From Deltaproteobacteria bacterium (GTDB lineage: Bacteria; SAR324; NAC60-12): DNA of 64,000 nucleotides. The notes beneath the pieces were generated by a model. That model searched no databases. It was not told where the DNA came from and worked only from the letters and a program-made list of their open reading frames with translations. Every line of letters begins with the position of its first letter. Position 1 is the first letter of the stretch. The position numbers and the translations under genes were made by a program. The stretch is taken from assembly GCA_038150265.1 (NCBI GenBank), contig JAYOTF010000002.1:1-64000 (forward strand), given 5' to 3'. Positions 1 through 64,000 of the stretch are shown here, piece by piece.

Positions 1-56
1 CCTATGCGCCTATGGTACTGCCGGGGAAGCTCGGCGGGAGAGTCGGTCGGCGCCGA
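1..56 (+). rRNA. rrf: 5S rRNA, 3' half (5' end outside window)
   Basis: GCGCCTATGGTACTGCC...GGGAGAGTCGGTCGGCGCC matches the conserved 3' half of bacterial 5S rRNA (GCCGATGGTA...GGGAGAGTAGG.CG.CGCC); exact 3' end approximate. Confidence 0.85.
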
Positions 57-95
57 CTCCTTTAAGTGAGAGATTTTCTATTTGAACGACCTTGA

Positions 96-170
96 AGGCG
101 CGTAGCTCAGTGGGAGAGCACTTCCCCGACACGGAAGGGGTCGGCGGTTCAATCCCGCCCGCGCCTACCA
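96..170 (+). tRNA. tRNA-Val(GAC)
   Basis: Cloverleaf: AGGCGCG/CGCGCCT acceptor stem, CTTCC/GGAAG anticodon stem, loop CC-GAC-AC, GGTTCAATCC T-arm, encoded CCA. Confidence 0.95.
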
Positions 171-206
171 TCTCCTGAAATCACACATTTTGGAGGAGCC
201 ATAGGA

Positions 207-749
207 ATTCGCAGATCTCGCATTCCTACCAAGCAAGAGGATTCCACCCGGACCAACGAAAACATCACGGCTTCCACCGTCCGCCTCATTGGCGGAGATG
301 GTGGACAGCTGGGAGTCATGAGCGTCGAAGAAGCCATGGCCGAAGCCGAAAGGGCCGGTCTGGACTTGGTTGAAATCTCCCCGAAAGCTACTCCTCCAGT
401 CTGTCGGTTGATGGACTATGGGAAGTTCAAGTATCAGCAAAGCAAGCGACAGCACGCGGCCAAGCAGCATCAGAAGGTGACGCATCTCAAGGAAGTAAAG
501 ATGCGGCCAAAAATCGAGGAACACGACTTTCAGTTCAAACTCCGGAACGCGATCCGCTTCCTGGAAGACGGCGACAAGGTCAAGGTCCTCGTGATGTTCA
601 TGGGCCGTCAGATCGCTCGCAAGGAGCTCGGCCTCGCTCTGCTGGAACGCTTTCAGCAGGAACTTGGGGAAAAAGCCGTTCTTGAACAACCCGCGAAAAG
701 CGAAGGTCGTTCAATGTTCATGATTCTTTCACCACCCAAAAAGAAATAA
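207..749 (+). CDS. infC: Translation initiation factor IF-3; probable non-canonical start ATT at 207 (or ATA at 201)
   Basis: IF3 motifs [25 protein letters not shown] and [14 protein letters not shown]; the frame is open upstream of ATG 318 ([15 protein letters not shown] is the IF3 N-terminus); SD GGAGGAG at 192-198. Confidence 0.95.
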
Positions 750-750
750 G

Positions 751-948
751 ATGGCTGTTAAGACCAAAACCCATCGTGGAGCGGCCAAGCGCTTCAAGAA
801 AACAGCCGGGGGCCTGAAACGGAAGAAAGCCTTCCTTCGCCACGGAATGAGAAAACGTAACCAAGACGTGAAACGTGTTCTGCGCCAGAAGACCATGGTC
901 TGCAAAGCTGATGCTGAACGAGTTTCCGCAATGCTTCCGAACGGATAA
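751..948 (+). CDS. rpmI: 50S ribosomal protein L35
   Basis: [15 protein letters not shown] motif; lies between infC and rplT. Confidence 0.97.
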
Positions 949-950
949 TC

Positions 951-1310
951 ATGGCACGCATCAAGCGAGCAGTTAACGCTAATAAACGAAAAAAAGCCTA
1001 CTTCAAGGCGGCAAAAGGCTACCGTGGTGGCCGCAGCCGTTTGTGGCGAACCGTTAAGGATGCGGTTGACCGCTCCCGAGAATACAGCTACCGCGACCGT
1101 AAGGTCCGAAAGCGTGACTTCCGCTCCTTGTGGATCGTCCGCATCAACGCGGCCGTCCGCGATCTGGGACTGAGCTACAGCCAGTTCATGCACGGACTGA
1201 AAGAGCTGAACATTGAGATGGACCGCAAAGCGCTGGCCAATCTCGCAGTGGAAGAGCCCCAAGCCTTTTCAGCGATTGCTGAGCAGGTGAAGGTGAAGCT
1301 CGCCGCCTAG
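951..1310 (+). CDS. rplT: 50S ribosomal protein L20
   Basis: MARIKR..AKGYRG..YRDRKVRKRDFRSLWIVRINAA. Confidence 0.98.
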   Translation: MARIKRAVNANKRKKAYFKAAKGYRGGRSRLWRTVKDAVDRSREYSYRDRKVRKRDFRSLWIVRINAAVRDLGLSYSQFMHGLKELNIEMDRKALANLAVEEPQAFSAIAEQVKVKLAA

Positions 1311-1317
1311 TTCTGCA

Positions 1318-1350
1318 AGGCTCAGCACCTCCTCTGCTGAGCCTCTTTTT
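1318..1350 (+). terminator. Intrinsic terminator after rplT
   Basis: 10-bp stem AGGCTCAGCA/TGCTGAGCCT, 7-nt loop, followed by CTTTTT. Confidence 0.8.
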
Positions 1351-1521
1351 CCCCTCTTGGTTCTTCGACGATTCTTTCGTCCTCCTCCTCGCTTCCGTCA
1401 TCTGAGTTCCTCACCTGAGAAGAGCCTCCTCCTGTTGGTTCCGATCTCTCAGATCCTCCTCCGGAAGAGCCTGTCCCGGCTTCTGAATCCCTCATCCATT
1501 TAATTCGTGATCTGACTGATC

Positions 1522-1554
1522 GCTAATCGAACCTTAACATTGATGCGTTAGGCT
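1522..1554 (+). promoter_or_regulatory. Putative Pho-type promoter of pstCAB-phoU
   Basis: GCTAATC-N5-TTAACAT-N8-TAGGCT; identical spacing to the motif at 46989-47021 upstream of the putative phosphatase. Confidence 0.35.
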
Positions 1555-1599
1555 CTTTGGGCGTAGTAACTTTTGGCCTTCTTCAGAGTCGCATCCCTC

Positions 1600-2964
1600 A
1601 TGCCTCCCTTACTTTCAGCCGCATTCCTCCTCCTTCTCTTCTCTGCTTACATCATTGGACAGACCCGTGCCCGGACGGTCTCTCAGCAGCAGGGAAAGCT
1701 TCACTCCCTTCCGACGTACCACGGATATTACGTGGCCCTCTGGTGTGGAATCCCCGCCATCTTGGTCGCTGTGGGGTGGTTGATGATTGAGCACTGGCTC
1801 TTCAAGGACTGGGTGCTGAGCTCCATCAATCTGGATTTAGCTCAGGGCCAACGGGAGCTGCTTTACAATGAGATTTCGGTCTTGGCTGACGGCGGAACCT
1901 TTCAGCCCAGCAGTCCGGAAGTGGCCACTGCGGCTCAGCAACTGGCTGACTGGAGAAGCGTGAGTGCCATGAGTCGGACCAGCCTTGTGTTGGTGCTGAT
2001 GATCCTGGGCACCCTGTTCGCCCGCACCAAGGTGGCTCCTCACTTCCGAGCCCGCCACACGGTGGAACGCTTCTTTACCGGATTTCTGATTCTCAGCTCA
2101 ACCATTGCCATCCTGACGACGGTCGGCATTGTGGTTTCGCTGCTTTTTGAAAGCTGGCGCTTCTTTGAACAGATCTCCCCGATTGAGTTCCTCTTTGGCA
2201 CCAAGTGGTATCCCCAGATTTCGATCCGGGCCGACCAGGCAGCCAGTGAGGGGGCGTTTGGTGCGATTCCCCTGTTTGCCGGAACGCTGCTGATCTCGAT
2301 GGTTGCCATGCTGGTTGCTGTACCGATTGGACTCTTCTCTGCGATCTACTTTGCAGAGTATGCCTCAAAGGGATTGCGGTCCTGGATCAAGCCGATGCTG
2401 GAAATCCTCGCCGGAGTGCCGACGGTGGTGTATGGCTTCTTTGCCGCACTGACCGTTGCTCCCTGGATCAAGGATTCCGGAACCAGTTTGGGGCTCGATG
2501 TCTCTTCCCAGAGCGCACTGGCTGCCGGATTGGTGATGGGGGTGATGATCATTCCCTTCATCTCGTCACTGTCAGATGACGTGATCAACGCTGTTCCCCA
2601 GACCCTGAGGGATGGCTCCTATGCCATGGGCGCCACCAAGTCCGAAACGATCAAGCAGGTGATCATGCCTGCTGCTCTGCCTGGAATTGTAGGGGCCGTG
2701 CTCCTGGCAGTGTCCCGGGCAGTGGGAGAGACCATGATTGTGGTGATGGCGGCAGGATTGGCCGCCAAGCTGACCATGAATCCACTGGAAAACGTGACCA
2801 CCGTGACGGTGCAGATTGTGGTGGCGCTGGTGGGGGATCAGGAGTTTGATGACCCCAAAACCCTGTCGGCCTTTGCCCTTGGGCTGGTCCTCTTCATTGT
2901 CACGCTCATCCTCAACGTGATCGCCCTGCAGATCGTAAAACGCTACCGAGAAAAGTATGACTGA
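1600..2964 (+). CDS. pstC: Phosphate ABC transporter permease PstC with N-terminal extension
   Basis: KPMLEILAGVPTVVYGFF, EAA-like loop (GSYAMGATKSETI), SRAVGETMIV; start at ATG 1600 or TTG 1573. Confidence 0.95.
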   Translation: MPPLLSAAFLLLLFSAYIIGQTRARTVSQQQGKLHSLPTYHGYYVALWCGIPAILVAVGWLMIEHWLFKDWVLSSINLDLAQGQRELLYNEISVLADGGTFQPSSPEVATAAQQLADWRSVSAMSRTSLVLVLMILGTLFARTKVAPHFRARHTVERFFTGFLILSSTIAILTTVGIVVSLLFESWRFFEQISPIEFLFGTKWYPQISIRADQAASEGAFGAIPLFAGTLLISMVAMLVAVPIGLFSAIYFAEYASKGLRSWIKPMLEILAGVPTVVYGFFAALTVAPWIKDSGTSLGLDVSSQSALAAGLVMGVMIIPFISSLSDDVINAVPQTLRDGSYAMGATKSETIKQVIMPAALPGIVGAVLLAVSRAVGETMIVVMAAGLAAKLTMNPLENVTTVTVQIVVALVGDQEFDDPKTLSAFALGLVLFIVTLILNVIALQIVKRYREKYD

Positions 2965-4246
2965 TCGTTCGCAACGAGATCCGGAATTCAGCAACCGATT
3001 GGTCCGGAAGCGTTACGCCGCTGAGCGACGGTTTCGCTTTTACGGCATCCTTGCCATGACACTGGGGGTGGGAGCCGTTGGCTTCCTCATCTTTACCATC
3101 TTTTCTTCCGGATACACCGCCTTCAGCCGGACTCGCCTGGCGGTTGAAGTCTTCCTGGACACCAATCGCCTGGGCGTGACGGCTCAGAGCAGCGCGGAAG
3201 AATTAAGACGGGTCAGCTACGATTCGGTGCTGCGGCAAGCGTGGGTCGAATCCTTCCCGGAGGTGAAGGCCCGCTCGGATCGCCGAGAATTGCTCCAGTT
3301 GCTGAGCTCCGGAGCCGGCAACGAGATCCGGCAAGCGGTCCTGGAGGATCCGGAACTGCTGGGAACCACCCATACCTTTAACGTCCTGGCGACTTCAAAT
3401 GTCGACCAGATCCTCAAGGGAAACGCACCTCGCGACATTGAGGAGTCCCGGCGCCTGATCAGCGACAAGCAACTCGCCTGGGTGGATCAGATTCAGGCAG
3501 AAGGGCGCATGTCCCAAACATTCAACACCGGTTTTTTCTTGAACGGAGATTCAAGAGCTGCTGAGATTGCCGGCTTGGGAGGCGCCCTCATTGGGTCACT
3601 CTACGCCTTGCTGGTGTGCTTCCTCCTCAGCTTTCCGGTTGGGGTGGCGGCGGCAATGTACCTGGAGGAGTTTGCGCCGAAGAACCGCTGGACCGAACTG
3701 ATTGAGGTCAACATCAACAACCTGGCTGCGGTCCCGTCCATCGTCTTTGGACTGCTGGGGCTGGCGGTCTTCCTCAACTTCTTTGGTGTGCCTCGGGGAA
3801 CACCGCTGGCTGGGGGACTGGTTCTGTCGCTGATGACACTCCCGACCATCATCATTGCCTGTCGAGCGTCCATCAAGGCCGTGCCTCCCAGCATCCGGGA
3901 AGCCGCCTTGGGCATGGGAGCGTCGCCAATGCAGGTCATGATTCACCATGTGTTGCCGCTGGCGCTGCCCGGAACCCTGACCGGAACCATCATTGGCCTG
4001 GCCCAGGCACTGGGAGAGACGGCTCCGCTGCTGATGATCGGCATGTTCGCCTTTGTGGCCGATATCCCGGGCGGACCACTGCAGTCAGCCTCTGCGCTTC
4101 CGGTACAAATCTATTTGTGGGCCGAGAGCTCGGAACGGGGATACGTCGAATTAACGGCCGCCGGCATCATGGTCATCCTCATCTTCTTGATTGCCATGAA
4201 TTCCCTGGCGGTCATTTTACGAAAACGCTTTGAACGCCGCTGGTAA
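2957..4246 (+). CDS. pstA: Phosphate ABC transporter permease PstA
   Basis: INNLAAVPSIVFGLLG, REAALGMGAS, GETAPLL. Confidence 0.95.
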   Translation: MTDRSQRDPEFSNRLVRKRYAAERRFRFYGILAMTLGVGAVGFLIFTIFSSGYTAFSRTRLAVEVFLDTNRLGVTAQSSAEELRRVSYDSVLRQAWVESFPEVKARSDRRELLQLLSSGAGNEIRQAVLEDPELLGTTHTFNVLATSNVDQILKGNAPRDIEESRRLISDKQLAWVDQIQAEGRMSQTFNTGFFLNGDSRAAEIAGLGGALIGSLYALLVCFLLSFPVGVAAAMYLEEFAPKNRWTELIEVNINNLAAVPSIVFGLLGLAVFLNFFGVPRGTPLAGGLVLSLMTLPTIIIACRASIKAVPPSIREAALGMGASPMQVMIHHVLPLALPGTLTGTIIGLAQALGETAPLLMIGMFAFVADIPGGPLQSASALPVQIYLWAESSERGYVELTAAGIMVILIFLIAMNSLAVILRKRFERRW

Positions 4247-4258
4247 CCTTCGGAATCC

Positions 4259-5080
4259 ATGTACTCAAATCGAACCATGAACGAACCAAAAGCAACCTCG
4301 GTGGCACAAAAAGCTGAGTCGCCTACCTATCGAATCACTGCGCATGATGTCCGGGTCTTCTATGGCGACAAAGAGGCGCTGCATGGGATCGACATCAACA
4401 TCCAGGCGAACAGCGTGACCGCCCTGATTGGCCCTTCCGGATGTGGCAAGTCCACCTTCTTGCGTTGCATCAACCGCATGAATGATGTGATTGAAGGGTG
4501 CCGGGTGACTGGAACCATTGCTCTGGACGGAAACGATATTTATGATCCGAAGCTGGATGTGGTGCAACTCCGGGAAAAGGTGGGAATGGTCTTTCAGAAG
4601 CCCAACCCGTTTCCGAAGTCGATTTACGACAACATCGCCTACGGCCCCCGGATTCATGGGCTGGCTCAGAGTCGGCAGGAGCTGGACGAGATTGTGGAAA
4701 CGAGCCTCCAGCGCGCCGGGTTGTTTGAGGAGGTGAAGGACCGTCTTGCGGAGCCTGGAACCGGACTTTCCGGGGGGCAGCAGCAGCGGCTGTGCATTGC
4801 TCGGGCGATCTCGGTGAATCCGGAGGTGATCCTCATGGACGAGCCTGCCTCGGCGCTGGATCCGATTGCCACGGCGCGCATTGAGGAGCTGATTGACGAA
4901 CTGCGGCAGAACTACACGATCATCATCGTCACGCACTCCATGCAGCAGGCGGCCCGGGTTTCCCAGCAGACCGGATTCTTCCACATGGGAGACCTGGTTG
5001 AGTTTGGTCCCACTGACGACATCTTCGTGCGCCCGCAGGACAAGCGGACGCAGGATTACATTACCGGACGTTTTGGATAA
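4259..5080 (+). CDS. pstB: Phosphate ABC transporter ATPase PstB
   Basis: [39 protein letters not shown]-terminal YITGRFG. Confidence 0.97.
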
Positions 5081-5084
5081 CATC

Positions 5085-5738
5085 ATGCCCTCACACCTGG
5101 AAAAGCAAATCAATCAACTCAAGCACAACGCCCTCCGGCTTTCGACGGTGGTGGAAGACAGCGTTCAGCGGGCCCTCACCGCCTTTGAGCAACGTGATGC
5201 CGAACTCGCGGCCCGGGTGATTGCCGAAGACCGGCACATCGATGTCATGGAAATCGACCTGGAAGAGGAGTGCCTGAAGCTGCTGGCGCTCTACCAACCG
5301 GTGGCCCTCGACCTGCGCTACATCGTGTCCATCCTGAAGATTGACGGAGAATTGGAAAACATTGGCGACCAGGCCAAGGACATTGCGCGGCGGGTGCAGG
5401 CGCTCTGTGACCTCCCGGAAAATGAGCTGAAGTTCGACTTCACGCCGCTGATCAACAAGGTCCAGTGGATGCTGAAGAACAGCCTGGACTCGCTCATCAT
5501 GCTCGACGCCGCGTTGGCCCGGAAGGTGTGCTCGGTGGATGATGAAGTGGACGACATGTATGACGAGCTGCTCAGCAAGATTCATGACGCCATGGACGTG
5601 CACCACGGACACATCAAGAGTCTGATTGAGGAGCAGCGGATCTGCGTGTACCTGGAGCAGATTGCGGACTATGCCAAGAAGATCGCTGAAGATGTCGTGT
5701 ACACAGCGGAGGCCGTGGTGATCCGACACCAGAAGTAA
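5085..5738 (+). CDS. phoU: Phosphate signalling protein PhoU
   Basis: LALYQPVALDLR, ELENIGD, DDEVDDMY, YLEQIADYA repeats; ATG 4 nt after the pstB stop. Confidence 0.93.
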   Translation: MPSHLEKQINQLKHNALRLSTVVEDSVQRALTAFEQRDAELAARVIAEDRHIDVMEIDLEEECLKLLALYQPVALDLRYIVSILKIDGELENIGDQAKDIARRVQALCDLPENELKFDFTPLINKVQWMLKNSLDSLIMLDAALARKVCSVDDEVDDMYDELLSKIHDAMDVHHGHIKSLIEEQRICVYLEQIADYAKKIAEDVVYTAEAVVIRHQK

Positions 5739-7001
5739 CTACCGCCTGAGGGCCTTGGCGGCAATGTCCTGCCGAAACTGCTTCCCCTTGAACTGAACGC
5801 GTTCCATCGCGGCATAAGCCCTGGAACGCGCTTCCTCCAGGTCCTGCCCCTGTGCCGTGACGCCAAAGACGCGTCCCCCATTGGTCACAAGCTGTCCTTC
5901 CTGCAACCGCGTTCCCGCATGAAACAGCTGAGCCGCCTCACCTGTTCCTTCAGTTAGAGTGATGGGCAAACCCTTGGTGGGCGGGCCCGGATATCCGGGA
6001 GCCGCAGCGATCACGCACACGGAGGCTTCCGAGTGCCACTCAATGGGAAGGGTGGCCAACGAGCCGTTCAAGGTCGCCAGGATGATCTCCAGCAGGTCTG
6101 TTTTGAGCCGCGGAAGAATCACCTGGGCCTCCGGATCGCCAAAGCGGACGTTGAATTCAATCACCTTGGGTCCCTCAGCGGTCATCATCAATCCGGCATA
6201 GAGAATCCCTCGAAAGGGCCTGCCCGCCTGCACCAGTCCCGATGCCAGCGGCTGGAGGATGGTCTCCGTAATGGCTGGCAGGGCGGCTTCCAGGTGAGGA
6301 ACGGGCGAATAGGCGCCCATGCCTCCGGTATTGGGGCCGAGGTCTCCGTCAAAGATGGGCTTGTGGTCCTGTGAGGGAACCATGGGCCGGACGGTTTCGC
6401 CATCGACAAATGCCAGGACCGTCATCTCTTCCCCCCGCAGGCACTCCTCAATCACCACACGTGTTCCGGAAGCACCAAAGATCTGTTGGCCCATGGCCTC
6501 TTCCAGTGCCTGCTCCGCCTCTTCCACCGTTTCCGCAACCGTGACACCTTTACCGGCAGCGAGCCCATCGGCCTTGATGACGATGGGAGCCCCCTGCTCC
6601 TGAACGTAACGCCGGGCGGCATCGAGGTCGGTAAAGTCGGCATAAGCTGCAGTCGGAATGCCCACCTGTGCCATGATGCCCTTGGCGAAGGCCTTGCTGC
6701 CTTCCAGTTGTGCCGACTGCTGATCCGGACCGAAAACGGCCAGCCCCGCTTCCTGAAAGGCATCCACGATTCCCAGCGTCAGGGGCTCTTCCGGACCCAC
6801 CACTGTGAGGTCAAGGGCCTGCTCCTTGGCAAACTGGAGGAGGCCGTTCAGGTCATTGGCGGCAATCGGGACACACTCGGCCAACTCGGCAATGCCCGGA
6901 TTTCCGGGGGCGCAGTAGAGGGTGTGAACGCGGGGGCTCTGGTGGAGCTTCCAGACCAGCGCATGCTCGCGCCCACCGTTACCAATGACTAAAACCTTCA
7001 T
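5739..7001 (-). CDS. purD: Phosphoribosylamine-glycine ligase
   Basis: MKVLVIGNGGREHAL, KADGLAAGKGV, GPNTGGMGAYSP, EFNVRFGDPE. Confidence 0.98.
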   Translation of the reverse strand: MKVLVIGNGGREHALVWKLHQSPRVHTLYCAPGNPGIAELAECVPIAANDLNGLLQFAKEQALDLTVVGPEEPLTLGIVDAFQEAGLAVFGPDQQSAQLEGSKAFAKGIMAQVGIPTAAYADFTDLDAARRYVQEQGAPIVIKADGLAAGKGVTVAETVEEAEQALEEAMGQQIFGASGTRVVIEECLRGEEMTVLAFVDGETVRPMVPSQDHKPIFDGDLGPNTGGMGAYSPVPHLEAALPAITETILQPLASGLVQAGRPFRGILYAGLMMTAEGPKVIEFNVRFGDPEAQVILPRLKTDLLEIILATLNGSLATLPIEWHSEASVCVIAAAPGYPGPPTKGLPITLTEGTGEAAQLFHAGTRLQEGQLVTNGGRVFGVTAQGQDLEEARSRAYAAMERVQFKGKQFRQDIAAKALRR

Positions 7002-7101
7002 GACATCCTGAACAAAAGCTGAGTAAGAAGAGGAATCGGCTCCACAGGCCGATGGAGAAACCAGGCAGCGGCACCCATTGTCCGAGGCTTGAGGCTCGGG
7101 T

Positions 7102-9591
7102 TCAAGACAACTCCCCTGCGCGTTCGGTGGGACGATCGCGTTCCAGGACGGCCATCAGTGCGGGCGCCACCATCAGGTCGGCAAGGAGCGCAAAGAGCAA
7201 GGCCGTACCAGTGATGAGCCCAAAGGAGAAGAGGTTGCTCATGTGGGAAATGATGTAGGTGTAAAATCCGCTGGCAAGCACCACCGTGGTAAAGAGCATG
7301 GCGCGTCCGGTGGTGGTGAGGGTCTGGTGCACCGCCTGCTTGACGTCGCCCGTCTGGTCATGAAAGCGCCGGAAGTTGTGCAGGAAGTGAATGGTATCAT
7401 CGACCGCCAAACCCAGGGCGATGCTGCCCACGAGGATCGACATGGCATCAAGGGGCAAGTCCAGGAGCTGCATCAGCCCCAGCCCAAGGACGATGGGCAG
7501 GAAGTTCGGGATCATGCTCCATAGCCCCAACCGTACACTCCCCAGGACCATCATCATCATTACGGTGATCACTCCGCTGGCGATGAGGTAGCTCTCAACC
7601 ATGCTGGTCATCAGGAGCTGAATGGTGTGAGACATCAAGGTCAGGAAGCCCGTCAGCACAATCTGGGTGTCCGGACCAAAGAGCCGATGGGCCAACTCCT
7701 CCACCGCATCCAGCATGGGCACGTAAGCATTGGCGTCGGTCCACGGCATCTTCATCGTGATCCGAGCGGTGGTGTACTCCGGATCGACCAGCCGCTCCAG
7801 GTCATCGGAGCCTGCATTTTCAAACAGCAGCAGCTCCTGCGAGATCAGGTCGGCAGACTCCGGAATCGTGTACGCAGACGGCTCGTTGTTGTTCAGAGCC
7901 TGATGAATCTGCTTGAGGGTATCGGCAATGGAGGTGGACTTGCCAACGTAGATCGCGCCCACCTGAAGCTGCTCTGCCTCACGGTTGAACTGCTCCAGGG
8001 TGTTCAGGGTTTCCGGGGCCTTCACGCTTTGCGGAGGCTGCACCAACAGCTCGGCAATCGCGGCTCCTCGCATCTCCCGGTTGATCGTCTCGCTGGCCAG
8101 ACGCGCCTCGCTGTCTTCCGGAAGCCAAACGACCGGATCATGAGAGAACCGGAGGTCCAGAGACAGCACCAGCGCTCCCACCACTGCCAGACCAAAGCAA
8201 AGGAGCACCGAACGCGCATGCTGCACAGAAAAATCACCGATGCCGGCCAGAAGCTTCTCGGAAAAGGTCTCGCCCTGTTGCTCGGGAAGGGCGCGGGGAC
8301 GCAACGGCATGAGCGACACGAGCGCCGGAAGCAGCGTCAGCGCCAGCACCACCGAAAGCAGGACCCCCAAGGCTCCGAACCGTCCCATTTGCGCAACGGG
8401 CTCCATGGGCGCCCCGGAAAACGAAAGCAACCCACCGGCGGTGGTGAGGCTGGTCACCAGGATCGCCAGCCCCGAGTGCCCCAGCGCGTTGACAAGCGAC
8501 TGCTCCTGAGACACCTGGCGGTCGAAGCTTTGGAAGAAGATGGTGAGCAGGTGCACCGAATAGCCCACCCCGACCGCCAGCATGAACGAGGGCAGGATTT
8601 GCGAAACAATGGTCACCGGGACTCCCATCCACGCCATGGCTCCGATTGTGCCGGCGAGGGACAACACGACCATGAGGAGGGGCAGCACAATGCCAACGAG
8701 CCTCCGGAGCACGAGGTACAGCAGCAGCACAATCAGGGTCATGGAGATGACGGTGAACCGAGGGATGTTGCTCATCATCTCCTCCAGGATCACACGCTCC
8801 ATCATGAGTGACCCGCCTTCGTAAATGAGGAAATCGTCCCGCTGAAACCGCTCCATGACACGTGAAACGGCACGGGTGAACTCCACTTTTTCCTCTTGGG
8901 TCAGCAGGCGGGGAGGGGCGAGTTCTGGCGCCGGCTCGGTTCCGGATGCCACGGACGGCTCCTCAAAGCCCCCGAGGTCGAGGGAGGCCTCGGTTCCGGA
9001 AGAGCCCTCAAATGCAAGCAGGTCTGCGGTGTCGGGTGCCGAAGGCTCCGGAGCGACCCAGGCGACTGGTCGGGCCACAATGAGCAACAGGCGCCCATCG
9101 GCAGAAACCAGATTGTTCTGATAAACGGGGGTGTTCCGGACTCGTTCCCAAAAGGTTTGCAGGGCCTGCTCATCCTCCGGAAACGGATCCATCAATTCCT
9201 TGACGACCAACTGGTCCCCTTCGCCGCGGGTCAAGGTGACGTTGACCAGGCTTTGCACCTCGTCCAGGTAGGGAAGCTCAGCCTCCAGAGCCTGATGCAG
9301 GTCCCGCAGAGTCCTGAGGGTCTCCAGCGAAAAGGGATCCGCTGGCTCCAGCATGAGCAGCACCGAGGCGTCGTTGCCGAATTGTTCCTTGAAGGCATTG
9401 TACGCCTGCAAGGAGTCGTCTTCTTGCTCAAAGAACCCCTCGGTGGAGGTGTCTACCGTGATGCGCCCCAGGGGCAGGAAGAGGACGGTCAGGAGGGTCA
9501 GGTTCAGGAGAATGACGAGCCAGCGCCACCGAATGATCCACCGGGCAAAGGTCTCGAAATAAACTTCGGTTTGGTGGATCCAGCGGCGCAT
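7102..9591 (-). CDS. MMPL/RND-superfamily membrane exporter
   Basis: Two repeats of one TM + periplasmic loop + five TM; LGLAVDDTIHF and TSLTTAGG motifs. Confidence 0.88.
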   Translation of the reverse strand: MRRWIHQTEVYFETFARWIIRWRWLVILLNLTLLTVLFLPLGRITVDTSTEGFFEQEDDSLQAYNAFKEQFGNDASVLLMLEPADPFSLETLRTLRDLHQALEAELPYLDEVQSLVNVTLTRGEGDQLVVKELMDPFPEDEQALQTFWERVRNTPVYQNNLVSADGRLLLIVARPVAWVAPEPSAPDTADLLAFEGSSGTEASLDLGGFEEPSVASGTEPAPELAPPRLLTQEEKVEFTRAVSRVMERFQRDDFLIYEGGSLMMERVILEEMMSNIPRFTVISMTLIVLLLYLVLRRLVGIVLPLLMVVLSLAGTIGAMAWMGVPVTIVSQILPSFMLAVGVGYSVHLLTIFFQSFDRQVSQEQSLVNALGHSGLAILVTSLTTAGGLLSFSGAPMEPVAQMGRFGALGVLLSVVLALTLLPALVSLMPLRPRALPEQQGETFSEKLLAGIGDFSVQHARSVLLCFGLAVVGALVLSLDLRFSHDPVVWLPEDSEARLASETINREMRGAAIAELLVQPPQSVKAPETLNTLEQFNREAEQLQVGAIYVGKSTSIADTLKQIHQALNNNEPSAYTIPESADLISQELLLFENAGSDDLERLVDPEYTTARITMKMPWTDANAYVPMLDAVEELAHRLFGPDTQIVLTGFLTLMSHTIQLLMTSMVESYLIASGVITVMMMMVLGSVRLGLWSMIPNFLPIVLGLGLMQLLDLPLDAMSILVGSIALGLAVDDTIHFLHNFRRFHDQTGDVKQAVHQTLTTTGRAMLFTTVVLASGFYTYIISHMSNLFSFGLITGTALLFALLADLMVAPALMAVLERDRPTERAGELS

Positions 9592-9748
9592 GGAAGGCTT
9601 GAACAGAGGAAGGAATTTGAGTTGTTAAGGAGCTAGCATAAACAAGGGGATTGAGAGAACTCAAGCTGCTCTTGCCTCTTTTGCAAAAACACGATTACCC
9701 TAAGGATGTTCGAAAAAATCAATCTCAGCGATAACCCTTAAAATCAGC

Positions 9749-11005
9749 ATGCCCAGACTCTTTTTATTTGCCGTGGCGCTCCTGACCCTGGTGGGGTGCA
9801 CCCCGAAGCTTGCCGAGTTCGAGGTGCAGCGTCCTGCTCGGCTTTCGGTACCACGCGAGGTGCAGAAGGTTTTCATTCGCCAGGACCTTGTGGAGGCCAC
9901 CAACGACCGGCTGGGCCTCAAGGGCCAGGTGCTTCAGGCATTGGCGCAGCAACTCAACGAGCTGGGGCGCTTCCGGGTGCAGGTCGTGGACACGCTGCAG
10001 GAAGACGCCTTTGACCCGAATACCGAGACCATCGCCGTCATTCAGGGGGAGGTGGTCAGTGGCAGTGAGCTGGATACCGGACAGTTCACCGACATCGCCA
10101 CCTGCACCCGCGGCATTGCCGGACGGGCCTCCACCCTGGTCGCCGCTGCTTCCGCCAGCGAGGTGGTGACAGCCGACCAGCTGGTTGGCTTCTGCCGGCG
10201 CGGAGACGTCAAGAGCGACCTCGTCGAGGGCGCGCTGGGCATGGCACTCATGCAGGCTGGAGCCGGAGGGCTGCCTCCAAAGAACCAGGTGGTGCGGGTG
10301 TACGACTACCGCAACGTGACCCTCTTTGCGCAGGTCAACTTCAGCTTCACCCTGCTGGGAAATCAGCGGGAGACGCTGGCCTTTCGTGCAGATGCAGCAA
10401 GTTACGGGCGCCAGGTGGTGGACCCGAAAAGCTTCCGGCATGTGAAGGAAACCCACCTGATTTCACTGACACTGGGACAGCTGGTGGCCAATATGGGCGC
10501 TCCGGTGTTCCCGAATCCGGACCCACTGGCCTCTGACTCAAATCCCCGGCAGGTGTTCTACAGCAGCCCCTTGCTTCCGGAACCTGGACCCAGCGACTTA
10601 CCCGGCAGCGAGCGGAACCAGCTGGTCAAGACCCTCATTGATCGCTCGCTGGAATCCTTCATTCAGACGGTCTCGCCTTACAAGGTGACAGTGCAGGCAG
10701 AAGTGGGCTCTGGCGGAAACGCGCGGGCGGCTGAGTTGCTGCAGTCCGGACGTCCTCTGGAGGCCCGCAAGGTGCTCGAAGGCATCCGAGCGGGAAGCCG
10801 GGAGGCCGCCGACTGGTACCACCTGGGGCTGGCGTATGAAGCCAGCGCGGTGACCCTTGAAGATTATGAAGACGCCCGCCGGTTTCACCTGTCGGCACTG
10901 GAACAGGAATCCGGAAACGCCCTCTACGCCCGTGGGGTGGGGCGGACGGAACGTGTGCTTCAAGAAGCCCGGCGCCTGCAACAACAACTCTTGGACCGTC
11001 AATGA
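9749..11005 (+). CDS. Lipoprotein with C-terminal TPR, paralog 1
   Basis: Lipobox LVGC; VQRPA after the Cys; TPR ADWYHLGLAYEA. Confidence 0.75.
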   Translation: MPRLFLFAVALLTLVGCTPKLAEFEVQRPARLSVPREVQKVFIRQDLVEATNDRLGLKGQVLQALAQQLNELGRFRVQVVDTLQEDAFDPNTETIAVIQGEVVSGSELDTGQFTDIATCTRGIAGRASTLVAAASASEVVTADQLVGFCRRGDVKSDLVEGALGMALMQAGAGGLPPKNQVVRVYDYRNVTLFAQVNFSFTLLGNQRETLAFRADAASYGRQVVDPKSFRHVKETHLISLTLGQLVANMGAPVFPNPDPLASDSNPRQVFYSSPLLPEPGPSDLPGSERNQLVKTLIDRSLESFIQTVSPYKVTVQAEVGSGGNARAAELLQSGRPLEARKVLEGIRAGSREAADWYHLGLAYEASAVTLEDYEDARRFHLSALEQESGNALYARGVGRTERVLQEARRLQQQLLDRQ

Positions 11006-12141
11006 CCATGAACTCTCGCTTTGCCCTGGGGCTCCTGGGAGCGGGCCTGTTGCTGCTCTCCGGATGCGCAACCGCTCGCTTAACGGTCCAGAACCCTGCT
11101 GAAATTGATACCACTGCCATCCGGACCGTTGCGGTGGGACACTTTGAGGTGGAGCGGCTGGAAAGCCGGGTGACCACCGAACGGAACGGCAACTGGAACT
11201 CCCTTCCCCGCCGCTTCACCCCTGAACAAACAGCTGCCATCAGCCGGGCTGTTCGGGCTCGGGTGATCAACCTGCTGACAGAGACGCCTTACTTCCAGGT
11301 AGTCTTTACCGATGAATTTGCCGCCTTGGAAAATGACGCGGCCCTGCAGCAGCTGATTTCTGCAGAAGGCTACACCACTCAGGGCGTGGATGCCGTGCTC
11401 AGCGGCAAGGTCTGGGTTGAGGTGGACCGCTTCGATGGGGTGGACCTGTCGAAGGAAGCCCTCACCTACTTCCGTCCACCCAATCGGCAAGGCCGCGGAG
11501 GCCAGAACCTGACGGTCGAGGAAGTCATTTGGTGGCCGTACAAAGCCGTCCGCGGCTCCATGGCCCTGGAACTGAAAATGACCCGCTTGGCTCCCACTCG
11601 TGTGGTTGCCACCACCCTCGACTCCCGAACCTACGGGCACCGCATTGGAGGCTCGCCTTCTGGTGCTCTGGAAGGCCTGACGGGTTCCATGGCCGCGTTG
11701 ACGGCGGGGCAGGCGTCTGATGAGGCGGGGCTTCCGACGGAGATCCTCCCAAGCTTTGACCAACTCATTGCCGACCTCTCTTCATCGATTGCCGCCCAGT
11801 TTGTCAAACGAGTGGCAGTGACGGAGCGGACGCTGAACCTGACGCTGGATGCCTCCGGAGATGAAACGGCGCGGGTGCTGATGCAGGCCCAGGCCTGGAA
11901 TGCCGCGATTGAACGCCTTCAGCAAGTGACGGCCTCGGCTCCGGAGCCTGCCGACCTCTACCACCTTGGGCTCAGCTTTGAAGCCATCGGCGACTACGGC
12001 CTGGCTCGTGGATCGTACCTGCAAGCGTGGCGGGCGAGTCCGGAAAACCTCACCTACGCCCAGGCCTTGGGGCGACTGGAGCGCCTGCAACGGGAGTTCC
12101 CTCAGCTTCGCAAACAACTTCAATCCCGTGAAACCCAATGA
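11002..12141 (+). CDS. Lipoprotein with C-terminal TPR, paralog 2
   Basis: Lipobox LSGC; VQNPA; TPR ADLYHLGLSFEA; ATGA overlap with the upstream gene. Confidence 0.75.
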   Translation: MTMNSRFALGLLGAGLLLLSGCATARLTVQNPAEIDTTAIRTVAVGHFEVERLESRVTTERNGNWNSLPRRFTPEQTAAISRAVRARVINLLTETPYFQVVFTDEFAALENDAALQQLISAEGYTTQGVDAVLSGKVWVEVDRFDGVDLSKEALTYFRPPNRQGRGGQNLTVEEVIWWPYKAVRGSMALELKMTRLAPTRVVATTLDSRTYGHRIGGSPSGALEGLTGSMAALTAGQASDEAGLPTEILPSFDQLIADLSSSIAAQFVKRVAVTERTLNLTLDASGDETARVLMQAQAWNAAIERLQQVTASAPEPADLYHLGLSFEAIGDYGLARGSYLQAWRASPENLTYAQALGRLERLQREFPQLRKQLQSRETQ

Positions 12142-13334
12142 CGCGTTTGGCTTCCCCTTCTTTGCTACTGGCCTTGAGCCTGTGGCTGGTTTCCTGTGCT
12201 CCGCCGGTGACCTTTCAGGTGCAACGTCCTGCAGAGCTTTCGGTGCAACCCGAGATCGAGTACCTGGCGGTGGGCGCCTTTCAAACAGCGGGCGGATCCA
12301 TCTCCACCAATGACCTGCCCCCGCTCCAGTCGTCCCTGTTTGGGACCACGACGCTGAAACCGACTGCGCCGACGCTTCAGGGGTTCCAGGCGACCCCGGA
12401 GACCGGAGCGGCCATTCAGGAACTCGTCCGGGCCGCTGTGGTGCATCAGCTCTCCCTGCATTCGCCCTATCAGCTCATCAACACCTCTGGAGAGGCAAAG
12501 GGCTACACCGGTGCGGTTCCGGAGGCTGCCACCGTGGCGGTGCTGGAGGCCACGATTCGGTTTGCAGAAGAACGATACGAAGGAGCGGAAACGTATAACT
12601 TCCTGGCGATGATTCAAAACAAGGGAATCGGCCTGGAGCAGCAGTTGCTTGCCTCTGCCGGAAGCGCGGTTGTGGAGTCAACGGGGGCAGGGAAGAAGCT
12701 CCCGGCGCCTTATGTGGAGCATCTGGCTGCCCTGGAGGTGGAGTTTCGGCTGGTGCGGCTCAGCAATGGCGAAGAGCTGGCGAAGAGCGCTCCGGTACGG
12801 GCGTTTTATGCCGGAAAGTGGGGCGGCCAAAGCGACACCTCGCACCTTCCGGGAGCAACGGCGCTGCGCATCCGACAGGCCTTCCAGCAAGATGAAGCGC
12901 TGGGCAGTCAGCTTCAGGAAGGCGCGGCTCGCGCTCAACTGGCGGCGCAGGACCCGGCTGAGTACCTGGCGCGGGGATACCACCTGAAGCAGAACACTCG
13001 GGTTCCGCTCAGTACGCTGGACATTCGGGCACGGGTGGCTGAGCAGGTTGCGGTTGCGTATGCCCGCAAGATCAGCCCGTATGAAGAGACGGCCTCGCTC
13101 GAGGTTCAGGAGGGAGATGCGGCGGCGGCCACGTTGATTCGGGGCAACGCCTACGAAGAGGCCATCGCCCGCATTCAGTCGCTTCCGGAGCAAACGGCCG
13201 CTGATTCCTACAACCTGGGGTTGGCCTATGAGGCCAGTGGCCAGGCGCAGCTGGCGCGGCAGGCCTACCAGCAAGCCGATCAGGCGGATCCGGGAAATTC
13301 ACTCTATCAACAGGCGCTTCAACGAGTACGCTGA
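12138..13334 (+). CDS. Lipoprotein with C-terminal TPR, paralog 3
   Basis: Lipobox LVSC; VQRPA; TPR ADSYNLGLAYEA; ATGA overlap with the upstream gene. Confidence 0.75.
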   Translation: MTRLASPSLLLALSLWLVSCAPPVTFQVQRPAELSVQPEIEYLAVGAFQTAGGSISTNDLPPLQSSLFGTTTLKPTAPTLQGFQATPETGAAIQELVRAAVVHQLSLHSPYQLINTSGEAKGYTGAVPEAATVAVLEATIRFAEERYEGAETYNFLAMIQNKGIGLEQQLLASAGSAVVESTGAGKKLPAPYVEHLAALEVEFRLVRLSNGEELAKSAPVRAFYAGKWGGQSDTSHLPGATALRIRQAFQQDEALGSQLQEGAARAQLAAQDPAEYLARGYHLKQNTRVPLSTLDIRARVAEQVAVAYARKISPYEETASLEVQEGDAAAATLIRGNAYEEAIARIQSLPEQTAADSYNLGLAYEASGQAQLARQAYQQADQADPGNSLYQQALQRVR

Positions 13335-13381
13335 GGCAGGCAGGAGAAGGGACGGCTGCCCGTCCCTTCTGAAGGAGGCAA

Positions 13382-13870
13382 TCAGGCTTCTTGAGCCAGC
13401 ACTTGGTGAGGGTTGCTCTGCATGTCAAAGAAGGAACTCGGGATCTGCAGGGCCCGGGCGATGCGCTCCAGCGAGGCATCGGTCACCTCTGCCGCATGAG
13501 ATTCCCAGCTCTTGACCGTCTGGATGGCAAAGCCAAACTCGTAGGAAAACGCCTCAATCGACATGCCACGAAGCAGGCGGGCGTACTTGATGCGGTCTCC
13601 GATCCGGTTCAAGTCGAGGTTGCTGTCGAGGCCCATCTCCCGCACATCAATTCCCAACACCTTCGCAATTTCGCTGTACTTCGTCAGTTTCGGAGTGGAG
13701 TGCCCCGTTTCCCAGTTCTTCACTGCGGTCAGGGACACACTGAGCTTGCGAGCGAAGTCCTTCCGGGTCAGCCCCGCTTTTTCTCGCCATTGCACCATTT
13801 GAGCTCCAAACTCCGTTTGACTCTCAATGGCAGCTTCTTTATCAGTGGTGCGTTCTTCCATCGCACTCAT
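13382..13870 (-). CDS. XRE/Cro-family regulator with two tandem HTH domains
   Basis: REKAGLTRKDFARKLSVSLTAVKNWETG and RLLRGMSIEAFSYEFGFAIQTVKSWES. Confidence 0.85.
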   Translation of the reverse strand: MSAMEERTTDKEAAIESQTEFGAQMVQWREKAGLTRKDFARKLSVSLTAVKNWETGHSTPKLTKYSEIAKVLGIDVREMGLDSNLDLNRIGDRIKYARLLRGMSIEAFSYEFGFAIQTVKSWESHAAEVTDASLERIARALQIPSSFFDMQSNPHQVLAQEA

Positions 13871-14038
13871 AGCAACGTTCTCCAGTTTGTTTTTAATGAG
13901 ATTCTGTCGGTGGTTCCGAATTTTTTCGTAAGAAACAAGTTTGAATCTTCACACAATTTATGCCCGCTTGTCAACCCCCAACGCGGGAGAGTCGCAATTG
14001 CCCCGCTTCGCCGATGAACCACGGGTGACGTTTTTGAC

Positions 14039-14103
14039 ATTGCTAAAACCTATTAGAACTAAGAAATTACCGATTGGACTCAATCAAAAAGGGCCGGTAA
14101 AAT
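14039..14103 (+). promoter_or_regulatory. Putative dps promoter with an OxyR/LysR-like box
   Basis: ATTG-N7-CTAT (14039-14053) and CGAT (14071-14074) abut TGGACT-N17-TAAAAT (14075-14103). Confidence 0.5.
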
Positions 14104-14143
14104 GAATTCATCGCTTAATTGATCAACGCAAAAGAGAGGTGTT

Positions 14144-14650
14144 ATGGAAAACGGAATGACTCCCAACCTGGGCATTTCCAATGAAGCCCGAGCAGAGATT
14201 GCACAGGGGCTGGCACACTTGCTGGCCGACAGTTACGTGCTGTACCTGAAGACCCACGGCTTTCACTGGAACGTGACGGGGCCGATGTTCAACACGCTGC
14301 ATCAGATGTTCATGGATCAGTACACGGAGCAGTGGACGGCGCTGGACCTGATTGCCGAGCGGATTCGCTCGCTTGGCTATGCGGCTCCTTCGAGTTACGC
14401 GGACTTCAGCCGCCTGGCGAGTATTCGGGAAGAGCCCGGTGTGCCGGTCGCCACCGAGATGGTGAAGCAGCTGGTGGAAGGGCAGGAAGCCGTCGCTCGG
14501 ACGGCTCGAACGCTGATGCCGGTGGTTCAGGAAGCCGGTGACGACCCCACGGCTGACCTGCTGACTCAGCGCCTGCAGGTCCATGAGAAAACCGCGTGGA
14601 TGCTGCGCAGCCTCCTGCAGGAGACGGCAGACACGCTTCCGGGACTGTAG
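14144..14650 (+). CDS. dps: DNA protection during starvation protein Dps
   Basis: [41 protein letters not shown]. Confidence 0.96.
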
Positions 14651-14657
14651 CGAGCAA

Positions 14658-14673
14658 GGGGCCTTGTGGCCCC
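14658..14673. terminator. Short hairpin between convergent dps and clpB
   Basis: GGGGCC-TTGT-GGCCCC; no clear U-tract. Confidence 0.35.
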
Positions 14674-14679
14674 AGCGAC

Positions 14680-17289
14680 TCAGGAGTGGGCAAAGTGCAG
14701 CTCACTCTTTCCCGCCTGAACCTCCACCCGCTGTCCATCCCGAATCGTCCCCTTGAGCAGCTCACGCGCCAGAGGCGTCTCCAGCTCCTTCTGGATGGCT
14801 CGCTTGAGCGGCCGCGCCCCATAGGTGGGGTCGTAGCCGGTTTCAATGAGGAAATCAATGGCTTCCTCAGTCAGGCTCAGCTCAATGCGGCGCTCTTCCA
14901 GACGTTTCCCCAAGCGCTGCAGCTGAATCTGAATGATGTCCCGCATGTGCTGACGCCGGAGCGGGTGGAAGACAATGGTGTCATCAATCCGGTTGAGGAA
15001 CTCCGGACGAAAGTGTTGCTTGAGCGCTTCCTGAACGGCAAACTTCTGCTGCGTCAGTTTCACAAAGTCCTCCTCCTCGGTGTCGCCTGCACCGAGCTGC
15101 GTGAGCTGTTGGCTGCCCAGGTTGGAGGTCATCAGCACCAGGGTGTTCCGGAAGTCCACGGTTCGGCCTTGAGAGTCGGTCAGGCGCCCGTCGTCAAGAA
15201 TCTGCAGCAGGGTGTTGAACACATCCGGATGCGCCTTCTCGATCTCGTCAAAAAGCACCACGCTGTAGGGGCGACGCCGGACGGCCTCGGTCAGCTGCCC
15301 GCCTTCATCGTAACCGACGTATCCGGGAGGGGCTCCGATGAGTCGGGAAACGGCGTGCTTCTCCATGTACTCCGACATATCCAGGCGGGTCATCGCCTGC
15401 TCATCGTCAAACAGGAACTCGGCCAGCGCGCGTGCCAGCTCGGTTTTTCCGACACCAGTGGGGCCGAGGAAGATGAAGCTGCCCAGTGGCCGGTTGGGGT
15501 CATTGATGCCGGAACGGGCGCGCTGCACGGCATCTGAGACGGCCTGAATGGCCTCTTCTTGTCCCACCACGCGGCGGTGCAGGTGTTCCGGAAGCTGAAT
15601 GAGCTTCTCGTTCTCGCCTTCGAGCATCTTGGAAACCGGAATGCCCGTCCATCGGGCCACGATTTCGGCAATGTCTTCCGAGTCGACTTCCTCCTTGAGG
15701 AGCCGGTTTTTGGGCTCATCGTTTTCGCGGGCCTGCGCCTCTTCCAGCTTGAGGCGGAGTTCCGGAAGGACGCCATACTCAAGCCGAGCCGCCTCTTCCA
15801 GGTTGTAGGCTCGCTTCGCCTGCTCCATCTGGGTGTTGGTCTCATCAATCTGCTGCTTGAGGTCTGCCACCGCATTCAGTCCCGACTTCTCCTGCTCCCA
15901 CTGGGCGCTCATCGCATTGAACTGCTCACGGAGGTCTGCCAACTCCCGGCCCAGTTTTTCAAGCCGCTCCCGAGAGGCCGGGTCGGTTTCTTTCTTGAGC
16001 GCAGCCTGCTCAATCTCGAGCTGCAGGATCCGCCGAGAGCTTTCATCCATCTCTGCCGGCATGGAGTTGATCTCCACGCGCAGGCGTGCGGCGGCTTCGT
16101 CCATCAGGTCAATCGCCTTGTCCGGAAGGAAGCGGTCGGTGATGTAGCGGTTGGAGAGCGTTGCGGCCGAGATGAGCGCATTGTCCTTGATGCGGACGCC
16201 GTGGTGGATCTCGTACCGTTCCTTCAGCCCCCGGAGGATGGAGATGGTGTCTTCCACATTGGGCTGATCCACCAGCACCTGCTGGAAGCGGCGCTCCAGG
16301 GCCGGGTCCTTTTCGATGTGCTTGCGGTACTCGTCCAGCGTCGTGGCGCCAATGCAGTGCAGCTCCCCGCGAGCCAGCATGGGCTTGAGCAGGTTTCCGG
16401 CATCCATCGCCCCATCGACCTTGCCGGCTCCGACCACGGTGTGCAGCTCGTCAATGAAGAGGATGATGTGCCCCTCGGACTGCTGAACCTCCTTGAGGAC
16501 CGCCTTGAGGCGCTCTTCAAACTCTCCCCGGAACTTGGCCCCGGCCACCAGGGCCCCCATGTCGAGGGAAACCAGCCGCTTGTCCTTGAGGCTGTCCGGG
16601 ACATCGTTGCGGGCAATCCGCTGGGCCAGCCCCTCGGCGATGGCCGTCTTGCCGACACCGGGCTCACCGATGAGGACCGGGTTGTTCTTGGTCCGGCGGG
16701 AGAGCACCTGGATGACGCGACGGATCTCATCATCTCGTCCGATCACCGGGTCGAGCTTTCCGGAGCGGGCGCGCTCCGTGAGATCCGATCCGAACTTTTC
16801 CAGCGCCTCATACGTCTCTTCCGGATTCTGGCTCGTCACCCGTTGGCCCCCCCGGACTTCCTTGAGGGCCGCTTCCAGCTCCTTGCGGACGACTCCGGAC
16901 TCTGCCAACAGCTTGCCGGCCGGGGCCTTCTTCTCTTCAGTCAGCGCCAGCAGCAGGTGCTCCACGCTGACGAATTCGTCTCCGAGCTTCTTCATCTCAT
17001 CTTCCGCCCGGACCAGCACCTGGTTGAAGTCTCCGCTGGCGGCGACGCGTCCGGCAGAGCTTCCGGAAAAGGAGGGAAGCTGTTCAAGTTGCTGCTGCAG
17101 GCGCAACTGCACGTCCTGTGGATCGGTGCCCTGCCGCTCCAGCAGTCGAGGCACCAACCCCTTGTCCTGGGTCATCAGGGCCTGCAACAGGTGAATTCCC
17201 GTCATCTCCGGGTGCTGACGGCGAACGGCTTCCGAGTGAGCCGCCTCAATGGCCGCAATCGATTTTTGAGTTAATTTTTGCGCGTTCAT
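14680..17289 (-). CDS. clpB: Chaperone ClpB
   Basis: Two AAA+ modules ([17 protein letters not shown]), long coiled-coil M domain, [10 protein letters not shown]. Confidence 0.98.
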
Positions 17290-17342
17290 GGGGCCTCCTC
17301 CTGGCGCGTCAAGTGGGGATTCCGGCGGTCCGGAAAATCAAT

Positions 17343-17369
17343 TTAGCACTCACTTTATCAGAGTGCTAA
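17343..17369. promoter_or_regulatory. CIRCE element (HrcA operator)
   Basis: Exact TTAGCACTC-N9-GAGTGCTAA about 54 nt upstream of the clpB start. Confidence 0.95.
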
Positions 17370-17399
17370 CAAGAACGCAACGGGGGGAGGGGAGGAGGC

Positions 17400-18839
17400 T
17401 CAGGGTGCCTGGAGGAGTTGGGAGACCTGTTCCATATGCGTGGAGCGGGAGCCCTTGATGAGCACGACGTCTCCGGGCTGGATGGACTGACGGAGCTGGG
17501 TGGCGAGTTGCTGATGATCAGCGGCAATGCTGAAGGCTTCTGGTGCTCCGGAGCCTTCGCGCCAGCCCTCTTCATAGAATTCGGCACGCTCGTCAGCGAG
17601 GGTCCAGAAGGCCGACACCCCCCACGAGGCGGCAGCCTGAGCGACCTGACGGTGGAGCATGGGGGCCCACTCGCCGAGTTCGGCCATGGGGCCTGCGGCG
17701 AGGAGGAGCCGCTGGTGGGGGAACATCTGCCGGAGGCTGGAGATCATGCTCCGGAAGGAGTCGGGGTTGGCATTGTAGGAGTCGTCAATGAGCATCCATC
17801 CGTCTTGCTGGAGCTGCTGGAACCGGCCCGTGATGTTGAGCTGCAGGGCCTCGACGGCGTGTTGCAGGTCCGGAAGCGCCACTCCTTTGGCAGCCAGAAG
17901 GGTCAGGCTGGCCACGAGGTTCCGGAGGTGCAAGGGGTTGTGGAGGGGGGCCTGAAACGCGACCCCCTGCCACTGAAACTGCACGCCGTCCGGAGTCCAT
18001 TCGATGGCGGTCAAGGTCGAGTCCGGACCTTGCGGCTCGAGTGAATAGGGCAGCAGGGTGACTCCCGCGGTTTGCGCGGCCTGCTGGATCAGGCCCCGGT
18101 GCAGGAGGTCGTGAGGAATGACCACCGGCGACTCGGGCTTCATGCCACTGAAGAGTCCGGACTTCTCACGGGCCACGCCTTCCGTGCTGCCGAGAAACTC
18201 CAGGTGCGACTCTCCGATGTTGGTGAGGATGCCGCCGTCGGGTTGGGCCATCTGCGAGAGGGCTTCGATTTCTCCATGCTGATTGGTTCCCATTTCCAGC
18301 ACCCACCAATCGGCCTCCAGGGGGCCCGAGAGGATGGTCTTGGGAACACCAATGAGGTTGTTGTAGTTGACCTCGGTGGCATGCGACCGTGCGTCGAGGG
18401 AGCGGCAGAGGCTGGCAAGGATTTCCTTGGTAGAGGTCTTCCCGCTGCTGCCGGTGATGCCGAGGACGGTGCCCGTGAAGCGCTGGCGGAAGTCAGCTGC
18501 CCACTCGCGCAGAGCCCGGTTCGGGTCGGGAACCAGCAGGCGCGGAAACGGACGCTCGGCCAGCTCGGCGGGCAGGCGCAGCGGGTCGGCGATCACTCCG
18601 GCGGCTCCGGCCTCCAGGGCCGCCGCCATGTGGTCGTGTCCGTCCATGTGTTCCCCCTTGAGGCAGAGGAACCAGTCGCCGGGTTGGAGGGTCCGGGTAT
18701 CGGTGCTGTAGCGGGTGATGCGCAGGTCGTCAGAAGCGTGCTCGGAGGTGGCACCATGAATGATTTGCTTCATCTCAGCGAGGCTATATACTTTCTGTAT
18801 TGGATTCACTTTCACTACTAACGCATCAGGGTTTATCAT
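17400..18839 (-). CDS. murF: UDP-MurNAc-tripeptide--D-Ala-D-Ala ligase (start may be a downstream GTG)
   Basis: TDTR, DGHD, GITGSSGKTSTKE, NNLIGVP, LEMG, DDSYNANP, KGSRS. Confidence 0.95.
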   Translation of the reverse strand: MINPDALVVKVNPIQKVYSLAEMKQIIHGATSEHASDDLRITRYSTDTRTLQPGDWFLCLKGEHMDGHDHMAAALEAGAAGVIADPLRLPAELAERPFPRLLVPDPNRALREWAADFRQRFTGTVLGITGSSGKTSTKEILASLCRSLDARSHATEVNYNNLIGVPKTILSGPLEADWWVLEMGTNQHGEIEALSQMAQPDGGILTNIGESHLEFLGSTEGVAREKSGLFSGMKPESPVVIPHDLLHRGLIQQAAQTAGVTLLPYSLEPQGPDSTLTAIEWTPDGVQFQWQGVAFQAPLHNPLHLRNLVASLTLLAAKGVALPDLQHAVEALQLNITGRFQQLQQDGWMLIDDSYNANPDSFRSMISSLRQMFPHQRLLLAAGPMAELGEWAPMLHRQVAQAAASWGVSAFWTLADERAEFYEEGWREGSGAPEAFSIAADHQQLATQLRQSIQPGDVVLIKGSRSTHMEQVSQLLQAP

Positions 18840-19914
18840 GTCTTCGCTTCAGCAACAGTTTGAAGAAGCCTTCGGTCGCATTCAACTCGACGATGGAACG
18901 TCCTTGGGGAGTGCAAACATCGTGTACGGCTGTGTGGTCAACAACGACTTTGCCAAGGTCACACTGGTTCTCCCAGAGGGTTCGCCCTTGCGTCAATCGC
19001 TTCCGGCACGCGTCGAGGCGGAAATCACGCAGATTCCAGCCATCCAGCGGGTTGCCGTAGAGGTGCTGGCGGAACCGCCACAGGAAGAAGGAGCGGCGCC
19101 TCAAGCGGCTCCGCAGCGTCCGACTCAGCAGCCTCGGCGAACGGCCTACCTGCAAAACTACGACTGTGTGCTCGCAGTTGCCAGCGGAAAGGGGGGCGTG
19201 GGCAAATCCACCGTTTCCGTGAACCTCGCCCTGGCCCTTCAGCAAAAGGGCTTCCGGGTCAGTTTGTTTGATGCCGACATCTACGGTCCCAGCATGCCCA
19301 TCATGACCGGCATGCGGGGCATCAAGCCTCCGGTTCATGGCAACAAGCTGTACCCGATTGAAGCCCATGGCCTGACGATGATGTCCATTGGCAACCTGGT
19401 GGAGGAGGACTCTTCGGTGGTGTGGCGTGGACCCATGGTGCACTCCGCCATCGACCAACTGCTGCGGGACACCGAATGGCCCGGAGGAGAGTTCATGGTG
19501 ATTGACATGCCGCCCGGAACCGGCGATGCTCACCTCTCGTTGTCGCAGCTTTGCGAGCTGACCGGAGCCGTGGTCGTCTCGACTCCGCAGGATGTGGCGC
19601 TGCTGGATGCGGCCAAGGCGGTCAACATGTTCACGAAGGTGGACATCCCGATCCTGGGCATTGTGGAGAACATGAGCTTCTTTGCCTGCCCGAAGTGCGG
19701 TGAGGAGACCCCGATCTTCAACCGGCACGGGGCCGAACAGGCCAGCAAGGAATACGAGGTCCCGTTCCTGGGCGCCATCCCGATTGAGCTGGACGTTCGG
19801 GCCGGAGGAGATGCCGGGACGCCGCTGATGATGCAGAAGCGCGACACCCCGGCAACCCGCGCCTTCTCGCAGATTGCCGATAACCTGATCGCGTCTCTCG
19901 AAGACCTGGCCTGA
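18838..19914 (+). CDS. apbC: Mrp/ApbC Fe-S cluster carrier ATPase
   Basis: VASGKGGVGKST, DADIYGPS, WRGPM, DMPPGTGD, VENMS..CPKC. Confidence 0.95.
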   Translation: MSSLQQQFEEAFGRIQLDDGTSLGSANIVYGCVVNNDFAKVTLVLPEGSPLRQSLPARVEAEITQIPAIQRVAVEVLAEPPQEEGAAPQAAPQRPTQQPRRTAYLQNYDCVLAVASGKGGVGKSTVSVNLALALQQKGFRVSLFDADIYGPSMPIMTGMRGIKPPVHGNKLYPIEAHGLTMMSIGNLVEEDSSVVWRGPMVHSAIDQLLRDTEWPGGEFMVIDMPPGTGDAHLSLSQLCELTGAVVVSTPQDVALLDAAKAVNMFTKVDIPILGIVENMSFFACPKCGEETPIFNRHGAEQASKEYEVPFLGAIPIELDVRAGGDAGTPLMMQKRDTPATRAFSQIADNLIASLEDLA

Positions 19915-19935
19915 TCCTCAGAACACACGGAGCCC

Positions 19936-20292
19936 ATGAGTAGCATTCTGGAAGCAAGCGAACGCCCCTGGGGGCGTTATGTGGTCCTGGCTGATGAAGC
20001 CGATCACAAGGTGAAGCGCATCACTGTCAAACCCGGCCAGCGCCTCAGCCTGCAGAGCCACCAACACCGCTCAGAGCACTGGTTTGTCGTGAAGGGCAGC
20101 GGACGCGTGACGCTGAATGACGGCCTGGTGGAGCTGGGCCCCGGAGAAGCCGTGGACATTCCCCAAACCACCCGGCACCGCATGGAAAACGTGGGGTCCG
20201 ACGACCTCGTCTTTGTGGAAATTCAGACCGGAAGCTACTTTGGGGAAGACGACATTGAGCGTTTTGAAGACGACTACGGTCGCAGCCAGTAA
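19936..20292 (+). CDS. Stand-alone mannose-6-phosphate isomerase type II cupin domain
   Basis: RPWGRY, KVKRITVKPGQRLSLQSHQHRSEHW, EIQTGSYFGEDDIERFED. Confidence 0.9.
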   Translation: MSSILEASERPWGRYVVLADEADHKVKRITVKPGQRLSLQSHQHRSEHWFVVKGSGRVTLNDGLVELGPGEAVDIPQTTRHRMENVGSDDLVFVEIQTGSYFGEDDIERFEDDYGRSQ

Positions 20293-20322
20293 CGGCTGAT
20301 TCCTCCTCATTCAAGGTCCCCT

Positions 20323-22467
20323 GTGTCCGCCACTCCCTGCTTTTTGCCATGCCCCAAGAGCCTGGAACCGCTGCTGGTTGCCGAGCTGGAGGGGTGGGGG
20401 ATCGACGCCGCTGCGGTTACCGCTGGGGTGCTGACCCAACTCACTCAGGAGCAGGCGTACCAGGCCTGCCTCTGGTCGCGCCTCGCCAGCCGAGTCCTCT
20501 GGCGGGTGGCGGAAGCGCCCGTCACGGACGAAGCGCAGCTCTACGCCTTTGCCCGCGCTGTGCCGTGGGAAGACCACCTGGACCCCACTCGGACCTTCGC
20601 CGTGCAGGCCACGGCCCACCACTCTCCCCTGCAAAATACCCACTACGCCGCGCTGCGGGTGAAGGATGCGATCGTCGACCGCTTCCGAGACCGCACCGGG
20701 GGACGTCCCTCGGTGGACCTTGAGGCTCCGGACCTGCGGCTGATGCTGCACCTTTCGGAAGACTGGGGGCAGCTCTACCTCGACTTTTCCGGAGACAGCC
20801 TCCACCGCCGGGGCTACCGGGAAGGAGCAGGAGAGGCACCGCTCAAGGAAAATCTGGCGGCAGCCGTGCTGGTGCTTGCAGGGTGGCCCGAAATTGCGGC
20901 GTCCGGAGGCTCGTTGCTGGACCCACTCTGTGGCGTGGGGACGTTGCCTTTGGAAGCGGCGCTCATGGCTGCAGACGTGGCCCCCGGGCTCCACCGCCGG
21001 CGGTTTGGCTTTGAAGGCTGGCTGCAGCACGACCCAGGGGTGTGGCAGCGACTGAAGGCAACCGCCCGGGCCCGCCGAGAAGCCGGACTGTCGCGCTTGC
21101 CCAAACTGATCGGTTACGATGCCGACGGACGTCTGATCCGCAAGGCCCTGGAGGCCCGAGACCGTCTGGGCCTGCAGCAGCATGTCCACTTTGAGAAGCG
21201 GGAGCTGGGGCAGCTGGAAGCCGGGACTGCGCCTCCGGGACTCGTGGTTGCGAACCCTCCTTACGGCGAGCGGCTGGGGTCGTTGCCGCAGCTGTTGCCC
21301 CTCTATGCGCATTTCGGTAGCCGGCTCAAGCAGGCATTTGGTGGCTGGCGTGGCGCGGTCCTGACGTCTGAGCCCGAGCTGGCCAAGGCCCTGGGGGTCC
21401 GGGCAGACAAGCGTCCGGTGCTTTACAATGGTCGGCTGGCCTGCCGGCTTTACGCGTTTGACCTGCACACCCGGACCGAGCCCGGGGCACCCCGGCTGGC
21501 TTCGTCGCTGGAGCTGCTGGCTCCAGAGGATCCGGTTCGGATGCTCGTCAACCGGATCCGCAAGAACCAGAAGCGCCTGAAGTCGTGGCTGCAGCGTGAC
21601 CGGGTGACATGCTTTCGGGTCTATGATGCGGACCTTCCCGAGTACAACCTGGCGGTGGATGTGTATGAAGGCTGGGGCGTGGTGCAGGAGTACCAGGCGC
21701 CTTCCAGCGTTGACCCGCAAAAGGCGCAGCAACGTCTGCGTGCCGCCTTGACGGTCTTGCCCGAAGTGCTGGGGGTGCCTCCGGAGCGCCTCGCCTTCAA
21801 GGTCCGGGGCCGTCAGCGCAAGGGCTTCCGCTATGAGGGGGGCAAGCCCCAGCGGGACTTCCACGAGGTGGGCGAGTCTGGAATGCGGTTCTGGGTCAAC
21901 TTCACAGACACCCTGGACACCGGGCTGTTTCTGGATCATCGGGGAACACGCAAGTGGATCCGGGAGCAGGCCCGCAACGCGCGCTTCCTCAACCTCTTTG
22001 GCTACACCGGAACCGCCACCATTGCTGCTGCCAAGGGCGGGGCCTGCGAGACCACCACCGTGGACCTCTCTCCGCGCTTTCTGGAGTGGGCTCAGCAGAA
22101 CCTCGCGCTCAATGGCCTCTCTGAGCGCAAGCATCGGCTCATTCGGGCGGATGTGCCGGCCTGGCTGGCTCAGGCTTCCGGACGCTTCGACCTGATCTTT
22201 GTGGACCCGCCGACGTTTTCAAACTCCGCCCGGGCCGAGGACTTCGACCTCCAGCGCGACCACGTCTCCCTGCTGCGTCAGGCCATGCGCCTGCTGGCTC
22301 CAGAGGGCACCCTGCTCTTTACCAATCACTTCCGGCGGTTTAAACTGGCTCCGGAACTGGAAGCGGAGTTTCTCTGCGAAAGCCTCCACTCCCGGACCCT
22401 CCCGCCTGACTTTGCCCGCAATCCCAAAATTCACGGGGCCTGGACCCTCAGACACCGAAGCTCATGA
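20323..22467 (+). CDS. rlmKL: Bifunctional 23S rRNA methyltransferase RlmKL
   Basis: THUMP domain, LHRRGYR..APLKENLAA, NPPYGERL, DTGLFLDHR, DPPTFSNS. Confidence 0.95.
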   Translation: MSATPCFLPCPKSLEPLLVAELEGWGIDAAAVTAGVLTQLTQEQAYQACLWSRLASRVLWRVAEAPVTDEAQLYAFARAVPWEDHLDPTRTFAVQATAHHSPLQNTHYAALRVKDAIVDRFRDRTGGRPSVDLEAPDLRLMLHLSEDWGQLYLDFSGDSLHRRGYREGAGEAPLKENLAAAVLVLAGWPEIAASGGSLLDPLCGVGTLPLEAALMAADVAPGLHRRRFGFEGWLQHDPGVWQRLKATARARREAGLSRLPKLIGYDADGRLIRKALEARDRLGLQQHVHFEKRELGQLEAGTAPPGLVVANPPYGERLGSLPQLLPLYAHFGSRLKQAFGGWRGAVLTSEPELAKALGVRADKRPVLYNGRLACRLYAFDLHTRTEPGAPRLASSLELLAPEDPVRMLVNRIRKNQKRLKSWLQRDRVTCFRVYDADLPEYNLAVDVYEGWGVVQEYQAPSSVDPQKAQQRLRAALTVLPEVLGVPPERLAFKVRGRQRKGFRYEGGKPQRDFHEVGESGMRFWVNFTDTLDTGLFLDHRGTRKWIREQARNARFLNLFGYTGTATIAAAKGGACETTTVDLSPRFLEWAQQNLALNGLSERKHRLIRADVPAWLAQASGRFDLIFVDPPTFSNSARAEDFDLQRDHVSLLRQAMRLLAPEGTLLFTNHFRRFKLAPELEAEFLCESLHSRTLPPDFARNPKIHGAWTLRHRSS

Positions 22468-22970
22468 AACGCTGGTTGCTGTTCCTTCTCATTGCCCTCA
22501 CCGCCTGGACGGTCGGCGCCCAAGACCCTGTCACCCGAACCGACGTGTTGCCGTTGCTCGAAGGGCGGCACTGGGAGTTGCCCACGGAGCGGCTCCAGGA
22601 GTTGGGTCCGGACGCGGTGCCGGTGCTGCAGTCCATTGCCGACGACACGGCGCTCATCAACTACCTCCGTTTTCGGGCGCTGGAAGCCCTCGGCGTTTTT
22701 CCAACAGACGCGACCGCCACCTACTTGGAAGGCGTGGCGCGGAGCGGCCAGCGGTACTTCGCCCGCCGGGGGCTGAGCGCGTTTGAGCGAGGCTTTCAGG
22801 AAACCCGACCCGAGCAGGTCCGGAGCCTCGCCCGTGAGCTTTCAGACGCCCCGCTTCCGGAGGTCCGCATCACCGCTGGGCGGGTGCTGAAGTCGGTGGA
22901 CCCTCCCGCGTTTCAACAGATGCTGAACCGAGAGTCCCAGCCCTGGGTCCGTCGAGAGCTGAGCCAATGA
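22464..22970 (+). CDS. Secreted HEAT-repeat-like hypothetical protein
   Basis: Sec signal MKRWLLFLLIALTAWTVGA; helical repeats LRFRALEALG and EVRITAGRVL; ATGA coupling on both sides. Confidence 0.6.
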   Translation: MKRWLLFLLIALTAWTVGAQDPVTRTDVLPLLEGRHWELPTERLQELGPDAVPVLQSIADDTALINYLRFRALEALGVFPTDATATYLEGVARSGQRYFARRGLSAFERGFQETRPEQVRSLARELSDAPLPEVRITAGRVLKSVDPPAFQQMLNRESQPWVRRELSQ

Positions 22971-23572
22971 GGCAGCGACACTGGGTGTTTGACATGGACG
23001 GGACGCTGACGATTGCCGCCCATGACTTTCCGGCCATCAAGCGCGAGTTGGGCATTCCGGAAGATCAGCCCATTGTCCGGACGCTCAATGCGATGCCAGA
23101 GGACCAGGCGGCGCCCCTGCGGGCTCGGCTTCAGGAGATTGAGGAAGAAATTGCCCGGAAGGCGCAACCGGCGCCGGGTGTGCAGGAGCTGCTGGAAACC
23201 CTCACCCGGCAGGGCCGTCGACTGGGCATCCTGACCCTCAACTCCCGGGAAAATGCGTGGCTGACCCTGGAAGCCCTGAACCTGGCGCATTTTTTTGACC
23301 CGGCAACGGTGCTGGGCCGCTGGTGCCTGCCGAACCCGAAACCGGCCCCGGACGGGCTGCGTCATTTGCTGCACCACTGGCAGAGCCCTCCGGACGATGC
23401 GGTGATGGTGGGAGACTTCCGCTGGGACCTGGAAACGGGCCGCGCCGCCGGTGTGGAGACCGTTCACATCGACCCTTCCTCCACCTACGAATGGCCCGAA
23501 CTGACGGACCATCGCTTCTCTTCCCTCACCGCTCTTCAGCAGCACCTTCAGGCGAAGGATGCCTCCCGCTGA
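22967..23572 (+). CDS. HAD-superfamily hydrolase (phosphoglycolate phosphatase-like)
   Basis: FDMDGTL, KPAPDG, MVGDFRWD. Confidence 0.9.
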   Translation: MRQRHWVFDMDGTLTIAAHDFPAIKRELGIPEDQPIVRTLNAMPEDQAAPLRARLQEIEEEIARKAQPAPGVQELLETLTRQGRRLGILTLNSRENAWLTLEALNLAHFFDPATVLGRWCLPNPKPAPDGLRHLLHHWQSPPDDAVMVGDFRWDLETGRAAGVETVHIDPSSTYEWPELTDHRFSSLTALQQHLQAKDASR

Positions 23573-23751
23573 TGTCCAAAATCAACTCTTTTCCTACTGA
23601 GTGATTTACGTAGATTTCCTGCCGATTGCTCTGTAAAGATTCATTGATTTTTTGAGGAAATTGTCCTAGAACTGAGATCACTGACTCACTCCGGCAACCC
23701 CGCCCCTGTTGCTGTTCTGACCCGCGGAGACTGGCTCCCCGCCCCTCAAGC

Positions 23752-26700
23752 ATGTCGCTCTCAATCAAGCAAAAGCTGATGGCCGCATTTGCGGCGGTGC
23801 TGGTCCTGTCGACTGTTTCGATACTCATCGGAGTGTTCCAGCTGGACCGGCTGGATCGAACCCTTCAGCACATCACTCAAGACTCCTTTCCTGCTCTGAC
23901 CCGCGCTCAGGAAATGCTCTCGCACACCTACGTCATGGAGGTGGAGACCCGGAACCTCGTGTCTGCGCAAGACGTTGCGCAGGCGCGCCAGGCCGTGACC
24001 GAATTCAAGCGAGCGCATCAGGAGTTGGTGAAGGACCTGCACGGGTTGTACAACGGTCCTGCGGCCAATGAACAGAGCCTGAACCTGATTGCGCTGGACA
24101 CGGGGCTGACGAACTACCTGGTGCAATTTGAGGATTTCAAGCGCCAGGCCCTGGCGTACCAGGAACTCAAGGGCGCGGAAGGCTCCCCGTTTGAGCAGGT
24201 GCAACGGCACGACCAGTTGGTGCGCGAGTTGATGCAGGAGCACAGCCCGGCCATTGATGAGCTTCAGCAGCACCTCACTCGCTTCATGGAGGGAACACGC
24301 CAGGCCTTGGAGGAGGATCAGCACCAGAGCGCCGACTGGTTCCTCAGTGTCCAAAACTCCATGTACGCCCTGCTGGGAGGAGCCATGATCATCGGCTTTG
24401 GCATTGCCTTGCTGGTGTCTCGTGCAGTGACGCGTTCGTTGCAACTGGCGCAGTACCAGGCTTCTCAGGTGGTTGCCGGGAACCTCCAGGCGGTGGTGGA
24501 GTATGCTGCCGACGATGAAGTGGGGGTCCTCATTCGGGACCTCAATCACATGACGGAAGTCCTCCAGCGCCTGCATGCGGAAAATGAGCAGCGGGCGTGG
24601 ATTGACCAGAACCTGGCGCGCCTGCATGAAACCGCTCGTGGCGAGAAGGGGCTGGCGGAGCTGAGTTCGCTGCTCCTGACCACTCTGGGGGAATCGCTCG
24701 ACGCGCCTCTGGGGACGCTGTACCTGCGGCGAGATGTGGACGAATCGGGCTACCCGTGGATTCAACCGGAACTGCAGCTGCTGGCAACCCGCGCCTTGAG
24801 TAAGGAGCAGGTGCCTGCGAGCTTTCGCTGGGGAGAGGGGCTCGTGGGACAGTCCGCAAAGGAAGGAAACTGGTTGCAGCTCCAGGAGGCGTCGCCGGGT
24901 TACTTCACGGTGGCCTCCGGACTGGGGGCCATGCCGGCACCGTACCTGCTGGTGCTGCCCTTCTGGTTTGGGCAAGAGGTGCGTGGGGTGATTGAGCTGG
25001 CCTCGGTTCAGCCCTGGAGTGAGCTCAAGCTGGAGCTGCTGGAGCGGGCCCTGAAGGTGGTGGGCATTGCGGTTCAGGCAGCCCTCAACCGCGAGGAGCT
25101 GATTGAGAGCCTCAAGGAGGCGCAGGCCTTCACGGAGGAACTGCAGACGCAGCAGGAAGAACTGCAGTCGACAAACGAAGAGCTGGCTGCTCAAAGTCGC
25201 GCGCTGGAGGTGTCTCAGGAAGAACTCTCGGAGCGGAACTTCCAGCTGGAGCAGACGCAGAGCGCCCTCAACACCCGCGCCCAGCAACTGCAGCAGGCCT
25301 CTCAGTACAAGTCGGAGTTTCTGGCAAACATGAGCCATGAGCTCCGGACCCCGCTCAACTCCATCCTTCTGCTCTCCCGCTCCCTGGTGCAAGGGGGAGG
25401 CGAGGGGGACGCCCGGGAGCATGCGCAGGTGATTCAAGACGCGGGGCAGGACCTGTTGCTGATGATCAACGACCTCCTCGACCTCTCCCGAATTGAGGCG
25501 GGGAAGATGCCGATTTCCCTCAGTCGCATCGACCTCAAGGAGTTTGTGCAGAGCTTCCAGCCGCTCTTTCAGCCACAGGCTGAGGCCCGTGGCGTTCGGT
25601 TCCAGATTGTTGCCGATGGGCCGTTGCCCGAGTTGGTGGAGAGCGACCGCACCCGCCTTCAGCAGGTGCTCCGGAACTTCCTCTCCAATGCCTTCAAGTT
25701 TACGAAATCGGGCGAGGTGACGCTGCGTGTGGAGCCGGTTTCGGAGTCCATCATCAGCCACCTCGCGACCTATGATTCGCTGCAGACGCACCTCCGGGAG
25801 CGTCCGGGTGAGTATGTGGCCTTCAGTGTTTCAGATACGGGGCTGGGGATTCCCTACAACAAGTTTCAGCTCGTGTTTGAAGCCTTCCGGCAGGCCGATG
25901 GCTCCATCAGCCGAGAGTACGGAGGCACCGGACTTGGCTTGGCGATTTCTGCCCAGATTGCGCACCTGCTGGAAGGCGCCCTGGCTCTGCAGTCGTCGAC
26001 GGATCCGGAAACCCATGGATCGACCTTTAGCCTGGTGGTGCCGCTGCAACCGAGTGAGGCCCTGCTGGCCGTGGCCGATGAGACCGACCCGCATCCAGCG
26101 GTTCCGGAGGAGCGACCTGCCGAGGAGAAACCGGCCCTGCCACTGATGGATGACCGGCAGGAAGAGCAGGCCGGCGTCCGGACGCTGCTGGTGGTGGAAG
26201 ATGACCCGAATGAGGCGCAGCAGGCCCTGAACCTGGGGCGCGAGCTGGGGTTCCGGGTGCTGCATGCGTCCACAGGCATTGAGGGCTTGCGCCTGGCCGA
26301 GCAGCACCTGCCAACGATGGTGGTGCTCTCTACCGAGGCGTCGGTGCTCAACGGGTGGAGCATGTTGCGGCAACTCCGGAAGCACGATGCGACCAGCCAC
26401 ATTCCGGTGGTGCTCCTTTCTCGCGAAGACGAGGAGGCGCTGGGACGGCGCCTGGGGGCCGTGGACTTTCTGCGCAAACCGGTTCCCTACGAGACGCTCC
26501 GGAAGGTGCTGGTTCAGGTGGAGGAGCGGCAGCAGCAGCCCGTCAAGCGCCTGCTGGTGGTTGGAGCCGATGAGGAGGAGCACCGCGAGCTTCATGATCT
26601 GCTGGAGTGCGGAAAGTCGCTGGAGTGCGAGGCGGTGATGCGTGGAGCGGCTGCGATTGAAGCCCTCCGGAAGCAGCACTTTGACGCGTGCATCCTCGAC

Positions 26701-27372
26701 CTCTCGCTTCCGGACCTGAGTGGCTTTGAGGTGCTGAAACAGGTCCGCGAGGATCCGTCCATTGAGCGGGTGCCGATCATTGTCTACACGAACAAGTGCC
26801 TCACGTTGGAAGAGGACCGCCGCCTCCGGGAAGAGGCGCAGTCGATCATTCTGAAGACTGCCGACTCTCCAGCCCGGTTACTGGAGGAAACCACCCTCTT
26901 CCTGCACCGCAGCCGGTCGGAGCTGAGCCCGCGGCGCCAGGGGATGCTGCAGCAACTTCAGCAGGCGGATGCCTTCTTTGATGGCAAGAAGGTGCTGCTT
27001 GCCGATGATGACATCCGGAACACCTACGCCCTCGCCAGCTTGCTCAAGAAGAAGGGCTTTCAGGTGATCACTGCGGCTGATGGTGCCGAGGCCCTGAAGC
27101 GGGCGGAGGAACAGGCGTCGGAGCTGTCACTGATCCTGATGGATGTGATGATGCCGGGAATGGATGGGCTGGAGGTGATCCGGCGCCTGAGGAAGCAGTC
27201 CCCGTTTGGGGAGCTGCCAATCCTGGCCCTGACGGCCAAGTCGATGAAGGAAGACCGAGAGGAGTGCCTGGCGGCAGGAGCCTCGGATTACCTGACGAAG
27301 CCGATTGATCAGGACCAACTGCTGTCGCTGATGCGCCTCTGGTTGAGCTTCCGGAGCCCACATGGATGTTGA
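23752..27372 (+). CDS. Hybrid sensor kinase: four-helix periplasmic sensor, HAMP, GAF, HisKA, HATPase and three receiver domains
   Basis: Two TMs, DEVG HAMP, FLANMSHELRTPLN, NAFKFT, DTGLGI, GTGLGLA, terminal LMDVMMP..KP. Confidence 0.92.
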   Translation: MSLSIKQKLMAAFAAVLVLSTVSILIGVFQLDRLDRTLQHITQDSFPALTRAQEMLSHTYVMEVETRNLVSAQDVAQARQAVTEFKRAHQELVKDLHGLYNGPAANEQSLNLIALDTGLTNYLVQFEDFKRQALAYQELKGAEGSPFEQVQRHDQLVRELMQEHSPAIDELQQHLTRFMEGTRQALEEDQHQSADWFLSVQNSMYALLGGAMIIGFGIALLVSRAVTRSLQLAQYQASQVVAGNLQAVVEYAADDEVGVLIRDLNHMTEVLQRLHAENEQRAWIDQNLARLHETARGEKGLAELSSLLLTTLGESLDAPLGTLYLRRDVDESGYPWIQPELQLLATRALSKEQVPASFRWGEGLVGQSAKEGNWLQLQEASPGYFTVASGLGAMPAPYLLVLPFWFGQEVRGVIELASVQPWSELKLELLERALKVVGIAVQAALNREELIESLKEAQAFTEELQTQQEELQSTNEELAAQSRALEVSQEELSERNFQLEQTQSALNTRAQQLQQASQYKSEFLANMSHELRTPLNSILLLSRSLVQGGGEGDAREHAQVIQDAGQDLLLMINDLLDLSRIEAGKMPISLSRIDLKEFVQSFQPLFQPQAEARGVRFQIVADGPLPELVESDRTRLQQVLRNFLSNAFKFTKSGEVTLRVEPVSESIISHLATYDSLQTHLRERPGEYVAFSVSDTGLGIPYNKFQLVFEAFRQADGSISREYGGTGLGLAISAQIAHLLEGALALQSSTDPETHGSTFSLVVPLQPSEALLAVADETDPHPAVPEERPAEEKPALPLMDDRQEEQAGVRTLLVVEDDPNEAQQALNLGRELGFRVLHASTGIEGLRLAEQHLPTMVVLSTEASVLNGWSMLRQLRKHDATSHIPVVLLSREDEEALGRRLGAVDFLRKPVPYETLRKVLVQVEERQQQPVKRLLVVGADEEEHRELHDLLECGKSLECEAVMRGAAAIEALRKQHFDACILDLSLPDLSGFEVLKQVREDPSIERVPIIVYTNKCLTLEEDRRLREEAQSIILKTADSPARLLEETTLFLHRSRSELSPRRQGMLQQLQQADAFFDGKKVLLADDDIRNTYALASLLKKKGFQVITAADGAEALKRAEEQASELSLILMDVMMPGMDGLEVIRRLRKQSPFGELPILALTAKSMKEDREECLAAGASDYLTKPIDQDQLLSLMRLWLSFRSPHGC

Positions 27373-28183
27373 GTTTCCCACTGCCGAGGCCCTGGGGCGT
27401 TTGACCGCTCACCTCTTTGAGGTGTGGGGCGATGACTTCCGGCATTACAACTCGGCGAGCCTGGCCCGCCGTGTTGCCCTGACGCTGGTGCAGCATCAGC
27501 TCACCAGCCTGGACGAGTTGCTGGCTCGTCTTGAGCACAGCCGTGTCCTCCGGGAGGCCCTGCGGAACAACCTCTCCATCAATGTCACGGCGCTGTTTCG
27601 CGATCCGGTGGTGTTTCGCTACCTGCGTGAACACGTCCTGCCGTGGCTGGCAACCCATTCGTCCATCCGCATCTGGTCTGCCGGAGTGGCAACCGGAGCC
27701 GAGGCGTGGTCGCTTTCCATCCTCCTGCATGAGGCCGGTTTGGCGCAGCGGAGCACGATCTATGCGACCGACTTCAATCCGCATCTGGTGGAGCAGGCCG
27801 AGCGGGGAGAGTTCCCCCTCAAGCGCTTGGCGGAGTATGGACGCAACTACGAAGAAGCCGGAGGCTCCGGACGCTTCTCGCAGTACCTCTCTCTGCACCA
27901 CGCCAACGCTCGGTTTTGTGACCAGCTGAGGCAACCGATTGTTTTTGCCGCCCATAACCTTGCAACGGATGGAGCCTTCAACGACTTCCACCTGATCTTG
28001 TGCCGAAACGTTTTGATTTACTTCGACCCTTTTCTCACCGAGCGTGTCCTGCATTTGTTTTCGGACAGCCTGATGGAGCGAGGCTTTCTCACCCTGGGGC
28101 TCAAGGAATCTCTGGGGAGTGGTCTGGGACATCAGAGTTTTGAGGAGCATGCGGCCGCGCTGAAAGTCTATCGAAAGCGATGA
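27362..28183 (+). CDS. cheR: CheR-family protein-glutamate methyltransferase
   Basis: INVTALFRDP, IRIWSAG.ATG.E, IYATD, LILCRNVLIYF. Confidence 0.88.
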   Translation: MDVEFPTAEALGRLTAHLFEVWGDDFRHYNSASLARRVALTLVQHQLTSLDELLARLEHSRVLREALRNNLSINVTALFRDPVVFRYLREHVLPWLATHSSIRIWSAGVATGAEAWSLSILLHEAGLAQRSTIYATDFNPHLVEQAERGEFPLKRLAEYGRNYEEAGGSGRFSQYLSLHHANARFCDQLRQPIVFAAHNLATDGAFNDFHLILCRNVLIYFDPFLTERVLHLFSDSLMERGFLTLGLKESLGSGLGHQSFEEHAAALKVYRKR

Positions 28184-29352
28184 ATACCACTTATCACTCC
28201 CAGGAGCCGGTCTTGGTCGTGGATGACCAGGAAAAGAACCGGTTCGCCTTTCGTCAAATCCTCAAACTGGAGGGCATCCCCAGCGTGGAGCTGGAATCGG
28301 GAACCGAAGCGCTGCGGTTTTTGCTGCACCAATCGGTGTCTCTGATTTTGCTGGATGTGCAGATGCCCGGCATGAATGGCTTTGAGACGGCCCAGCTCAT
28401 TCGAGAGAATCCGGATTACCAGGAGGTGCCGATTCTGTTCATCACGGCGACGTACCGCTCCGACAAGTTTGCTGACTACGGGTTTGCGGTGGGGGCCTAC
28501 GACTACCTGACCAAACCCGTGGACAACCGCCTGCTCGTGAGCAAGGTGCGGCTGTTCCGGGCCCTGTACTTTGAAAAACAGGAGCTGCGCCGGGCGCACC
28601 AGCAGCTGAAGTTGCAGCACGAGCAGCTGAAATCGGTGAAGACCCAGGCCTTCCAGACGGCCAAACTGGTTGCCCTGGGCAAGCTGGCCACGGGCGTGGC
28701 ACATGAGATCAACAACCCCCTGACGTTTGTGAACAGCTTGCTGGATGAGTGGGCGGAGGACCTCCAGAATCCGGAAGCGGTCGACCTGCACCAGCTGCAG
28801 CAGGACCTGGAACAGGGGCGTCAGCAGACCCAGCGGATCGCCAAGATCGTTCGGCACCTGATGGTCTTTGGACGTGGCGAAGAAGGCACTCAGGGGCCCT
28901 CCAGCCTAAGAGCGGTGCTGGAAAACAGCCGGCTTCTGATTGGTCAGCAGCTGCAGCAACAGCACGTCGACTTTGAAGTGGATCTGCCGGACACGCTTCC
29001 GCTCCTGCAAGGGAGTCAGCAGGACCTGGAACAGCTGCTGCTGAACCTGCTTCACAATGCTCTGGAGGCCTTTGAGCCGGAAGCTCCTTCCAAGCAACTG
29101 CACCTGAAGGCTCGTGTGAAGGGAGAAAAGGTGGTGCTACAGATCCAGGACAATGGACCCGGAATTGAGGAAGAAGCGCTTGGAAAGATCTTTGACCCCT
29201 TCTTTACCACGAAAGAAATTGGACGCGGGGCCGGACTGGGGCTAGCGGTGAGTCATGGGCTGGCACGTGCCATGGGGGGAAGCATTACCTGCGAATCTTC
29301 TGCAGTGGCCGGGACTCAGTTTGATGTGACACTGCCGCTGGCACTGGGGTGA
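28180..29352 (+). CDS. Receiver-histidine kinase hybrid
   Basis: VVDD..LLDVQMP..KP, then GVAHEINNPL and FDPFFTTKEIGRGAGLGL. Confidence 0.92.
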   Translation: MNTTYHSQEPVLVVDDQEKNRFAFRQILKLEGIPSVELESGTEALRFLLHQSVSLILLDVQMPGMNGFETAQLIRENPDYQEVPILFITATYRSDKFADYGFAVGAYDYLTKPVDNRLLVSKVRLFRALYFEKQELRRAHQQLKLQHEQLKSVKTQAFQTAKLVALGKLATGVAHEINNPLTFVNSLLDEWAEDLQNPEAVDLHQLQQDLEQGRQQTQRIAKIVRHLMVFGRGEEGTQGPSSLRAVLENSRLLIGQQLQQQHVDFEVDLPDTLPLLQGSQQDLEQLLLNLLHNALEAFEPEAPSKQLHLKARVKGEKVVLQIQDNGPGIEEEALGKIFDPFFTTKEIGRGAGLGLAVSHGLARAMGGSITCESSAVAGTQFDVTLPLALG

Positions 29353-29379
29353 CGGTTGCCGGGCTGAGGAGGTTTCCCG

Positions 29380-30135
29380 TTAGCGGTAATCGTCAAGCAG
29401 GAACGGGTTCTTCTTCTTTTTCCGGCGTCGGCGAATGGGGAACTCTTGAGCCTTGAGTTTCAGCAGTTCCACCTGCAAGCGAATTTCACTGGCGTACTCC
29501 GAATCTGGAAACTGTTCCAGAAGGTACTCCGCTGTTTGAATCACGGGGCCCAGCTTGGGCCGGTGGGGTAGGTTGTCAATCTTCAGGTAGCGTTCCAGGG
29601 TACGAGCCCGGGCCGTGTCTTTGTTGATGGTGACGGTCCAGGCCCCGCTCCGCTCTCCCAGCGCTGCAATCCCGGTCCCGGTTTCCTGACTCCAGCAACG
29701 AACCGCTGCCTGCATCAGGGCCACCACGTAGGTGTGCCAGTAATTTTCCTCAACCAGCGGCAGGATGGGCTCGCGCTGGATCTGAGTCTGGACCTTGCAG
29801 ATGTTTTCGAAGAGGGTGTCGTAAATGAAGGGCTTGACGATGATTCCGGTCACCCCCAGCTCAACCGCTTCTGCCGACTGACTGAGGTCGCCGGTTCCGG
29901 TCACCAGGATGAACGGAATCTCTTTTTCGTTGGCTCGAAGTTCCTCCACCACTTCCAACCCTGAGCCGTCTGGTAACTGAAGATCCAGAACGAGGCAGTC
30001 AATCCGGCGTTTTTGGAGGATGCCCCGGGCATCGTCCAGATTTTCTGCTCCCATGGTGGTGTGTCCCCACTCGACCAGAAGCCGCTGCATGGTGATGTTC
30101 AGCTGCAAATCGTCTTCAATAACCAGAATCTTCAT
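29380..30135 (-). CDS. Response regulator: receiver plus putative ChiS-family DNA-binding domain
   Basis: KILVIEDD, VLDLQLPDGSG, KPF; C-terminal W..ETG..LGERSGAW.V..RARTLERYL..LP.RP..V..TA. Confidence 0.8.
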   Translation of the reverse strand: MKILVIEDDLQLNITMQRLLVEWGHTTMGAENLDDARGILQKRRIDCLVLDLQLPDGSGLEVVEELRANEKEIPFILVTGTGDLSQSAEAVELGVTGIIVKPFIYDTLFENICKVQTQIQREPILPLVEENYWHTYVVALMQAAVRCWSQETGTGIAALGERSGAWTVTINKDTARARTLERYLKIDNLPHRPKLGPVIQTAEYLLEQFPDSEYASEIRLQVELLKLKAQEFPIRRRRKKKKNPFLLDDYR

Positions 30136-30489
30136 AATCAGACTCGACTCAACAGTAGGTTGGCAGTCCATTCAGGATAGGAAAAAATGACGGGCTGAAC
30201 AAGGTCGAATGCCGGACATTTTTTCTATATTTTACAAATATTTAGGGGCTTGAATTTCTTTGGGAAATTGTCATTTTAATCGGATTTTTGTTTTGAATGT
30301 CCGGGTGCAGGGACAAAACTGGACCACGGAGTCCGGTAATTTGGCAGATCGTGCTTTCTAGAAAAAGCAACTTTGGTATCGATGTGCTGAAGAAGTGACT
30401 GCCTAGAAGAAAGGTGACAGGTCACAGGAAGCCCCTGTGGCGACTTCGCCGGGGAAACGGAGCTGGAGTTGCTGGGGTGAGGAGGCCTC

Positions 30490-30565
30490 TGGAGCGGCAG
30501 ACGGGTCTCGAACCCGCGACCTGCAGCTTGGGAAGCTGCCGCTCTACCAACTGAGCTACTGCCGC
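30490..30565 (-). tRNA. tRNA-Gly(CCC)
   Basis: Reverse complement GCGGCAGTAGCTCAGTTGGTAGAGCGGCAGCTTCCCAAGCTGCAGGTCGCGGGTTCGAGACCCGTCTGCCGCTCCA. Confidence 0.97.
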
Positions 30566-30658
30566 GTGAGGAAGGGACGGAGGTGGGTACCGTGGTTCTG
30601 ATGATACGAGAACCCCGGAGCAAAAATCAACTGAGAATCGTGTCTTCAGCAGGGAGGC

Positions 30659-31939
30659 TCACGGGAGCAAGTCCCGGAGGCGGAAGTAGGCCATGGCCAG
30701 CACCAGCGAAGGCATCCGGAGCAGCGGCCCGCCTGGAAAGTGTGCGTGCGGGAGGCGGCTGCAGACGTCAAAGCGCTCGGCAAGTCCGCGCACGGCTTCG
30801 GCCATGAGCTTTCCGGCCATGGGGCCCATGGACACACCGTGCCCGGAAAAACCCTGGGCGAAGAGGATGTTGGGGGCCAGCCAGCCCAGGTGGGGGGCAC
30901 GGTTCATGGTGATGCCAACAAACCCGCCCCACGCGTACTCCATCTGGACGTCCGCCAACTGCGGGTACACGAGCAGCATGCGCTCCTTCATGGCGGCAAA
31001 CAGGTCCCGGGGCTCCAGAGTGGAGTAACTGACCCGTCCCCCAAACAGCATGCGGTGGTCTGCAGAGCAGCGGTAGTAGTCGAGGACAAAGTTGATGTCT
31101 GCCACCGCCTGGTTGTCTGGAAGCAGTTCGCGGGCCCGCTCTTCCCCCAGGGGCTCGGTGGCACCAATGTAAGTTCCAACCGGCATCAGCTTGCCCCGCA
31201 GTGGCTGAGACAGCTTTCCCAGGTACGCATTTCCCGCGAGGATCACGGACTGGCAACGAACCTCTCCGGTTTCGGTGATCAAGCGAGGGCGGTCCCCGGG
31301 TTCCAGAGAAAGGACCGGGCTGCTCTCATGAATCGTTGCGCCTTCCTGCTCGGCGGCACGGGCCAGCCCAAGGGTGAAGTTGAGGGGGTGCAGGTGTCCG
31401 CTGTTGGGGTCAAAGAGCCCCGTCCGGTAGCGCTCCGAGCCGATGTGCTGGCGCAACTCGTCTCCCTCCCAGAGCTGGAGCCCCTCGTAGCCGTATTCCC
31501 CTTCCAGCTCGTTCCAGAGGTCCCACAGTTCCCGACTCTGCCGAGGCTTGATGGCGGCGTGCATCTGCCCCTGCACCAGGTCGCAGTCGATCTGATACCG
31601 CTTGACCAGGTTCCGGACGAGATCCAGAGATTCAAGGGAAACCGCCCAAAGCTTGTGGGCGTCCTCGATCCCAACGAGGCTCCGGATGGTGGACATCTCA
31701 CAGCCAAATCCGAAGATGAACTGTCCACCGTTGCGTCCGGAGGCGCCCCACCCCACGCGGTTGGCTTCCAGCACCACCACTCGGTAGCCCTGCTGGGCCA
31801 GGTGCAACGCAGCGCTGAGTCCACAACCTCCGGCTCCCACCACACAGACGTCTGCCTCCACCGTCCCCTTCAGGCTCGGACGTTGGGGGGCCGCATGGGC
31901 AGAGGCGGCATAATAGGAAGGAGCGTGAGCAAGAGACAT
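30659..31939 (-). CDS. puuB: FAD-dependent gamma-glutamylputrescine oxidase-like protein
   Basis: SYYAASA, DVCVVGAG..GLSAA, GWGASGRNGG, GHLHPLN, AQGFSGHGV; follows a puuA-like gene. Confidence 0.85.
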   Translation of the reverse strand: MSLAHAPSYYAASAHAAPQRPSLKGTVEADVCVVGAGGCGLSAALHLAQQGYRVVVLEANRVGWGASGRNGGQFIFGFGCEMSTIRSLVGIEDAHKLWAVSLESLDLVRNLVKRYQIDCDLVQGQMHAAIKPRQSRELWDLWNELEGEYGYEGLQLWEGDELRQHIGSERYRTGLFDPNSGHLHPLNFTLGLARAAEQEGATIHESSPVLSLEPGDRPRLITETGEVRCQSVILAGNAYLGKLSQPLRGKLMPVGTYIGATEPLGEERARELLPDNQAVADINFVLDYYRCSADHRMLFGGRVSYSTLEPRDLFAAMKERMLLVYPQLADVQMEYAWGGFVGITMNRAPHLGWLAPNILFAQGFSGHGVSMGPMAGKLMAEAVRGLAERFDVCSRLPHAHFPGGPLLRMPSLVLAMAYFRLRDLLP

Positions 31940-32045
31940 GGGAATCACCAGGTTGAGGAAACGGGATCAGGCGGAGTGGTCGGACGGGCTCAATAAACGT
32001 GCTTTTCTTATTGAACCGCGTCTGGAGGCAAGTCTCAAACGTTGC

Positions 32046-33401
32046 TTACAGCGTTTTGAGGTACCAGTCGTATTCCAGGGGGTGGAAGAATTCCTGAAAG
32101 CGCTCCTGCTCCCCCCGTTTGAGGTTGCAGTAGAGGGACCAGAACTCCCGGCCGAGTGCCTTCGGGAGGACCTTCCCTTCCTCAAAGGCAAGGGTGGCTT
32201 GCTCCCAACTCCGGGGCAGGTCGGAGCCAAGCCGGTAGGCGTCTCCGGAAATCGGCTCCGGCGGGGTGAGCTGATGCGTCAGGCCGTGGTCGATGGCGGC
32301 GAGGAGCGCGGCCACCAGCAGAAAGGGGTTGGCGCCTGCTCCGGCCAGGCGGTGCTCAATCCGGGTCGCCTCCGGAAGTCCGGCAGGAATGCGGACGGCC
32401 GTTGTGCGGTTGTTGTACCCCCAGGTGCGGTTGCATGGCGCAAACGATCCCGGTTTGAAGCGCTGGTAGGAGTTGGCATGCGGAGCACAGAGGAGCATGG
32501 ACTCTTCCATCAGCTCCATCAACCCGCCAATGGCGTGGTGCAGGGCCGGGCTGCCCGTGGGGGACGCTCCCTGAAAAATGTTTTCGCCAGCCGCATCCAG
32601 CAGGCTCAGGTGGGTGTGCATGCCGTTCCCTGCGCGGTCCTGGTAGGGCTTCGGCATAAACGTCGCCTCCATGTCGTGGCGAATGGCCACGTTGCGGATG
32701 ATGTGCTTGAGCATCAGGGCGTCTTCACACGCCTGCACCGGATCTGGAACGTGGCGGAGGTTGATTTCGAACTGTCCGGCGTCCAGCTCTGCAACGGCTG
32801 TTTCAGCCGGAATGTTGAGGGCCACCGCAGCTTGCTGAACCTCCTTGAGGAACTCGCCATAGGTGTCGAGGGCCCGGAAGGCGTAGAGTTGGCTTTCGGT
32901 CTCCCGGATGCCGGTCCGTGGGGAGCGAGGGGGCTGGGGGAGCCCCTGACGGTTGGGCTGCTTGTCAATGAGGTAGAACTCCATCTCAATGGCCACCACC
33001 GGTGTCCACTGGCGCTGCTGAAAGCGCGCGAGCACTTCTTCCAGAACCGTCCGGGGGTCTCCAAAGTAGGGGGCGCCCTGTTCGTCTTCCATGCGGAGCT
33101 GAATCTGAGCCAGCCCGGGCCGCCACGGGACGGTGCTGAGGGTTTCCGTGAGGATGCGGCAGTGGCTGTCGCCATCGCCACTGGCAAAGCCGAGTCCGGT
33201 CCGCTCGATGGTCTCACCGGTGACCCCGAGGGCAAAGATGGAGGTGGGCAGGAAGACGCCTTCCTGAACCGCTTTGGGAAGCTTGGAGGCGAGGATGCGT
33301 TTGCCCCGGAGGATGCCATGCATGTCGGCAATCTGCAGGTCCACAAACTCCACTTCGGGGTGGTCCTGCAGAAAGGTGTGTACAGAGTCGAGATCGGTCA
33401 T
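32046..33401 (-). CDS. puuA: Glutamine synthetase-like gamma-glutamylpolyamine ligase
   Basis: GILRGKR, EMEFYL, GQFEINL, FMPKP..GNGMHTH, NSYQRF, WGYNNRT, EHRLAGA. Confidence 0.82.
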   Translation of the reverse strand: MTDLDSVHTFLQDHPEVEFVDLQIADMHGILRGKRILASKLPKAVQEGVFLPTSIFALGVTGETIERTGLGFASGDGDSHCRILTETLSTVPWRPGLAQIQLRMEDEQGAPYFGDPRTVLEEVLARFQQRQWTPVVAIEMEFYLIDKQPNRQGLPQPPRSPRTGIRETESQLYAFRALDTYGEFLKEVQQAAVALNIPAETAVAELDAGQFEINLRHVPDPVQACEDALMLKHIIRNVAIRHDMEATFMPKPYQDRAGNGMHTHLSLLDAAGENIFQGASPTGSPALHHAIGGLMELMEESMLLCAPHANSYQRFKPGSFAPCNRTWGYNNRTTAVRIPAGLPEATRIEHRLAGAGANPFLLVAALLAAIDHGLTHQLTPPEPISGDAYRLGSDLPRSWEQATLAFEEGKVLPKALGREFWSLYCNLKRGEQERFQEFFHPLEYDWYLKTL

Positions 33402-33451
33402 GAATGTTCCGACGCCGGAGCGTCAAAGAGGAATGGCGGGAGCGGGGTGCG

Positions 33452-33838
33452 TCAGCACTGGCGTTCGAGGGCCCGGTTGCGGTAGGCCTTGTCGCGGTTG
33501 ATCTCCTGACGCGTGGGCAGGCGTGGCGGGGGGTTGCCCTGCAGCATCTGCTGCAGACGTCCCTGCTGTCCGGAAGTCGTGGGGATGCCCTTGCGTTTGC
33601 GGTTCCAGGCGTCCAGTTCGAGCTGCCGCTGCTGCTCTCCCGTGAACACCGGGCGGTCTTGCTCGGCCTCCACCTCGCGTTGCACCCGGCCTTCGCAGAG
33701 GGTCCGCTTGTGCTGCTTCATGAAGAGGCGATCGGTGGCAAATTCCTGGGCTGCCGCTGAGAGCGGATGAGCGAGCAGCGTGGTGCCAAGCAGGGCAAAA
33801 GACAGCAAAAGACGAAACATTTTTTCAAAGGGACTCAA
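33452..33838 (-). CDS. Hypothetical secreted protein
   Basis: Signal-peptide-like FRLLLSFALLGTTLLAHPLSAAA; two Cys; start may be the second Met. Confidence 0.5.
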   Translation of the reverse strand: MSPFEKMFRLLLSFALLGTTLLAHPLSAAAQEFATDRLFMKQHKRTLCEGRVQREVEAEQDRPVFTGEQQRQLELDAWNRKRKGIPTTSGQQGRLQQMLQGNPPPRLPTRQEINRDKAYRNRALERQC

Positions 33839-34326
33839 GTTTTTGGGCAGAAATGCCGATAACCCTGATCAAGAAAGCCTTTTCTTCAGGAGTTGAAGAA
33901 GGAGACAAGCAAGTTTAACGCCTACTGAGCGCAGCAATGGATGGCCCCTCTCCAACACCCCGTGGGAGGATGAGCCGCTTGGTGAGGCGAGGACAGACGA
34001 GTTCTTTGACAAGTCGATTCTGACTGAGTCCCCCGGAAGCAGGGCCGACTCCGGAATGTGCCAGCCAGCACGGTGGCCAAGCGGGCGTCTTCGAGTGACT
34101 GAAGGCCTCTTGCATGAGACCAACCGGCCGGTCAGGGCGCTTTCGGCAGAACGGAACCCTGGGAGCCTCCTCGCTCTCTTGGCACCGACGCGAGCCTGAT
34201 GCTCAAAAAGTGCTGTGATTTTGAGGCGTTGCCTCCTTCCAGGGACCTCAAGGAATTTTTTTAGGTTCAACCTGTAGCTTATCCCCCTTTTGGGGTTTAT
34301 CCTAATAACCAACGTTAAGGAGCGTT

Positions 34327-34551
34327 ATGACGCCATCCGAACAGAAGATTGAACAGTACCACTCCATAGTTGGAGCCGACACCAGCTTCCGCTTTGAAGA
34401 AAAAGTGGCTCAAGCGGTGTTGGAGCTTGCGGAGTCATTGGAAGGCAACTTCATGGACGATGAATCGAAGGTCGATTATGCGACCCACGTTTTTGCCAAA
34501 ATGCTGGATGACCTCGCAGACTTTCTGGAACATCCACGCCTCATGAACTGA
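34327..34551 (+). CDS. Small acidic hypothetical protein
   Basis: SD AAGGAG before the ATG; stop abuts the next ATG. Confidence 0.7.
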   Translation: MTPSEQKIEQYHSIVGADTSFRFEEKVAQAVLELAESLEGNFMDDESKVDYATHVFAKMLDDLADFLEHPRLMN

Positions 34552-35952
34552 ATGGCCCCTGCCGCGTCGCCCGGATCCGTCCGGGCGCGACTGGAGAAGC
34601 AGCGATTCGGCACCTGGCTCCGCTTGGCGGGGCTGAGTTTTGTTGGCACCGCCCTGGTGCTGATGGCCCTGCTGATTTTCCAGGAAACTCCTCCCGCGTT
34701 TGAAGTCTGGGTTGCCGTCAACCTGGCCCTGCTCACCGTCTGCCTCCTCGGCAGCTGGCTGGTCAGTGCCCAGGTCGGCCGTCAGCTTCTCCTTCGTCAG
34801 CATCCGGAACTTGCAGAAGCGCTGCGGACGGCAGAAGCCCTGCACCGCAATCCGGCTCCGACTCCGGAAGATGAATTCTTTCGCAAGCAGCACCTCCATC
34901 ACCTTGAAGCCGAGCTTGAGGCCCAGCCGCGTGCGCTGGAGCCCCGTTGGCGGGTTCCGGTACTGCTGGCCGTCGCGGTGCAAACGGTGTGGCTGGCCGC
35001 CTTGTGGTGGGTTCCCGGCAACCCGGCCTTCCTGGAGTGGCGCGATGGACCGCTTCCAGAGGTCGCGGGCTCCTACCGGCTGCTGTTTCCTGCCTACCTG
35101 GAACGCGAATCACTGGTGCTGGAGACCCTTCCGGATCAGCTGAAGGTGCCCCGAGGCACCCGCCTGGAGGTGATGCTGGAAGACCGTCCGGACTCGGGTG
35201 ACCGCAGCCGGCTGGAGGTTCCGGAGCAGCCGCCGGAGGCGTTGCAGTGGCTCGAACAGCAGGGGCGCTGGCTGGCCGCCCTGACGCCGGCAGCATCCGG
35301 AACGCTCATCCTCGACTGGGAGCGCCGGAAGATTCCGGTGGAAGTGGTGCCTGATGCGGCGCCGGAGCTGCTGGTGCTGTGGCCCAAGCTGGAACACATC
35401 TTCGACAGCTCCCCCTTGCCGGTGGACCTGACCGCCACTGACGACCACGCCCTCTCGCGCATCACGCTTTATTACCGAGTCGAGCAAACCGGCGAAGTCT
35501 ACCGCGAGATCATCCAGGCCTTTGAGTCCACGGTTTCCGAGCATCAGGAGCTGTACTCGTGGGAACTCTCTGGAACGCCCCTCCGGGCTGGTGACAACGT
35601 CACCGCCTGGATGGAAGCAACCGACCGAGACACGTTGATGGGACCGAACGTGGCTCGCTCCGAGGAGTTTCAGTTTACGGTGGAGAGCCTGAAGGAATTT
35701 CACGAACGCCTGCTGGCGCGCCTCTGGGAAGTCGACGAGGGCCTGCGGGAACTGTTGGGCTTTCTGGACCGCAAGCTGATTCCGGAAACAACGGAGCAGG
35801 AGCGCTACCTGGAGGAATTGCTGGAGCGCATCAAGCGCGACATGACCTGGGACCCGCTTCTTTCCGACCCGCTCAAGAGCCTGGTTCGGGAGCTGCAGAA
35901 CCGCCTGGAAGACTACCGTGACCGGCGTCGTCAGGCCGGACCCGCCAGCTGA
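34552..35952 (+). CDS. Membrane protein with Ig-like domains (DUF4175-like, short form)
   Basis: Three TMs, then VVPDAAP..ATDDHAL..L.Y and L.AGD.V..MEATDRD...GPNVARS. Confidence 0.6.
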   Translation: MAPAASPGSVRARLEKQRFGTWLRLAGLSFVGTALVLMALLIFQETPPAFEVWVAVNLALLTVCLLGSWLVSAQVGRQLLLRQHPELAEALRTAEALHRNPAPTPEDEFFRKQHLHHLEAELEAQPRALEPRWRVPVLLAVAVQTVWLAALWWVPGNPAFLEWRDGPLPEVAGSYRLLFPAYLERESLVLETLPDQLKVPRGTRLEVMLEDRPDSGDRSRLEVPEQPPEALQWLEQQGRWLAALTPAASGTLILDWERRKIPVEVVPDAAPELLVLWPKLEHIFDSSPLPVDLTATDDHALSRITLYYRVEQTGEVYREIIQAFESTVSEHQELYSWELSGTPLRAGDNVTAWMEATDRDTLMGPNVARSEEFQFTVESLKEFHERLLARLWEVDEGLRELLGFLDRKLIPETTEQERYLEELLERIKRDMTWDPLLSDPLKSLVRELQNRLEDYRDRRRQAGPAS

Positions 35953-36605
35953 CGCTTTTCCACATCCCGCTTCAGGTAGAGAGGATGGACGCGGTCAAAG
36001 GCGTCTGGGCCGTGCTGTTCCAAACGGACCCGTCCCACGTGAGTGAGCAAGACGGCATCCGGAGCCAGGAACCGTCGGGGCTGCTGGGGCAGCTCGTGGA
36101 AGATCGGGTCCGGTTTGGGCGCAATGGAGTGAAAGATTCCGGGCCGCCGGGTCTCTGCAGGCGTGAGGTCTTCCCAGCGGCTCAAATGAGGCTCGCGCTG
36201 AAGCTGAACGGTGCCTGCGACGTGTTGCGCTTCTGCCACAAAGACCTCCCGACGGGTGCAGTTGAGGAGCACCGGGAAGGACGCTTCTGTGGGTTCCGCC
36301 TGAGCCGCCAGCAGCTCCAGTGAATTGACCGCCACGAGGGGCTTGTTCTGGACCTGAGCCAGGGTCTTGATCACTGACATCCCAATGCGGACCCCTGTGT
36401 ACGAGCCCGGGCCCTGGTTGACGATGAACACGTCCACGTCCCGGAGCTGGAGCCGCAGGTCCTGAAAGGCGGGGTCCAGCAGCTCAAAGAGAGCGCTGGC
36501 GTTTCGCCGGCGGGTGAGGGCATAATGCTGGGCCAAAACTTCGGAGCCGCGCTGCAGCGCAAACGCGAGGTGGCCAAATGCGGTGTCCAGGGCAAGAGAG
36601 AGCAT
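35931..36605 (-). CDS. tsaB: t6A tRNA modification protein TsaB
   Basis: LALDTA, GPGSYTGVRIG, V.SLE.LA, P.YLKR; TGATG overlap with tsaE. Confidence 0.92.
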   Translation of the reverse strand: MLSLALDTAFGHLAFALQRGSEVLAQHYALTRRRNASALFELLDPAFQDLRLQLRDVDVFIVNQGPGSYTGVRIGMSVIKTLAQVQNKPLVAVNSLELLAAQAEPTEASFPVLLNCTRREVFVAEAQHVAGTVQLQREPHLSRWEDLTPAETRRPGIFHSIAPKPDPIFHELPQQPRRFLAPDAVLLTHVGRVRLEQHGPDAFDRVHPLYLKRDVEKRQLAGPA

Positions 36606-37078
36606 CAGGGCTCCAGTTCCTTCAAGAGGGGAAAGAGTTCGGGAGACGCGGTTTCCAGCTCCAGGTACCGTCCTTCCGGAGTGGGCTGGAGGCGGATTTC
36701 CAGCACAGGCGCATCGGGAAGCTGCTCCCGGATCAGGTCGGGCCACTCAATGAGGCTGATGCCCTCTGGAGGAATCAGCTCCTCCGGATCGAAGGCGTCG
36801 AGCTGCGAGGCGTCTTCCAGGCGGTAGAGGTCGACGTGGTGAACCGGCAGGCGTCCGGAGTAAATGTGAACAATGGTGTAGGTGGGAGAGGTGACCGAGG
36901 TGGCAGCCAGGCCGAGTCCGGACCCAATGCCCTTGGCCAGCGTGGTCTTGCCCCCGCCCATGGGACCGTTCAGGAGCACCACGGTGCCAGCCTCCAGTTG
37001 GGCGCCCAGGCGTTCACCCCAGGCCTGAGTGGCTTCTGGAGTGGGCAGTTGCAGAGACGTTACGCGGGAATCACCCAT
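36605..37078 (-). CDS. tsaE: t6A ATPase TsaE
   Basis: GPMGGGKTT, VTSPTYTIVHIY, HVDLYRL, LIEWP. Confidence 0.95.
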   Translation of the reverse strand: MGDSRVTSLQLPTPEATQAWGERLGAQLEAGTVVLLNGPMGGGKTTLAKGIGSGLGLAATSVTSPTYTIVHIYSGRLPVHHVDLYRLEDASQLDAFDPEELIPPEGISLIEWPDLIREQLPDAPVLEIRLQPTPEGRYLELETASPELFPLLKELEP

Positions 37079-37721
37079 GCGGAAGCACTGTTTGTTGAGC
37101 TGTGAACGGGTTGGTTATGCCCCTGACCCTGAGGGCACGTTGGGGTGGGATGTCTTTGAGATGAGCTGGGAGCTGTTTCCGGAGTCCCCGCTTTCGTTGC
37201 TGACCACCCGGCTGGAGCAGGAGGAGTTAGTATGGCGACTCCTTTTGGGGAAGCTCAAGCCCAAATCCGGAGGCTTTGCCGGAGAGGGACGCCGGTCCTT
37301 GCAGGGCGATCGTGACATCTGGAGCCGGGCGGCTCGAGAAAACAGCCTGGAGGACAACCTGCGCTCTCGGCTCTTTACGGACCGTCCGTGGCTTGAGGCG
37401 CGCCGGGTGGATCACTTGCAGCTCTTCCACCTGCTGGAGCTGTCGGTCCGAGACCGCAAGGCGCCGCTGGGCTTCCTGAAGGAGCCCGCCCGGAGCCGAG
37501 CGCTGCTCTGCCTGGTGCTCTGTGCACGCTTCCGGACGCTGGTGGTCCGGAGCCTTCCGCACTGCGAAGACGACCTGACCCAAACCCTGTTTTGCCGCTG
37601 GCTGGAAACCTTTTCCGGCGGAGTGGTCTTCCTCAATGCCCCGGAGTCCTGGCAACGGAGGTGTGCGCAGCACCTGGTGATTGATTCCAGCGGCACCACC
37701 TTTTCGGTAACCCCACGTTGA
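37077..37721 (+). CDS. Hypothetical protein resembling an ABC ATPase domain with degenerate catalytic motifs
   Basis: RLLLGKLKPKSGG and WLETFSGGVVF keep ABC scaffold spacing; 12 nt upstream of dnaG. Confidence 0.55.
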   Translation: MRKHCLLSCERVGYAPDPEGTLGWDVFEMSWELFPESPLSLLTTRLEQEELVWRLLLGKLKPKSGGFAGEGRRSLQGDRDIWSRAARENSLEDNLRSRLFTDRPWLEARRVDHLQLFHLLELSVRDRKAPLGFLKEPARSRALLCLVLCARFRTLVVRSLPHCEDDLTQTLFCRWLETFSGGVVFLNAPESWQRRCAQHLVIDSSGTTFSVTPR

Positions 37722-37733
37722 TGGCTCAAACTC

Positions 37734-39491
37734 ATGCGCTTTGAACGGGAATTCGTCCAGCAGGTCGAAGCAGCCACGGACCTGGTTTCCCTGATTCAGG
37801 ATCATGGTGTCGTTCTGAAAAAGGCCGGGGCCAATTACAAGGGCTGCTGTCCCTTTCACTCGGAAAAGACGCCCTCGTTTAACGTCAACCCCCAGCGGAA
37901 CTTTTACCACTGCTTTGGCTGTGGCGTCGGCGGAGGACCGCTCAAGTTCCTCATGGATCACGACCGACTCGGTTTTGTGGAGGCTGTGGAAGACCTGGCC
38001 CAGCGCAGTGGCCTTGCGCTTCCGGAGCGGACCGATGGGCCAAGGCGTCGGCCTGCCGATGATCCGGGCTTGCGAGCCCTGACGCTGGCCGCGTCCTTTT
38101 ATGAAGAGCAGCTGGCCGGTTCTGCCGGGGCAGCCGTGCGGCGCTACCTGGGCGAGCGCATGGTTCCGGAAGCGATGTGGAGTGCCTTTCGGCTGGGATA
38201 CGCGCCAGACGACTGGCGGACCCTGCTCCGGCACCTGGAGGGCGCCCAGTGTTCGGAAGACGTGATGCTCCAGGCCGGGCTCATCAAGCAGTCGGAGCGC
38301 TCGGGACGTCCCTACGACCGCTTCCGGAATCGCCTCATGTTTCCAATTCGGGACCTCCGGGGACGGGTCATTGGCTTTGGAGGGCGGGTCTTTGGAGAGG
38401 CGGAGGGGCCCAAGTACCTGAACAGTCCGGAGAGCGATTACTACCACAAGAGTCAGGTGCTGTACGGGCTTTATGAGGGCCTGGAGGTCATCCGGACCAA
38501 ACGCGAGATGATCTTTGTGGAAGGGTACCTCGACGTCATCCGGTTGCATGAGCATGGCATCCAGCAGGCGGTTGCTCCATGTGGAACGGCACTGACCGAG
38601 GAACACGTGGGGCTGGTGAGCCGCTATGCGGATCGGGTCATCCTGGTGTTTGATGGCGATGACGCCGGACGCAAGGCGGCGCTGAAGAGCTGCGCCCTGT
38701 TTTTGGGAAAGCGCTTGCAGGTGGAGGTGGTCACGCTGCCGCCTCAGGAAGATCCGGACACCCTGCTGCTGCAGGGCGGCGCTCCCGCGTTTGAAGCCGT
38801 GGTGCAGCAGGGGCAGAACCTGGTGGACTTCTGGGTGGAACGGACGCTGGCGAAGCATCCGGAGACGCCGCAGGGAAAGATGCTGGCACTGGAGGAGCTG
38901 CTTGCCGACCTGCAACCGCTTGAGGAGTCGCCCCTGAAGCACCTGCTGCTGCAAAGTGTGGGCGATCGGTTGCGGCTGGACCCGAAATTGTTGGGTGACT
39001 CAGCAAAACGCTTGCAGCGTCCGGTGGAAAATGATATAAAACCCAGTTTATCTGCCACCCCTGCCGTCATCCGGGACGAGTACTGGATTCTCCAGGCAAT
39101 GCTAACCGCCAGGCACCTCGCAACCCAAGCACGGGAGCAACTTCAGGCCGATGACTTCCAGGACCCACGATGGAAAAGGCTTTTTTTGCACCTCGTGCAG
39201 CTCTCCGACGACGAGCTTTCCTCTTTTGACCCCATTGATCTTGAACCACTCCACCCCGACCTTAGCCGTGATGCCATGGAACTGCTGGCGGGGGAATTCC
39301 TGGACACTCATGTTGAGGAGCAGTTTCGCCTCTCCTTAGTGCGTTTGAAAGAGCGTGCCCTGCAGCGTCAAAAGGGAAGCCTGACGGCTCCGGATGACTG
39401 GGAACAGCGGCTGCAGAGCGGCATGGCATGGCGTCAGGAATGGCAGCGCGTTCGGCGCTACCGGGAAGAATCCAGAACCTCAAATCCGTAG
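37734..39491 (+). CDS. dnaG: DNA primase
   Basis: [51 protein letters not shown]. Confidence 0.97.
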
Positions 39492-39496
39492 GGCAC

Positions 39497-41287
39497 ATGT
39501 CCGAGACCTCCGTCCTTCAAGACCTCCCGAAAAACGAATCGAAGCTCATCAAGGAACTGGTGGCCGAAGGCCGCGACAAGGGCTTCCTGACTCACGACGA
39601 CATCAACGGACAACTCCGTGACAACACCTCTCCGGAGCAAATGGAGCGCCTGCTGGCCATTTTGGAAGAGGTGGGCATTGACGTGGTGGACTCGGAGCGG
39701 CAGATTCGTTTGAATTCGGCAGAGCGGGATGTTCCGGACCTGGACCTGGAGGACTACCAGGAGCAGGAGCTGGACCTGGACCCCGGGGTGGACAACTCGA
39801 CCGATGACCCGGTGCGGATGTACCTGCGGGAGATGGGGACGATCCAGTTGCTCACACGGGATGGCGAGATCAGTGTGGCCCAGCAGATTGAGCAGGGGCA
39901 GCAGGAACTCATTGAGATCTTTGTCCACTCCAACCTGATCATCCTCTACCTGATGGAGATCAACAAGCGGCTCAAGAGTCAAAAACTCCGGGCCCGGCAC
40001 GTGGTGAGTGGGTTGGATGAGGACGACAACGTCATTGAAGATGAAGACGCCGCCACGACCAAGCTCATTGAACAGCTGGACGAGCTGCAAGAAAATTACG
40101 AGAAGGCTCAGAACCTGCAAGAGAAGGCACAGAAGCGCAAGCTGACGGGTCCGCAGGGCAAGCAGCTTCAAGAGGCCGAAGACCGCATTCAGGAGATCAT
40201 CCGGACCATCAACTTCAACTCCCGGCAACTGGAGCTGATGTGCCTGGAGATGTTCAAGCACAAGAACCGGATTGACCTCACCCGTCGGCACATCCAGGGC
40301 TACATCAAGGCGCTCAAGACGCCGGTGGAGGAGTTGGACGCGCTCTTTGAGAACTGGTACCAGGCCAAGGGAACCGAGACCCGAAAAGCGGCCCAGGCGA
40401 TTCATCAGCGCACGGGGGCTCCGGTCAACATTGCGAACCGGATTTATGAGAAGCTCAAGGCTGGGGAACGCCGTGTGCAAGCCATGACAGACCGGACGGC
40501 GCTCACCTGGGAGGCCTTCCAGCAGGAAGTGGCCCTGCTCCGGGAAGCAGAGAGCAAGGTCAAACGGGCCAAGGCAGCCCTGGTGGAAGCCAACCTGCGG
40601 CTGGTGATCAGCATCGCCAAGAAGTACACGAACCGCGGCCTGCAGTTCCTGGACCTCATTCAGGAAGGGAACATTGGGCTGATGAAGGCGGTGGACAAGT
40701 TCGAGTACCGGCGCGGCTACAAGTTTTCCACCTACGCCACCTGGTGGATCCGTCAGTCGATCACCCGGGCCATTGCGGACCAGGCTCGGACGATCCGGAT
40801 TCCGGTGCACATGATTGAGACGATCAACAAGCTCTCCCGCATGTCCCGGACCCTGATTCAGGAGTACGGACGGGAGCCGACGGCAGATGAAATTTCTGAC
40901 CACATTGGCATGCCCCTGCACAAGGTCCGCAAGGTGCTGAAGATTGCCAAGGAGCCCATCTCGCTGGACACGCCGATTGGAGACGATGACGATTCGCAAC
41001 TGAAGGACTTCATTGCGGATGACAAGGCTGGAGACCCGAATGACGCGACCATTTACGCGAACATGGGCGAGAAGACCCGAGAAGCACTGGGCACCCTGAC
41101 GGAACGAGAAGAGAAGGTGCTGCGCATGCGATTTGGCATTGACGAGATCAAGGACCACACCCTGGAAGAAGTGGGGCAGGATTTTGATGTCACGCGTGAG
41201 CGGATCCGTCAGATTGAAGCGAAGGCCCTCCGCAAGCTGCGGCACCCTTCGCGCTCGAAGTTGTTACGATCCTTTTATGAAGGTTAA
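39497..41287 (+). CDS. rpoD: Primary sigma factor RpoD
   Basis: Region 1.1, [51 protein letters not shown]. Confidence 0.98.
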
Positions 41288-41298
41288 CCCCTGAGGAG

Positions 41299-44187
41299 TT
41301 GTTTGTGAGTTCCATGCTGTCGACTGGAAGCCGCCTCTTCCTGCTTGCGTTCTTGCTCTGGTTCCTGGTTCCTGCAGGCTTGCAGGCCCAGACAAACGAG
41401 GTGCGCAAGGTTGAGCTGATCCGTCGCGGCAAGCAGATGAGCGTGCAGATCCTGACCGCTCAGCCTGCAGACTTTACCATCACCGAGAACCTCAAGTCCC
41501 TGACGTTGGTGGTGAAGTTCCGGAACACGCGTCCGAACTTCCCCGATGGCAGCAACATCCGCCTCTTCAACGATGAGCAGGTCGAGGGGGTGCAGTTTCT
41601 GGAGATTGGCTCGGAAACCTGGGCCCAGTTCAAGCTCCGGACCGATGAACTGACCTACGAGCAGCGCTCAACCGACAACCCCAATCTGCTGGAGATCGCC
41701 TTTCGGCCTCCGGTGGAGATGGAGCCCCTCCCGGAAATTTCCGAAGACGCCCAGTACACCCTCCAGCGCATCCGTCATGACAACACAACCACCGACCGGA
41801 CGCGCCTGATCTTCCAGTTTGACGAACTGCCTCGGCTGATGGCCCAGCCGGAACGCAACGGCACAGTGGTCAACCTACGCTTTCCGGACACGTTGCCAGT
41901 GGCAGGGCTGGACGCCTTTGCCTTTGGTGATGACCGTGTGAGCTTTGAGGGGCTGCAGGTGGACATCAACCAGATCTTTGTCCGCATGGAACTGCTGGGG
42001 GCCAATGGTCGTGTGGAAACGCAGCGCCTGCAGAGCCCACCTCGGTGGCAGGTCGACGTCTTTGGTGAGGTGCAGGGGCAATCCCAAGACGCGGTTGCCG
42101 ACCTGCTGGAAGGGAATGACAACCTGACCGATGAGGAGCGGTTTCAGCAGCGGGTGGACCGCATTGAGCGCAAGAACCGAGAAACGCGCCTCCGGAATTC
42201 CTACCAGGTTGCGGAGCGGGGCTTCCGTCGCAACAACTACCAGGAAGCCATCCAGGGCTTCGAGGACGTCTACAAGCAGGCTCGGGTCAATGCCGCCGAT
42301 TTTGAAGACGACATTCCCTCCATTGCGGTGCAGGCGCTCTTCCGGAAAGCCGACACGCTCTACACGATGCTGGAGCGCCGGCGAGGACGGAACTACCACA
42401 CGGCCATTGACTCCTACAAGCTGGCGATGCGCATCGCCGAGGAGACCAACACGCGTGATGACCTGATGGCGCATGCCCTCTTCCGGGTCGCCCGCAGTTA
42501 CCAGAAGATGGGCTTCAACGAAGAAGCGACGCTCTACTTCGACATGCTCCGCGACCGCTACCCTACGGCGATGGAGACCATTGAGTCGAACTTCTGGAAA
42601 GCCGTCAGCCAGGCGGACCGTCAGAACTGGGAAGAGGCCATCACGAACTTCAACAACTACCTGCAGGCGTCTCCGAATCCGAAGTACCTGGCTGCCGCCA
42701 CCTACAAGCTGGCGCAGGCGAACTATCAGCTGGAGCGCTTCATCACGGCCCGTGAGTACTTTGACCAGGCCCGCGAGCTGGATCCGGACTACCCGCTGGG
42801 GCACCCCATGCTGCTCTTCCACATGGGCGAGACCTACTACGAAAATGCGGACTACGTCACGGCCCGCGAGACCTTCAAGACGCTGCTGCGGCGTTATCCC
42901 AAGGCGGACTTTACCAAGTTTGTGGCCCTGCGGCTCGGAGACTTCCTCCGGGATGAAGGCAAGGAAGATGATGCCATTGCGGCTTACCGGAATGCCATTG
43001 GAAGTTACACCCGAGAGATTGCAATCCTCGGCAAGCTCCGCATTGCCAACCTGCAGTCCATGCGTCCTTACGGAGGTGAGCACCTGGAGGCGATCAAGGT
43101 CTATGACGAAATCATGGAGCTGTATCCGGATGCGCCACAGGTGGAAGAGGCGATGCTCCGGAAGGGGCTGACCCTGACGCTTTATGGGGACTACGAGGCC
43201 GCAATTGCTGCGCTGGAAGCCTTCATGCAGAAGTACCCGCAGAGCCTCTATGTGCAGCGTGGGGTCATTCAGGAGAACATTGACGAGAACCTCAAGGGCC
43301 TGATTGACCGCTACTATCAGCAGCAGGATGACCTGGCGCTGGTGGCGTCTTACCGCGACTACCAAGCCAAGTACCTCCTCAACTTCCGTTTCGTCTCCAC
43401 CCTCTTTCAGGTGGCCAATGCGCACAAGAACCTGGGGCTGCACGATGACGCCCTGGACCTCCTGAAGTTTCTGGAAAGCCGAGCCCGTGGCACCATGCTG
43501 GAGCTGATTCGCCTGCAGATGGCCCAGACGCTTCTGGACAAGGGCAGTTTGCCGCAAGCTCGAGATCAGTACGCCCGCTTCCTCCAGCAGTATCCGGACA
43601 GCTCGTATGATGCTGCTGCACGGATGGATCTGGCCGAGGTGTACCGGCAGGAGCGGGAGTTTGACAAGGCGGAGTTGGTGCTGAACCAGGCCATTGAGAA
43701 GTATGATCAGGATGAGGACCAGCTCAAGGCCGAGGTCACCCCTGAGCTGTACTACCGCCTGGGGCAGCTTTATGAGGAGATGGGACGTTACGCAGAAGCC
43801 GGCAACGCCTACCGCAACGCCATCCGCTCTTACAGCCATCCGGTCAATGCGCCCGATACTCCGGATTACGTGGTGAAGAGCCACTTCCTGGCAGCGGACA
43901 TGCTCGCCAAGGTGGGAGAAGACGAGGCGGCTCTGGCGCAGTATGAGCTGGCCATGGCCACCTATGCCGACCAAACGGATCCGGATACCAAGGACCGGCT
44001 CAAGTGGGCGCTTTATCAATCCGGGACCCTGATGGCCCGGCTTGGGCAAGAACAGCAGGCGCTTGATGTCTTCAAGCAGCTGATTGATGATCCGGAAGGA
44101 CAGGGGCAGCTCTGGCAGCGGTTGGCGAATGAGCAGTACCAGGCGCTCTCGCGGCAGCTTTCCTTCCAGAACTACCTGCAGCAGTAA
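41299..44187 (+). CDS. Large exported TPR protein with N-terminal beta-rich (AMIN-like) domains
   Basis: Signal peptide ending AGLQA; many TPRs ending in the YP motif (FLQQYPDS, LRRYPK, MELYPD). Confidence 0.75.
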   Translation: MFVSSMLSTGSRLFLLAFLLWFLVPAGLQAQTNEVRKVELIRRGKQMSVQILTAQPADFTITENLKSLTLVVKFRNTRPNFPDGSNIRLFNDEQVEGVQFLEIGSETWAQFKLRTDELTYEQRSTDNPNLLEIAFRPPVEMEPLPEISEDAQYTLQRIRHDNTTTDRTRLIFQFDELPRLMAQPERNGTVVNLRFPDTLPVAGLDAFAFGDDRVSFEGLQVDINQIFVRMELLGANGRVETQRLQSPPRWQVDVFGEVQGQSQDAVADLLEGNDNLTDEERFQQRVDRIERKNRETRLRNSYQVAERGFRRNNYQEAIQGFEDVYKQARVNAADFEDDIPSIAVQALFRKADTLYTMLERRRGRNYHTAIDSYKLAMRIAEETNTRDDLMAHALFRVARSYQKMGFNEEATLYFDMLRDRYPTAMETIESNFWKAVSQADRQNWEEAITNFNNYLQASPNPKYLAAATYKLAQANYQLERFITAREYFDQARELDPDYPLGHPMLLFHMGETYYENADYVTARETFKTLLRRYPKADFTKFVALRLGDFLRDEGKEDDAIAAYRNAIGSYTREIAILGKLRIANLQSMRPYGGEHLEAIKVYDEIMELYPDAPQVEEAMLRKGLTLTLYGDYEAAIAALEAFMQKYPQSLYVQRGVIQENIDENLKGLIDRYYQQQDDLALVASYRDYQAKYLLNFRFVSTLFQVANAHKNLGLHDDALDLLKFLESRARGTMLELIRLQMAQTLLDKGSLPQARDQYARFLQQYPDSSYDAAARMDLAEVYRQEREFDKAELVLNQAIEKYDQDEDQLKAEVTPELYYRLGQLYEEMGRYAEAGNAYRNAIRSYSHPVNAPDTPDYVVKSHFLAADMLAKVGEDEAALAQYELAMATYADQTDPDTKDRLKWALYQSGTLMARLGQEQQALDVFKQLIDDPEGQGQLWQRLANEQYQALSRQLSFQNYLQQ

Positions 44188-44238
44188 AAAAACTGCTTGA
44201 AACTCACTGAGAAGCCGACATAATAGTGAGTTCCTTGC

Positions 44239-44313
44239 TGGGGTGTAGCCAAGTGGTAAGGCAGCGGGTTTTGATCCCGTCATTCGTAGGTTCGATCCCT
44301 ACCACCCCAGCCA
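44239..44313 (+). tRNA. tRNA-Gln(TTG)
   Basis: TGGGGTG..GCGGG-TT-TTG-AT-CCCGT..GGTTCGATCC..CACCCCAGCCA; TTGAAA-N16-CATAAT upstream. Confidence 0.96.
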
Positions 44314-44751
44314 CTCCTCTCCTAGAAAATCCCCTTTTACATCAGTAATTCCCTGCGTTTTTGAGGACTCCTCAAAGGCCGAGACTTCTGCTGTCTGTAG
44401 GATCCCCAACCGCCTGCAAAAGCCTCCCCCGCTTCAGCTCCGAGCTCCTGCTTCTCCTGCTTCCATGAGGCCTCCTGTGGCCAAACCGCGAGCAGGCGCT
44501 CCCGAGCTGGTCTTGGGTTGGGAGGTCCTTCCGGGGGCTTCTGCCCAATCGGTCACCGGTCACGGGTGCAGTCAGCCGTTGATTCGGGAGAACGCGCTCT
44601 CAGGTCCGTTCTGCTGAAGGCGTGGTGGAGCACCATTGGTGCCGATTGAGGTGCAGCTCATGGTGCTGCAGAGGGGGGGGCCGGCGCGGCAATGCGGTCA
44701 TCGGGAAGGAAGGCATCAGGAGCCCTCCGCAAGGGGGAACGCTCCTGTGCC

Positions 44752-44782
44752 AGAAAAGCGGACCCGTCCGGGCAGGACGGGT
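44752..44782 (-). terminator. Intrinsic terminator after the putative phosphatase gene
   Basis: ACCCGTCC/GGACGGGT stem; on the minus strand followed by CCGCTTTTCT. Confidence 0.6.
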
Positions 44783-44790
44783 GAGGGAAC

Positions 44791-46899
44791 TTAGCGGGTG
44801 GTCACCTGTTCTCGACGCTCCGACGGGAGGGCACCGAGCAGGGCTTTCCCGGGAATCCGGAGGTTGAACATGAACAGCTGGCCCCCTTGATCCGATTGGG
44901 TTTCCTGGATGGCCCCGCCGGATTCACCCTTGTGCTGAACGACCCCAATCATGGTGACCTGATTCAGCGGCAGGGAACTGTTGACCTTCTGCTCGCCGGT
45001 GCCGGCCAGCTCAGCCTGGGTGTAGAATTCGCCATTGGCCTTGCGAGCCACAAGGGCCGTGACGTTCCAGGAGCCGGAAAACTCGGTGGCTGTGGCCTTG
45101 GAGAAGGCTCCGGGGTAGGCGGCGACGCCCTGGAGCGCCCGTGGGTTTTCCTTACCTCCAGCCATGGCAAGGAAGTAGCCCTTGCCCGCTTCCGTGAGCT
45201 CCATCGTGTTCGGATCAAGCATCAGGGCGTACTTGCGCTCACCCAGAGCATTGCCGGAGTCTTCATCCACGATGAGGACGTCAGCGTCAGAGCTCTTCAC
45301 CCACATCAAGCCGTCCGGCGCGACCATTTTGGCCTGACCATCTTGCCAGGTCGCCGCCGTGCCGTTGCCGCCGTGCTTGATGCCCTTGTTGGCGGTGTCC
45401 AGGGTGAGGGCTCCATCCACGGCAGCGACCACACGCGTCACGTCTGCAGAGACCAGCGCAGGGAGGTCGCCATTGGCACGAGTGACCTGATTGACAAAAT
45501 CGGTCAGCTCCACAGCCAGCACGCCACCTTTGTTGGTCATGTTCTGCACGTAACGCTGCTTGGTGATGTCCGGATCCACCGCCGGGTGCTCCGTCTTGGA
45601 ATCTCCCACAAAGTAGGTATGCCCTGCAGGCTGCTCATTGGCCATCTGCCAGCGGAGGATTTCGGTATTTCCAACGGAAACCGGATTCTCCCAGCCCTTC
45701 CACTGGTAGCTGGTTGGGACAAACTTCACCTGGAAGCGATCAGGGGCAATGGCGTTCATCAGGTAGTCATCGAGCATCTTTTCGGAGGTGTCGATGGAGT
45801 CAATGCCCAGCTTGGCAAAATCCGAGTTGGCGAGGGCCATGCCGTAGATCTTGCCGTAGAGCAGACCATTACGGGCCAGGAACTTGTCGCGCTCGGATGC
45901 GGAGCCATTCGGGTCAACGACCTGGTTGTTCTGATCCACCCCCTTCTTCCCGACGTAGATGCGAAGCGGAGCCGGCTCGATGTCGTGGTTGTAGCCGGCG
46001 AGGACCATCACGACGTAGTCCGGATGCATCGGGTTGATCGGCATGATCTTTTCGTAGCCCGACTGTCCCAGAGCCGGGACGGCATAGGCGGTTTCGTTGG
46101 CAATGTCGACCACGACGGAAGCCAGGCCCATGGTGTCGTTGGTGTCAATGCCAGTGCCCTCAAACATGTCCTGAATGTTCCACTCTTCTGCGGCAATCCA
46201 GACATCATCAGCGAGGCCAATGCCCTGGCCGTACTTGTTGGCCTTCTCATAGTAGGCGCCGCAGAAGGACTGGAAGAAGAAGTCAGCCTGAGAGAGCTGC
46301 ATCTGCGGAGCAAACTCAACGACCTGACCGGTGGGGAGGGTCTGGTTGCCCCACTTGCCGCCCTGACTTTTGGGGCGGACGACCTCTCCAAACTGGTTGT
46401 AGATGGTCGAGAAGAGGTGTCCGGAGCCTTCCACCATGGAGCTGGCAGGGTTCTGGTTGTCCAGGAAGCTGGCGAACTGGGCCCGGTTGTAGTCGATGGT
46501 GTGAATGTGAGAGCCCGTGAAGGTGACGCCGCTCTTCATCTTCCAGGGGTAGGTTTCGTTGCTCATGGTGGCATACGATTCCGACTGGTACACGACGCGG
46601 ACGGTATCTTCATCAAGGAGCCACGCCGCGTTGCCGTCCGGATAGCCGGTGAGGGCCTGACCGGTCGTTTTGTCGACTTCTCCCATGGTGGCCAGCGGTT
46701 TCATGTTCCCAATGTACGGGAACGCCGTGTCGCCACTCATGCCGTCGAGCAGTTCACTGGCCTCATCGGAAGTGCTGGCTTCTGCAATGAGCGCAGTGAC
46801 TTCGCCAATTGTTTTCAGGTCAGCGGCCCAGGCCACACTGGTGGCGCTCAAAAAGAGCGCCGTGCTGTAAGCCAGCTTCAATGGGGTCTTCACTTTCAT
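44791..46899 (-). CDS. Secreted ~700-aa protein, probable atypical (PhoA-aty/EHAP1-like) alkaline phosphatase
   Basis: Sec signal ending SVAWA; motifs ATMGEVD, TGYPDGNAAWL, YQSESY, SFCG, AEEW, GYEK, KTEHP, PDGL, DEDSGN, EFSG; family assignment from recall, not searched. Confidence 0.6.
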   Translation of the reverse strand: MKVKTPLKLAYSTALFLSATSVAWAADLKTIGEVTALIAEASTSDEASELLDGMSGDTAFPYIGNMKPLATMGEVDKTTGQALTGYPDGNAAWLLDEDTVRVVYQSESYATMSNETYPWKMKSGVTFTGSHIHTIDYNRAQFASFLDNQNPASSMVEGSGHLFSTIYNQFGEVVRPKSQGGKWGNQTLPTGQVVEFAPQMQLSQADFFFQSFCGAYYEKANKYGQGIGLADDVWIAAEEWNIQDMFEGTGIDTNDTMGLASVVVDIANETAYAVPALGQSGYEKIMPINPMHPDYVVMVLAGYNHDIEPAPLRIYVGKKGVDQNNQVVDPNGSASERDKFLARNGLLYGKIYGMALANSDFAKLGIDSIDTSEKMLDDYLMNAIAPDRFQVKFVPTSYQWKGWENPVSVGNTEILRWQMANEQPAGHTYFVGDSKTEHPAVDPDITKQRYVQNMTNKGGVLAVELTDFVNQVTRANGDLPALVSADVTRVVAAVDGALTLDTANKGIKHGGNGTAATWQDGQAKMVAPDGLMWVKSSDADVLIVDEDSGNALGERKYALMLDPNTMELTEAGKGYFLAMAGGKENPRALQGVAAYPGAFSKATATEFSGSWNVTALVARKANGEFYTQAELAGTGEQKVNSSLPLNQVTMIGVVQHKGESGGAIQETQSDQGGQLFMFNLRIPGKALLGALPSERREQVTTR

Positions 46900-46988
46900 A
46901 GAAATCTCATCAGACAAATTACAGATCGGCCCTTGTTTGGCACAGCGACCAAGGCAGGGCTTTGATGCTTCACCGCGAAGCACTCAAA

Positions 46989-47021
46989 ACCATAAGCGGC
47001 AGATGTCAGAAATTGATGAGC
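46989..47021 (-). promoter_or_regulatory. Putative Pho-type promoter of the phosphatase gene
   Basis: Minus strand GCTCATC-N5-CTGACAT-N8-TATGGT; CTGACAT is one mismatch from the Pho-box half-site CTGTCAT. Confidence 0.35.
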
Positions 47022-47143
47022 CTTGTTTTCAGATTGGGTCTGAAGGGGATGCGGAAGAAGGGAGCCCACCTGGCGAGGAACAGGAGGGCGAGTCGCCTGG
47101 AGCCGGCAGGTGGCCCACCTGGTTCAGACGGGCCGGAGGGGGC

Positions 47144-47794
47144 TTATTCGGTCAGCTCGAAGAATGCAGGAAGCTGGCTGTACACGCTGGCGTCTCCCCC
47201 CTTGAAGTTCAGCGAGACGGAGTCCCGGCGTTTCAGGGTTTCCTCAAAGCGCAGGTAGGGCTTGCTGTCCACAAAGATCGCTGTGGCTGCAACCTGAAGA
47301 GACTTCCGGGAGTCACTGATGACACGGAAGATGAGGTCTTCAGCCGGCAGGTCCATGCTCAGCATGAAGTTGATGGACCGGAGTTCCTTGTTGAGCTGGT
47401 CCAGAGCCGAGTCGTTGGGCACCAGTTGGACGCGGGTGCCGTCGGCCTGCAGGGCAGCGAGGAAGGTGTGGTTCTGCTGATACGCAGCCAGGGTTTCAGC
47501 CGTCCCGAATGGAATGGTGGTCCGGACGACCATCAGCTTGCCGATCAGGTCGTCCAGGATCTCGATTTCCGACTCTTCCGGAAGGTACTTCTGGGCAATG
47601 GTCCGGGCCTCAGCCAACTGGCCGTCCTTGTCGTCACCCAACAGCTTGAAGCTCGCTTTAACGGGCACCATCAGCTGTTCCTGCTGACGGACCGCTTCCA
47701 GGTCACTGGTGTAGACTTCGATTTCCAACTCGTCGGGTTTGCATCCGGACAGCAGGAGCAGGCCGGGGATCAGGAGTAGAAACAGGTACTTCAT
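47144..47794 (-). CDS. Hypothetical lipoprotein
   Basis: MKYLFLLLIPGLLLLSGC lipobox. Confidence 0.7.
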   Translation of the reverse strand: MKYLFLLLIPGLLLLSGCKPDELEIEVYTSDLEAVRQQEQLMVPVKASFKLLGDDKDGQLAEARTIAQKYLPEESEIEILDDLIGKLMVVRTTIPFGTAETLAAYQQNHTFLAALQADGTRVQLVPNDSALDQLNKELRSINFMLSMDLPAEDLIFRVISDSRKSLQVAATAIFVDSKPYLRFEETLKRRDSVSLNFKGGDASVYSQLPAFFELTE

Positions 47795-47872
47795 GGAGAC
47801 TCACTCGGAAATGCGGCGGGGGAATGAAGGGGAGGGACTCGGAGGCAGAGGGGCCTCCGAGCCGAGAGGTGC

Positions 47873-49735
47873 TTAAACGAGTTTGAAGATTTCTCCAAGC
47901 TCGTCACGGATCTGACGGGTGTCCTTCCAGTGGGAGGCTCCCCGAACCTGGAACGATTCAGCCGTCGGCTTGCTGATCTCTTCCTCAAAGATCTGGCGGA
48001 AGGCCTTGGAGGCCGAGTGCTCAGGATTGATGACAAAGCGGGCGCCGGCTTCATAAAGCGCCTTCGCATCATCACTGGATCCGGCTGCCACGAGGAACGG
48101 CACCCCGGAGTTCTTCAGCAGGGTGGCCAGCTCCAGGTTGGCATCCTGATCCTCTGCGTTACAGGCGACCACCAGCTTGGCCTGGTCGAAGCGGTACGCG
48201 CCCCAGACGCCGTTTTCGGTGCCATCTGCATAGAGCGGAACGATGTTCCCGTCAATCTTGGCACTGAAGTGGGCGTAAATCTCCGGGTCCATGTCCACAA
48301 GCAGCACCCGCTCGCCTTTTTCCTCATAGAACGCCGCAATCTCTTGGGAGAGTTCATTGAAGGAAAGCAGCACCACGTGGTCCTTCAACTCGAAGTTGTA
48401 GGTCTCAGCCAGTTCCTGCGGAGGCGTGTTGCGGTCCAGGAAGCTGACCAGGCCCTTGAAGGAGTTGTAGAGGGCGTTGATGCTGCCGTGTCCAAACGAG
48501 GAGAACACGAAGGAGAGCAGGGTCACACAGACGGCGGTCACAAAGACGTGGTCGGAAAAGAGGCCATCGGTCCAGGCCAGCAGAGCGAGGATGATGGTGA
48601 TCTCGGAGCCGTGGTTCAGGGTCATGCCCACCATGAAGGTGGGGCGAGCCTTGAGGCCGGTGGCGTATCCCATGATGATGGAGATGATCGGCTTCACAAT
48701 GAGGACCATGATCGTCAGCATGACAATGCCGCCGAAGCTGGAGGCATAGACGGAGCCGTCGATCCGAGCCATCATCACTCCCAGGGTGATGAAGAAGAGG
48801 ATCTGTCCAAAGGATTGCAGCGGGCCGACCTTGTCTTCCACGTCAATGCGGTAGGGCAGGATGCCGATGGAGACGCCGGCAAAGAAGGCCCCGGCTTCCG
48901 GAGCAATGCCCATGTAGTCGCAGATGCTGGCAATACCCATGCAGTAGCCCAGCGCACTGATGAAGAGCATCTCGGCAGACCGGAGCAGGTAGCGCAGGAT
49001 CGGCTCAAGCAGCACCTTCGCGAGCACCAGCAGCACCAGCAGCAGGAGGAGCACTCCTTCGGTCATCCAGAGGTTGAACAGTCCAGAGCTGGCTCCAGTG
49101 CTGGTCTCAACCGAAGCGTCGAGCTTGGCCAGGAGGATCACTGCGACAAGGCTGGAAATGACCATGCCGCCTTTGGCGATCTGTCCATAGAGGGTTTCCT
49201 CGCTGCCATTGTGTTCCAGGGCCAGCCCCACCAGGGCGGCAGATGGAATGACCAGGCAGAGGGCAAAGTAGATGGAGTCGGCAAACCCGTTGGTGCCAAC
49301 AATCTTGGAGCCCACAAAGTAGAAGAACAGCAACCCGAGCGCCAGGTACCCGATTCCGTTGATCGTGATCAGGCGTCCTCGCTTGGTGATGTCGCTGATG
49401 TCAAACTGCAGGCCGGCCATGAAGAAGATCAGGATCACCCCAATCTGCTGAAATCCGAGCAGAATGGATTCAATTCCGGGGAACAGGGCCTCCAGTTCTT
49501 CCGGAGTCGAGGCCATGCCTCCAGCCACGCCTCCCATGATGAACCCCATCACAATGAAGGAGAGGGTTGCCGTTTGTTTGAGCATGGTCAGAACGATGGT
49601 GATCAGCATCGCGCCTCCCAGCATGAGGCCTAGCGGCTTGATCAGCCACCCGCCACCTCCGGCATACGCCGGCAGAGCAATCAGCAGCAGCACTCCCAAT
49701 GCTGCCGCAAATCGAATAAGTCGAGAATTCAGCAT
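47873..49735 (-). CDS. CPA2 cation:proton antiporter with RCK/TrkA-N domain, degenerate paralog
   Basis: About 13 TMs, GVILIFFMAGLQ, GAFFAG, C-terminal HVVLL..VLLVDMDP..GARFVI. Confidence 0.85.
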   Translation of the reverse strand: MLNSRLIRFAAALGVLLLIALPAYAGGGGWLIKPLGLMLGGAMLITIVLTMLKQTATLSFIVMGFIMGGVAGGMASTPEELEALFPGIESILLGFQQIGVILIFFMAGLQFDISDITKRGRLITINGIGYLALGLLFFYFVGSKIVGTNGFADSIYFALCLVIPSAALVGLALEHNGSEETLYGQIAKGGMVISSLVAVILLAKLDASVETSTGASSGLFNLWMTEGVLLLLLVLLVLAKVLLEPILRYLLRSAEMLFISALGYCMGIASICDYMGIAPEAGAFFAGVSIGILPYRIDVEDKVGPLQSFGQILFFITLGVMMARIDGSVYASSFGGIVMLTIMVLIVKPIISIIMGYATGLKARPTFMVGMTLNHGSEITIILALLAWTDGLFSDHVFVTAVCVTLLSFVFSSFGHGSINALYNSFKGLVSFLDRNTPPQELAETYNFELKDHVVLLSFNELSQEIAAFYEEKGERVLLVDMDPEIYAHFSAKIDGNIVPLYADGTENGVWGAYRFDQAKLVVACNAEDQDANLELATLLKNSGVPFLVAAGSSDDAKALYEAGARFVINPEHSASKAFRQIFEEEISKPTAESFQVRGASHWKDTRQIRDELGEIFKLV

Positions 49736-49761
49736 GTTCAGTTCCTTATAGGTCAGACGAT

Positions 49762-51651
49762 TCAGGCGTGAGCCAGCTGGGCCTCTTCCGAGAGGCTTTT
49801 GAGTTCTTCAAGGTCCGCTTTTCCTGGCCCGGTGAAGGCTTCCTGGGCAGGCTTGTGCGCTTCCTGCTCAAACACTTCCCGGAAGGACTTGGCTGCCAGG
49901 TACTCGGTCTGAATCACAAAACGTGCTCCTGAGCCATAGAGTTCAAGGGTCTCCTGGTGAGAGGAGGTGGCGGCAATGAAGGGCACTTCCGGAGAGCGTT
50001 CCTTCAGCCAGCGGGCAATGCCCATCTCAGCTTCCTGGCCACCGTCCATGCACGAGATCACCACCTTGGCCTGATCAAAGGCCATGCTTTCCCAAACATC
50101 CGGGTCCTGCATGTCGGAGTAGTGTGCGTGGATGTTGCTGTGTCCATGCTGGTTTTCGAAGTATTCGGTGATATCCGGATCCAGGTCGAGGAGCAGAACC
50201 TGTTGTCCCCGCTGGGCGTAGAAGTCGGCAATCTCGACGGCCAGGTCGTTGTACTCCATGATGACCACATGGTTTTCGAGGACCAGGTCGTGTTCCCCTT
50301 CGTGCTCGGTCTCTTCACGCGTCCGGCGTCCGTCCATGAACTTCAGTGGGCCAGAGAGGGCGTTGTAGATCTGATCCATGAACTGGTGTCCCAGAGACGA
50401 CAGGAAGAAGGTGGTCAGGACGACAATCGTGATCACAATGAAGAGGTGCGGATCAAAGATCTTGTACTGGAGGCACAGGACCGAAAGCATGAGGGAGAAC
50501 TCAGAGGACTGGTTGATGATCACCCCCATCAATAAGGAGGGGCGAGATTCCAGCTTGCTGAGGTAGCCCAGGGTCAGCATCAGCGGAATGGTGCCGATCA
50601 CGACCGGGACAATGGCGAGGATGATTCCGTCCATCAGTCCACCGAGCACCTGATCCACCTCCAGTCCGGAGATGTCAAAGCCCAGACCAAAGAAGAACAG
50701 CATCACGCCGAAGGCCTTCAGCGGCTCCACCTTGTCTTCAATCTCATGCCGGTACGGCAGAGCGGCCAGAGTGGCGCCCGCGAAGAAGGCTCCGATTCCG
50801 GAGGAGAAGTGCACGACCTCACAGAGTCCGGCCACGCCCATTCCATACCCGAGGGTTCCGATGAAGAGGAGCTGCGGGGAGCGAGCAAAGAACTTGAAGA
50901 GCGGACTGAGGATGTGCTTGGTCACAAAGTAGAGGATGACGGCCAGGATGATCATCTTGCCGAAGATCAGGCCGACCTCCACTCCCAGGACCGGAGCTTC
51001 TTCGCCTGGAGCCACGGGCTTCAGCACTCCGAGGATGGCAAGGGCGACCACCGCGGTGATGTCCTGCAGCACCATCAGGCCCAGTGCAATCTGTCCATGC
51101 TCCTGTGCAATCTGTCCGGTTTGCTTGAGGTTCCCCACCACCAGGATGGTCGAGGAAAGGGTCAGGCAGATCCCGAAGTACAGCAGCGCCGCTGTGGCGT
51201 TTCCTTCCGGAAGCCCGGCGTTCCGCATGTATTCGGCATCAATGCCCATGTAAACGATACCAAATCCGACACAGACGATCAGCAAACCGATGATCTGCCC
51301 CATGCCGTTGATCAGGAGCAGCTTCCAGCGCTTGATCAACCCCGGAATGTCCACTTCCATTCCGGCCATGAAGAGCAGGAGGGTGATGCCGACGTCCACG
51401 AACGCGGTCATCACGTTCGTGTTGATGATCTCCTTGAAGCCAATGGCGCCTCCAATGATGCCAACAATGATGAAGGCAAAGAGGCTGGCTTGTTTGGCGT
51501 AGCTCAGGATGATTGCAATGATTGCAGCCGCCAGGAGCATGGCTCCCAGAGGCTCAATCAAATCCGTTCCGCCCCCGCCACCAGCCGCATAGGCTGGCAG
51601 GGCCAGTACGAGTGATCCCAGCAAGATGATGAGGCGTGCCATATGGTTCAT
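49762..51651 (-). CDS. CPA2 cation:proton antiporter with RCK/TrkA-N domain
   Basis: GITLLLFMAGME, LSSTILV, LMVLQD, GAFFAG, QSSEFS, RCK domain. Confidence 0.9.
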   Translation of the reverse strand: MNHMARLIILLGSLVLALPAYAAGGGGGTDLIEPLGAMLLAAAIIAIILSYAKQASLFAFIIVGIIGGAIGFKEIINTNVMTAFVDVGITLLLFMAGMEVDIPGLIKRWKLLLINGMGQIIGLLIVCVGFGIVYMGIDAEYMRNAGLPEGNATAALLYFGICLTLSSTILVVGNLKQTGQIAQEHGQIALGLMVLQDITAVVALAILGVLKPVAPGEEAPVLGVEVGLIFGKMIILAVILYFVTKHILSPLFKFFARSPQLLFIGTLGYGMGVAGLCEVVHFSSGIGAFFAGATLAALPYRHEIEDKVEPLKAFGVMLFFFGLGFDISGLEVDQVLGGLMDGIILAIVPVVIGTIPLMLTLGYLSKLESRPSLLMGVIINQSSEFSLMLSVLCLQYKIFDPHLFIVITIVVLTTFFLSSLGHQFMDQIYNALSGPLKFMDGRRTREETEHEGEHDLVLENHVVIMEYNDLAVEIADFYAQRGQQVLLLDLDPDITEYFENQHGHSNIHAHYSDMQDPDVWESMAFDQAKVVISCMDGGQEAEMGIARWLKERSPEVPFIAATSSHQETLELYGSGARFVIQTEYLAAKSFREVFEQEAHKPAQEAFTGPGKADLEELKSLSEEAQLAHA

Positions 51652-52107
51652 GCTCCCTGATGATGAGGTTCCTCAAGATAGACTTTCAAAAAAGCCCTTA
51701 ATATCTATCGACTTCGCCTACCGAACGCAATAGTTTCCTAGGTTTTTTTTCGGATTGCCGAAAAGCGCCAAAGATGCAAAAGAAGCACCTAACTGAACCA
51801 GAGTTGCACTCTCTGTAAAAAAAATATCCGGAAAATAACCAAATTACTCAAAAGGAAAAAAGCGGAAGCAACGAGGCCCCGAACCTTGATTCCGGGGAGC
51901 ACAGGCCGATTCCAGGCTTCCGAACCGAGGCAGAGGTTCCGAAAACTTGGTGAACGCTGGGCTTAAAAAAACAAGAAGGCGTCAAGAAAGGAAAAGAAGC
52001 GGAAAAGGATTCCGAAGCAACTTAGGGGAGGAAGAGCGAAGCGCTTTTGTTGAGAAAAGCAGGGAAAGAAAAGAAAGGAAGGAGTTGATCGGGAGATCAG
52101 AAAAGGA

Positions 52108-52193
52108 TGGTGCCGAAGAGGAGACTCGAACTCCTACGGGCGTTGCCCACTACCCCCTCAAGATAGCGTGTCTACCAGTTCCACCACTTCGGC
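52108..52193 (-). tRNA. tRNA-Leu(GAG)
   Basis: Reverse complement GCCGAAGTGGTGGAACTGGTAGACACGCTATCTTGAGGGGGTAG..long variable arm..GAGTTCGAGTCTCCTCTTCGGCACCA. Confidence 0.96.
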
Positions 52194-52263
52194 ACTGCAA
52201 TCCACTAAAATAAGCCCTCCCAACACGGAATGCAAGCAGATAATGAAAAAAGAGCGGACGGGC

Positions 52264-53880
52264 TCATGTCAGCTCGCGTGCCTGGTCACGGAGGACGTGC
52301 TTCTGCACCTTGCCAGTTGAGGTTTTGGGCAACTCTGCAAAGACGAAGGTTTTCGGGCACTTGAAGTGCGCCATCTCCTCTCGGCAGAAGGCCACGAGCT
52401 CCTCTTCAGTCGCCTGCTGCCCGGGCTTGAAGGTCACAAAGGCACAGGGCGTCTCGCCCCATTGGGAATCCGGACGTGCCACCACGGCGGCCTCCAGGAT
52501 GGCCGGGTGCCGGTAGAGGGTCTCTTCAATCTCGAGGCTGGAAATGTTCTCCCCTCCGGAAATGATGACGTCCTTGGAGCGGTCCTTGATTTCCAGGTAC
52601 CCGTCGGGGTGCATGACGGCGAGGTCTCCGGTCTGGAACCATCCCTGGCCCAGCACGGCCTCGGAAGCCTCCGGGTTCTTCAGGTAGCCCTTCATGACGG
52701 TGTTGCCGCGCAAGGCGATTTCTCCCAGCGTTTGCCCATCATGCGGCACGGGCTGTCCGGAGGCATCCAGCACTGCTGCCTCACTGAGGCTCGGGTAAAG
52801 GACCCCTTGCCGAGCATTCTTGCGGGCCTGTTCCACCAGTGGCAGGTCGTTCCACTCCGCTTGCCACTGACAGATTGTGGCAGGACCATACGATTCCGTC
52901 AGGCCATACAGGTGGGTGACCCGGAAGTTCATGGGCTCCATGGCGGCAATCACCTGACTCGGTGGCGCTGCGCCGCCGGTGGCAATCACGACCGGATGCT
53001 CAAAGCGCAGAGAGGCTGCTTCCGGAGCATTGGCCAGCGCGTTGAGGATGATGGGAGCCCCGCAGAGGTGTGTGACGTGGTGCTTGCGGATGAGCTGAAA
53101 CACGGCCTCTGGTGTGAACTTGCGGAGGCAGACGTGCGAGGCTCCCATGGCAGTGACCCCCCAGTTGAACCCCCACCCGTTGCAGTGAAACATGGGGAGC
53201 GTCCAGAGGTAGGTGGACTCGGGCTGCATGCCCAGCATCATGGGGTTGCACAGCCCCGCGAGGTAGGCGCCCCGGTGGTGGTACACGACCCCCTTGGGAT
53301 TTCCGGTGGTGCCAGACGTGTAGTTCAGGGAGATGGCCTCCCACTCGTCAGCGGGCCGGTGTGGCTCAAACTCCGGATTTCCTTCCTGCAAAAAGGCTTC
53401 ATACGTCCGGGAGCCCAGCAACTCGCCCACCGGCTCGTCATCAATGTCAATCACAAGCAGGTCCCGGGGGCACTGCTCCAGCGCCTCTCGGATGACCGGA
53501 GAGAATTCTCGGTCGGTGATCAGGACCTTGGCCTCGCCATGCTCGAGGATGTGAGCAAGGGTTCGGGCGTCCAGTCGAATGTTGAGGGCATTGAGGATGG
53601 CCCCCGCCATGGGCACCCCGAAGTGGGCTTCCAGCATTGGCGGAATGTTCGGGGCCATCAAGGCGACGGTGTCCCCGGGCCCGACCCCATGACGCTGTAA
53701 AGCCGAGGCCAGGCGTCGGCAGCGGGCGGCCAGCTCCGGATACGTCCACTGCTGGTCCTGGTAGAAAACCGCAGGCTTGTTCCGGTGGATCCAGGCGGCG
53801 CGGTCGAGGAAGTCGATGGGGGTGAGGGGCTGGTAGTTGGCAGGACGTTTGGGCAGGTGTTCTTCAGAAAAATGGTTCAT
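52264..53880 (-). CDS. Acyl-CoA synthetase (AMP-forming; 3-methylmercaptopropionyl-CoA ligase-like subfamily possible)
   Basis: YTSGTTGNPKGVVYHHRGAYL, LPMFHCNGW, YGLTE, TGDLA, SGGENISS, PKTSTGKVQK. Confidence 0.92.
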   Translation of the reverse strand: MNHFSEEHLPKRPANYQPLTPIDFLDRAAWIHRNKPAVFYQDQQWTYPELAARCRRLASALQRHGVGPGDTVALMAPNIPPMLEAHFGVPMAGAILNALNIRLDARTLAHILEHGEAKVLITDREFSPVIREALEQCPRDLLVIDIDDEPVGELLGSRTYEAFLQEGNPEFEPHRPADEWEAISLNYTSGTTGNPKGVVYHHRGAYLAGLCNPMMLGMQPESTYLWTLPMFHCNGWGFNWGVTAMGASHVCLRKFTPEAVFQLIRKHHVTHLCGAPIILNALANAPEAASLRFEHPVVIATGGAAPPSQVIAAMEPMNFRVTHLYGLTESYGPATICQWQAEWNDLPLVEQARKNARQGVLYPSLSEAAVLDASGQPVPHDGQTLGEIALRGNTVMKGYLKNPEASEAVLGQGWFQTGDLAVMHPDGYLEIKDRSKDVIISGGENISSLEIEETLYRHPAILEAAVVARPDSQWGETPCAFVTFKPGQQATEEELVAFCREEMAHFKCPKTFVFAELPKTSTGKVQKHVLRDQARELT

Positions 53881-53905
53881 GTGTTCCCCCTGTGAAACAA
53901 AGCGG

Positions 53906-54301
53906 TTAGTCCAGAAAGCGGTCACGCCACTCCGGTTGTGGCATCCAGCAGGTGTCGGGTCGGCCAAACCAGCGGATCCGGTGGCGAGCCACCCAATCAT
54001 ACACGGCATCGCGCCAGCGGGTGGGCAGAATCCGGAAGCACCCCAGCCAGGCCCAGGGCTTCCGGAGCCGCATCGCGACCCGCAAGGCCGCTTCGCTGCG
54101 GACGAAGCACCCTCCGGGCTCCTCAATGAGGACGAGGCTGTCGGTGGTCTGGCGGTCGAGGTGGTGGCGCTCAAGCAGCTGTCGCCCCAACGGGCTCTGC
54201 AAAGAGGCAAAGCGAAACTGGGCATCCGGATCATGCTGGAGGACGAACTGCACGGAGAAGTTGCAGAGGGCGCACTCTCCGTCATAGAGCAGCAGGCTCA
54301 T
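53906..54301 (-). CDS. DCC1/DUF393-family thiol-disulfide oxidoreductase
   Basis: LLYDGECALC, FASLQS, RDAVYDWVARHR..FG..C. Confidence 0.88.
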   Translation of the reverse strand: MSLLLYDGECALCNFSVQFVLQHDPDAQFRFASLQSPLGRQLLERHHLDRQTTDSLVLIEEPGGCFVRSEAALRVAMRLRKPWAWLGCFRILPTRWRDAVYDWVARHRIRWFGRPDTCWMPQPEWRDRFLD

Positions 54302-54618
54302 TCCGGCTTTTTGCGGGTTCGGGGGCGAACGATCGCCTTTTCCTTCTTGGGCTTTTCCTTGGGAGGCGGCTCGGTCTTTTCCGGTTTCTTGGCGCGTTTC
54401 CGGACCTGTCGGGTCGCTTGGCCAATCCAGGAGCTGACCAACTCGCTCCGTTCCTTTCCCACAATCTGACACAGAGCATCAAGTTGCTTGAGGGCTTCTT
54501 CAGAGAGCTGAAGCTCCACCCGCACCCTCCCTTTTTGCTGCAAGCGTTCGCGGTAGCGCTGTTGACGCTGCGCCCCGGTCAGAGGAGTCCGTTTGAATGA
54601 AGAGGAGGAAGTGGGCAT
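54298..54618 (-). CDS. Small basic protein, ribbon-helix-helix-like
   Basis: AQRQQRYRER..GRVRVELQLSEEALKQLDALC..RSELV; ATGA coupling to the DCC gene. Confidence 0.65.
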   Translation of the reverse strand: MPTSSSSFKRTPLTGAQRQQRYRERLQQKGRVRVELQLSEEALKQLDALCQIVGKERSELVSSWIGQATRQVRKRAKKPEKTEPPPKEKPKKEKAIVRPRTRKKPE

Positions 54619-54716
54619 GATCAAGAGCAGGTAATGGTTGGCAGAAGCGCTCACCCGACCCAGACACGGTGCCACATTTGTCCCTAAACCTCAATGAAAG
54701 GCCGCGGGCGGAGGCC

Positions 54717-55415
54717 TCAAATGAGGAGGGCTTCGATGAGAACGCAGCGACAGGCCTGCTCCGCTAGGTAGACCGACGCTCCTGCCAGGCAGAGAAAGGG
54801 GGCAAACGGAAAGGGCCGGCTGAGGGCTTCTTGCCCCGTCCGGAGTCCCTGCCACCCACCCCAGAGCGCCCCGAGAAGCGCGGCAAGGAAGAGGATCACC
54901 GGCAAGCCGAGGCTTCCGCTCCACAAGCCGAGCAGCCCCAGCACCGCGCCATCGCCTGAGCCCAGGCCTTCGCGCCCCCGGAGGGTCTCATAGACGACCC
55001 CGACCCAATACAGTCCCCCAGCCCCGACCAGCAGGGCCAGGATTCGATCGGGAAGGAGGTGGGGCGCAAAGGCGATCAGCCAGCTGACCTGTAGCAGCGC
55101 GCCCAGCAGGAGCAGCCGCATCTCAATGAGCAGCACCTTGGAGTCAAGCCAGGCGAGGCCCGTCAGCGTGACCAGCAGAATGCCGTCTTGCAGCAACAAG
55201 GGAGACGGTCCCCGAAGCCAAACCAGCAGTGCCGCGATGCTGGTAAAGCTGAGGCTGAGGACGAGGGGCGAGAGGGGGAGCGGTGCAGGAACGGAGTCTG
55301 GAAGGGGGGCTTCCTCCAGCTCGTGGGCGAGGGTCTGGTTGAGGTGCCGGGTGAGCATCACGGCTGCCAGCAGCGCAACGGACGTGGCCAGGGCCCAGGT
55401 GCCCACCAGCAGCAT
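54717..55415 (-). CDS. A24 prepilin-peptidase family membrane protease
   Basis: WLD, GREGLGSGD, PFAPFL; no N-terminal CxxC pairs. Confidence 0.78.
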   Translation of the reverse strand: MLLVGTWALATSVALLAAVMLTRHLNQTLAHELEEAPLPDSVPAPLPLSPLVLSLSFTSIAALLVWLRGPSPLLLQDGILLVTLTGLAWLDSKVLLIEMRLLLLGALLQVSWLIAFAPHLLPDRILALLVGAGGLYWVGVVYETLRGREGLGSGDGAVLGLLGLWSGSLGLPVILFLAALLGALWGGWQGLRTGQEALSRPFPFAPFLCLAGASVYLAEQACRCVLIEALLI

Positions 55416-55424
55416 GCGAACCGC

Positions 55425-56195
55425 CTAGCGCTGGCGACGGAGGTAGTCCAGCAGCGCCGGAACCACCAGCTCGGCACTCCAGAGGCCCCGGTCAAACTTC
55501 ATCTCGGGAAGGATGGTGTAGCGCCCGAAACGCATCTGACGTCCGGACTCCCGGACCGAGAGAAACCGGGGCTCGGAGGTGGCGGTGATCAACTGCATGG
55601 GCGTGCTCAATTCGCCCAGGTGGTCCCCGATGCCTTCCCAATGGACAGAAGCATTGAGGCTGTGGGCGTACGCCGAAGGGGTTCCCTCTGCCAGCTGTTC
55701 AAGTTGTTCGGGGGCAAAGGCTTCATCCACCCGGCACCGATCCAGGTAGCCCTGCAGGTTCCCTTGCTGCAGCAACGCCACGCCCTCTTCCTGGAGGGGC
55801 AACTCATCAATGAGGGGGTAGGCATGGGCCGACATGGTGTTGAGGGTCCGGATCACCTGCCGGTGTGAGACCGCCATCTGAAAGCCCACCTGGGCGCCGA
55901 GCCCGACTCCGATGAAGTGGGTGTAGTCCACCCGCATCTCCTGCAGCACCCCAAGGACGTGGGCAATCCGGGCATCCATGGAGTAGGCCTCCGGATCTTC
56001 CGGAGCATCGCTGCGTCCCTGGCCCAGCGGTTCAAGCGCAACGATCCGGAAGATCGACTCCAATTGTTCAATGTAGCCGGTTTCCTGCCAGTAGTTTTCG
56101 GTGACCAGGATGGGGCCGTGCAGCAGCAGGTAGGGCCCCCGGTCTCCGTAAAGCTCGTAGTGGATCTTCTGGTGGTTGATGACGACAAAAGGCAT
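55425..56195 (-). CDS. Alpha/beta-hydrolase fold protein, probably non-catalytic
   Basis: IHYE..G.GP.LLLHG, GQGRSDAP, GVGLG at the nucleophile elbow. Confidence 0.78.
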   Translation of the reverse strand: MPFVVINHQKIHYELYGDRGPYLLLHGPILVTENYWQETGYIEQLESIFRIVALEPLGQGRSDAPEDPEAYSMDARIAHVLGVLQEMRVDYTHFIGVGLGAQVGFQMAVSHRQVIRTLNTMSAHAYPLIDELPLQEEGVALLQQGNLQGYLDRCRVDEAFAPEQLEQLAEGTPSAYAHSLNASVHWEGIGDHLGELSTPMQLITATSEPRFLSVRESGRQMRFGRYTILPEMKFDRGLWSAELVVPALLDYLRRQR

Positions 56196-56209
56196 GTTGG
56201 TTTTGCAGG

Positions 56210-57271
56210 TCAGAGGCTGGTTGCAAGACGCAGTCGGGTTTTCATCTCGTCCAACTCTTCCGGAGTGGGCTGATGCCGCCACCTGCGGTGAAACCACGCC
56301 CATTGGTCCGGGTACGTCCGGAGGAGGGCCTCCATTTGGCGGTTCAGGTGCAGGCTGACGAGGAACTGGTTCTGGGCATCGTCCACCTCCGGAAGGCGCG
56401 TGAAGCTCCCCCAGTTTTCAAAGCGGAGCCGGAAGCGTCCGTTGGGCTCACGGAGGATCAGGTAATTGACCACCGGGGCACCAGTCCGCAGGGCCAGGGC
56501 GGCTGCGCTTTGCGGCGTCTTGGCGGGGAGGTTGAAGAACGGCACCCAGTGGCTGGGGACGTTGGTGTCCTGGTCGATGGCCAGCACAAACACCTCCTTG
56601 TCCTGAAAGCAGCGGAGCAGCTTTCGGGTGGCATGCGGGTCACCGCGGCTGATGAGCTTGAGCGCCCCGCGCTCCCGGATGCTCCGGATGGCCTCGTTGA
56701 GGCGAGGGTCTGGCACATTGGTGGTAGACGCAGACATGGGAACCCCGGAGATCCGCGAGTAGATGTTGATCAGCTCCCAGTTTCCCAAGTGCAGGCCGAG
56801 GAGGATCACCCCCTTCTGCTGAGCGAGGGCCTGCTGCAGGGCGTCTTCATTTTCGAAGATCAGGCGCTCTTCTGCAGCCTGATCAATCTGATCCATGCCC
56901 AGGAACTCGAACAGCAACTGCCCAAAGTTTTCGAAGCAGGCCTGGAGCCAGGCTTCCCTTTGGGCATCAGACGCCTCGGGAAAGACGTGGGCCAGCTGGG
57001 TTTGGGCGATGCCCCGCTCCTTGGGAAAGAGCTTGAGGGCGATGCGTCCCAGCTGCTTCCCCAGCGTTTGCAGCTGTTCCAGCGGCAGGCGTTTTCCCAG
57101 CCAGGTCCCTCCTTGAAAGAGCCGCCACTCAGCCGTCCGGCGCCAGTGCGCCATCCGCGACGAGCGGTGGTGCCGAAACGCCTGGTAGTCAATGGCACTC
57201 CCGTCCGACTGCCAATGCGCCTCAAAGGCAGACTCGCTTTCCGTGGGCTCAGAGTTGGGCATGCGCTTCAA
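56210..57271 (-). CDS. Lipid A late acyltransferase (LpxL/HtrB family)
   Basis: GVILLGLHLGNWE, DQD, VPFFN.PA.T, YPDQWAWFHRRWR. Confidence 0.9.
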   Translation of the reverse strand: MKRMPNSEPTESESAFEAHWQSDGSAIDYQAFRHHRSSRMAHWRRTAEWRLFQGGTWLGKRLPLEQLQTLGKQLGRIALKLFPKERGIAQTQLAHVFPEASDAQREAWLQACFENFGQLLFEFLGMDQIDQAAEERLIFENEDALQQALAQQKGVILLGLHLGNWELINIYSRISGVPMSASTTNVPDPRLNEAIRSIRERGALKLISRGDPHATRKLLRCFQDKEVFVLAIDQDTNVPSHWVPFFNLPAKTPQSAAALALRTGAPVVNYLILREPNGRFRLRFENWGSFTRLPEVDDAQNQFLVSLHLNRQMEALLRTYPDQWAWFHRRWRHQPTPEELDEMKTRLRLATSL

Positions 57272-58631
57272 TGTACTCCCGAACCGCCTCGGCAGTGGCG
57301 GGCAGGACGGTTTTTCGCGTTTCCTGGCTCGTCAGGGCCTGAAGCTCAGCGGGCAATTCCAGCGGGGTGTGGGTCGCTCGCTCAACGGCTTCGGCAAACT
57401 TCGCAGGGTGCGCACAGGCCAGCGAGATCACGGGTCCTTCCAGCTGAAGCGTCTGCGCCGCGTGGATTCCGGTGGCCGTGTGGGGGTCCAGCAGGTAGCC
57501 GTGGTCGCGGAAGGTCTGCTGAATGGTCTCCAGAATGTCCTCATCGGAGGCTCCGGCGGAGTCGAACTCCCTGCGGGCTTCAGCAAGCAGGGGCGCCTCA
57601 ATCGTCAGCTTTCCGGTCTCCCGGAAGGTCCTCATCCAGTTCCGGATGGTGGCGGCATCTCGTCCAGCCAGCTCAAAGAGGTAGCGCTCGAAGTTGCTCG
57701 AGATCTGGATGTCCATGGACGGACTCAGCGTTGGTGTGACCGTGGACTGGTGGTAGGCGCCTGTGCTGAAGAAGCGGTGGAGGATGTCGTTCTGGTTGGT
57801 GGCCACGACCAGGCGGTTCACCGGGAGGCCCATCTGCTTGGCGTACCAGCCGGCCAGGATGTTGCCGAAGTTCCCGGAAGGCACCACAAAGGAAACCGGC
57901 GCTCCCTTGTCACTGACCCGGAACCAGGCATAGAAGTAGTAGACGATTTGGGCAAGAACCCGCGCCCAGTTGATGGAATTCACAGCGCCGAGGTGGTACT
58001 GGCGCTTGAAGTCCAGGTCTCCAAACAGGTCCTTGACGATGTTCTGGGCGTCATCGAAGAAGCCCCGGACCGCGAGGTTGTGGATGTTCGGATCCAGCAC
58101 CGTTGTCATTTGCCGTTCCTGAATCGGGCTGACGCGGCCTTCCGGATGCAGCATGAAGACTTCCACGCCGGAACGTCCACGCATGCCATGAATGGCTGCG
58201 CTTCCGGTATCTCCGGAGGTGGCCCCGAGGATCCGGAGCGGGTGCTGGCGCTTCTCCAGGAAGTGTTCAAAGAGGTTGCCAAGAAACTGCAGGGCCACAT
58301 CCTTGAAGGCGAACGTGGGGCCGTGAAACAGCTCGAGGACGAAGCGGTCTCCAACCGGCTTGACGGGGGTGACTTCCGGGGTCCGGAAGCTCTGGTAGCT
58401 CCGCTCCAGCAAATCGCGCAGGGTCGCTTCCGGAAGCTCGTCTTGCACAAAGTGCTTCAGGAGGGCGGTGCCCAGCTCCGGAAAGCTCAGGGGCCTCCAC
58501 GCTTCCAGCTCCTGACTCAGGTCCGGAAGGGTGTCAGGAACCAGCAGGCCTCCGTCTTCAGCGAGGCCCATCATGACGGCCTCTTCAAAGGAAAGCCCTT
58601 CAACTTGTCCGCGCGTGCTGCGATAATGCAT
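57249..58631 (-). CDS. thrC: Threonine synthase
   Basis: YRSTRG, GLAEDGGL, ELFHGPTFAFKDVALQ, ATSGDTGSAA, NSINWAR, VPSGNFGN, AHPAKF. Confidence 0.97.
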   Translation of the reverse strand: MHYRSTRGQVEGLSFEEAVMMGLAEDGGLLVPDTLPDLSQELEAWRPLSFPELGTALLKHFVQDELPEATLRDLLERSYQSFRTPEVTPVKPVGDRFVLELFHGPTFAFKDVALQFLGNLFEHFLEKRQHPLRILGATSGDTGSAAIHGMRGRSGVEVFMLHPEGRVSPIQERQMTTVLDPNIHNLAVRGFFDDAQNIVKDLFGDLDFKRQYHLGAVNSINWARVLAQIVYYFYAWFRVSDKGAPVSFVVPSGNFGNILAGWYAKQMGLPVNRLVVATNQNDILHRFFSTGAYHQSTVTPTLSPSMDIQISSNFERYLFELAGRDAATIRNWMRTFRETGKLTIEAPLLAEARREFDSAGASDEDILETIQQTFRDHGYLLDPHTATGIHAAQTLQLEGPVISLACAHPAKFAEAVERATHTPLELPAELQALTSQETRKTVLPATAEAVREYIEAHAQL

Positions 58632-58708
58632 GGATTGATTCGTAATGAGGTTCAATTTTGAGAAGACTGGTGCGCTGCACGCCCCCGTTTTCTAGAAAGG
58701 AAGGTCCG

Positions 58709-59242
58709 TTGTCAAGTTGGAGAGCATGGTTGCTGGGATTGGGACTCGTGTTGTGGGGACCTCTGCTTTGGGCTCAGTCGGCTCCGGTGTTGCCCGAGTT
58801 TCAGCTCTATCACTCTGTGGGAAGCCGAGGTAGTTCTTATACCACACTTGCTGGAGGCTTGGCCATTCATTTGTTTGAGGAATCCGGAGGCCCGTCACGG
58901 TACCTGCACGTGCTGGCGCTGCAGGTGCCCGGCGCGCGGCTGAGCTCCTTTCACCCGGAAACCGATGGGCAGGGGGTGGAGTTGGGGGTGCATGACCAGT
59001 GGACGGTGCCTGCAGGAAAGGCGGCGACTCTTTCAGTCCGGCACCTTGAGTGGAAGGAAGCCGCGCCGGAGTCCGGAGTGGGGAAGGCGTCTCTGGATGC
59101 CCTCCACATGGGCTGGAGCTGGGAGACCGGAGTGGCCCCGTGGGTGGTCTGGCTGTTCGGGCTGGATCTGGTCACGCTGCACCTCCCGCATGATCGTCCC
59201 ACCGAGCTTCAGCTGGCACTGGGGTTCCGGTCTTCCTTCTGA
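58709..59242 (+). CDS. Hypothetical exported protein, possible small outer-membrane beta-barrel
   Basis: SD AAGGAAGG then TTG; signal-like LLGLGLVLWGPLLWA; alternating strands; C-terminal LQLALGFRSSF. Confidence 0.5.
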   Translation: MSSWRAWLLGLGLVLWGPLLWAQSAPVLPEFQLYHSVGSRGSSYTTLAGGLAIHLFEESGGPSRYLHVLALQVPGARLSSFHPETDGQGVELGVHDQWTVPAGKAATLSVRHLEWKEAAPESGVGKASLDALHMGWSWETGVAPWVVWLFGLDLVTLHLPHDRPTELQLALGFRSSF

Positions 59243-59247
59243 GGATC

Positions 59248-61659
59248 CTACAGCATCGCCAGGGCGTCCTGAATCTGCTGAGACTCTTCATCGGACAGGA
59301 TGAAGTCTGACTTGAGGATGGCAAAGGCCTGCTCGGGCATGATCTTCTCCACCAGCTTGGCGTCATCCATCCGCAGCATGATCCGAACCAGGCGGTCAAA
59401 CATCCCCTTCGGCGTTTCAAAGGCTCCCTTGTTGAGCATGAGGAACTTGTCTACCTGAGCGGGGACGTCAAAGCGCTTCTTGGCCTCATCGAAGACAAAT
59501 GCCTTGGAGTGGGCGTTGTAGTAGCCGTGAGCCAGAAGCTTGAGCCGGGCAAAGTTGACAATGAAGTCGCTGGCCGTCTTGCTGGCATGGAGGGCCTTCT
59601 CCAGGTTGGTGACGGTGGACTGCGGAGCGTTGTAGCTGGCCTCGGCCTTGTCGAGGCTGTCAAACATCACGTGGGTGTGCGTGAGGATGTAGTACAGCAT
59701 GTCTCCCTTGGGCGTGCGCATCCGCCGGGTCACCCGCCGGAGGGTGTCCATCACGTTGGCGGGGAAGGGGTCGTAGCGTCCGGAGGTCTTGGACTGCTGC
59801 ATGCTCTTGAGGGCCTTGAGCGGATCGGAGTCGGTGGTGGAGCGCCCAATCATGCTCTGCTCAATGTGGTGGGCCGACCGGTGACCTTCCGGAGAGTCGT
59901 CGGCATCGTGGCTGGCGGACATCCGGGGGGCTTCTGTTGCCTGCAGGGACTTCACGCGGAGCTTGACCGGCAGCAGCTGCTCCTCTGCTGTTTCCACAAA
60001 GAGGCGCTCTTCTTCAAAGGAGCTGTCCAGCACCTCAAGGACCACCCACTCCAGGGCTTCCGCGTTGAAATCAACGGCTCGGAGGAGCTCCTCCTGGTAA
60101 CCCGGAGGCGTGGCCAGGAAGTCCTGCAGGGCCTGAGCCTGATCCGCAGGATCGGTTTGTTCGGTCCGGATGCTGTCAAAGTGCGCGTAGAAGTCCTGAA
60201 AGCGGTCAATGGACCGAGAGAGCAACTCGCCCATCATTTCCACGTTACCGAGCACCATGCAGGCGGAGGCAACCGAGGTCCGGGCTTCATAAGCCTGCTG
60301 AAGCCACTGGTAGAGCTGCAAGGAGGGAGCGGTCTGGTTGGAATCGACGTCTTCAATCAAGGCTCCGAGTTGCATCTCATACTGAGAGATCTCGTTGCGG
60401 GCCTGCTCAATCTCACCGATGGTTTCCGTCAGGCCCTTGACAAAAGCCGCGACGATGTCCAGCTTCTCCAGCAGCTCCTTCGACTCCAGGAGCATGCGGT
60501 GGTGTGAGTCAAAAATCTGCAAGGCCTTGCGCAGCAGTCCCTGAATGGTGGTCAGGACCTTTTTCAGAAAGTCGGGTTTGAGGCGCTTGGGGGAGGCGTT
60601 GTAGTACAGCTTCCCAAAGGAAACCGCGAGGTTTCCGAGGATGGAATTGACCTGCCGGAGGGAGTCCAGAACCTGCTCGAGCTTCCCATTAAACATTTGC
60701 AGGTCTTGTTGCTCCTGTGTAGCCTTTTGAAGATGCTTCTCCGCGAACTCGCTGGGCTTCCGGCTTCCCGTGAGCTGCAAGTTCAGGTCGTTCAGGTACT
60801 GCAAGGGCGCCAGAGGAACCTGCAACAGCCCGAGTTGCAGCCGCAGGTCATTCACGGTCAGAGGAAAGCGTCCCTTGGGGTCGTGCAGGGCCTTCGGGGC
60901 CCGCTGAAGGGCGAGGTTTTGCTGAATGCCCTTGAGCCGTGTCAGGATGGAATCGATGGTGGGCTGAGGCTGCTGGGGAGCCGGTTGCTGCTTCTTGATA
61001 ACGGAGTCCAGAAGCTGCTCCTCCATTTCCTGCAGGGGGCGGAGGCCCTGGAACAGCTTGTAGGCGGCTTCCAGCTCTTCCACCGTGAGGGGCTGCTCGG
61101 CGCCCCCGAATTCCGGGCGGTTCAGGAGCTCCTGAGCCTGAGGCTTTTGCTGGGTGTAGACCTGCTCGAACTTGGCGACGAAGTCGTCATCGACCTGATG
61201 CGGAACCGGCAAGTCGCGCCAGCTTTTCTGAGTCTGGAGGCTGTCATGAAGCCGATCCAGCTGGGCGAGAACACGGGTCACGGATTCCCGGGGGGTCAGG
61301 CCCTTGGGTTCCATCCCGAAGAAGCCCTGATCGAGGCTCAGGTGAACGCAGTAGCTCAGGTGGCTGATGCGAGACCCCAGGTCCAGAAAGCGCTGGGGGG
61401 CCCGCTGGAAGTGCTCCGGAGTCCGGCATTCCTCATAATACGTTTTGAAGAGCTGGCGAATCTCATTCAGCGTCTTCACGATGGTGCTTTGCTCACTTGA
61501 AGGAATGAACCAGCGGTGGTCGGGATGAAGCGCTGTTTTGACAAACTTCTGGATGGCTTCTGTTTCAACCTGAGCCGCCTGTAACTGGGAGACCGGTCGT
61601 CTCTGTTGCTGGAGCGCCGAGCGCTTCTGCTGGACACTTTGGAGAAGAGAATCGTTCAC
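59248..61659 (-). CDS. Large helical/coiled-coil hypothetical protein
   Basis: 803 codons, GTG start with AGGAG SD, Q/L/E/K-rich, no TM or signal. Confidence 0.7.
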   Translation of the reverse strand: MNDSLLQSVQQKRSALQQQRRPVSQLQAAQVETEAIQKFVKTALHPDHRWFIPSSEQSTIVKTLNEIRQLFKTYYEECRTPEHFQRAPQRFLDLGSRISHLSYCVHLSLDQGFFGMEPKGLTPRESVTRVLAQLDRLHDSLQTQKSWRDLPVPHQVDDDFVAKFEQVYTQQKPQAQELLNRPEFGGAEQPLTVEELEAAYKLFQGLRPLQEMEEQLLDSVIKKQQPAPQQPQPTIDSILTRLKGIQQNLALQRAPKALHDPKGRFPLTVNDLRLQLGLLQVPLAPLQYLNDLNLQLTGSRKPSEFAEKHLQKATQEQQDLQMFNGKLEQVLDSLRQVNSILGNLAVSFGKLYYNASPKRLKPDFLKKVLTTIQGLLRKALQIFDSHHRMLLESKELLEKLDIVAAFVKGLTETIGEIEQARNEISQYEMQLGALIEDVDSNQTAPSLQLYQWLQQAYEARTSVASACMVLGNVEMMGELLSRSIDRFQDFYAHFDSIRTEQTDPADQAQALQDFLATPPGYQEELLRAVDFNAEALEWVVLEVLDSSFEEERLFVETAEEQLLPVKLRVKSLQATEAPRMSASHDADDSPEGHRSAHHIEQSMIGRSTTDSDPLKALKSMQQSKTSGRYDPFPANVMDTLRRVTRRMRTPKGDMLYYILTHTHVMFDSLDKAEASYNAPQSTVTNLEKALHASKTASDFIVNFARLKLLAHGYYNAHSKAFVFDEAKKRFDVPAQVDKFLMLNKGAFETPKGMFDRLVRIMLRMDDAKLVEKIMPEQAFAILKSDFILSDEESQQIQDALAML

Positions 61660-61742
61660 GGGAACTCCTGAGGACCGCGATTCAAAAAAACATCAGATTA
61701 TGAACTGGGGATTCCCAGCTAACTCATTTGATCAACAAAGAA

Positions 61743-63677
61743 ATGGGCTCGTTGCTAAAAAATATCTCACAACCCCGCGAGATTCAACAGCTGAGTTTGG
61801 AGCAGCTCGAGCAGCTCGCAGAAGAGTGTCGGCAACGCATCATTGAAGTCACCAGCAAGCGCGGAGGCCACCTGGCGTCTTCTCTGGGAGCCGTGGAACT
61901 CTCGGTTGCCCTCTTCAAGCTGTTTGACTTCGAGCAAGACCGCATCATCTGGGATGTTGGGCACCAGGCGTATGCCCACAAGATCCTCAGTGGACGCAGC
62001 GACGCCTTTGAAACCCTGGCCCAAAAGGGAGGCATCAAGAAATTCCTCTCCCGTGATGAAAGCCCCTATGATCACTTTGGAGCCGGGCATGCCTCCACCT
62101 CCATTTCTGCCGGAGTGGGCATGGCGATCAGCCGGGACCTGAGGCAGCAGGACCATCAGGTCATTGCGGTCATCGGGGACGGCTCCATGACCGGAGGCAT
62201 GGCCTTTGAGGCCCTGAACCACAATGGGTTTGCCGAAAAGAAGATGCTGCTGATCTACAGCGACAACGGCATGAGCATTGACCCCAACGTCGGCGCGCTC
62301 TCCAAATTTGTCACCCGCATTGCCGCGTCTCGCTCGTACAACCGCCTTCGTGAAGAAACCTGGGACCTCATTGGCAAGTCCCCCTTCTCGAAGACGCTGC
62401 ACATTGGCATGGAGAAGGTGCTCGACTCCATGAAGACCTTCTTCACGCCCGGAATGCTCTTCGAGCAGCTAGGCTGGCGGTACTTTGGCCCGGTAGACGG
62501 ACACAACCTCAAGGAACTCCTCGACATGCTTCAGCATGTGAAGGACTTTGAGGGCCCGGTTGTGGTGCATGCCATCACCAAGAAGGGCAAGGGGTACAAG
62601 TATGCGGAAGAAGACGCTTACAAGTACCACGGGGTGAAGCCCTTTGTTCCGGAAAGTGGCGAGTTCATCAAGAAGAGCACTGCTGCCCCGACCAAGGCGG
62701 TCAGTTACTCCGACATCTTTGGGACCACCCTGAGTGAGTTGATGAGCAACGATCCGGACGTGGTGGCAATCAGTGCCGCCATGCTCAGCGGAACTGGTTT
62801 GTTAGCCCTGCAAGAACGCTACCCGGATCGCATCATTGATGTTGGGATTGCGGAAGGACACGCGGTGACCTGTGCCGCCGGAATGGCCACCAACGGCACC
62901 AAACCCTTTGTGGCGATCTATTCCTCGTTCCTCCAGCGCTCTGTTGATCAGCTCATTCACGATGTGGCCATTCAGAACCTTCCGGTCCGCTTCATGCTGG
63001 ATCGCGCGGGTTTTGTGGGCGCTGATGGCCCCACCCATCATGGGGCCTATGACCTGACCTACCTGCGGATGATTCCGGGAATGACGGTCATGGTTCCACG
63101 CAACGGTGCCGAAATGAAGCGCATGCTCCGCTTTGCCCACGAGTTTGAGTCCGGACCCATCGCCATGCGTTACCCGAGGGGCGAATCGGCCGAGCTGGAC
63201 GAGTCCACTGTCCCGCCCATTGAGCTGGGTCAGGCCGAGGTGCTGCAGGAAGGCACAGAGGTGGTGCTCTTTGCCGTGGGGGTGATGGTGGAGCAGGCGC
63301 AGGCCGTGGCCGAGCGTCTGGGTGAGCAGGGGTGGTCGTGTGCGGTGGTCAATGGCCGGTTTGTGAAGCCTCTGGATGCGGAAACCCTCCTGCGCCTGGC
63401 ACACTCAGCAGAGCTGGTGGTGACACTTGAGGAAAACACCGCCCAGGGGGGATTGGGCAGCGCGGTGCTGGAAACCCTTTCTGCAGCTCAGGTTTTGGTG
63501 GAAACCCTGGTGGTTGGAATTCCCGACCGCTTCATTGCCCAAGGCTCCCCTGACGAACAGCGTGAAGAGGCTCAGCTGTCGGTGGAGGCCATTGAGGCCC
63601 AAATTCAAACGCGTTTGCAGGGGCGTCAACCTCAACGCCTGCGAGCCCTTCCCCAAGAGGCGCGAAAGGTGTCCTGA
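61743..63677 (+). CDS. dxs: 1-deoxy-D-xylulose-5-phosphate synthase
   Basis: GGHLASSLG, WDVGHQAY.HKIL, GDGSMTGG, DVGIAEGHA, YSSFLQR, DRAG..GADGPTH. Confidence 0.98.
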   Translation: MGSLLKNISQPREIQQLSLEQLEQLAEECRQRIIEVTSKRGGHLASSLGAVELSVALFKLFDFEQDRIIWDVGHQAYAHKILSGRSDAFETLAQKGGIKKFLSRDESPYDHFGAGHASTSISAGVGMAISRDLRQQDHQVIAVIGDGSMTGGMAFEALNHNGFAEKKMLLIYSDNGMSIDPNVGALSKFVTRIAASRSYNRLREETWDLIGKSPFSKTLHIGMEKVLDSMKTFFTPGMLFEQLGWRYFGPVDGHNLKELLDMLQHVKDFEGPVVVHAITKKGKGYKYAEEDAYKYHGVKPFVPESGEFIKKSTAAPTKAVSYSDIFGTTLSELMSNDPDVVAISAAMLSGTGLLALQERYPDRIIDVGIAEGHAVTCAAGMATNGTKPFVAIYSSFLQRSVDQLIHDVAIQNLPVRFMLDRAGFVGADGPTHHGAYDLTYLRMIPGMTVMVPRNGAEMKRMLRFAHEFESGPIAMRYPRGESAELDESTVPPIELGQAEVLQEGTEVVLFAVGVMVEQAQAVAERLGEQGWSCAVVNGRFVKPLDAETLLRLAHSAELVVTLEENTAQGGLGSAVLETLSAAQVLVETLVVGIPDRFIAQGSPDEQREEAQLSVEAIEAQIQTRLQGRQPQRLRALPQEARKVS

Positions 63678-63844
63678 GGCAAGCCAAAGGGCACTTTTTA
63701 CTTGCAAAACCCTGCCAAACCCCTTCTACTTGGACCGTCCGCTTACCCCAGTTTCGGTACTCCTTGACCCGGCATTGAGTTGAGTGCCGAAGCCTCCCTC
63801 TGGCGGTCCAGTTTGTTAACCCCCAATTACTTCAAGGATGAAGA

Positions 63845-64000
63845 ATGTCTGACACGATGTCCCGGCTCGAAGCCAAGATTCAGGATGCGATTGAAACCAT
63901 TGAAATGCAACGCATGGAAATTGCCGAACTCAAGCAGCGCAACAATGAGCTTGAGCAGCAGCAGCAGGAGTGGGAAGACAAACTGAACGCCTTGATCGAA
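63845..64000 (+). CDS. zapB: Cell division protein ZapB-like, partial (not in the ORF track)
   Basis: Hand translation MSDTMSRLEAKIQDAIETIEMQRMEIAELKQRNNELEQQQQEWEDKLNALIE resembles E. coli ZapB LEAKVQQAIDTI..QMEIEELK..N..W..L..L. Confidence 0.75.
   Translation, partial: MSDTMSRLEAKIQDAIETIEMQRMEIAELKQRNNELEQQQQEWEDKLNALIE

Follow-up and report, generated by a model that had tools for sequence, protein, structure and literature searches.

The 64,000-bp stretch of DNA analyzed here (the window), which comes from a bacterium of the SAR324 lineage, raises the question of why one six-base palindrome, TCCGGA, recurs in it so often and what maintains it. An earlier note on the window had proposed that TCCGGA behaves as a highly iterated palindrome, comparable to cyanobacterial HIP1, and had linked it to methylation, repair or DNA uptake. 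The window was examined together with the genome of its organism and with related genomes of the phylum. Features of the window are presented in Table 1.

Table 1. Features of the window, with positions counted from its first base.
Feature	Position	Strand	Context
TCCGGA copy	1460..1465		Non-coding, upstream of pstC-like gene; lies between called ORFs 918-1307 and 1570-2961
TCCGGA pair, 41 bp apart (~4 turns)	3308..3354		Inside pstA-like gene
Five TCCGGA copies	8941..9181		Inside MMPL-family gene 7102-9591 (-); spacings 54, 52, 88 and 41 bp
TCCGGA copy	17329..17334		Gap between clpB-like gene 14680-17289 (-) and Mur-ligase gene 17400-18839 (-)
rpoD	39428..41287	+	Marker used to build the tree and to count copies in relatives
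TCCGGA pair, 9 bp apart (first favoured spacing)	55990..56004		Site positions in the window

Abundance and specificity of TCCGGA

TCCGGA was found 182 times in the window, dispersed at 2.8 per kb, while 100 dinucleotide-preserving shuffles gave a mean of 22.48 copies (sd 4.64, maximum 38) and none of them reached 182. The earlier count of at least 54 copies in the first 20 kb was confirmed, as exactly 54 start there and every coordinate cited was recovered. The genome of the window's organism (G000; 3,393,712 bp, 61.2% GC, 87 contigs, 97.8% complete) contained 9711 copies, a density of 2.9 per kb. TCCGGA was the commonest hexamer of this genome, with a two-strand count of 19422 compared with 10913 for the runner-up, and among hexamers with more than 1,000 occurrences it had the highest observed-to-expected ratio (O/E) under a first-order Markov model. 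These counts bear out the description of TCCGGA as a HIP-like palindrome outside the cyanobacteria. With increasing order of the background model, O/E fell from 8.67 (zero order) to 7.57, 3.95, 2.39 and finally 1.22 (order 4). The low value at order 4 arises because the pentamers TCCGG and CCGGA themselves carry the TCCGGA signal; they were in 3.1-fold excess, and the base following TCCGG was A in 54% of cases.

The excess was restricted to the exact word. Sequences differing from TCCGGA at one position had O/E values of 0.85-2.28 as compared to 7.57 for the cognate word, and all six positions counted. The comparison hexamers AGGCCT, ACCGGT, CCCGGG and GCCGGC gave 1.46, 0.66, 0.67 and 0.68 respectively, and NCCGGN hexamers other than TCCGGA lay between 0.66 and 2.26, so the equal enrichment of all such words which the earlier note had set against its own proposal was not observed. 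Palindromic extension beyond the core stopped at +/-1 (1.10-fold), and flanking information was weak (A or G at +1, G at +2, C at +3) and gone by +4. As its flanks are almost random, TCCGGA is not a dispersed repeat element of the REP or MITE kind. A single copy was found among 41 tRNA genes. GATC was not enriched here.

The excess arises at the level of DNA, not of translation

Coding copies in G000 numbered 2114, 2439 and 4393 in the three codon phases, using a crude self-trained ORF caller which was checked against Pfam frames within the window. Non-coding DNA held 614 copies where 87 were expected (7.1-fold). When codons were shuffled synonymously, 2148 +/- 50 copies were obtained in contrast to the 8946 observed (4.2-fold, z=137), and the excess in individual phases was 3.2- to 5.2-fold. 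Under a codon-pair null TCCGGA remained 1.61-fold and 1.34-fold in excess, with control words at 0.79-1.12. The earlier statements that copies fall in differing codon phases and between genes (the copies at 1460 and 17329 are indeed intergenic in the gene calls used here), and that no single amino-acid pair explains them, were therefore correct, and the excess did not vanish under the dicodon-aware null which that note had named as a possible refutation.

Codon choice depended on the context of the word. A third-base T rose from 17% to 73% ahead of CCGGA, the codon CCG from 37% to 78%, and GGA from 24% to 69% after TCC. Among 70,167 aligned orthologous codons, 627 copies were present in G000 and 21 in G020, a genome of the sister genus. 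Contexts that permit TCCGGA numbered 20.96 per 1000 codons in G000 and 22.46 in G013, a genome of a distant enriched genus, versus 17.17 in G020; TCCGGA pressure thus slightly reshapes the amino-acid content of proteins. This pressure matters for codon-usage models, binning and gene prediction in these abundant environmental bacteria.

Distribution across the phylum

TCCGGA was at least threefold more frequent than its reversed-word control, AGGCCT, in 36 of 88 genomes of the phylum, in agreement with the lineage-level signal that had been suggested, and was strongly depleted in 11 of the 88. The clade composed of genera g1 and g12 together with g4 and g11 was enriched throughout, whereas the sister genus g2 stood at about 1-fold in 9/9 genomes. 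At the 4.9-kb rpoD locus, 17 copies were counted in G000 compared with one in each of four g2 loci (L084, L086-L088). Some families were 30-fold enriched and others 100-fold depleted, the depleted lineages having 15-31 copies in approximately 3 Mb, and three low members (G047, G054 and G055) occurred within the enriched genus g11. Family f7 comprises both enriched and depleted genera. Enrichment was present at 41-61% GC and absent from g2 at 56% GC. For g2, 433 kb of G020 yielded no substitute palindrome of length 4, 6 or 8. The TCCGGA excess is thus a heritable mark of clades of the phylum, and contrasts such as those between the enriched clade and its sister genus, the low members and the 30-fold and 100-fold families are useful for finding the responsible factor by comparative genomics. 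With respect to depletion, a common TCCGGA restriction-modification system in five depleted genomes was considered and rejected, their C5 methyltransferases being 26-34% alike and the neighbouring genes unrelated.

Filling and turnover of sites

Approximately 41% of the protein-permitted positions of G000 carried TCCGGA, evenly over genes. Occupancy was 37-41% across codon-score classes and 31-44% across GC classes, and was near-binomial. The earlier note had seen no copy in rpmI, rplT, phoU or apbC. The word is indeed absent from phoU and apbC, an absence without meaning since siteless genes occur at chance level (11 genes with at least eight permitted positions and no copy, compared with 7.1 expected from the binomial). 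No clustering was observed, with one 150-bp window containing at least five copies as compared to 9.8 expected under a Poisson model, and in G000 neither hairpins, extended palindromes nor terminator-type paired copies were favoured or seen.

Sites were found to turn over. At 799 co-permitted orthologous positions in G000 and G013, filling was 0.427 versus 0.322 overall and 0.518 versus 0.497 in phase 2 alone, and the residual site-level association was weak (odds ratio 1.57, p=0.003). Orthologous positions in the distant enriched genus were thus filled almost independently. Between G000 and G002, codons within TCCGGA were kept at 0.64-0.77 compared with 0.45-0.55 outside it, a retention about twice neutral. 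Among four sequencing runs 40 of 360 variant places were visible, none of them inside TCCGGA (0.5 expected), numbers too small for this comparison to have power.

Helical phasing of TCCGGA copies

The distances between TCCGGA copies in G000 were correlated with a period of 10.47 +/- 0.02 bp, an offset of about zero and a decay length of 160-220 bp. The relative phasing amplitude was 0.082, in contrast to 0.015 +/- 0.006 (maximum 0.034 in 200) when permitted positions were filled randomly, and the pair-distance histogram peaked at 41-42 bp. A permitted position with a filled neighbour was itself filled in 42-50% of cases when in phase and in 31-36% when out of phase. This fell to 7-12% at 11-13 bp from the filled neighbour; at 9 bp, 40/98 permitted neighbours were filled, and at 11 bp, 4/50. 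No dependence on neighbour phase was observed around unfilled positions in G000, and equally abundant control hexamers had no helical phasing. Pairs which spanned different genes or non-coding DNA (n=1263) were still phased, with a best period of 10.5. In genus g12 the best period was 10.6 (440 kb of G013), and in the low-GC genus g11 it was 10.25-10.4 in 661 kb of pooled sequence, phasing being unclear in the first 268 kb alone.

Within the window, the spacings of 54, 52 and 41 bp in the MMPL-family gene are near multiples of 10.5 and that of 88 bp is near a half-turn. The 10.5-bp phasing, the most informative feature of the word, had been overlooked in the earlier note.

Search for reader proteins

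Proteins which might read TCCGGA were searched for by family. The CCGG-family nuclease models PF07832, PF09015 and PF09019 gave no match, although control searches with them were silent too, so that this negative carries little weight. Searches for a SeqA homologue gave nothing, and enriched genomes had no histone-fold match. An extra ParB/Noc paralogue was rejected as a candidate, as the gene is single copy almost everywhere, and so was a dynamin with an HTH coiled-coil partner, its 700-aa type being present in g1, g12 and g2 and missing from g11 and g4. A literature search returned nothing combining SAR324 with TCCGGA or with metaepigenomic, and broader topics led only to papers on cyanobacterial HIPs.

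A candidate explanation and its rivals

The TCCGGA excess acts at the level of DNA, is specific to the hexamer, uniform over genes and helically phased, and is inherited by clades. The explanation we prefer, to which we give somewhat less than an even chance, is that an abundant putative dyad-symmetric DNA-binding factor recognizes TCCGGA and engages several copies on the same face of the helix. Such a factor would touch at least two copies together, by bridging, by looping, or with the DNA laid along a protein or membrane surface. It would confer a weak, genome-wide and position-independent advantage on TCCGGA at each permitted position, and this advantage would grow when a neighbouring copy lay an integral number of helical turns away. 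That a protein reads the word, that it engages multiple sites and that chromosome organization is the purpose are what we infer from the pattern. A bolder form, which we consider a real but lesser possibility, is a sequence-specific bacterial "chromatin code", in which an abundant putative protein would bridge or tether some 10,000 TCCGGA copies lying on one face and so organize the nucleoid. Were this true, opposing forces would long have been acting on TCCGGA in bacteria of the SAR324 type.

Against a protein reader, each candidate tested (CCGG-type nuclease Pfams, SeqA, MutH, extra ParB/Noc, histone fold, dynamin partner) either was not found or failed to track the trait, and we know of no described case in which one sequence-specific protein has some 10,000 hexamer sites. 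The weak site-level association between distant genera and the crude gene model also count against this reading, and a purely physical property of the hexamer is a minor possibility. Nor does phasing alone prove an architectural role, because a two-site-binding uptake or repair machine could also yield it.

The first rival is a methylation ratchet of the kind modelled by Elhai for HIP1 and the alternate HIPs. In it TCCGGA, or the CCGG at its core, is marked by an orphan methyltransferase, and mismatch repair biased by this methylation makes and keeps the sites. We consider this unlikely. It has parallels in cyanobacteria, where, according to Elhai (2015, PMC4390886), the alternate HIPs GGCGCC and rCCGGy each have a cognate methyltransferase. 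As in HIP1, moreover, the commonest one-off form is changed at an outer position (CCCGGA/TCCGGG, 2.28-fold, the top of nine neighbour pairs), a modest bias. Writers of the expected kind were not found in G000, where searches for C5 methyltransferase (PF00145), Vsr (PF03852), MutH and PF02384 gave nothing. PF00145 was likewise not found in G013, G018, G019, G022 and G023, and in the most enriched genera a C5 methyltransferase was present in 0/3 g12 genomes and not found in 2/3 g11 genomes. Vsr with a C5 methyltransferase, not found in G000, was rejected as the factor, as it did not track the trait across 41 genomes.

What G000 does carry is a conserved SPPY amino-methyltransferase-like gene (C51:248-1384), the same gene that gives the only, weak, match to PF02086. 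Its predicted structure is confident (pLDDT 89) with an alpha-class layout, and E. coli Dam is among the nearest folds, as would suit this rival, but tRNA m2G enzymes are equally near. The charged N-terminal tail of this protein is a 126-352 aa open frame in strongly enriched genera compared with 39 aa in the sister genus g2, again in favour of the ratchet. The gene itself, however, occurs in 36/41 relatives, including 4/4 g2 genomes and 15/16 genomes of family f2, none of those g2 or f2 genomes being enriched, and it was not found in enriched G066, which belongs to another family. A second SPPY methyltransferase (C45, beside a reverse transcriptase) has an orthologue in G001 and was rejected as the factor because the best PF01555 match in G002 reached only E=7e-6. 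The T-for-C neighbours expected from deamination were not depleted (O/E 1.51 for TCTGGA/TCCAGA and 1.00 for TTCGGA/TCCGAA), and phasing at 10.5 bp would not be expected from a repair bias that is blind to context. The earlier interpretation therefore stands as regards a HIP-like, lineage-level signal, with codon and CCGG effects excluded; its links to a methyltransferase and, given the lack of Vsr and MutH hits in G000 and the undepleted deamination neighbours, to repair are not supported so far.

A second rival, to which we give a low probability, is that TCCGGA serves as a word for DNA uptake or self-recognition, as the DUS do in Neisseria and the USS in Pasteurellaceae. Fragments with many copies would be favoured or spared, and recombination would spread the word by molecular drive. 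The density of 2.9 per kb, the even dispersal, the turnover and the sharing among related species fit such drive, and HIP1 itself has lately been proposed as an uptake signal (PMC13756078; 2024 bioRxiv preprint). A few short contigs were also of low occupancy (0.06-0.22), as expected of foreign DNA. ComEC is present in G000. It was found, however, in 35/35 good-quality genomes, which include enriched, neutral and depleted members of the phylum; it thus does not track the trait and speaks neither for nor against the uptake proposed in the earlier note. Known uptake words, moreover, are non-palindromic 9-12-mers, and here the terminator-type pairs are lacking and the palindrome is not extended. 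Phasing would require a two-site receptor, and to our knowledge none has been described.

Intrinsic DNA mechanics is in our judgement highly improbable as an explanation. In this view the hexamer is bendable or bent, and selection favours in-phase copies for shaping or supercoiling the chromosome, no dedicated protein being involved. In its favour, the copies recur with the helical repeat of DNA in solution at zero offset, and the decay length of 160-220 bp is about the order expected from twist fluctuation. The specificity, however, is too sharp, with CCCGGG, GCCGGC and ACCGGT at 0.66-0.68, no 10.5-bp A+T periodicity was observed around the sites (amplitude 0.0001), and enrichment, present at 41-61% GC, is absent from the sister genus g2 at 56% GC. 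For the excess as a side effect of composition or translation (through biased codons or codon pairs, enrichment of CCGG in general, or dispersed repeats) only the order-4 O/E of 1.22 speaks, from a model that absorbs TCCGGA into its own pentamers. This reading is already refuted by the non-coding excess, the synonymous shuffle in all phases, the ortholog comparison and the codon-pair null.

Comparison with known systems

TCCGGA differs from REP and MITE elements in having neither conserved flanks nor a longer consensus. In E. coli, CCWGG is over-represented through Dcm and very-short-patch repair, and repair bias can raise the frequency of a methylated palindrome. G000 differs from that system in the lack of a detectable Vsr and C5 methyltransferase and in its undepleted T-for-C neighbours.

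The DUS and USS are also single words in genome-wide excess, in genic and intergenic DNA, common to related species and possibly kept by drive instead of by a function of each site, and TCCGGA resembles them in all these respects. Their words are oriented and often form inverted pairs in terminators, and we know of no helical phasing of their pairs. TCCGGA is in contrast a six-base palindrome with no favoured extension beyond +/-1, no clusters and no association with ComEC.

E. coli SeqA binds hemimethylated GATC sites two at a time, both on one face of the helix, and by analogy a reader that needs a pair of short palindromes so placed would favour helical spacing. No SeqA homologue was detected here, and GATC is not enriched.

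The closest likeness is to HIP1 (GCGATCGC) and the alternate HIPs GGCGCC, rCCGGy and GCsGC of cyanobacteria, as described by Elhai (2015, PMC4390886) and Xu et al. (2018, PMC5861425). These too are short GC-rich palindromes in many-fold excess, in all frames and in non-coding DNA, lineage-wide with exceptions; in both cases selection seems to act on how many copies there are and how they are distributed, not on individual sites, and outer-position one-off forms are the commonest. TCCGGA differs in belonging to another phylum, in being a hexamer at 2.9 per kb and in having no cognate C5 methyltransferase found. The purpose of hyper-abundant palindromes has been debated for thirty years for HIP1, and here a signal of the same type occurs in a phylum unrelated to the cyanobacteria and lacks the methyltransferase expected of it. 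The periodicity given for HIP1 by Xu et al. (2018, PMC5861425) is 18-94 kb, whereas TCCGGA is phased at 10.47 bp, measured at the bp scale only in an assembly of 87 contigs. This strict helical phasing is a new physical clue, and it suggests a factor in contact with several sites simultaneously.

Abundance and codon context of TCCGGA

The window, positions 1-64000 of contig C2, contains 182 copies of TCCGGA compared with 22.48 ± 4.64 expected from 100 dinucleotide-preserving shuffles (largest 38; 0/100 reached 182). Of these, 54 begin within the first 20 kb, in agreement with the hand count of at least 54 in the earlier note, and all copies whose coordinates it listed are present in our site table. 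In the whole genome (G000, a fragmented metagenome bin of 87 contigs, 3,393,712 bp and 61.2% GC) TCCGGA was found 9711 times, one per 350 bp, and was top-ranked among all hexamers. Observed/expected (O/E) values were 8.67, 7.57, 3.95, 2.39 and 1.22 for Markov orders 0, 1, 2, 3 and 4, respectively, the last being low because the order-4 model rests on the pentamers TCCGG/CCGGA, which are themselves at 3.1x and are completed to TCCGGA in 54% of cases. The excess is specific to the hexamer, with AGGCCT (the reversed word, used as control) at 1.46x and CCGG at 1.36x. None of the nine pairs of words one base removed from TCCGGA was depleted (TCTGGA/TCCAGA 1.51, TTCGGA/TCCGAA 1.00, CCCGGA/TCCGGG 2.28).

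Gene calls were made with a self-trained ORF scorer, a crude model which gave 2734 ORFs in G000; frames within the window are those of Pfam-supported ORFs. By these calls ORFs contain 9096 copies, a density of 2.93 per kb, and DNA outside ORFs contains 614, at 2.13 per kb; for the latter 87 are predicted from composition, and AGGCCT and ACCGGT occur there 139 and 64 times. Copies in 2680 trimmed genes were distributed over the codon phases as 2114, 2439 and 4393, while 20 synonymous-codon shuffles preserving each protein and per-gene codon usage yielded 544, 752 and 851 (together 2148 ± 50, compared with 8946 observed; O/E 4.16, z=137); nine control palindromes gave 0.64-1.55. Third-base T was used in 73.2% of cases before CCGGA versus 17.4% overall, CCG made up 78% of proline codons between T and GA versus 37% overall, and GGA 69% of glycine codons following TCC versus 24% overall. 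Codon choice is thus dependent on TCCGGA context. A codon-pair null already holds most of the TCCGGA signal, and over this null the phases spanning three codons remained at 1.61x (4393 vs 2728) and 1.34x (2439 vs 1814), with controls at 0.79-1.12. The earlier note had allowed that the enrichment might vanish under a dicodon-aware null or be shared equally by all NCCGGN words; given this residue, and the 0.66-2.26x of the 15 remaining NCCGGN words, neither is the case, and a compositional artefact is excluded as the source of the excess.

With respect to positions at which the protein sequence permits TCCGGA, 8946 of 21,793 (41%) carry it, or 33.5%, 37.5% and 48.9% by phase. The shuffle predicts 9.9%, and the resulting odds ratio of 6.4 leads us to infer a scaled per-site advantage of about 1.85. 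Occupancy was 0.37-0.41 over codon-score classes and 0.31-0.44 over GC classes, and dropped to 0.25 over the initial tenth of ORFs, which is partly an artefact of stop-to-stop ORFs. Filling per gene was near-binomial, with 11 genes of at least 8 permitted positions empty versus 7.1 expected; the lack of TCCGGA in phoU and apbC, correctly seen in the earlier note, is therefore chance and, like that in the other genes it names, carries no meaning. The flanks are near-uninformative (+1 A/G, +2 G, +3 C) and palindromic extension is favoured at +/-1 only (1.10x), which rules out a repeat element or hairpin. No clustering was observed (maximum 5 in 150 bp; one window with at least 5 versus 9.8 Poisson-expected), and the 41 tRNA genes contain a single copy. 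Six short contigs (C83, C85, C84, C69, C63 and C61) had occupancies of 0.06-0.23, on small numbers, versus 0.40 overall, and may be recently acquired or mis-binned.

Other features of the window

Reading frames without Pfam assignment are listed in the table. Near-identical DNA to window 1-20000 (58-95% of sampled 31-letter words) was present in contigs of six runs (X1-X5, X20) belonging to three studies, the label being estuary or aquatic metagenome except for one unlabelled run; the organism or close strains therefore recur in such samples.

Open reading frames of the window with no Pfam match at E<=1e-5
Feature	Window position	Strand
Three consecutive overlapping ORFs (418, 379, 398 aa)	9749-13334	+
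ORF, 466 aa	34552-35952	
ORF, 730 aa	44791-46983	-
ORF, 803 aa	59248-61659	-

Helical phasing

Distances between copies in G000 peak at 9, 19-20, 30-31, 41-42, 51-52, 62-63 and 72 bp, and continue onward. After subtraction of the 3-base codon period, a damped cosine was fitted with a period of 10.47 ± 0.02 bp, an offset of -0.2 to -0.85 ± 0.3 bp, an amplitude of 0.3-0.4 and a decay length of 160-220 bp. The relative Fourier amplitude at 10.5 bp was 0.082, compared with 0.015 ± 0.006 (maximum 0.034, n=200) for random filling of the same permitted positions and 0.010 for the permitted positions by themselves; protein structure is therefore not the source of the period. Amplitude fell with distance from 0.14 (12-110 bp) through 0.064 and 0.053 to 0.034 (310-410 bp), reaching noise beyond 600 bp, and control hexamers of equal abundance had no phasing. 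A permitted position beside a filled site was itself filled in 42-50% of cases when in phase, in 31-36% when out of phase, and in just 7-12% when 11-13 bp away, with no phase dependence beside unfilled permitted sites. Among 1263 pairs in different genes or involving non-coding DNA, the best period (5-20 bp scanned) was again 10.5 bp (amplitude 0.099), with the codon period nearly lost (0.030). The copies are thus phased at the solution helical repeat with zero offset, across gene borders. Phasing was also observed in 440 kb of G013, of another genus and 57% GC (best period 10.6), and in three pooled species of genus g11 (661 kb, 41-44% GC), where a period of 10.25-10.4 topped all others in 3/3 distance ranges, having been unclear with 268 kb.

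Turnover and distribution in relatives

G002, of the same genus, was compared over 43 kb (81.5% nucleotide identity, 4-fold-site identity 0.53). It keeps 55 of 127 aligned G000 copies versus 31% for all hexamers, which places TCCGGA 16th for retention among 52 abundant words. Both genomes permit TCCGGA at 231 positions; there the probability of filling in G002 was 0.54 if filled in G000 and 0.19 if not, and codons were kept more often within TCCGGA than elsewhere (GGA 0.68 vs 0.45, CCG 0.64 vs 0.48, CGG 0.77 vs 0.55). G013 was compared through 211 putative orthologues, being uncurated best hits with at least 45% identity and 60% coverage (75,438 codons, 4-fold identity 0.396). Conditional filling at 799 shared permitted positions was 0.427 vs 0.322 (odds ratio 1.57, p=0.003), and 0.518 vs 0.497 in phase 2, so that the lineages fill permitted positions to a similar extent but largely not the same ones. 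In 196 aligned orthologues (70,167 codons) of the sister-genus genome G020, TCCGGA occurs 627 times in G000 and 21 times in G020. Permitted contexts number 20.96 per 1000 codons in G000, 22.46 in G013 and 17.17 in G020, the latter two having equal GC; TCCGGA pressure therefore also shifts amino-acid sequences. Palindromes of 4, 6 and 8 bases were examined over 433 kb of G020 and none was enriched (maximum 2.4x; TCCGGA 0.41x).

Related genomes, which are non-independent, were searched by the ratio of TCCGGA to AGGCCT counts, a simple yardstick. Among 41 relatives the ratio was 4-6 in genus g1, 10-14 in g11, 14-30 in g12, 3-8 in g4, about 4.6 in g6 and about 1 in g2. An RpoD tree of the 30 relatives with a fetched locus places (g12+g1)+(g4+g11) in one clade (support 99/96) with 11/11 members enriched and g2 as its sister; the closest named RpoD relatives of G000 have at most 50% identity over the full length. 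Over the phylum, 36 of 88 genomes had a ratio of at least 3: 26/45 in family f1, 9/19 in f7, 1/1 in f4 (357 vs 10) and 0/19 in f2, with G065 (13 vs 4 sites) left out of this group. All nine g2 genomes were at about 1. Within g11, 15 of 18 genomes were enriched; G047, G054 and G055 (small, 51-57% complete) were at about 1.6 and, if truly low, offer the nearest natural comparison from which the responsible gene could be identified.

Eleven of the 88 genomes were strongly depleted (ratio at most 0.25; G081, G083-G087 of f7, G067, G068, G027, G029 and G032), including five f7 genera with 15-267 sites versus 1435-1882 controls. TCCGGA is nearly erased in some lineages (15, 25 and 31 copies in 3.1-3.4 Mb versus 1435-1728 AGGCCT), which looks like long-standing TCCGGA-specific restriction.

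Candidate genes

Absence here means "not found" in genomes 51-100% complete. Vsr, C5 methyltransferase, PF02384, MutH and SeqA were all without match in G000 (97.8% complete), as were three CCGG-nuclease Pfams, for which the controls were silent too. The C5 methyltransferases found in depleted genomes are not each other's orthologues. ParB is single-copy in nearly all genomes and ComEC is present in 35/35 good genomes. A large dynamin was rejected, being present in g1, g12 and g2 and missing from g11 and g4. Histone folds were absent from enriched genomes; tandem histone-fold genes on both strands at about 6.6 kb spacing in G006 (C7 and C488, loci L304 and L307; a 12-Mb, 750-contig assembly) resemble a cluster of eukaryotic histone genes, which would point to contamination of that bin.

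Two genes of G000 resemble SPPY amino-methyltransferases. That on C45 is a 258-aa N4/N6-type DNA methyltransferase lying immediately after a reverse-transcriptase gene (RVT_1, 469 aa) and accompanied by a 311-aa ORF without Pfam match. This set (L145:35-3156), common to G001 and absent from G002, is a possible defence-type module, and the gene was rejected as the factor on that distribution. The other (C51:248-1384) is kept in 36/41 relatives, including 4/4 g2 and 15/16 f2 genomes, and went undetected in the enriched G066 and in four depleted f7 genomes; its presence therefore does not track the trait. The alignment for its model comprised G000 and 27 of 29 other loci, two partial or interrupted loci being left out. 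The predicted structure is confident (pLDDT 89.4). Among solved structures, those closest in fold are tRNA m2G enzymes and E. coli Dam (TM 0.35-0.5), so that the substrate may be of either kind. The open frame upstream of the core holds 126-352 charged low-complexity residues in g1, g12, g11 and g4 and 39 in g2; as one phylogenetic contrast, this difference is weak evidence. This locus (C51:1-1384, L147; orthologues L149-L177) is conserved order-wide, the variable N-terminal tail having Arg/Asp/Glu-rich repeats in g1 and g12, being Lys-rich in g11 and g4 and near-absent in g2.

Interpretation

The signal is specific at all six positions, acts at the DNA rather than the codon level, and is genome-uniform, weak per site and clade-inherited. 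The fading of phase over a few hundred bp is what torsional uncertainty of DNA would lead one to expect. Taken with the helical repeat, the zero offset and the crossing of gene borders, this indicates that the agent favouring sites senses the rotational setting of their neighbours. We tentatively favour, as the simplest such agent, a dyad-symmetric protein, or a protein assembly or surface, which would contact several copies simultaneously. A ratchet of methylation and repair seems doubtful, and would become more possible if its machinery binds two sites. Binding of two sites would likewise favour a drive for uptake or self-recognition, which we consider unlikely. DNA mechanics alone accounts for the 10.5-bp period but matches the sharp word specificity poorly, and is very improbable.

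The earlier note had likened TCCGGA to HIP1, the highly iterated palindrome of cyanobacteria. In the published account the periodicity of HIP1 is 18-94 kb, and so not helical, in contrast to the 10.47 bp of TCCGGA (Xu et al. 2018, PMC5861425).
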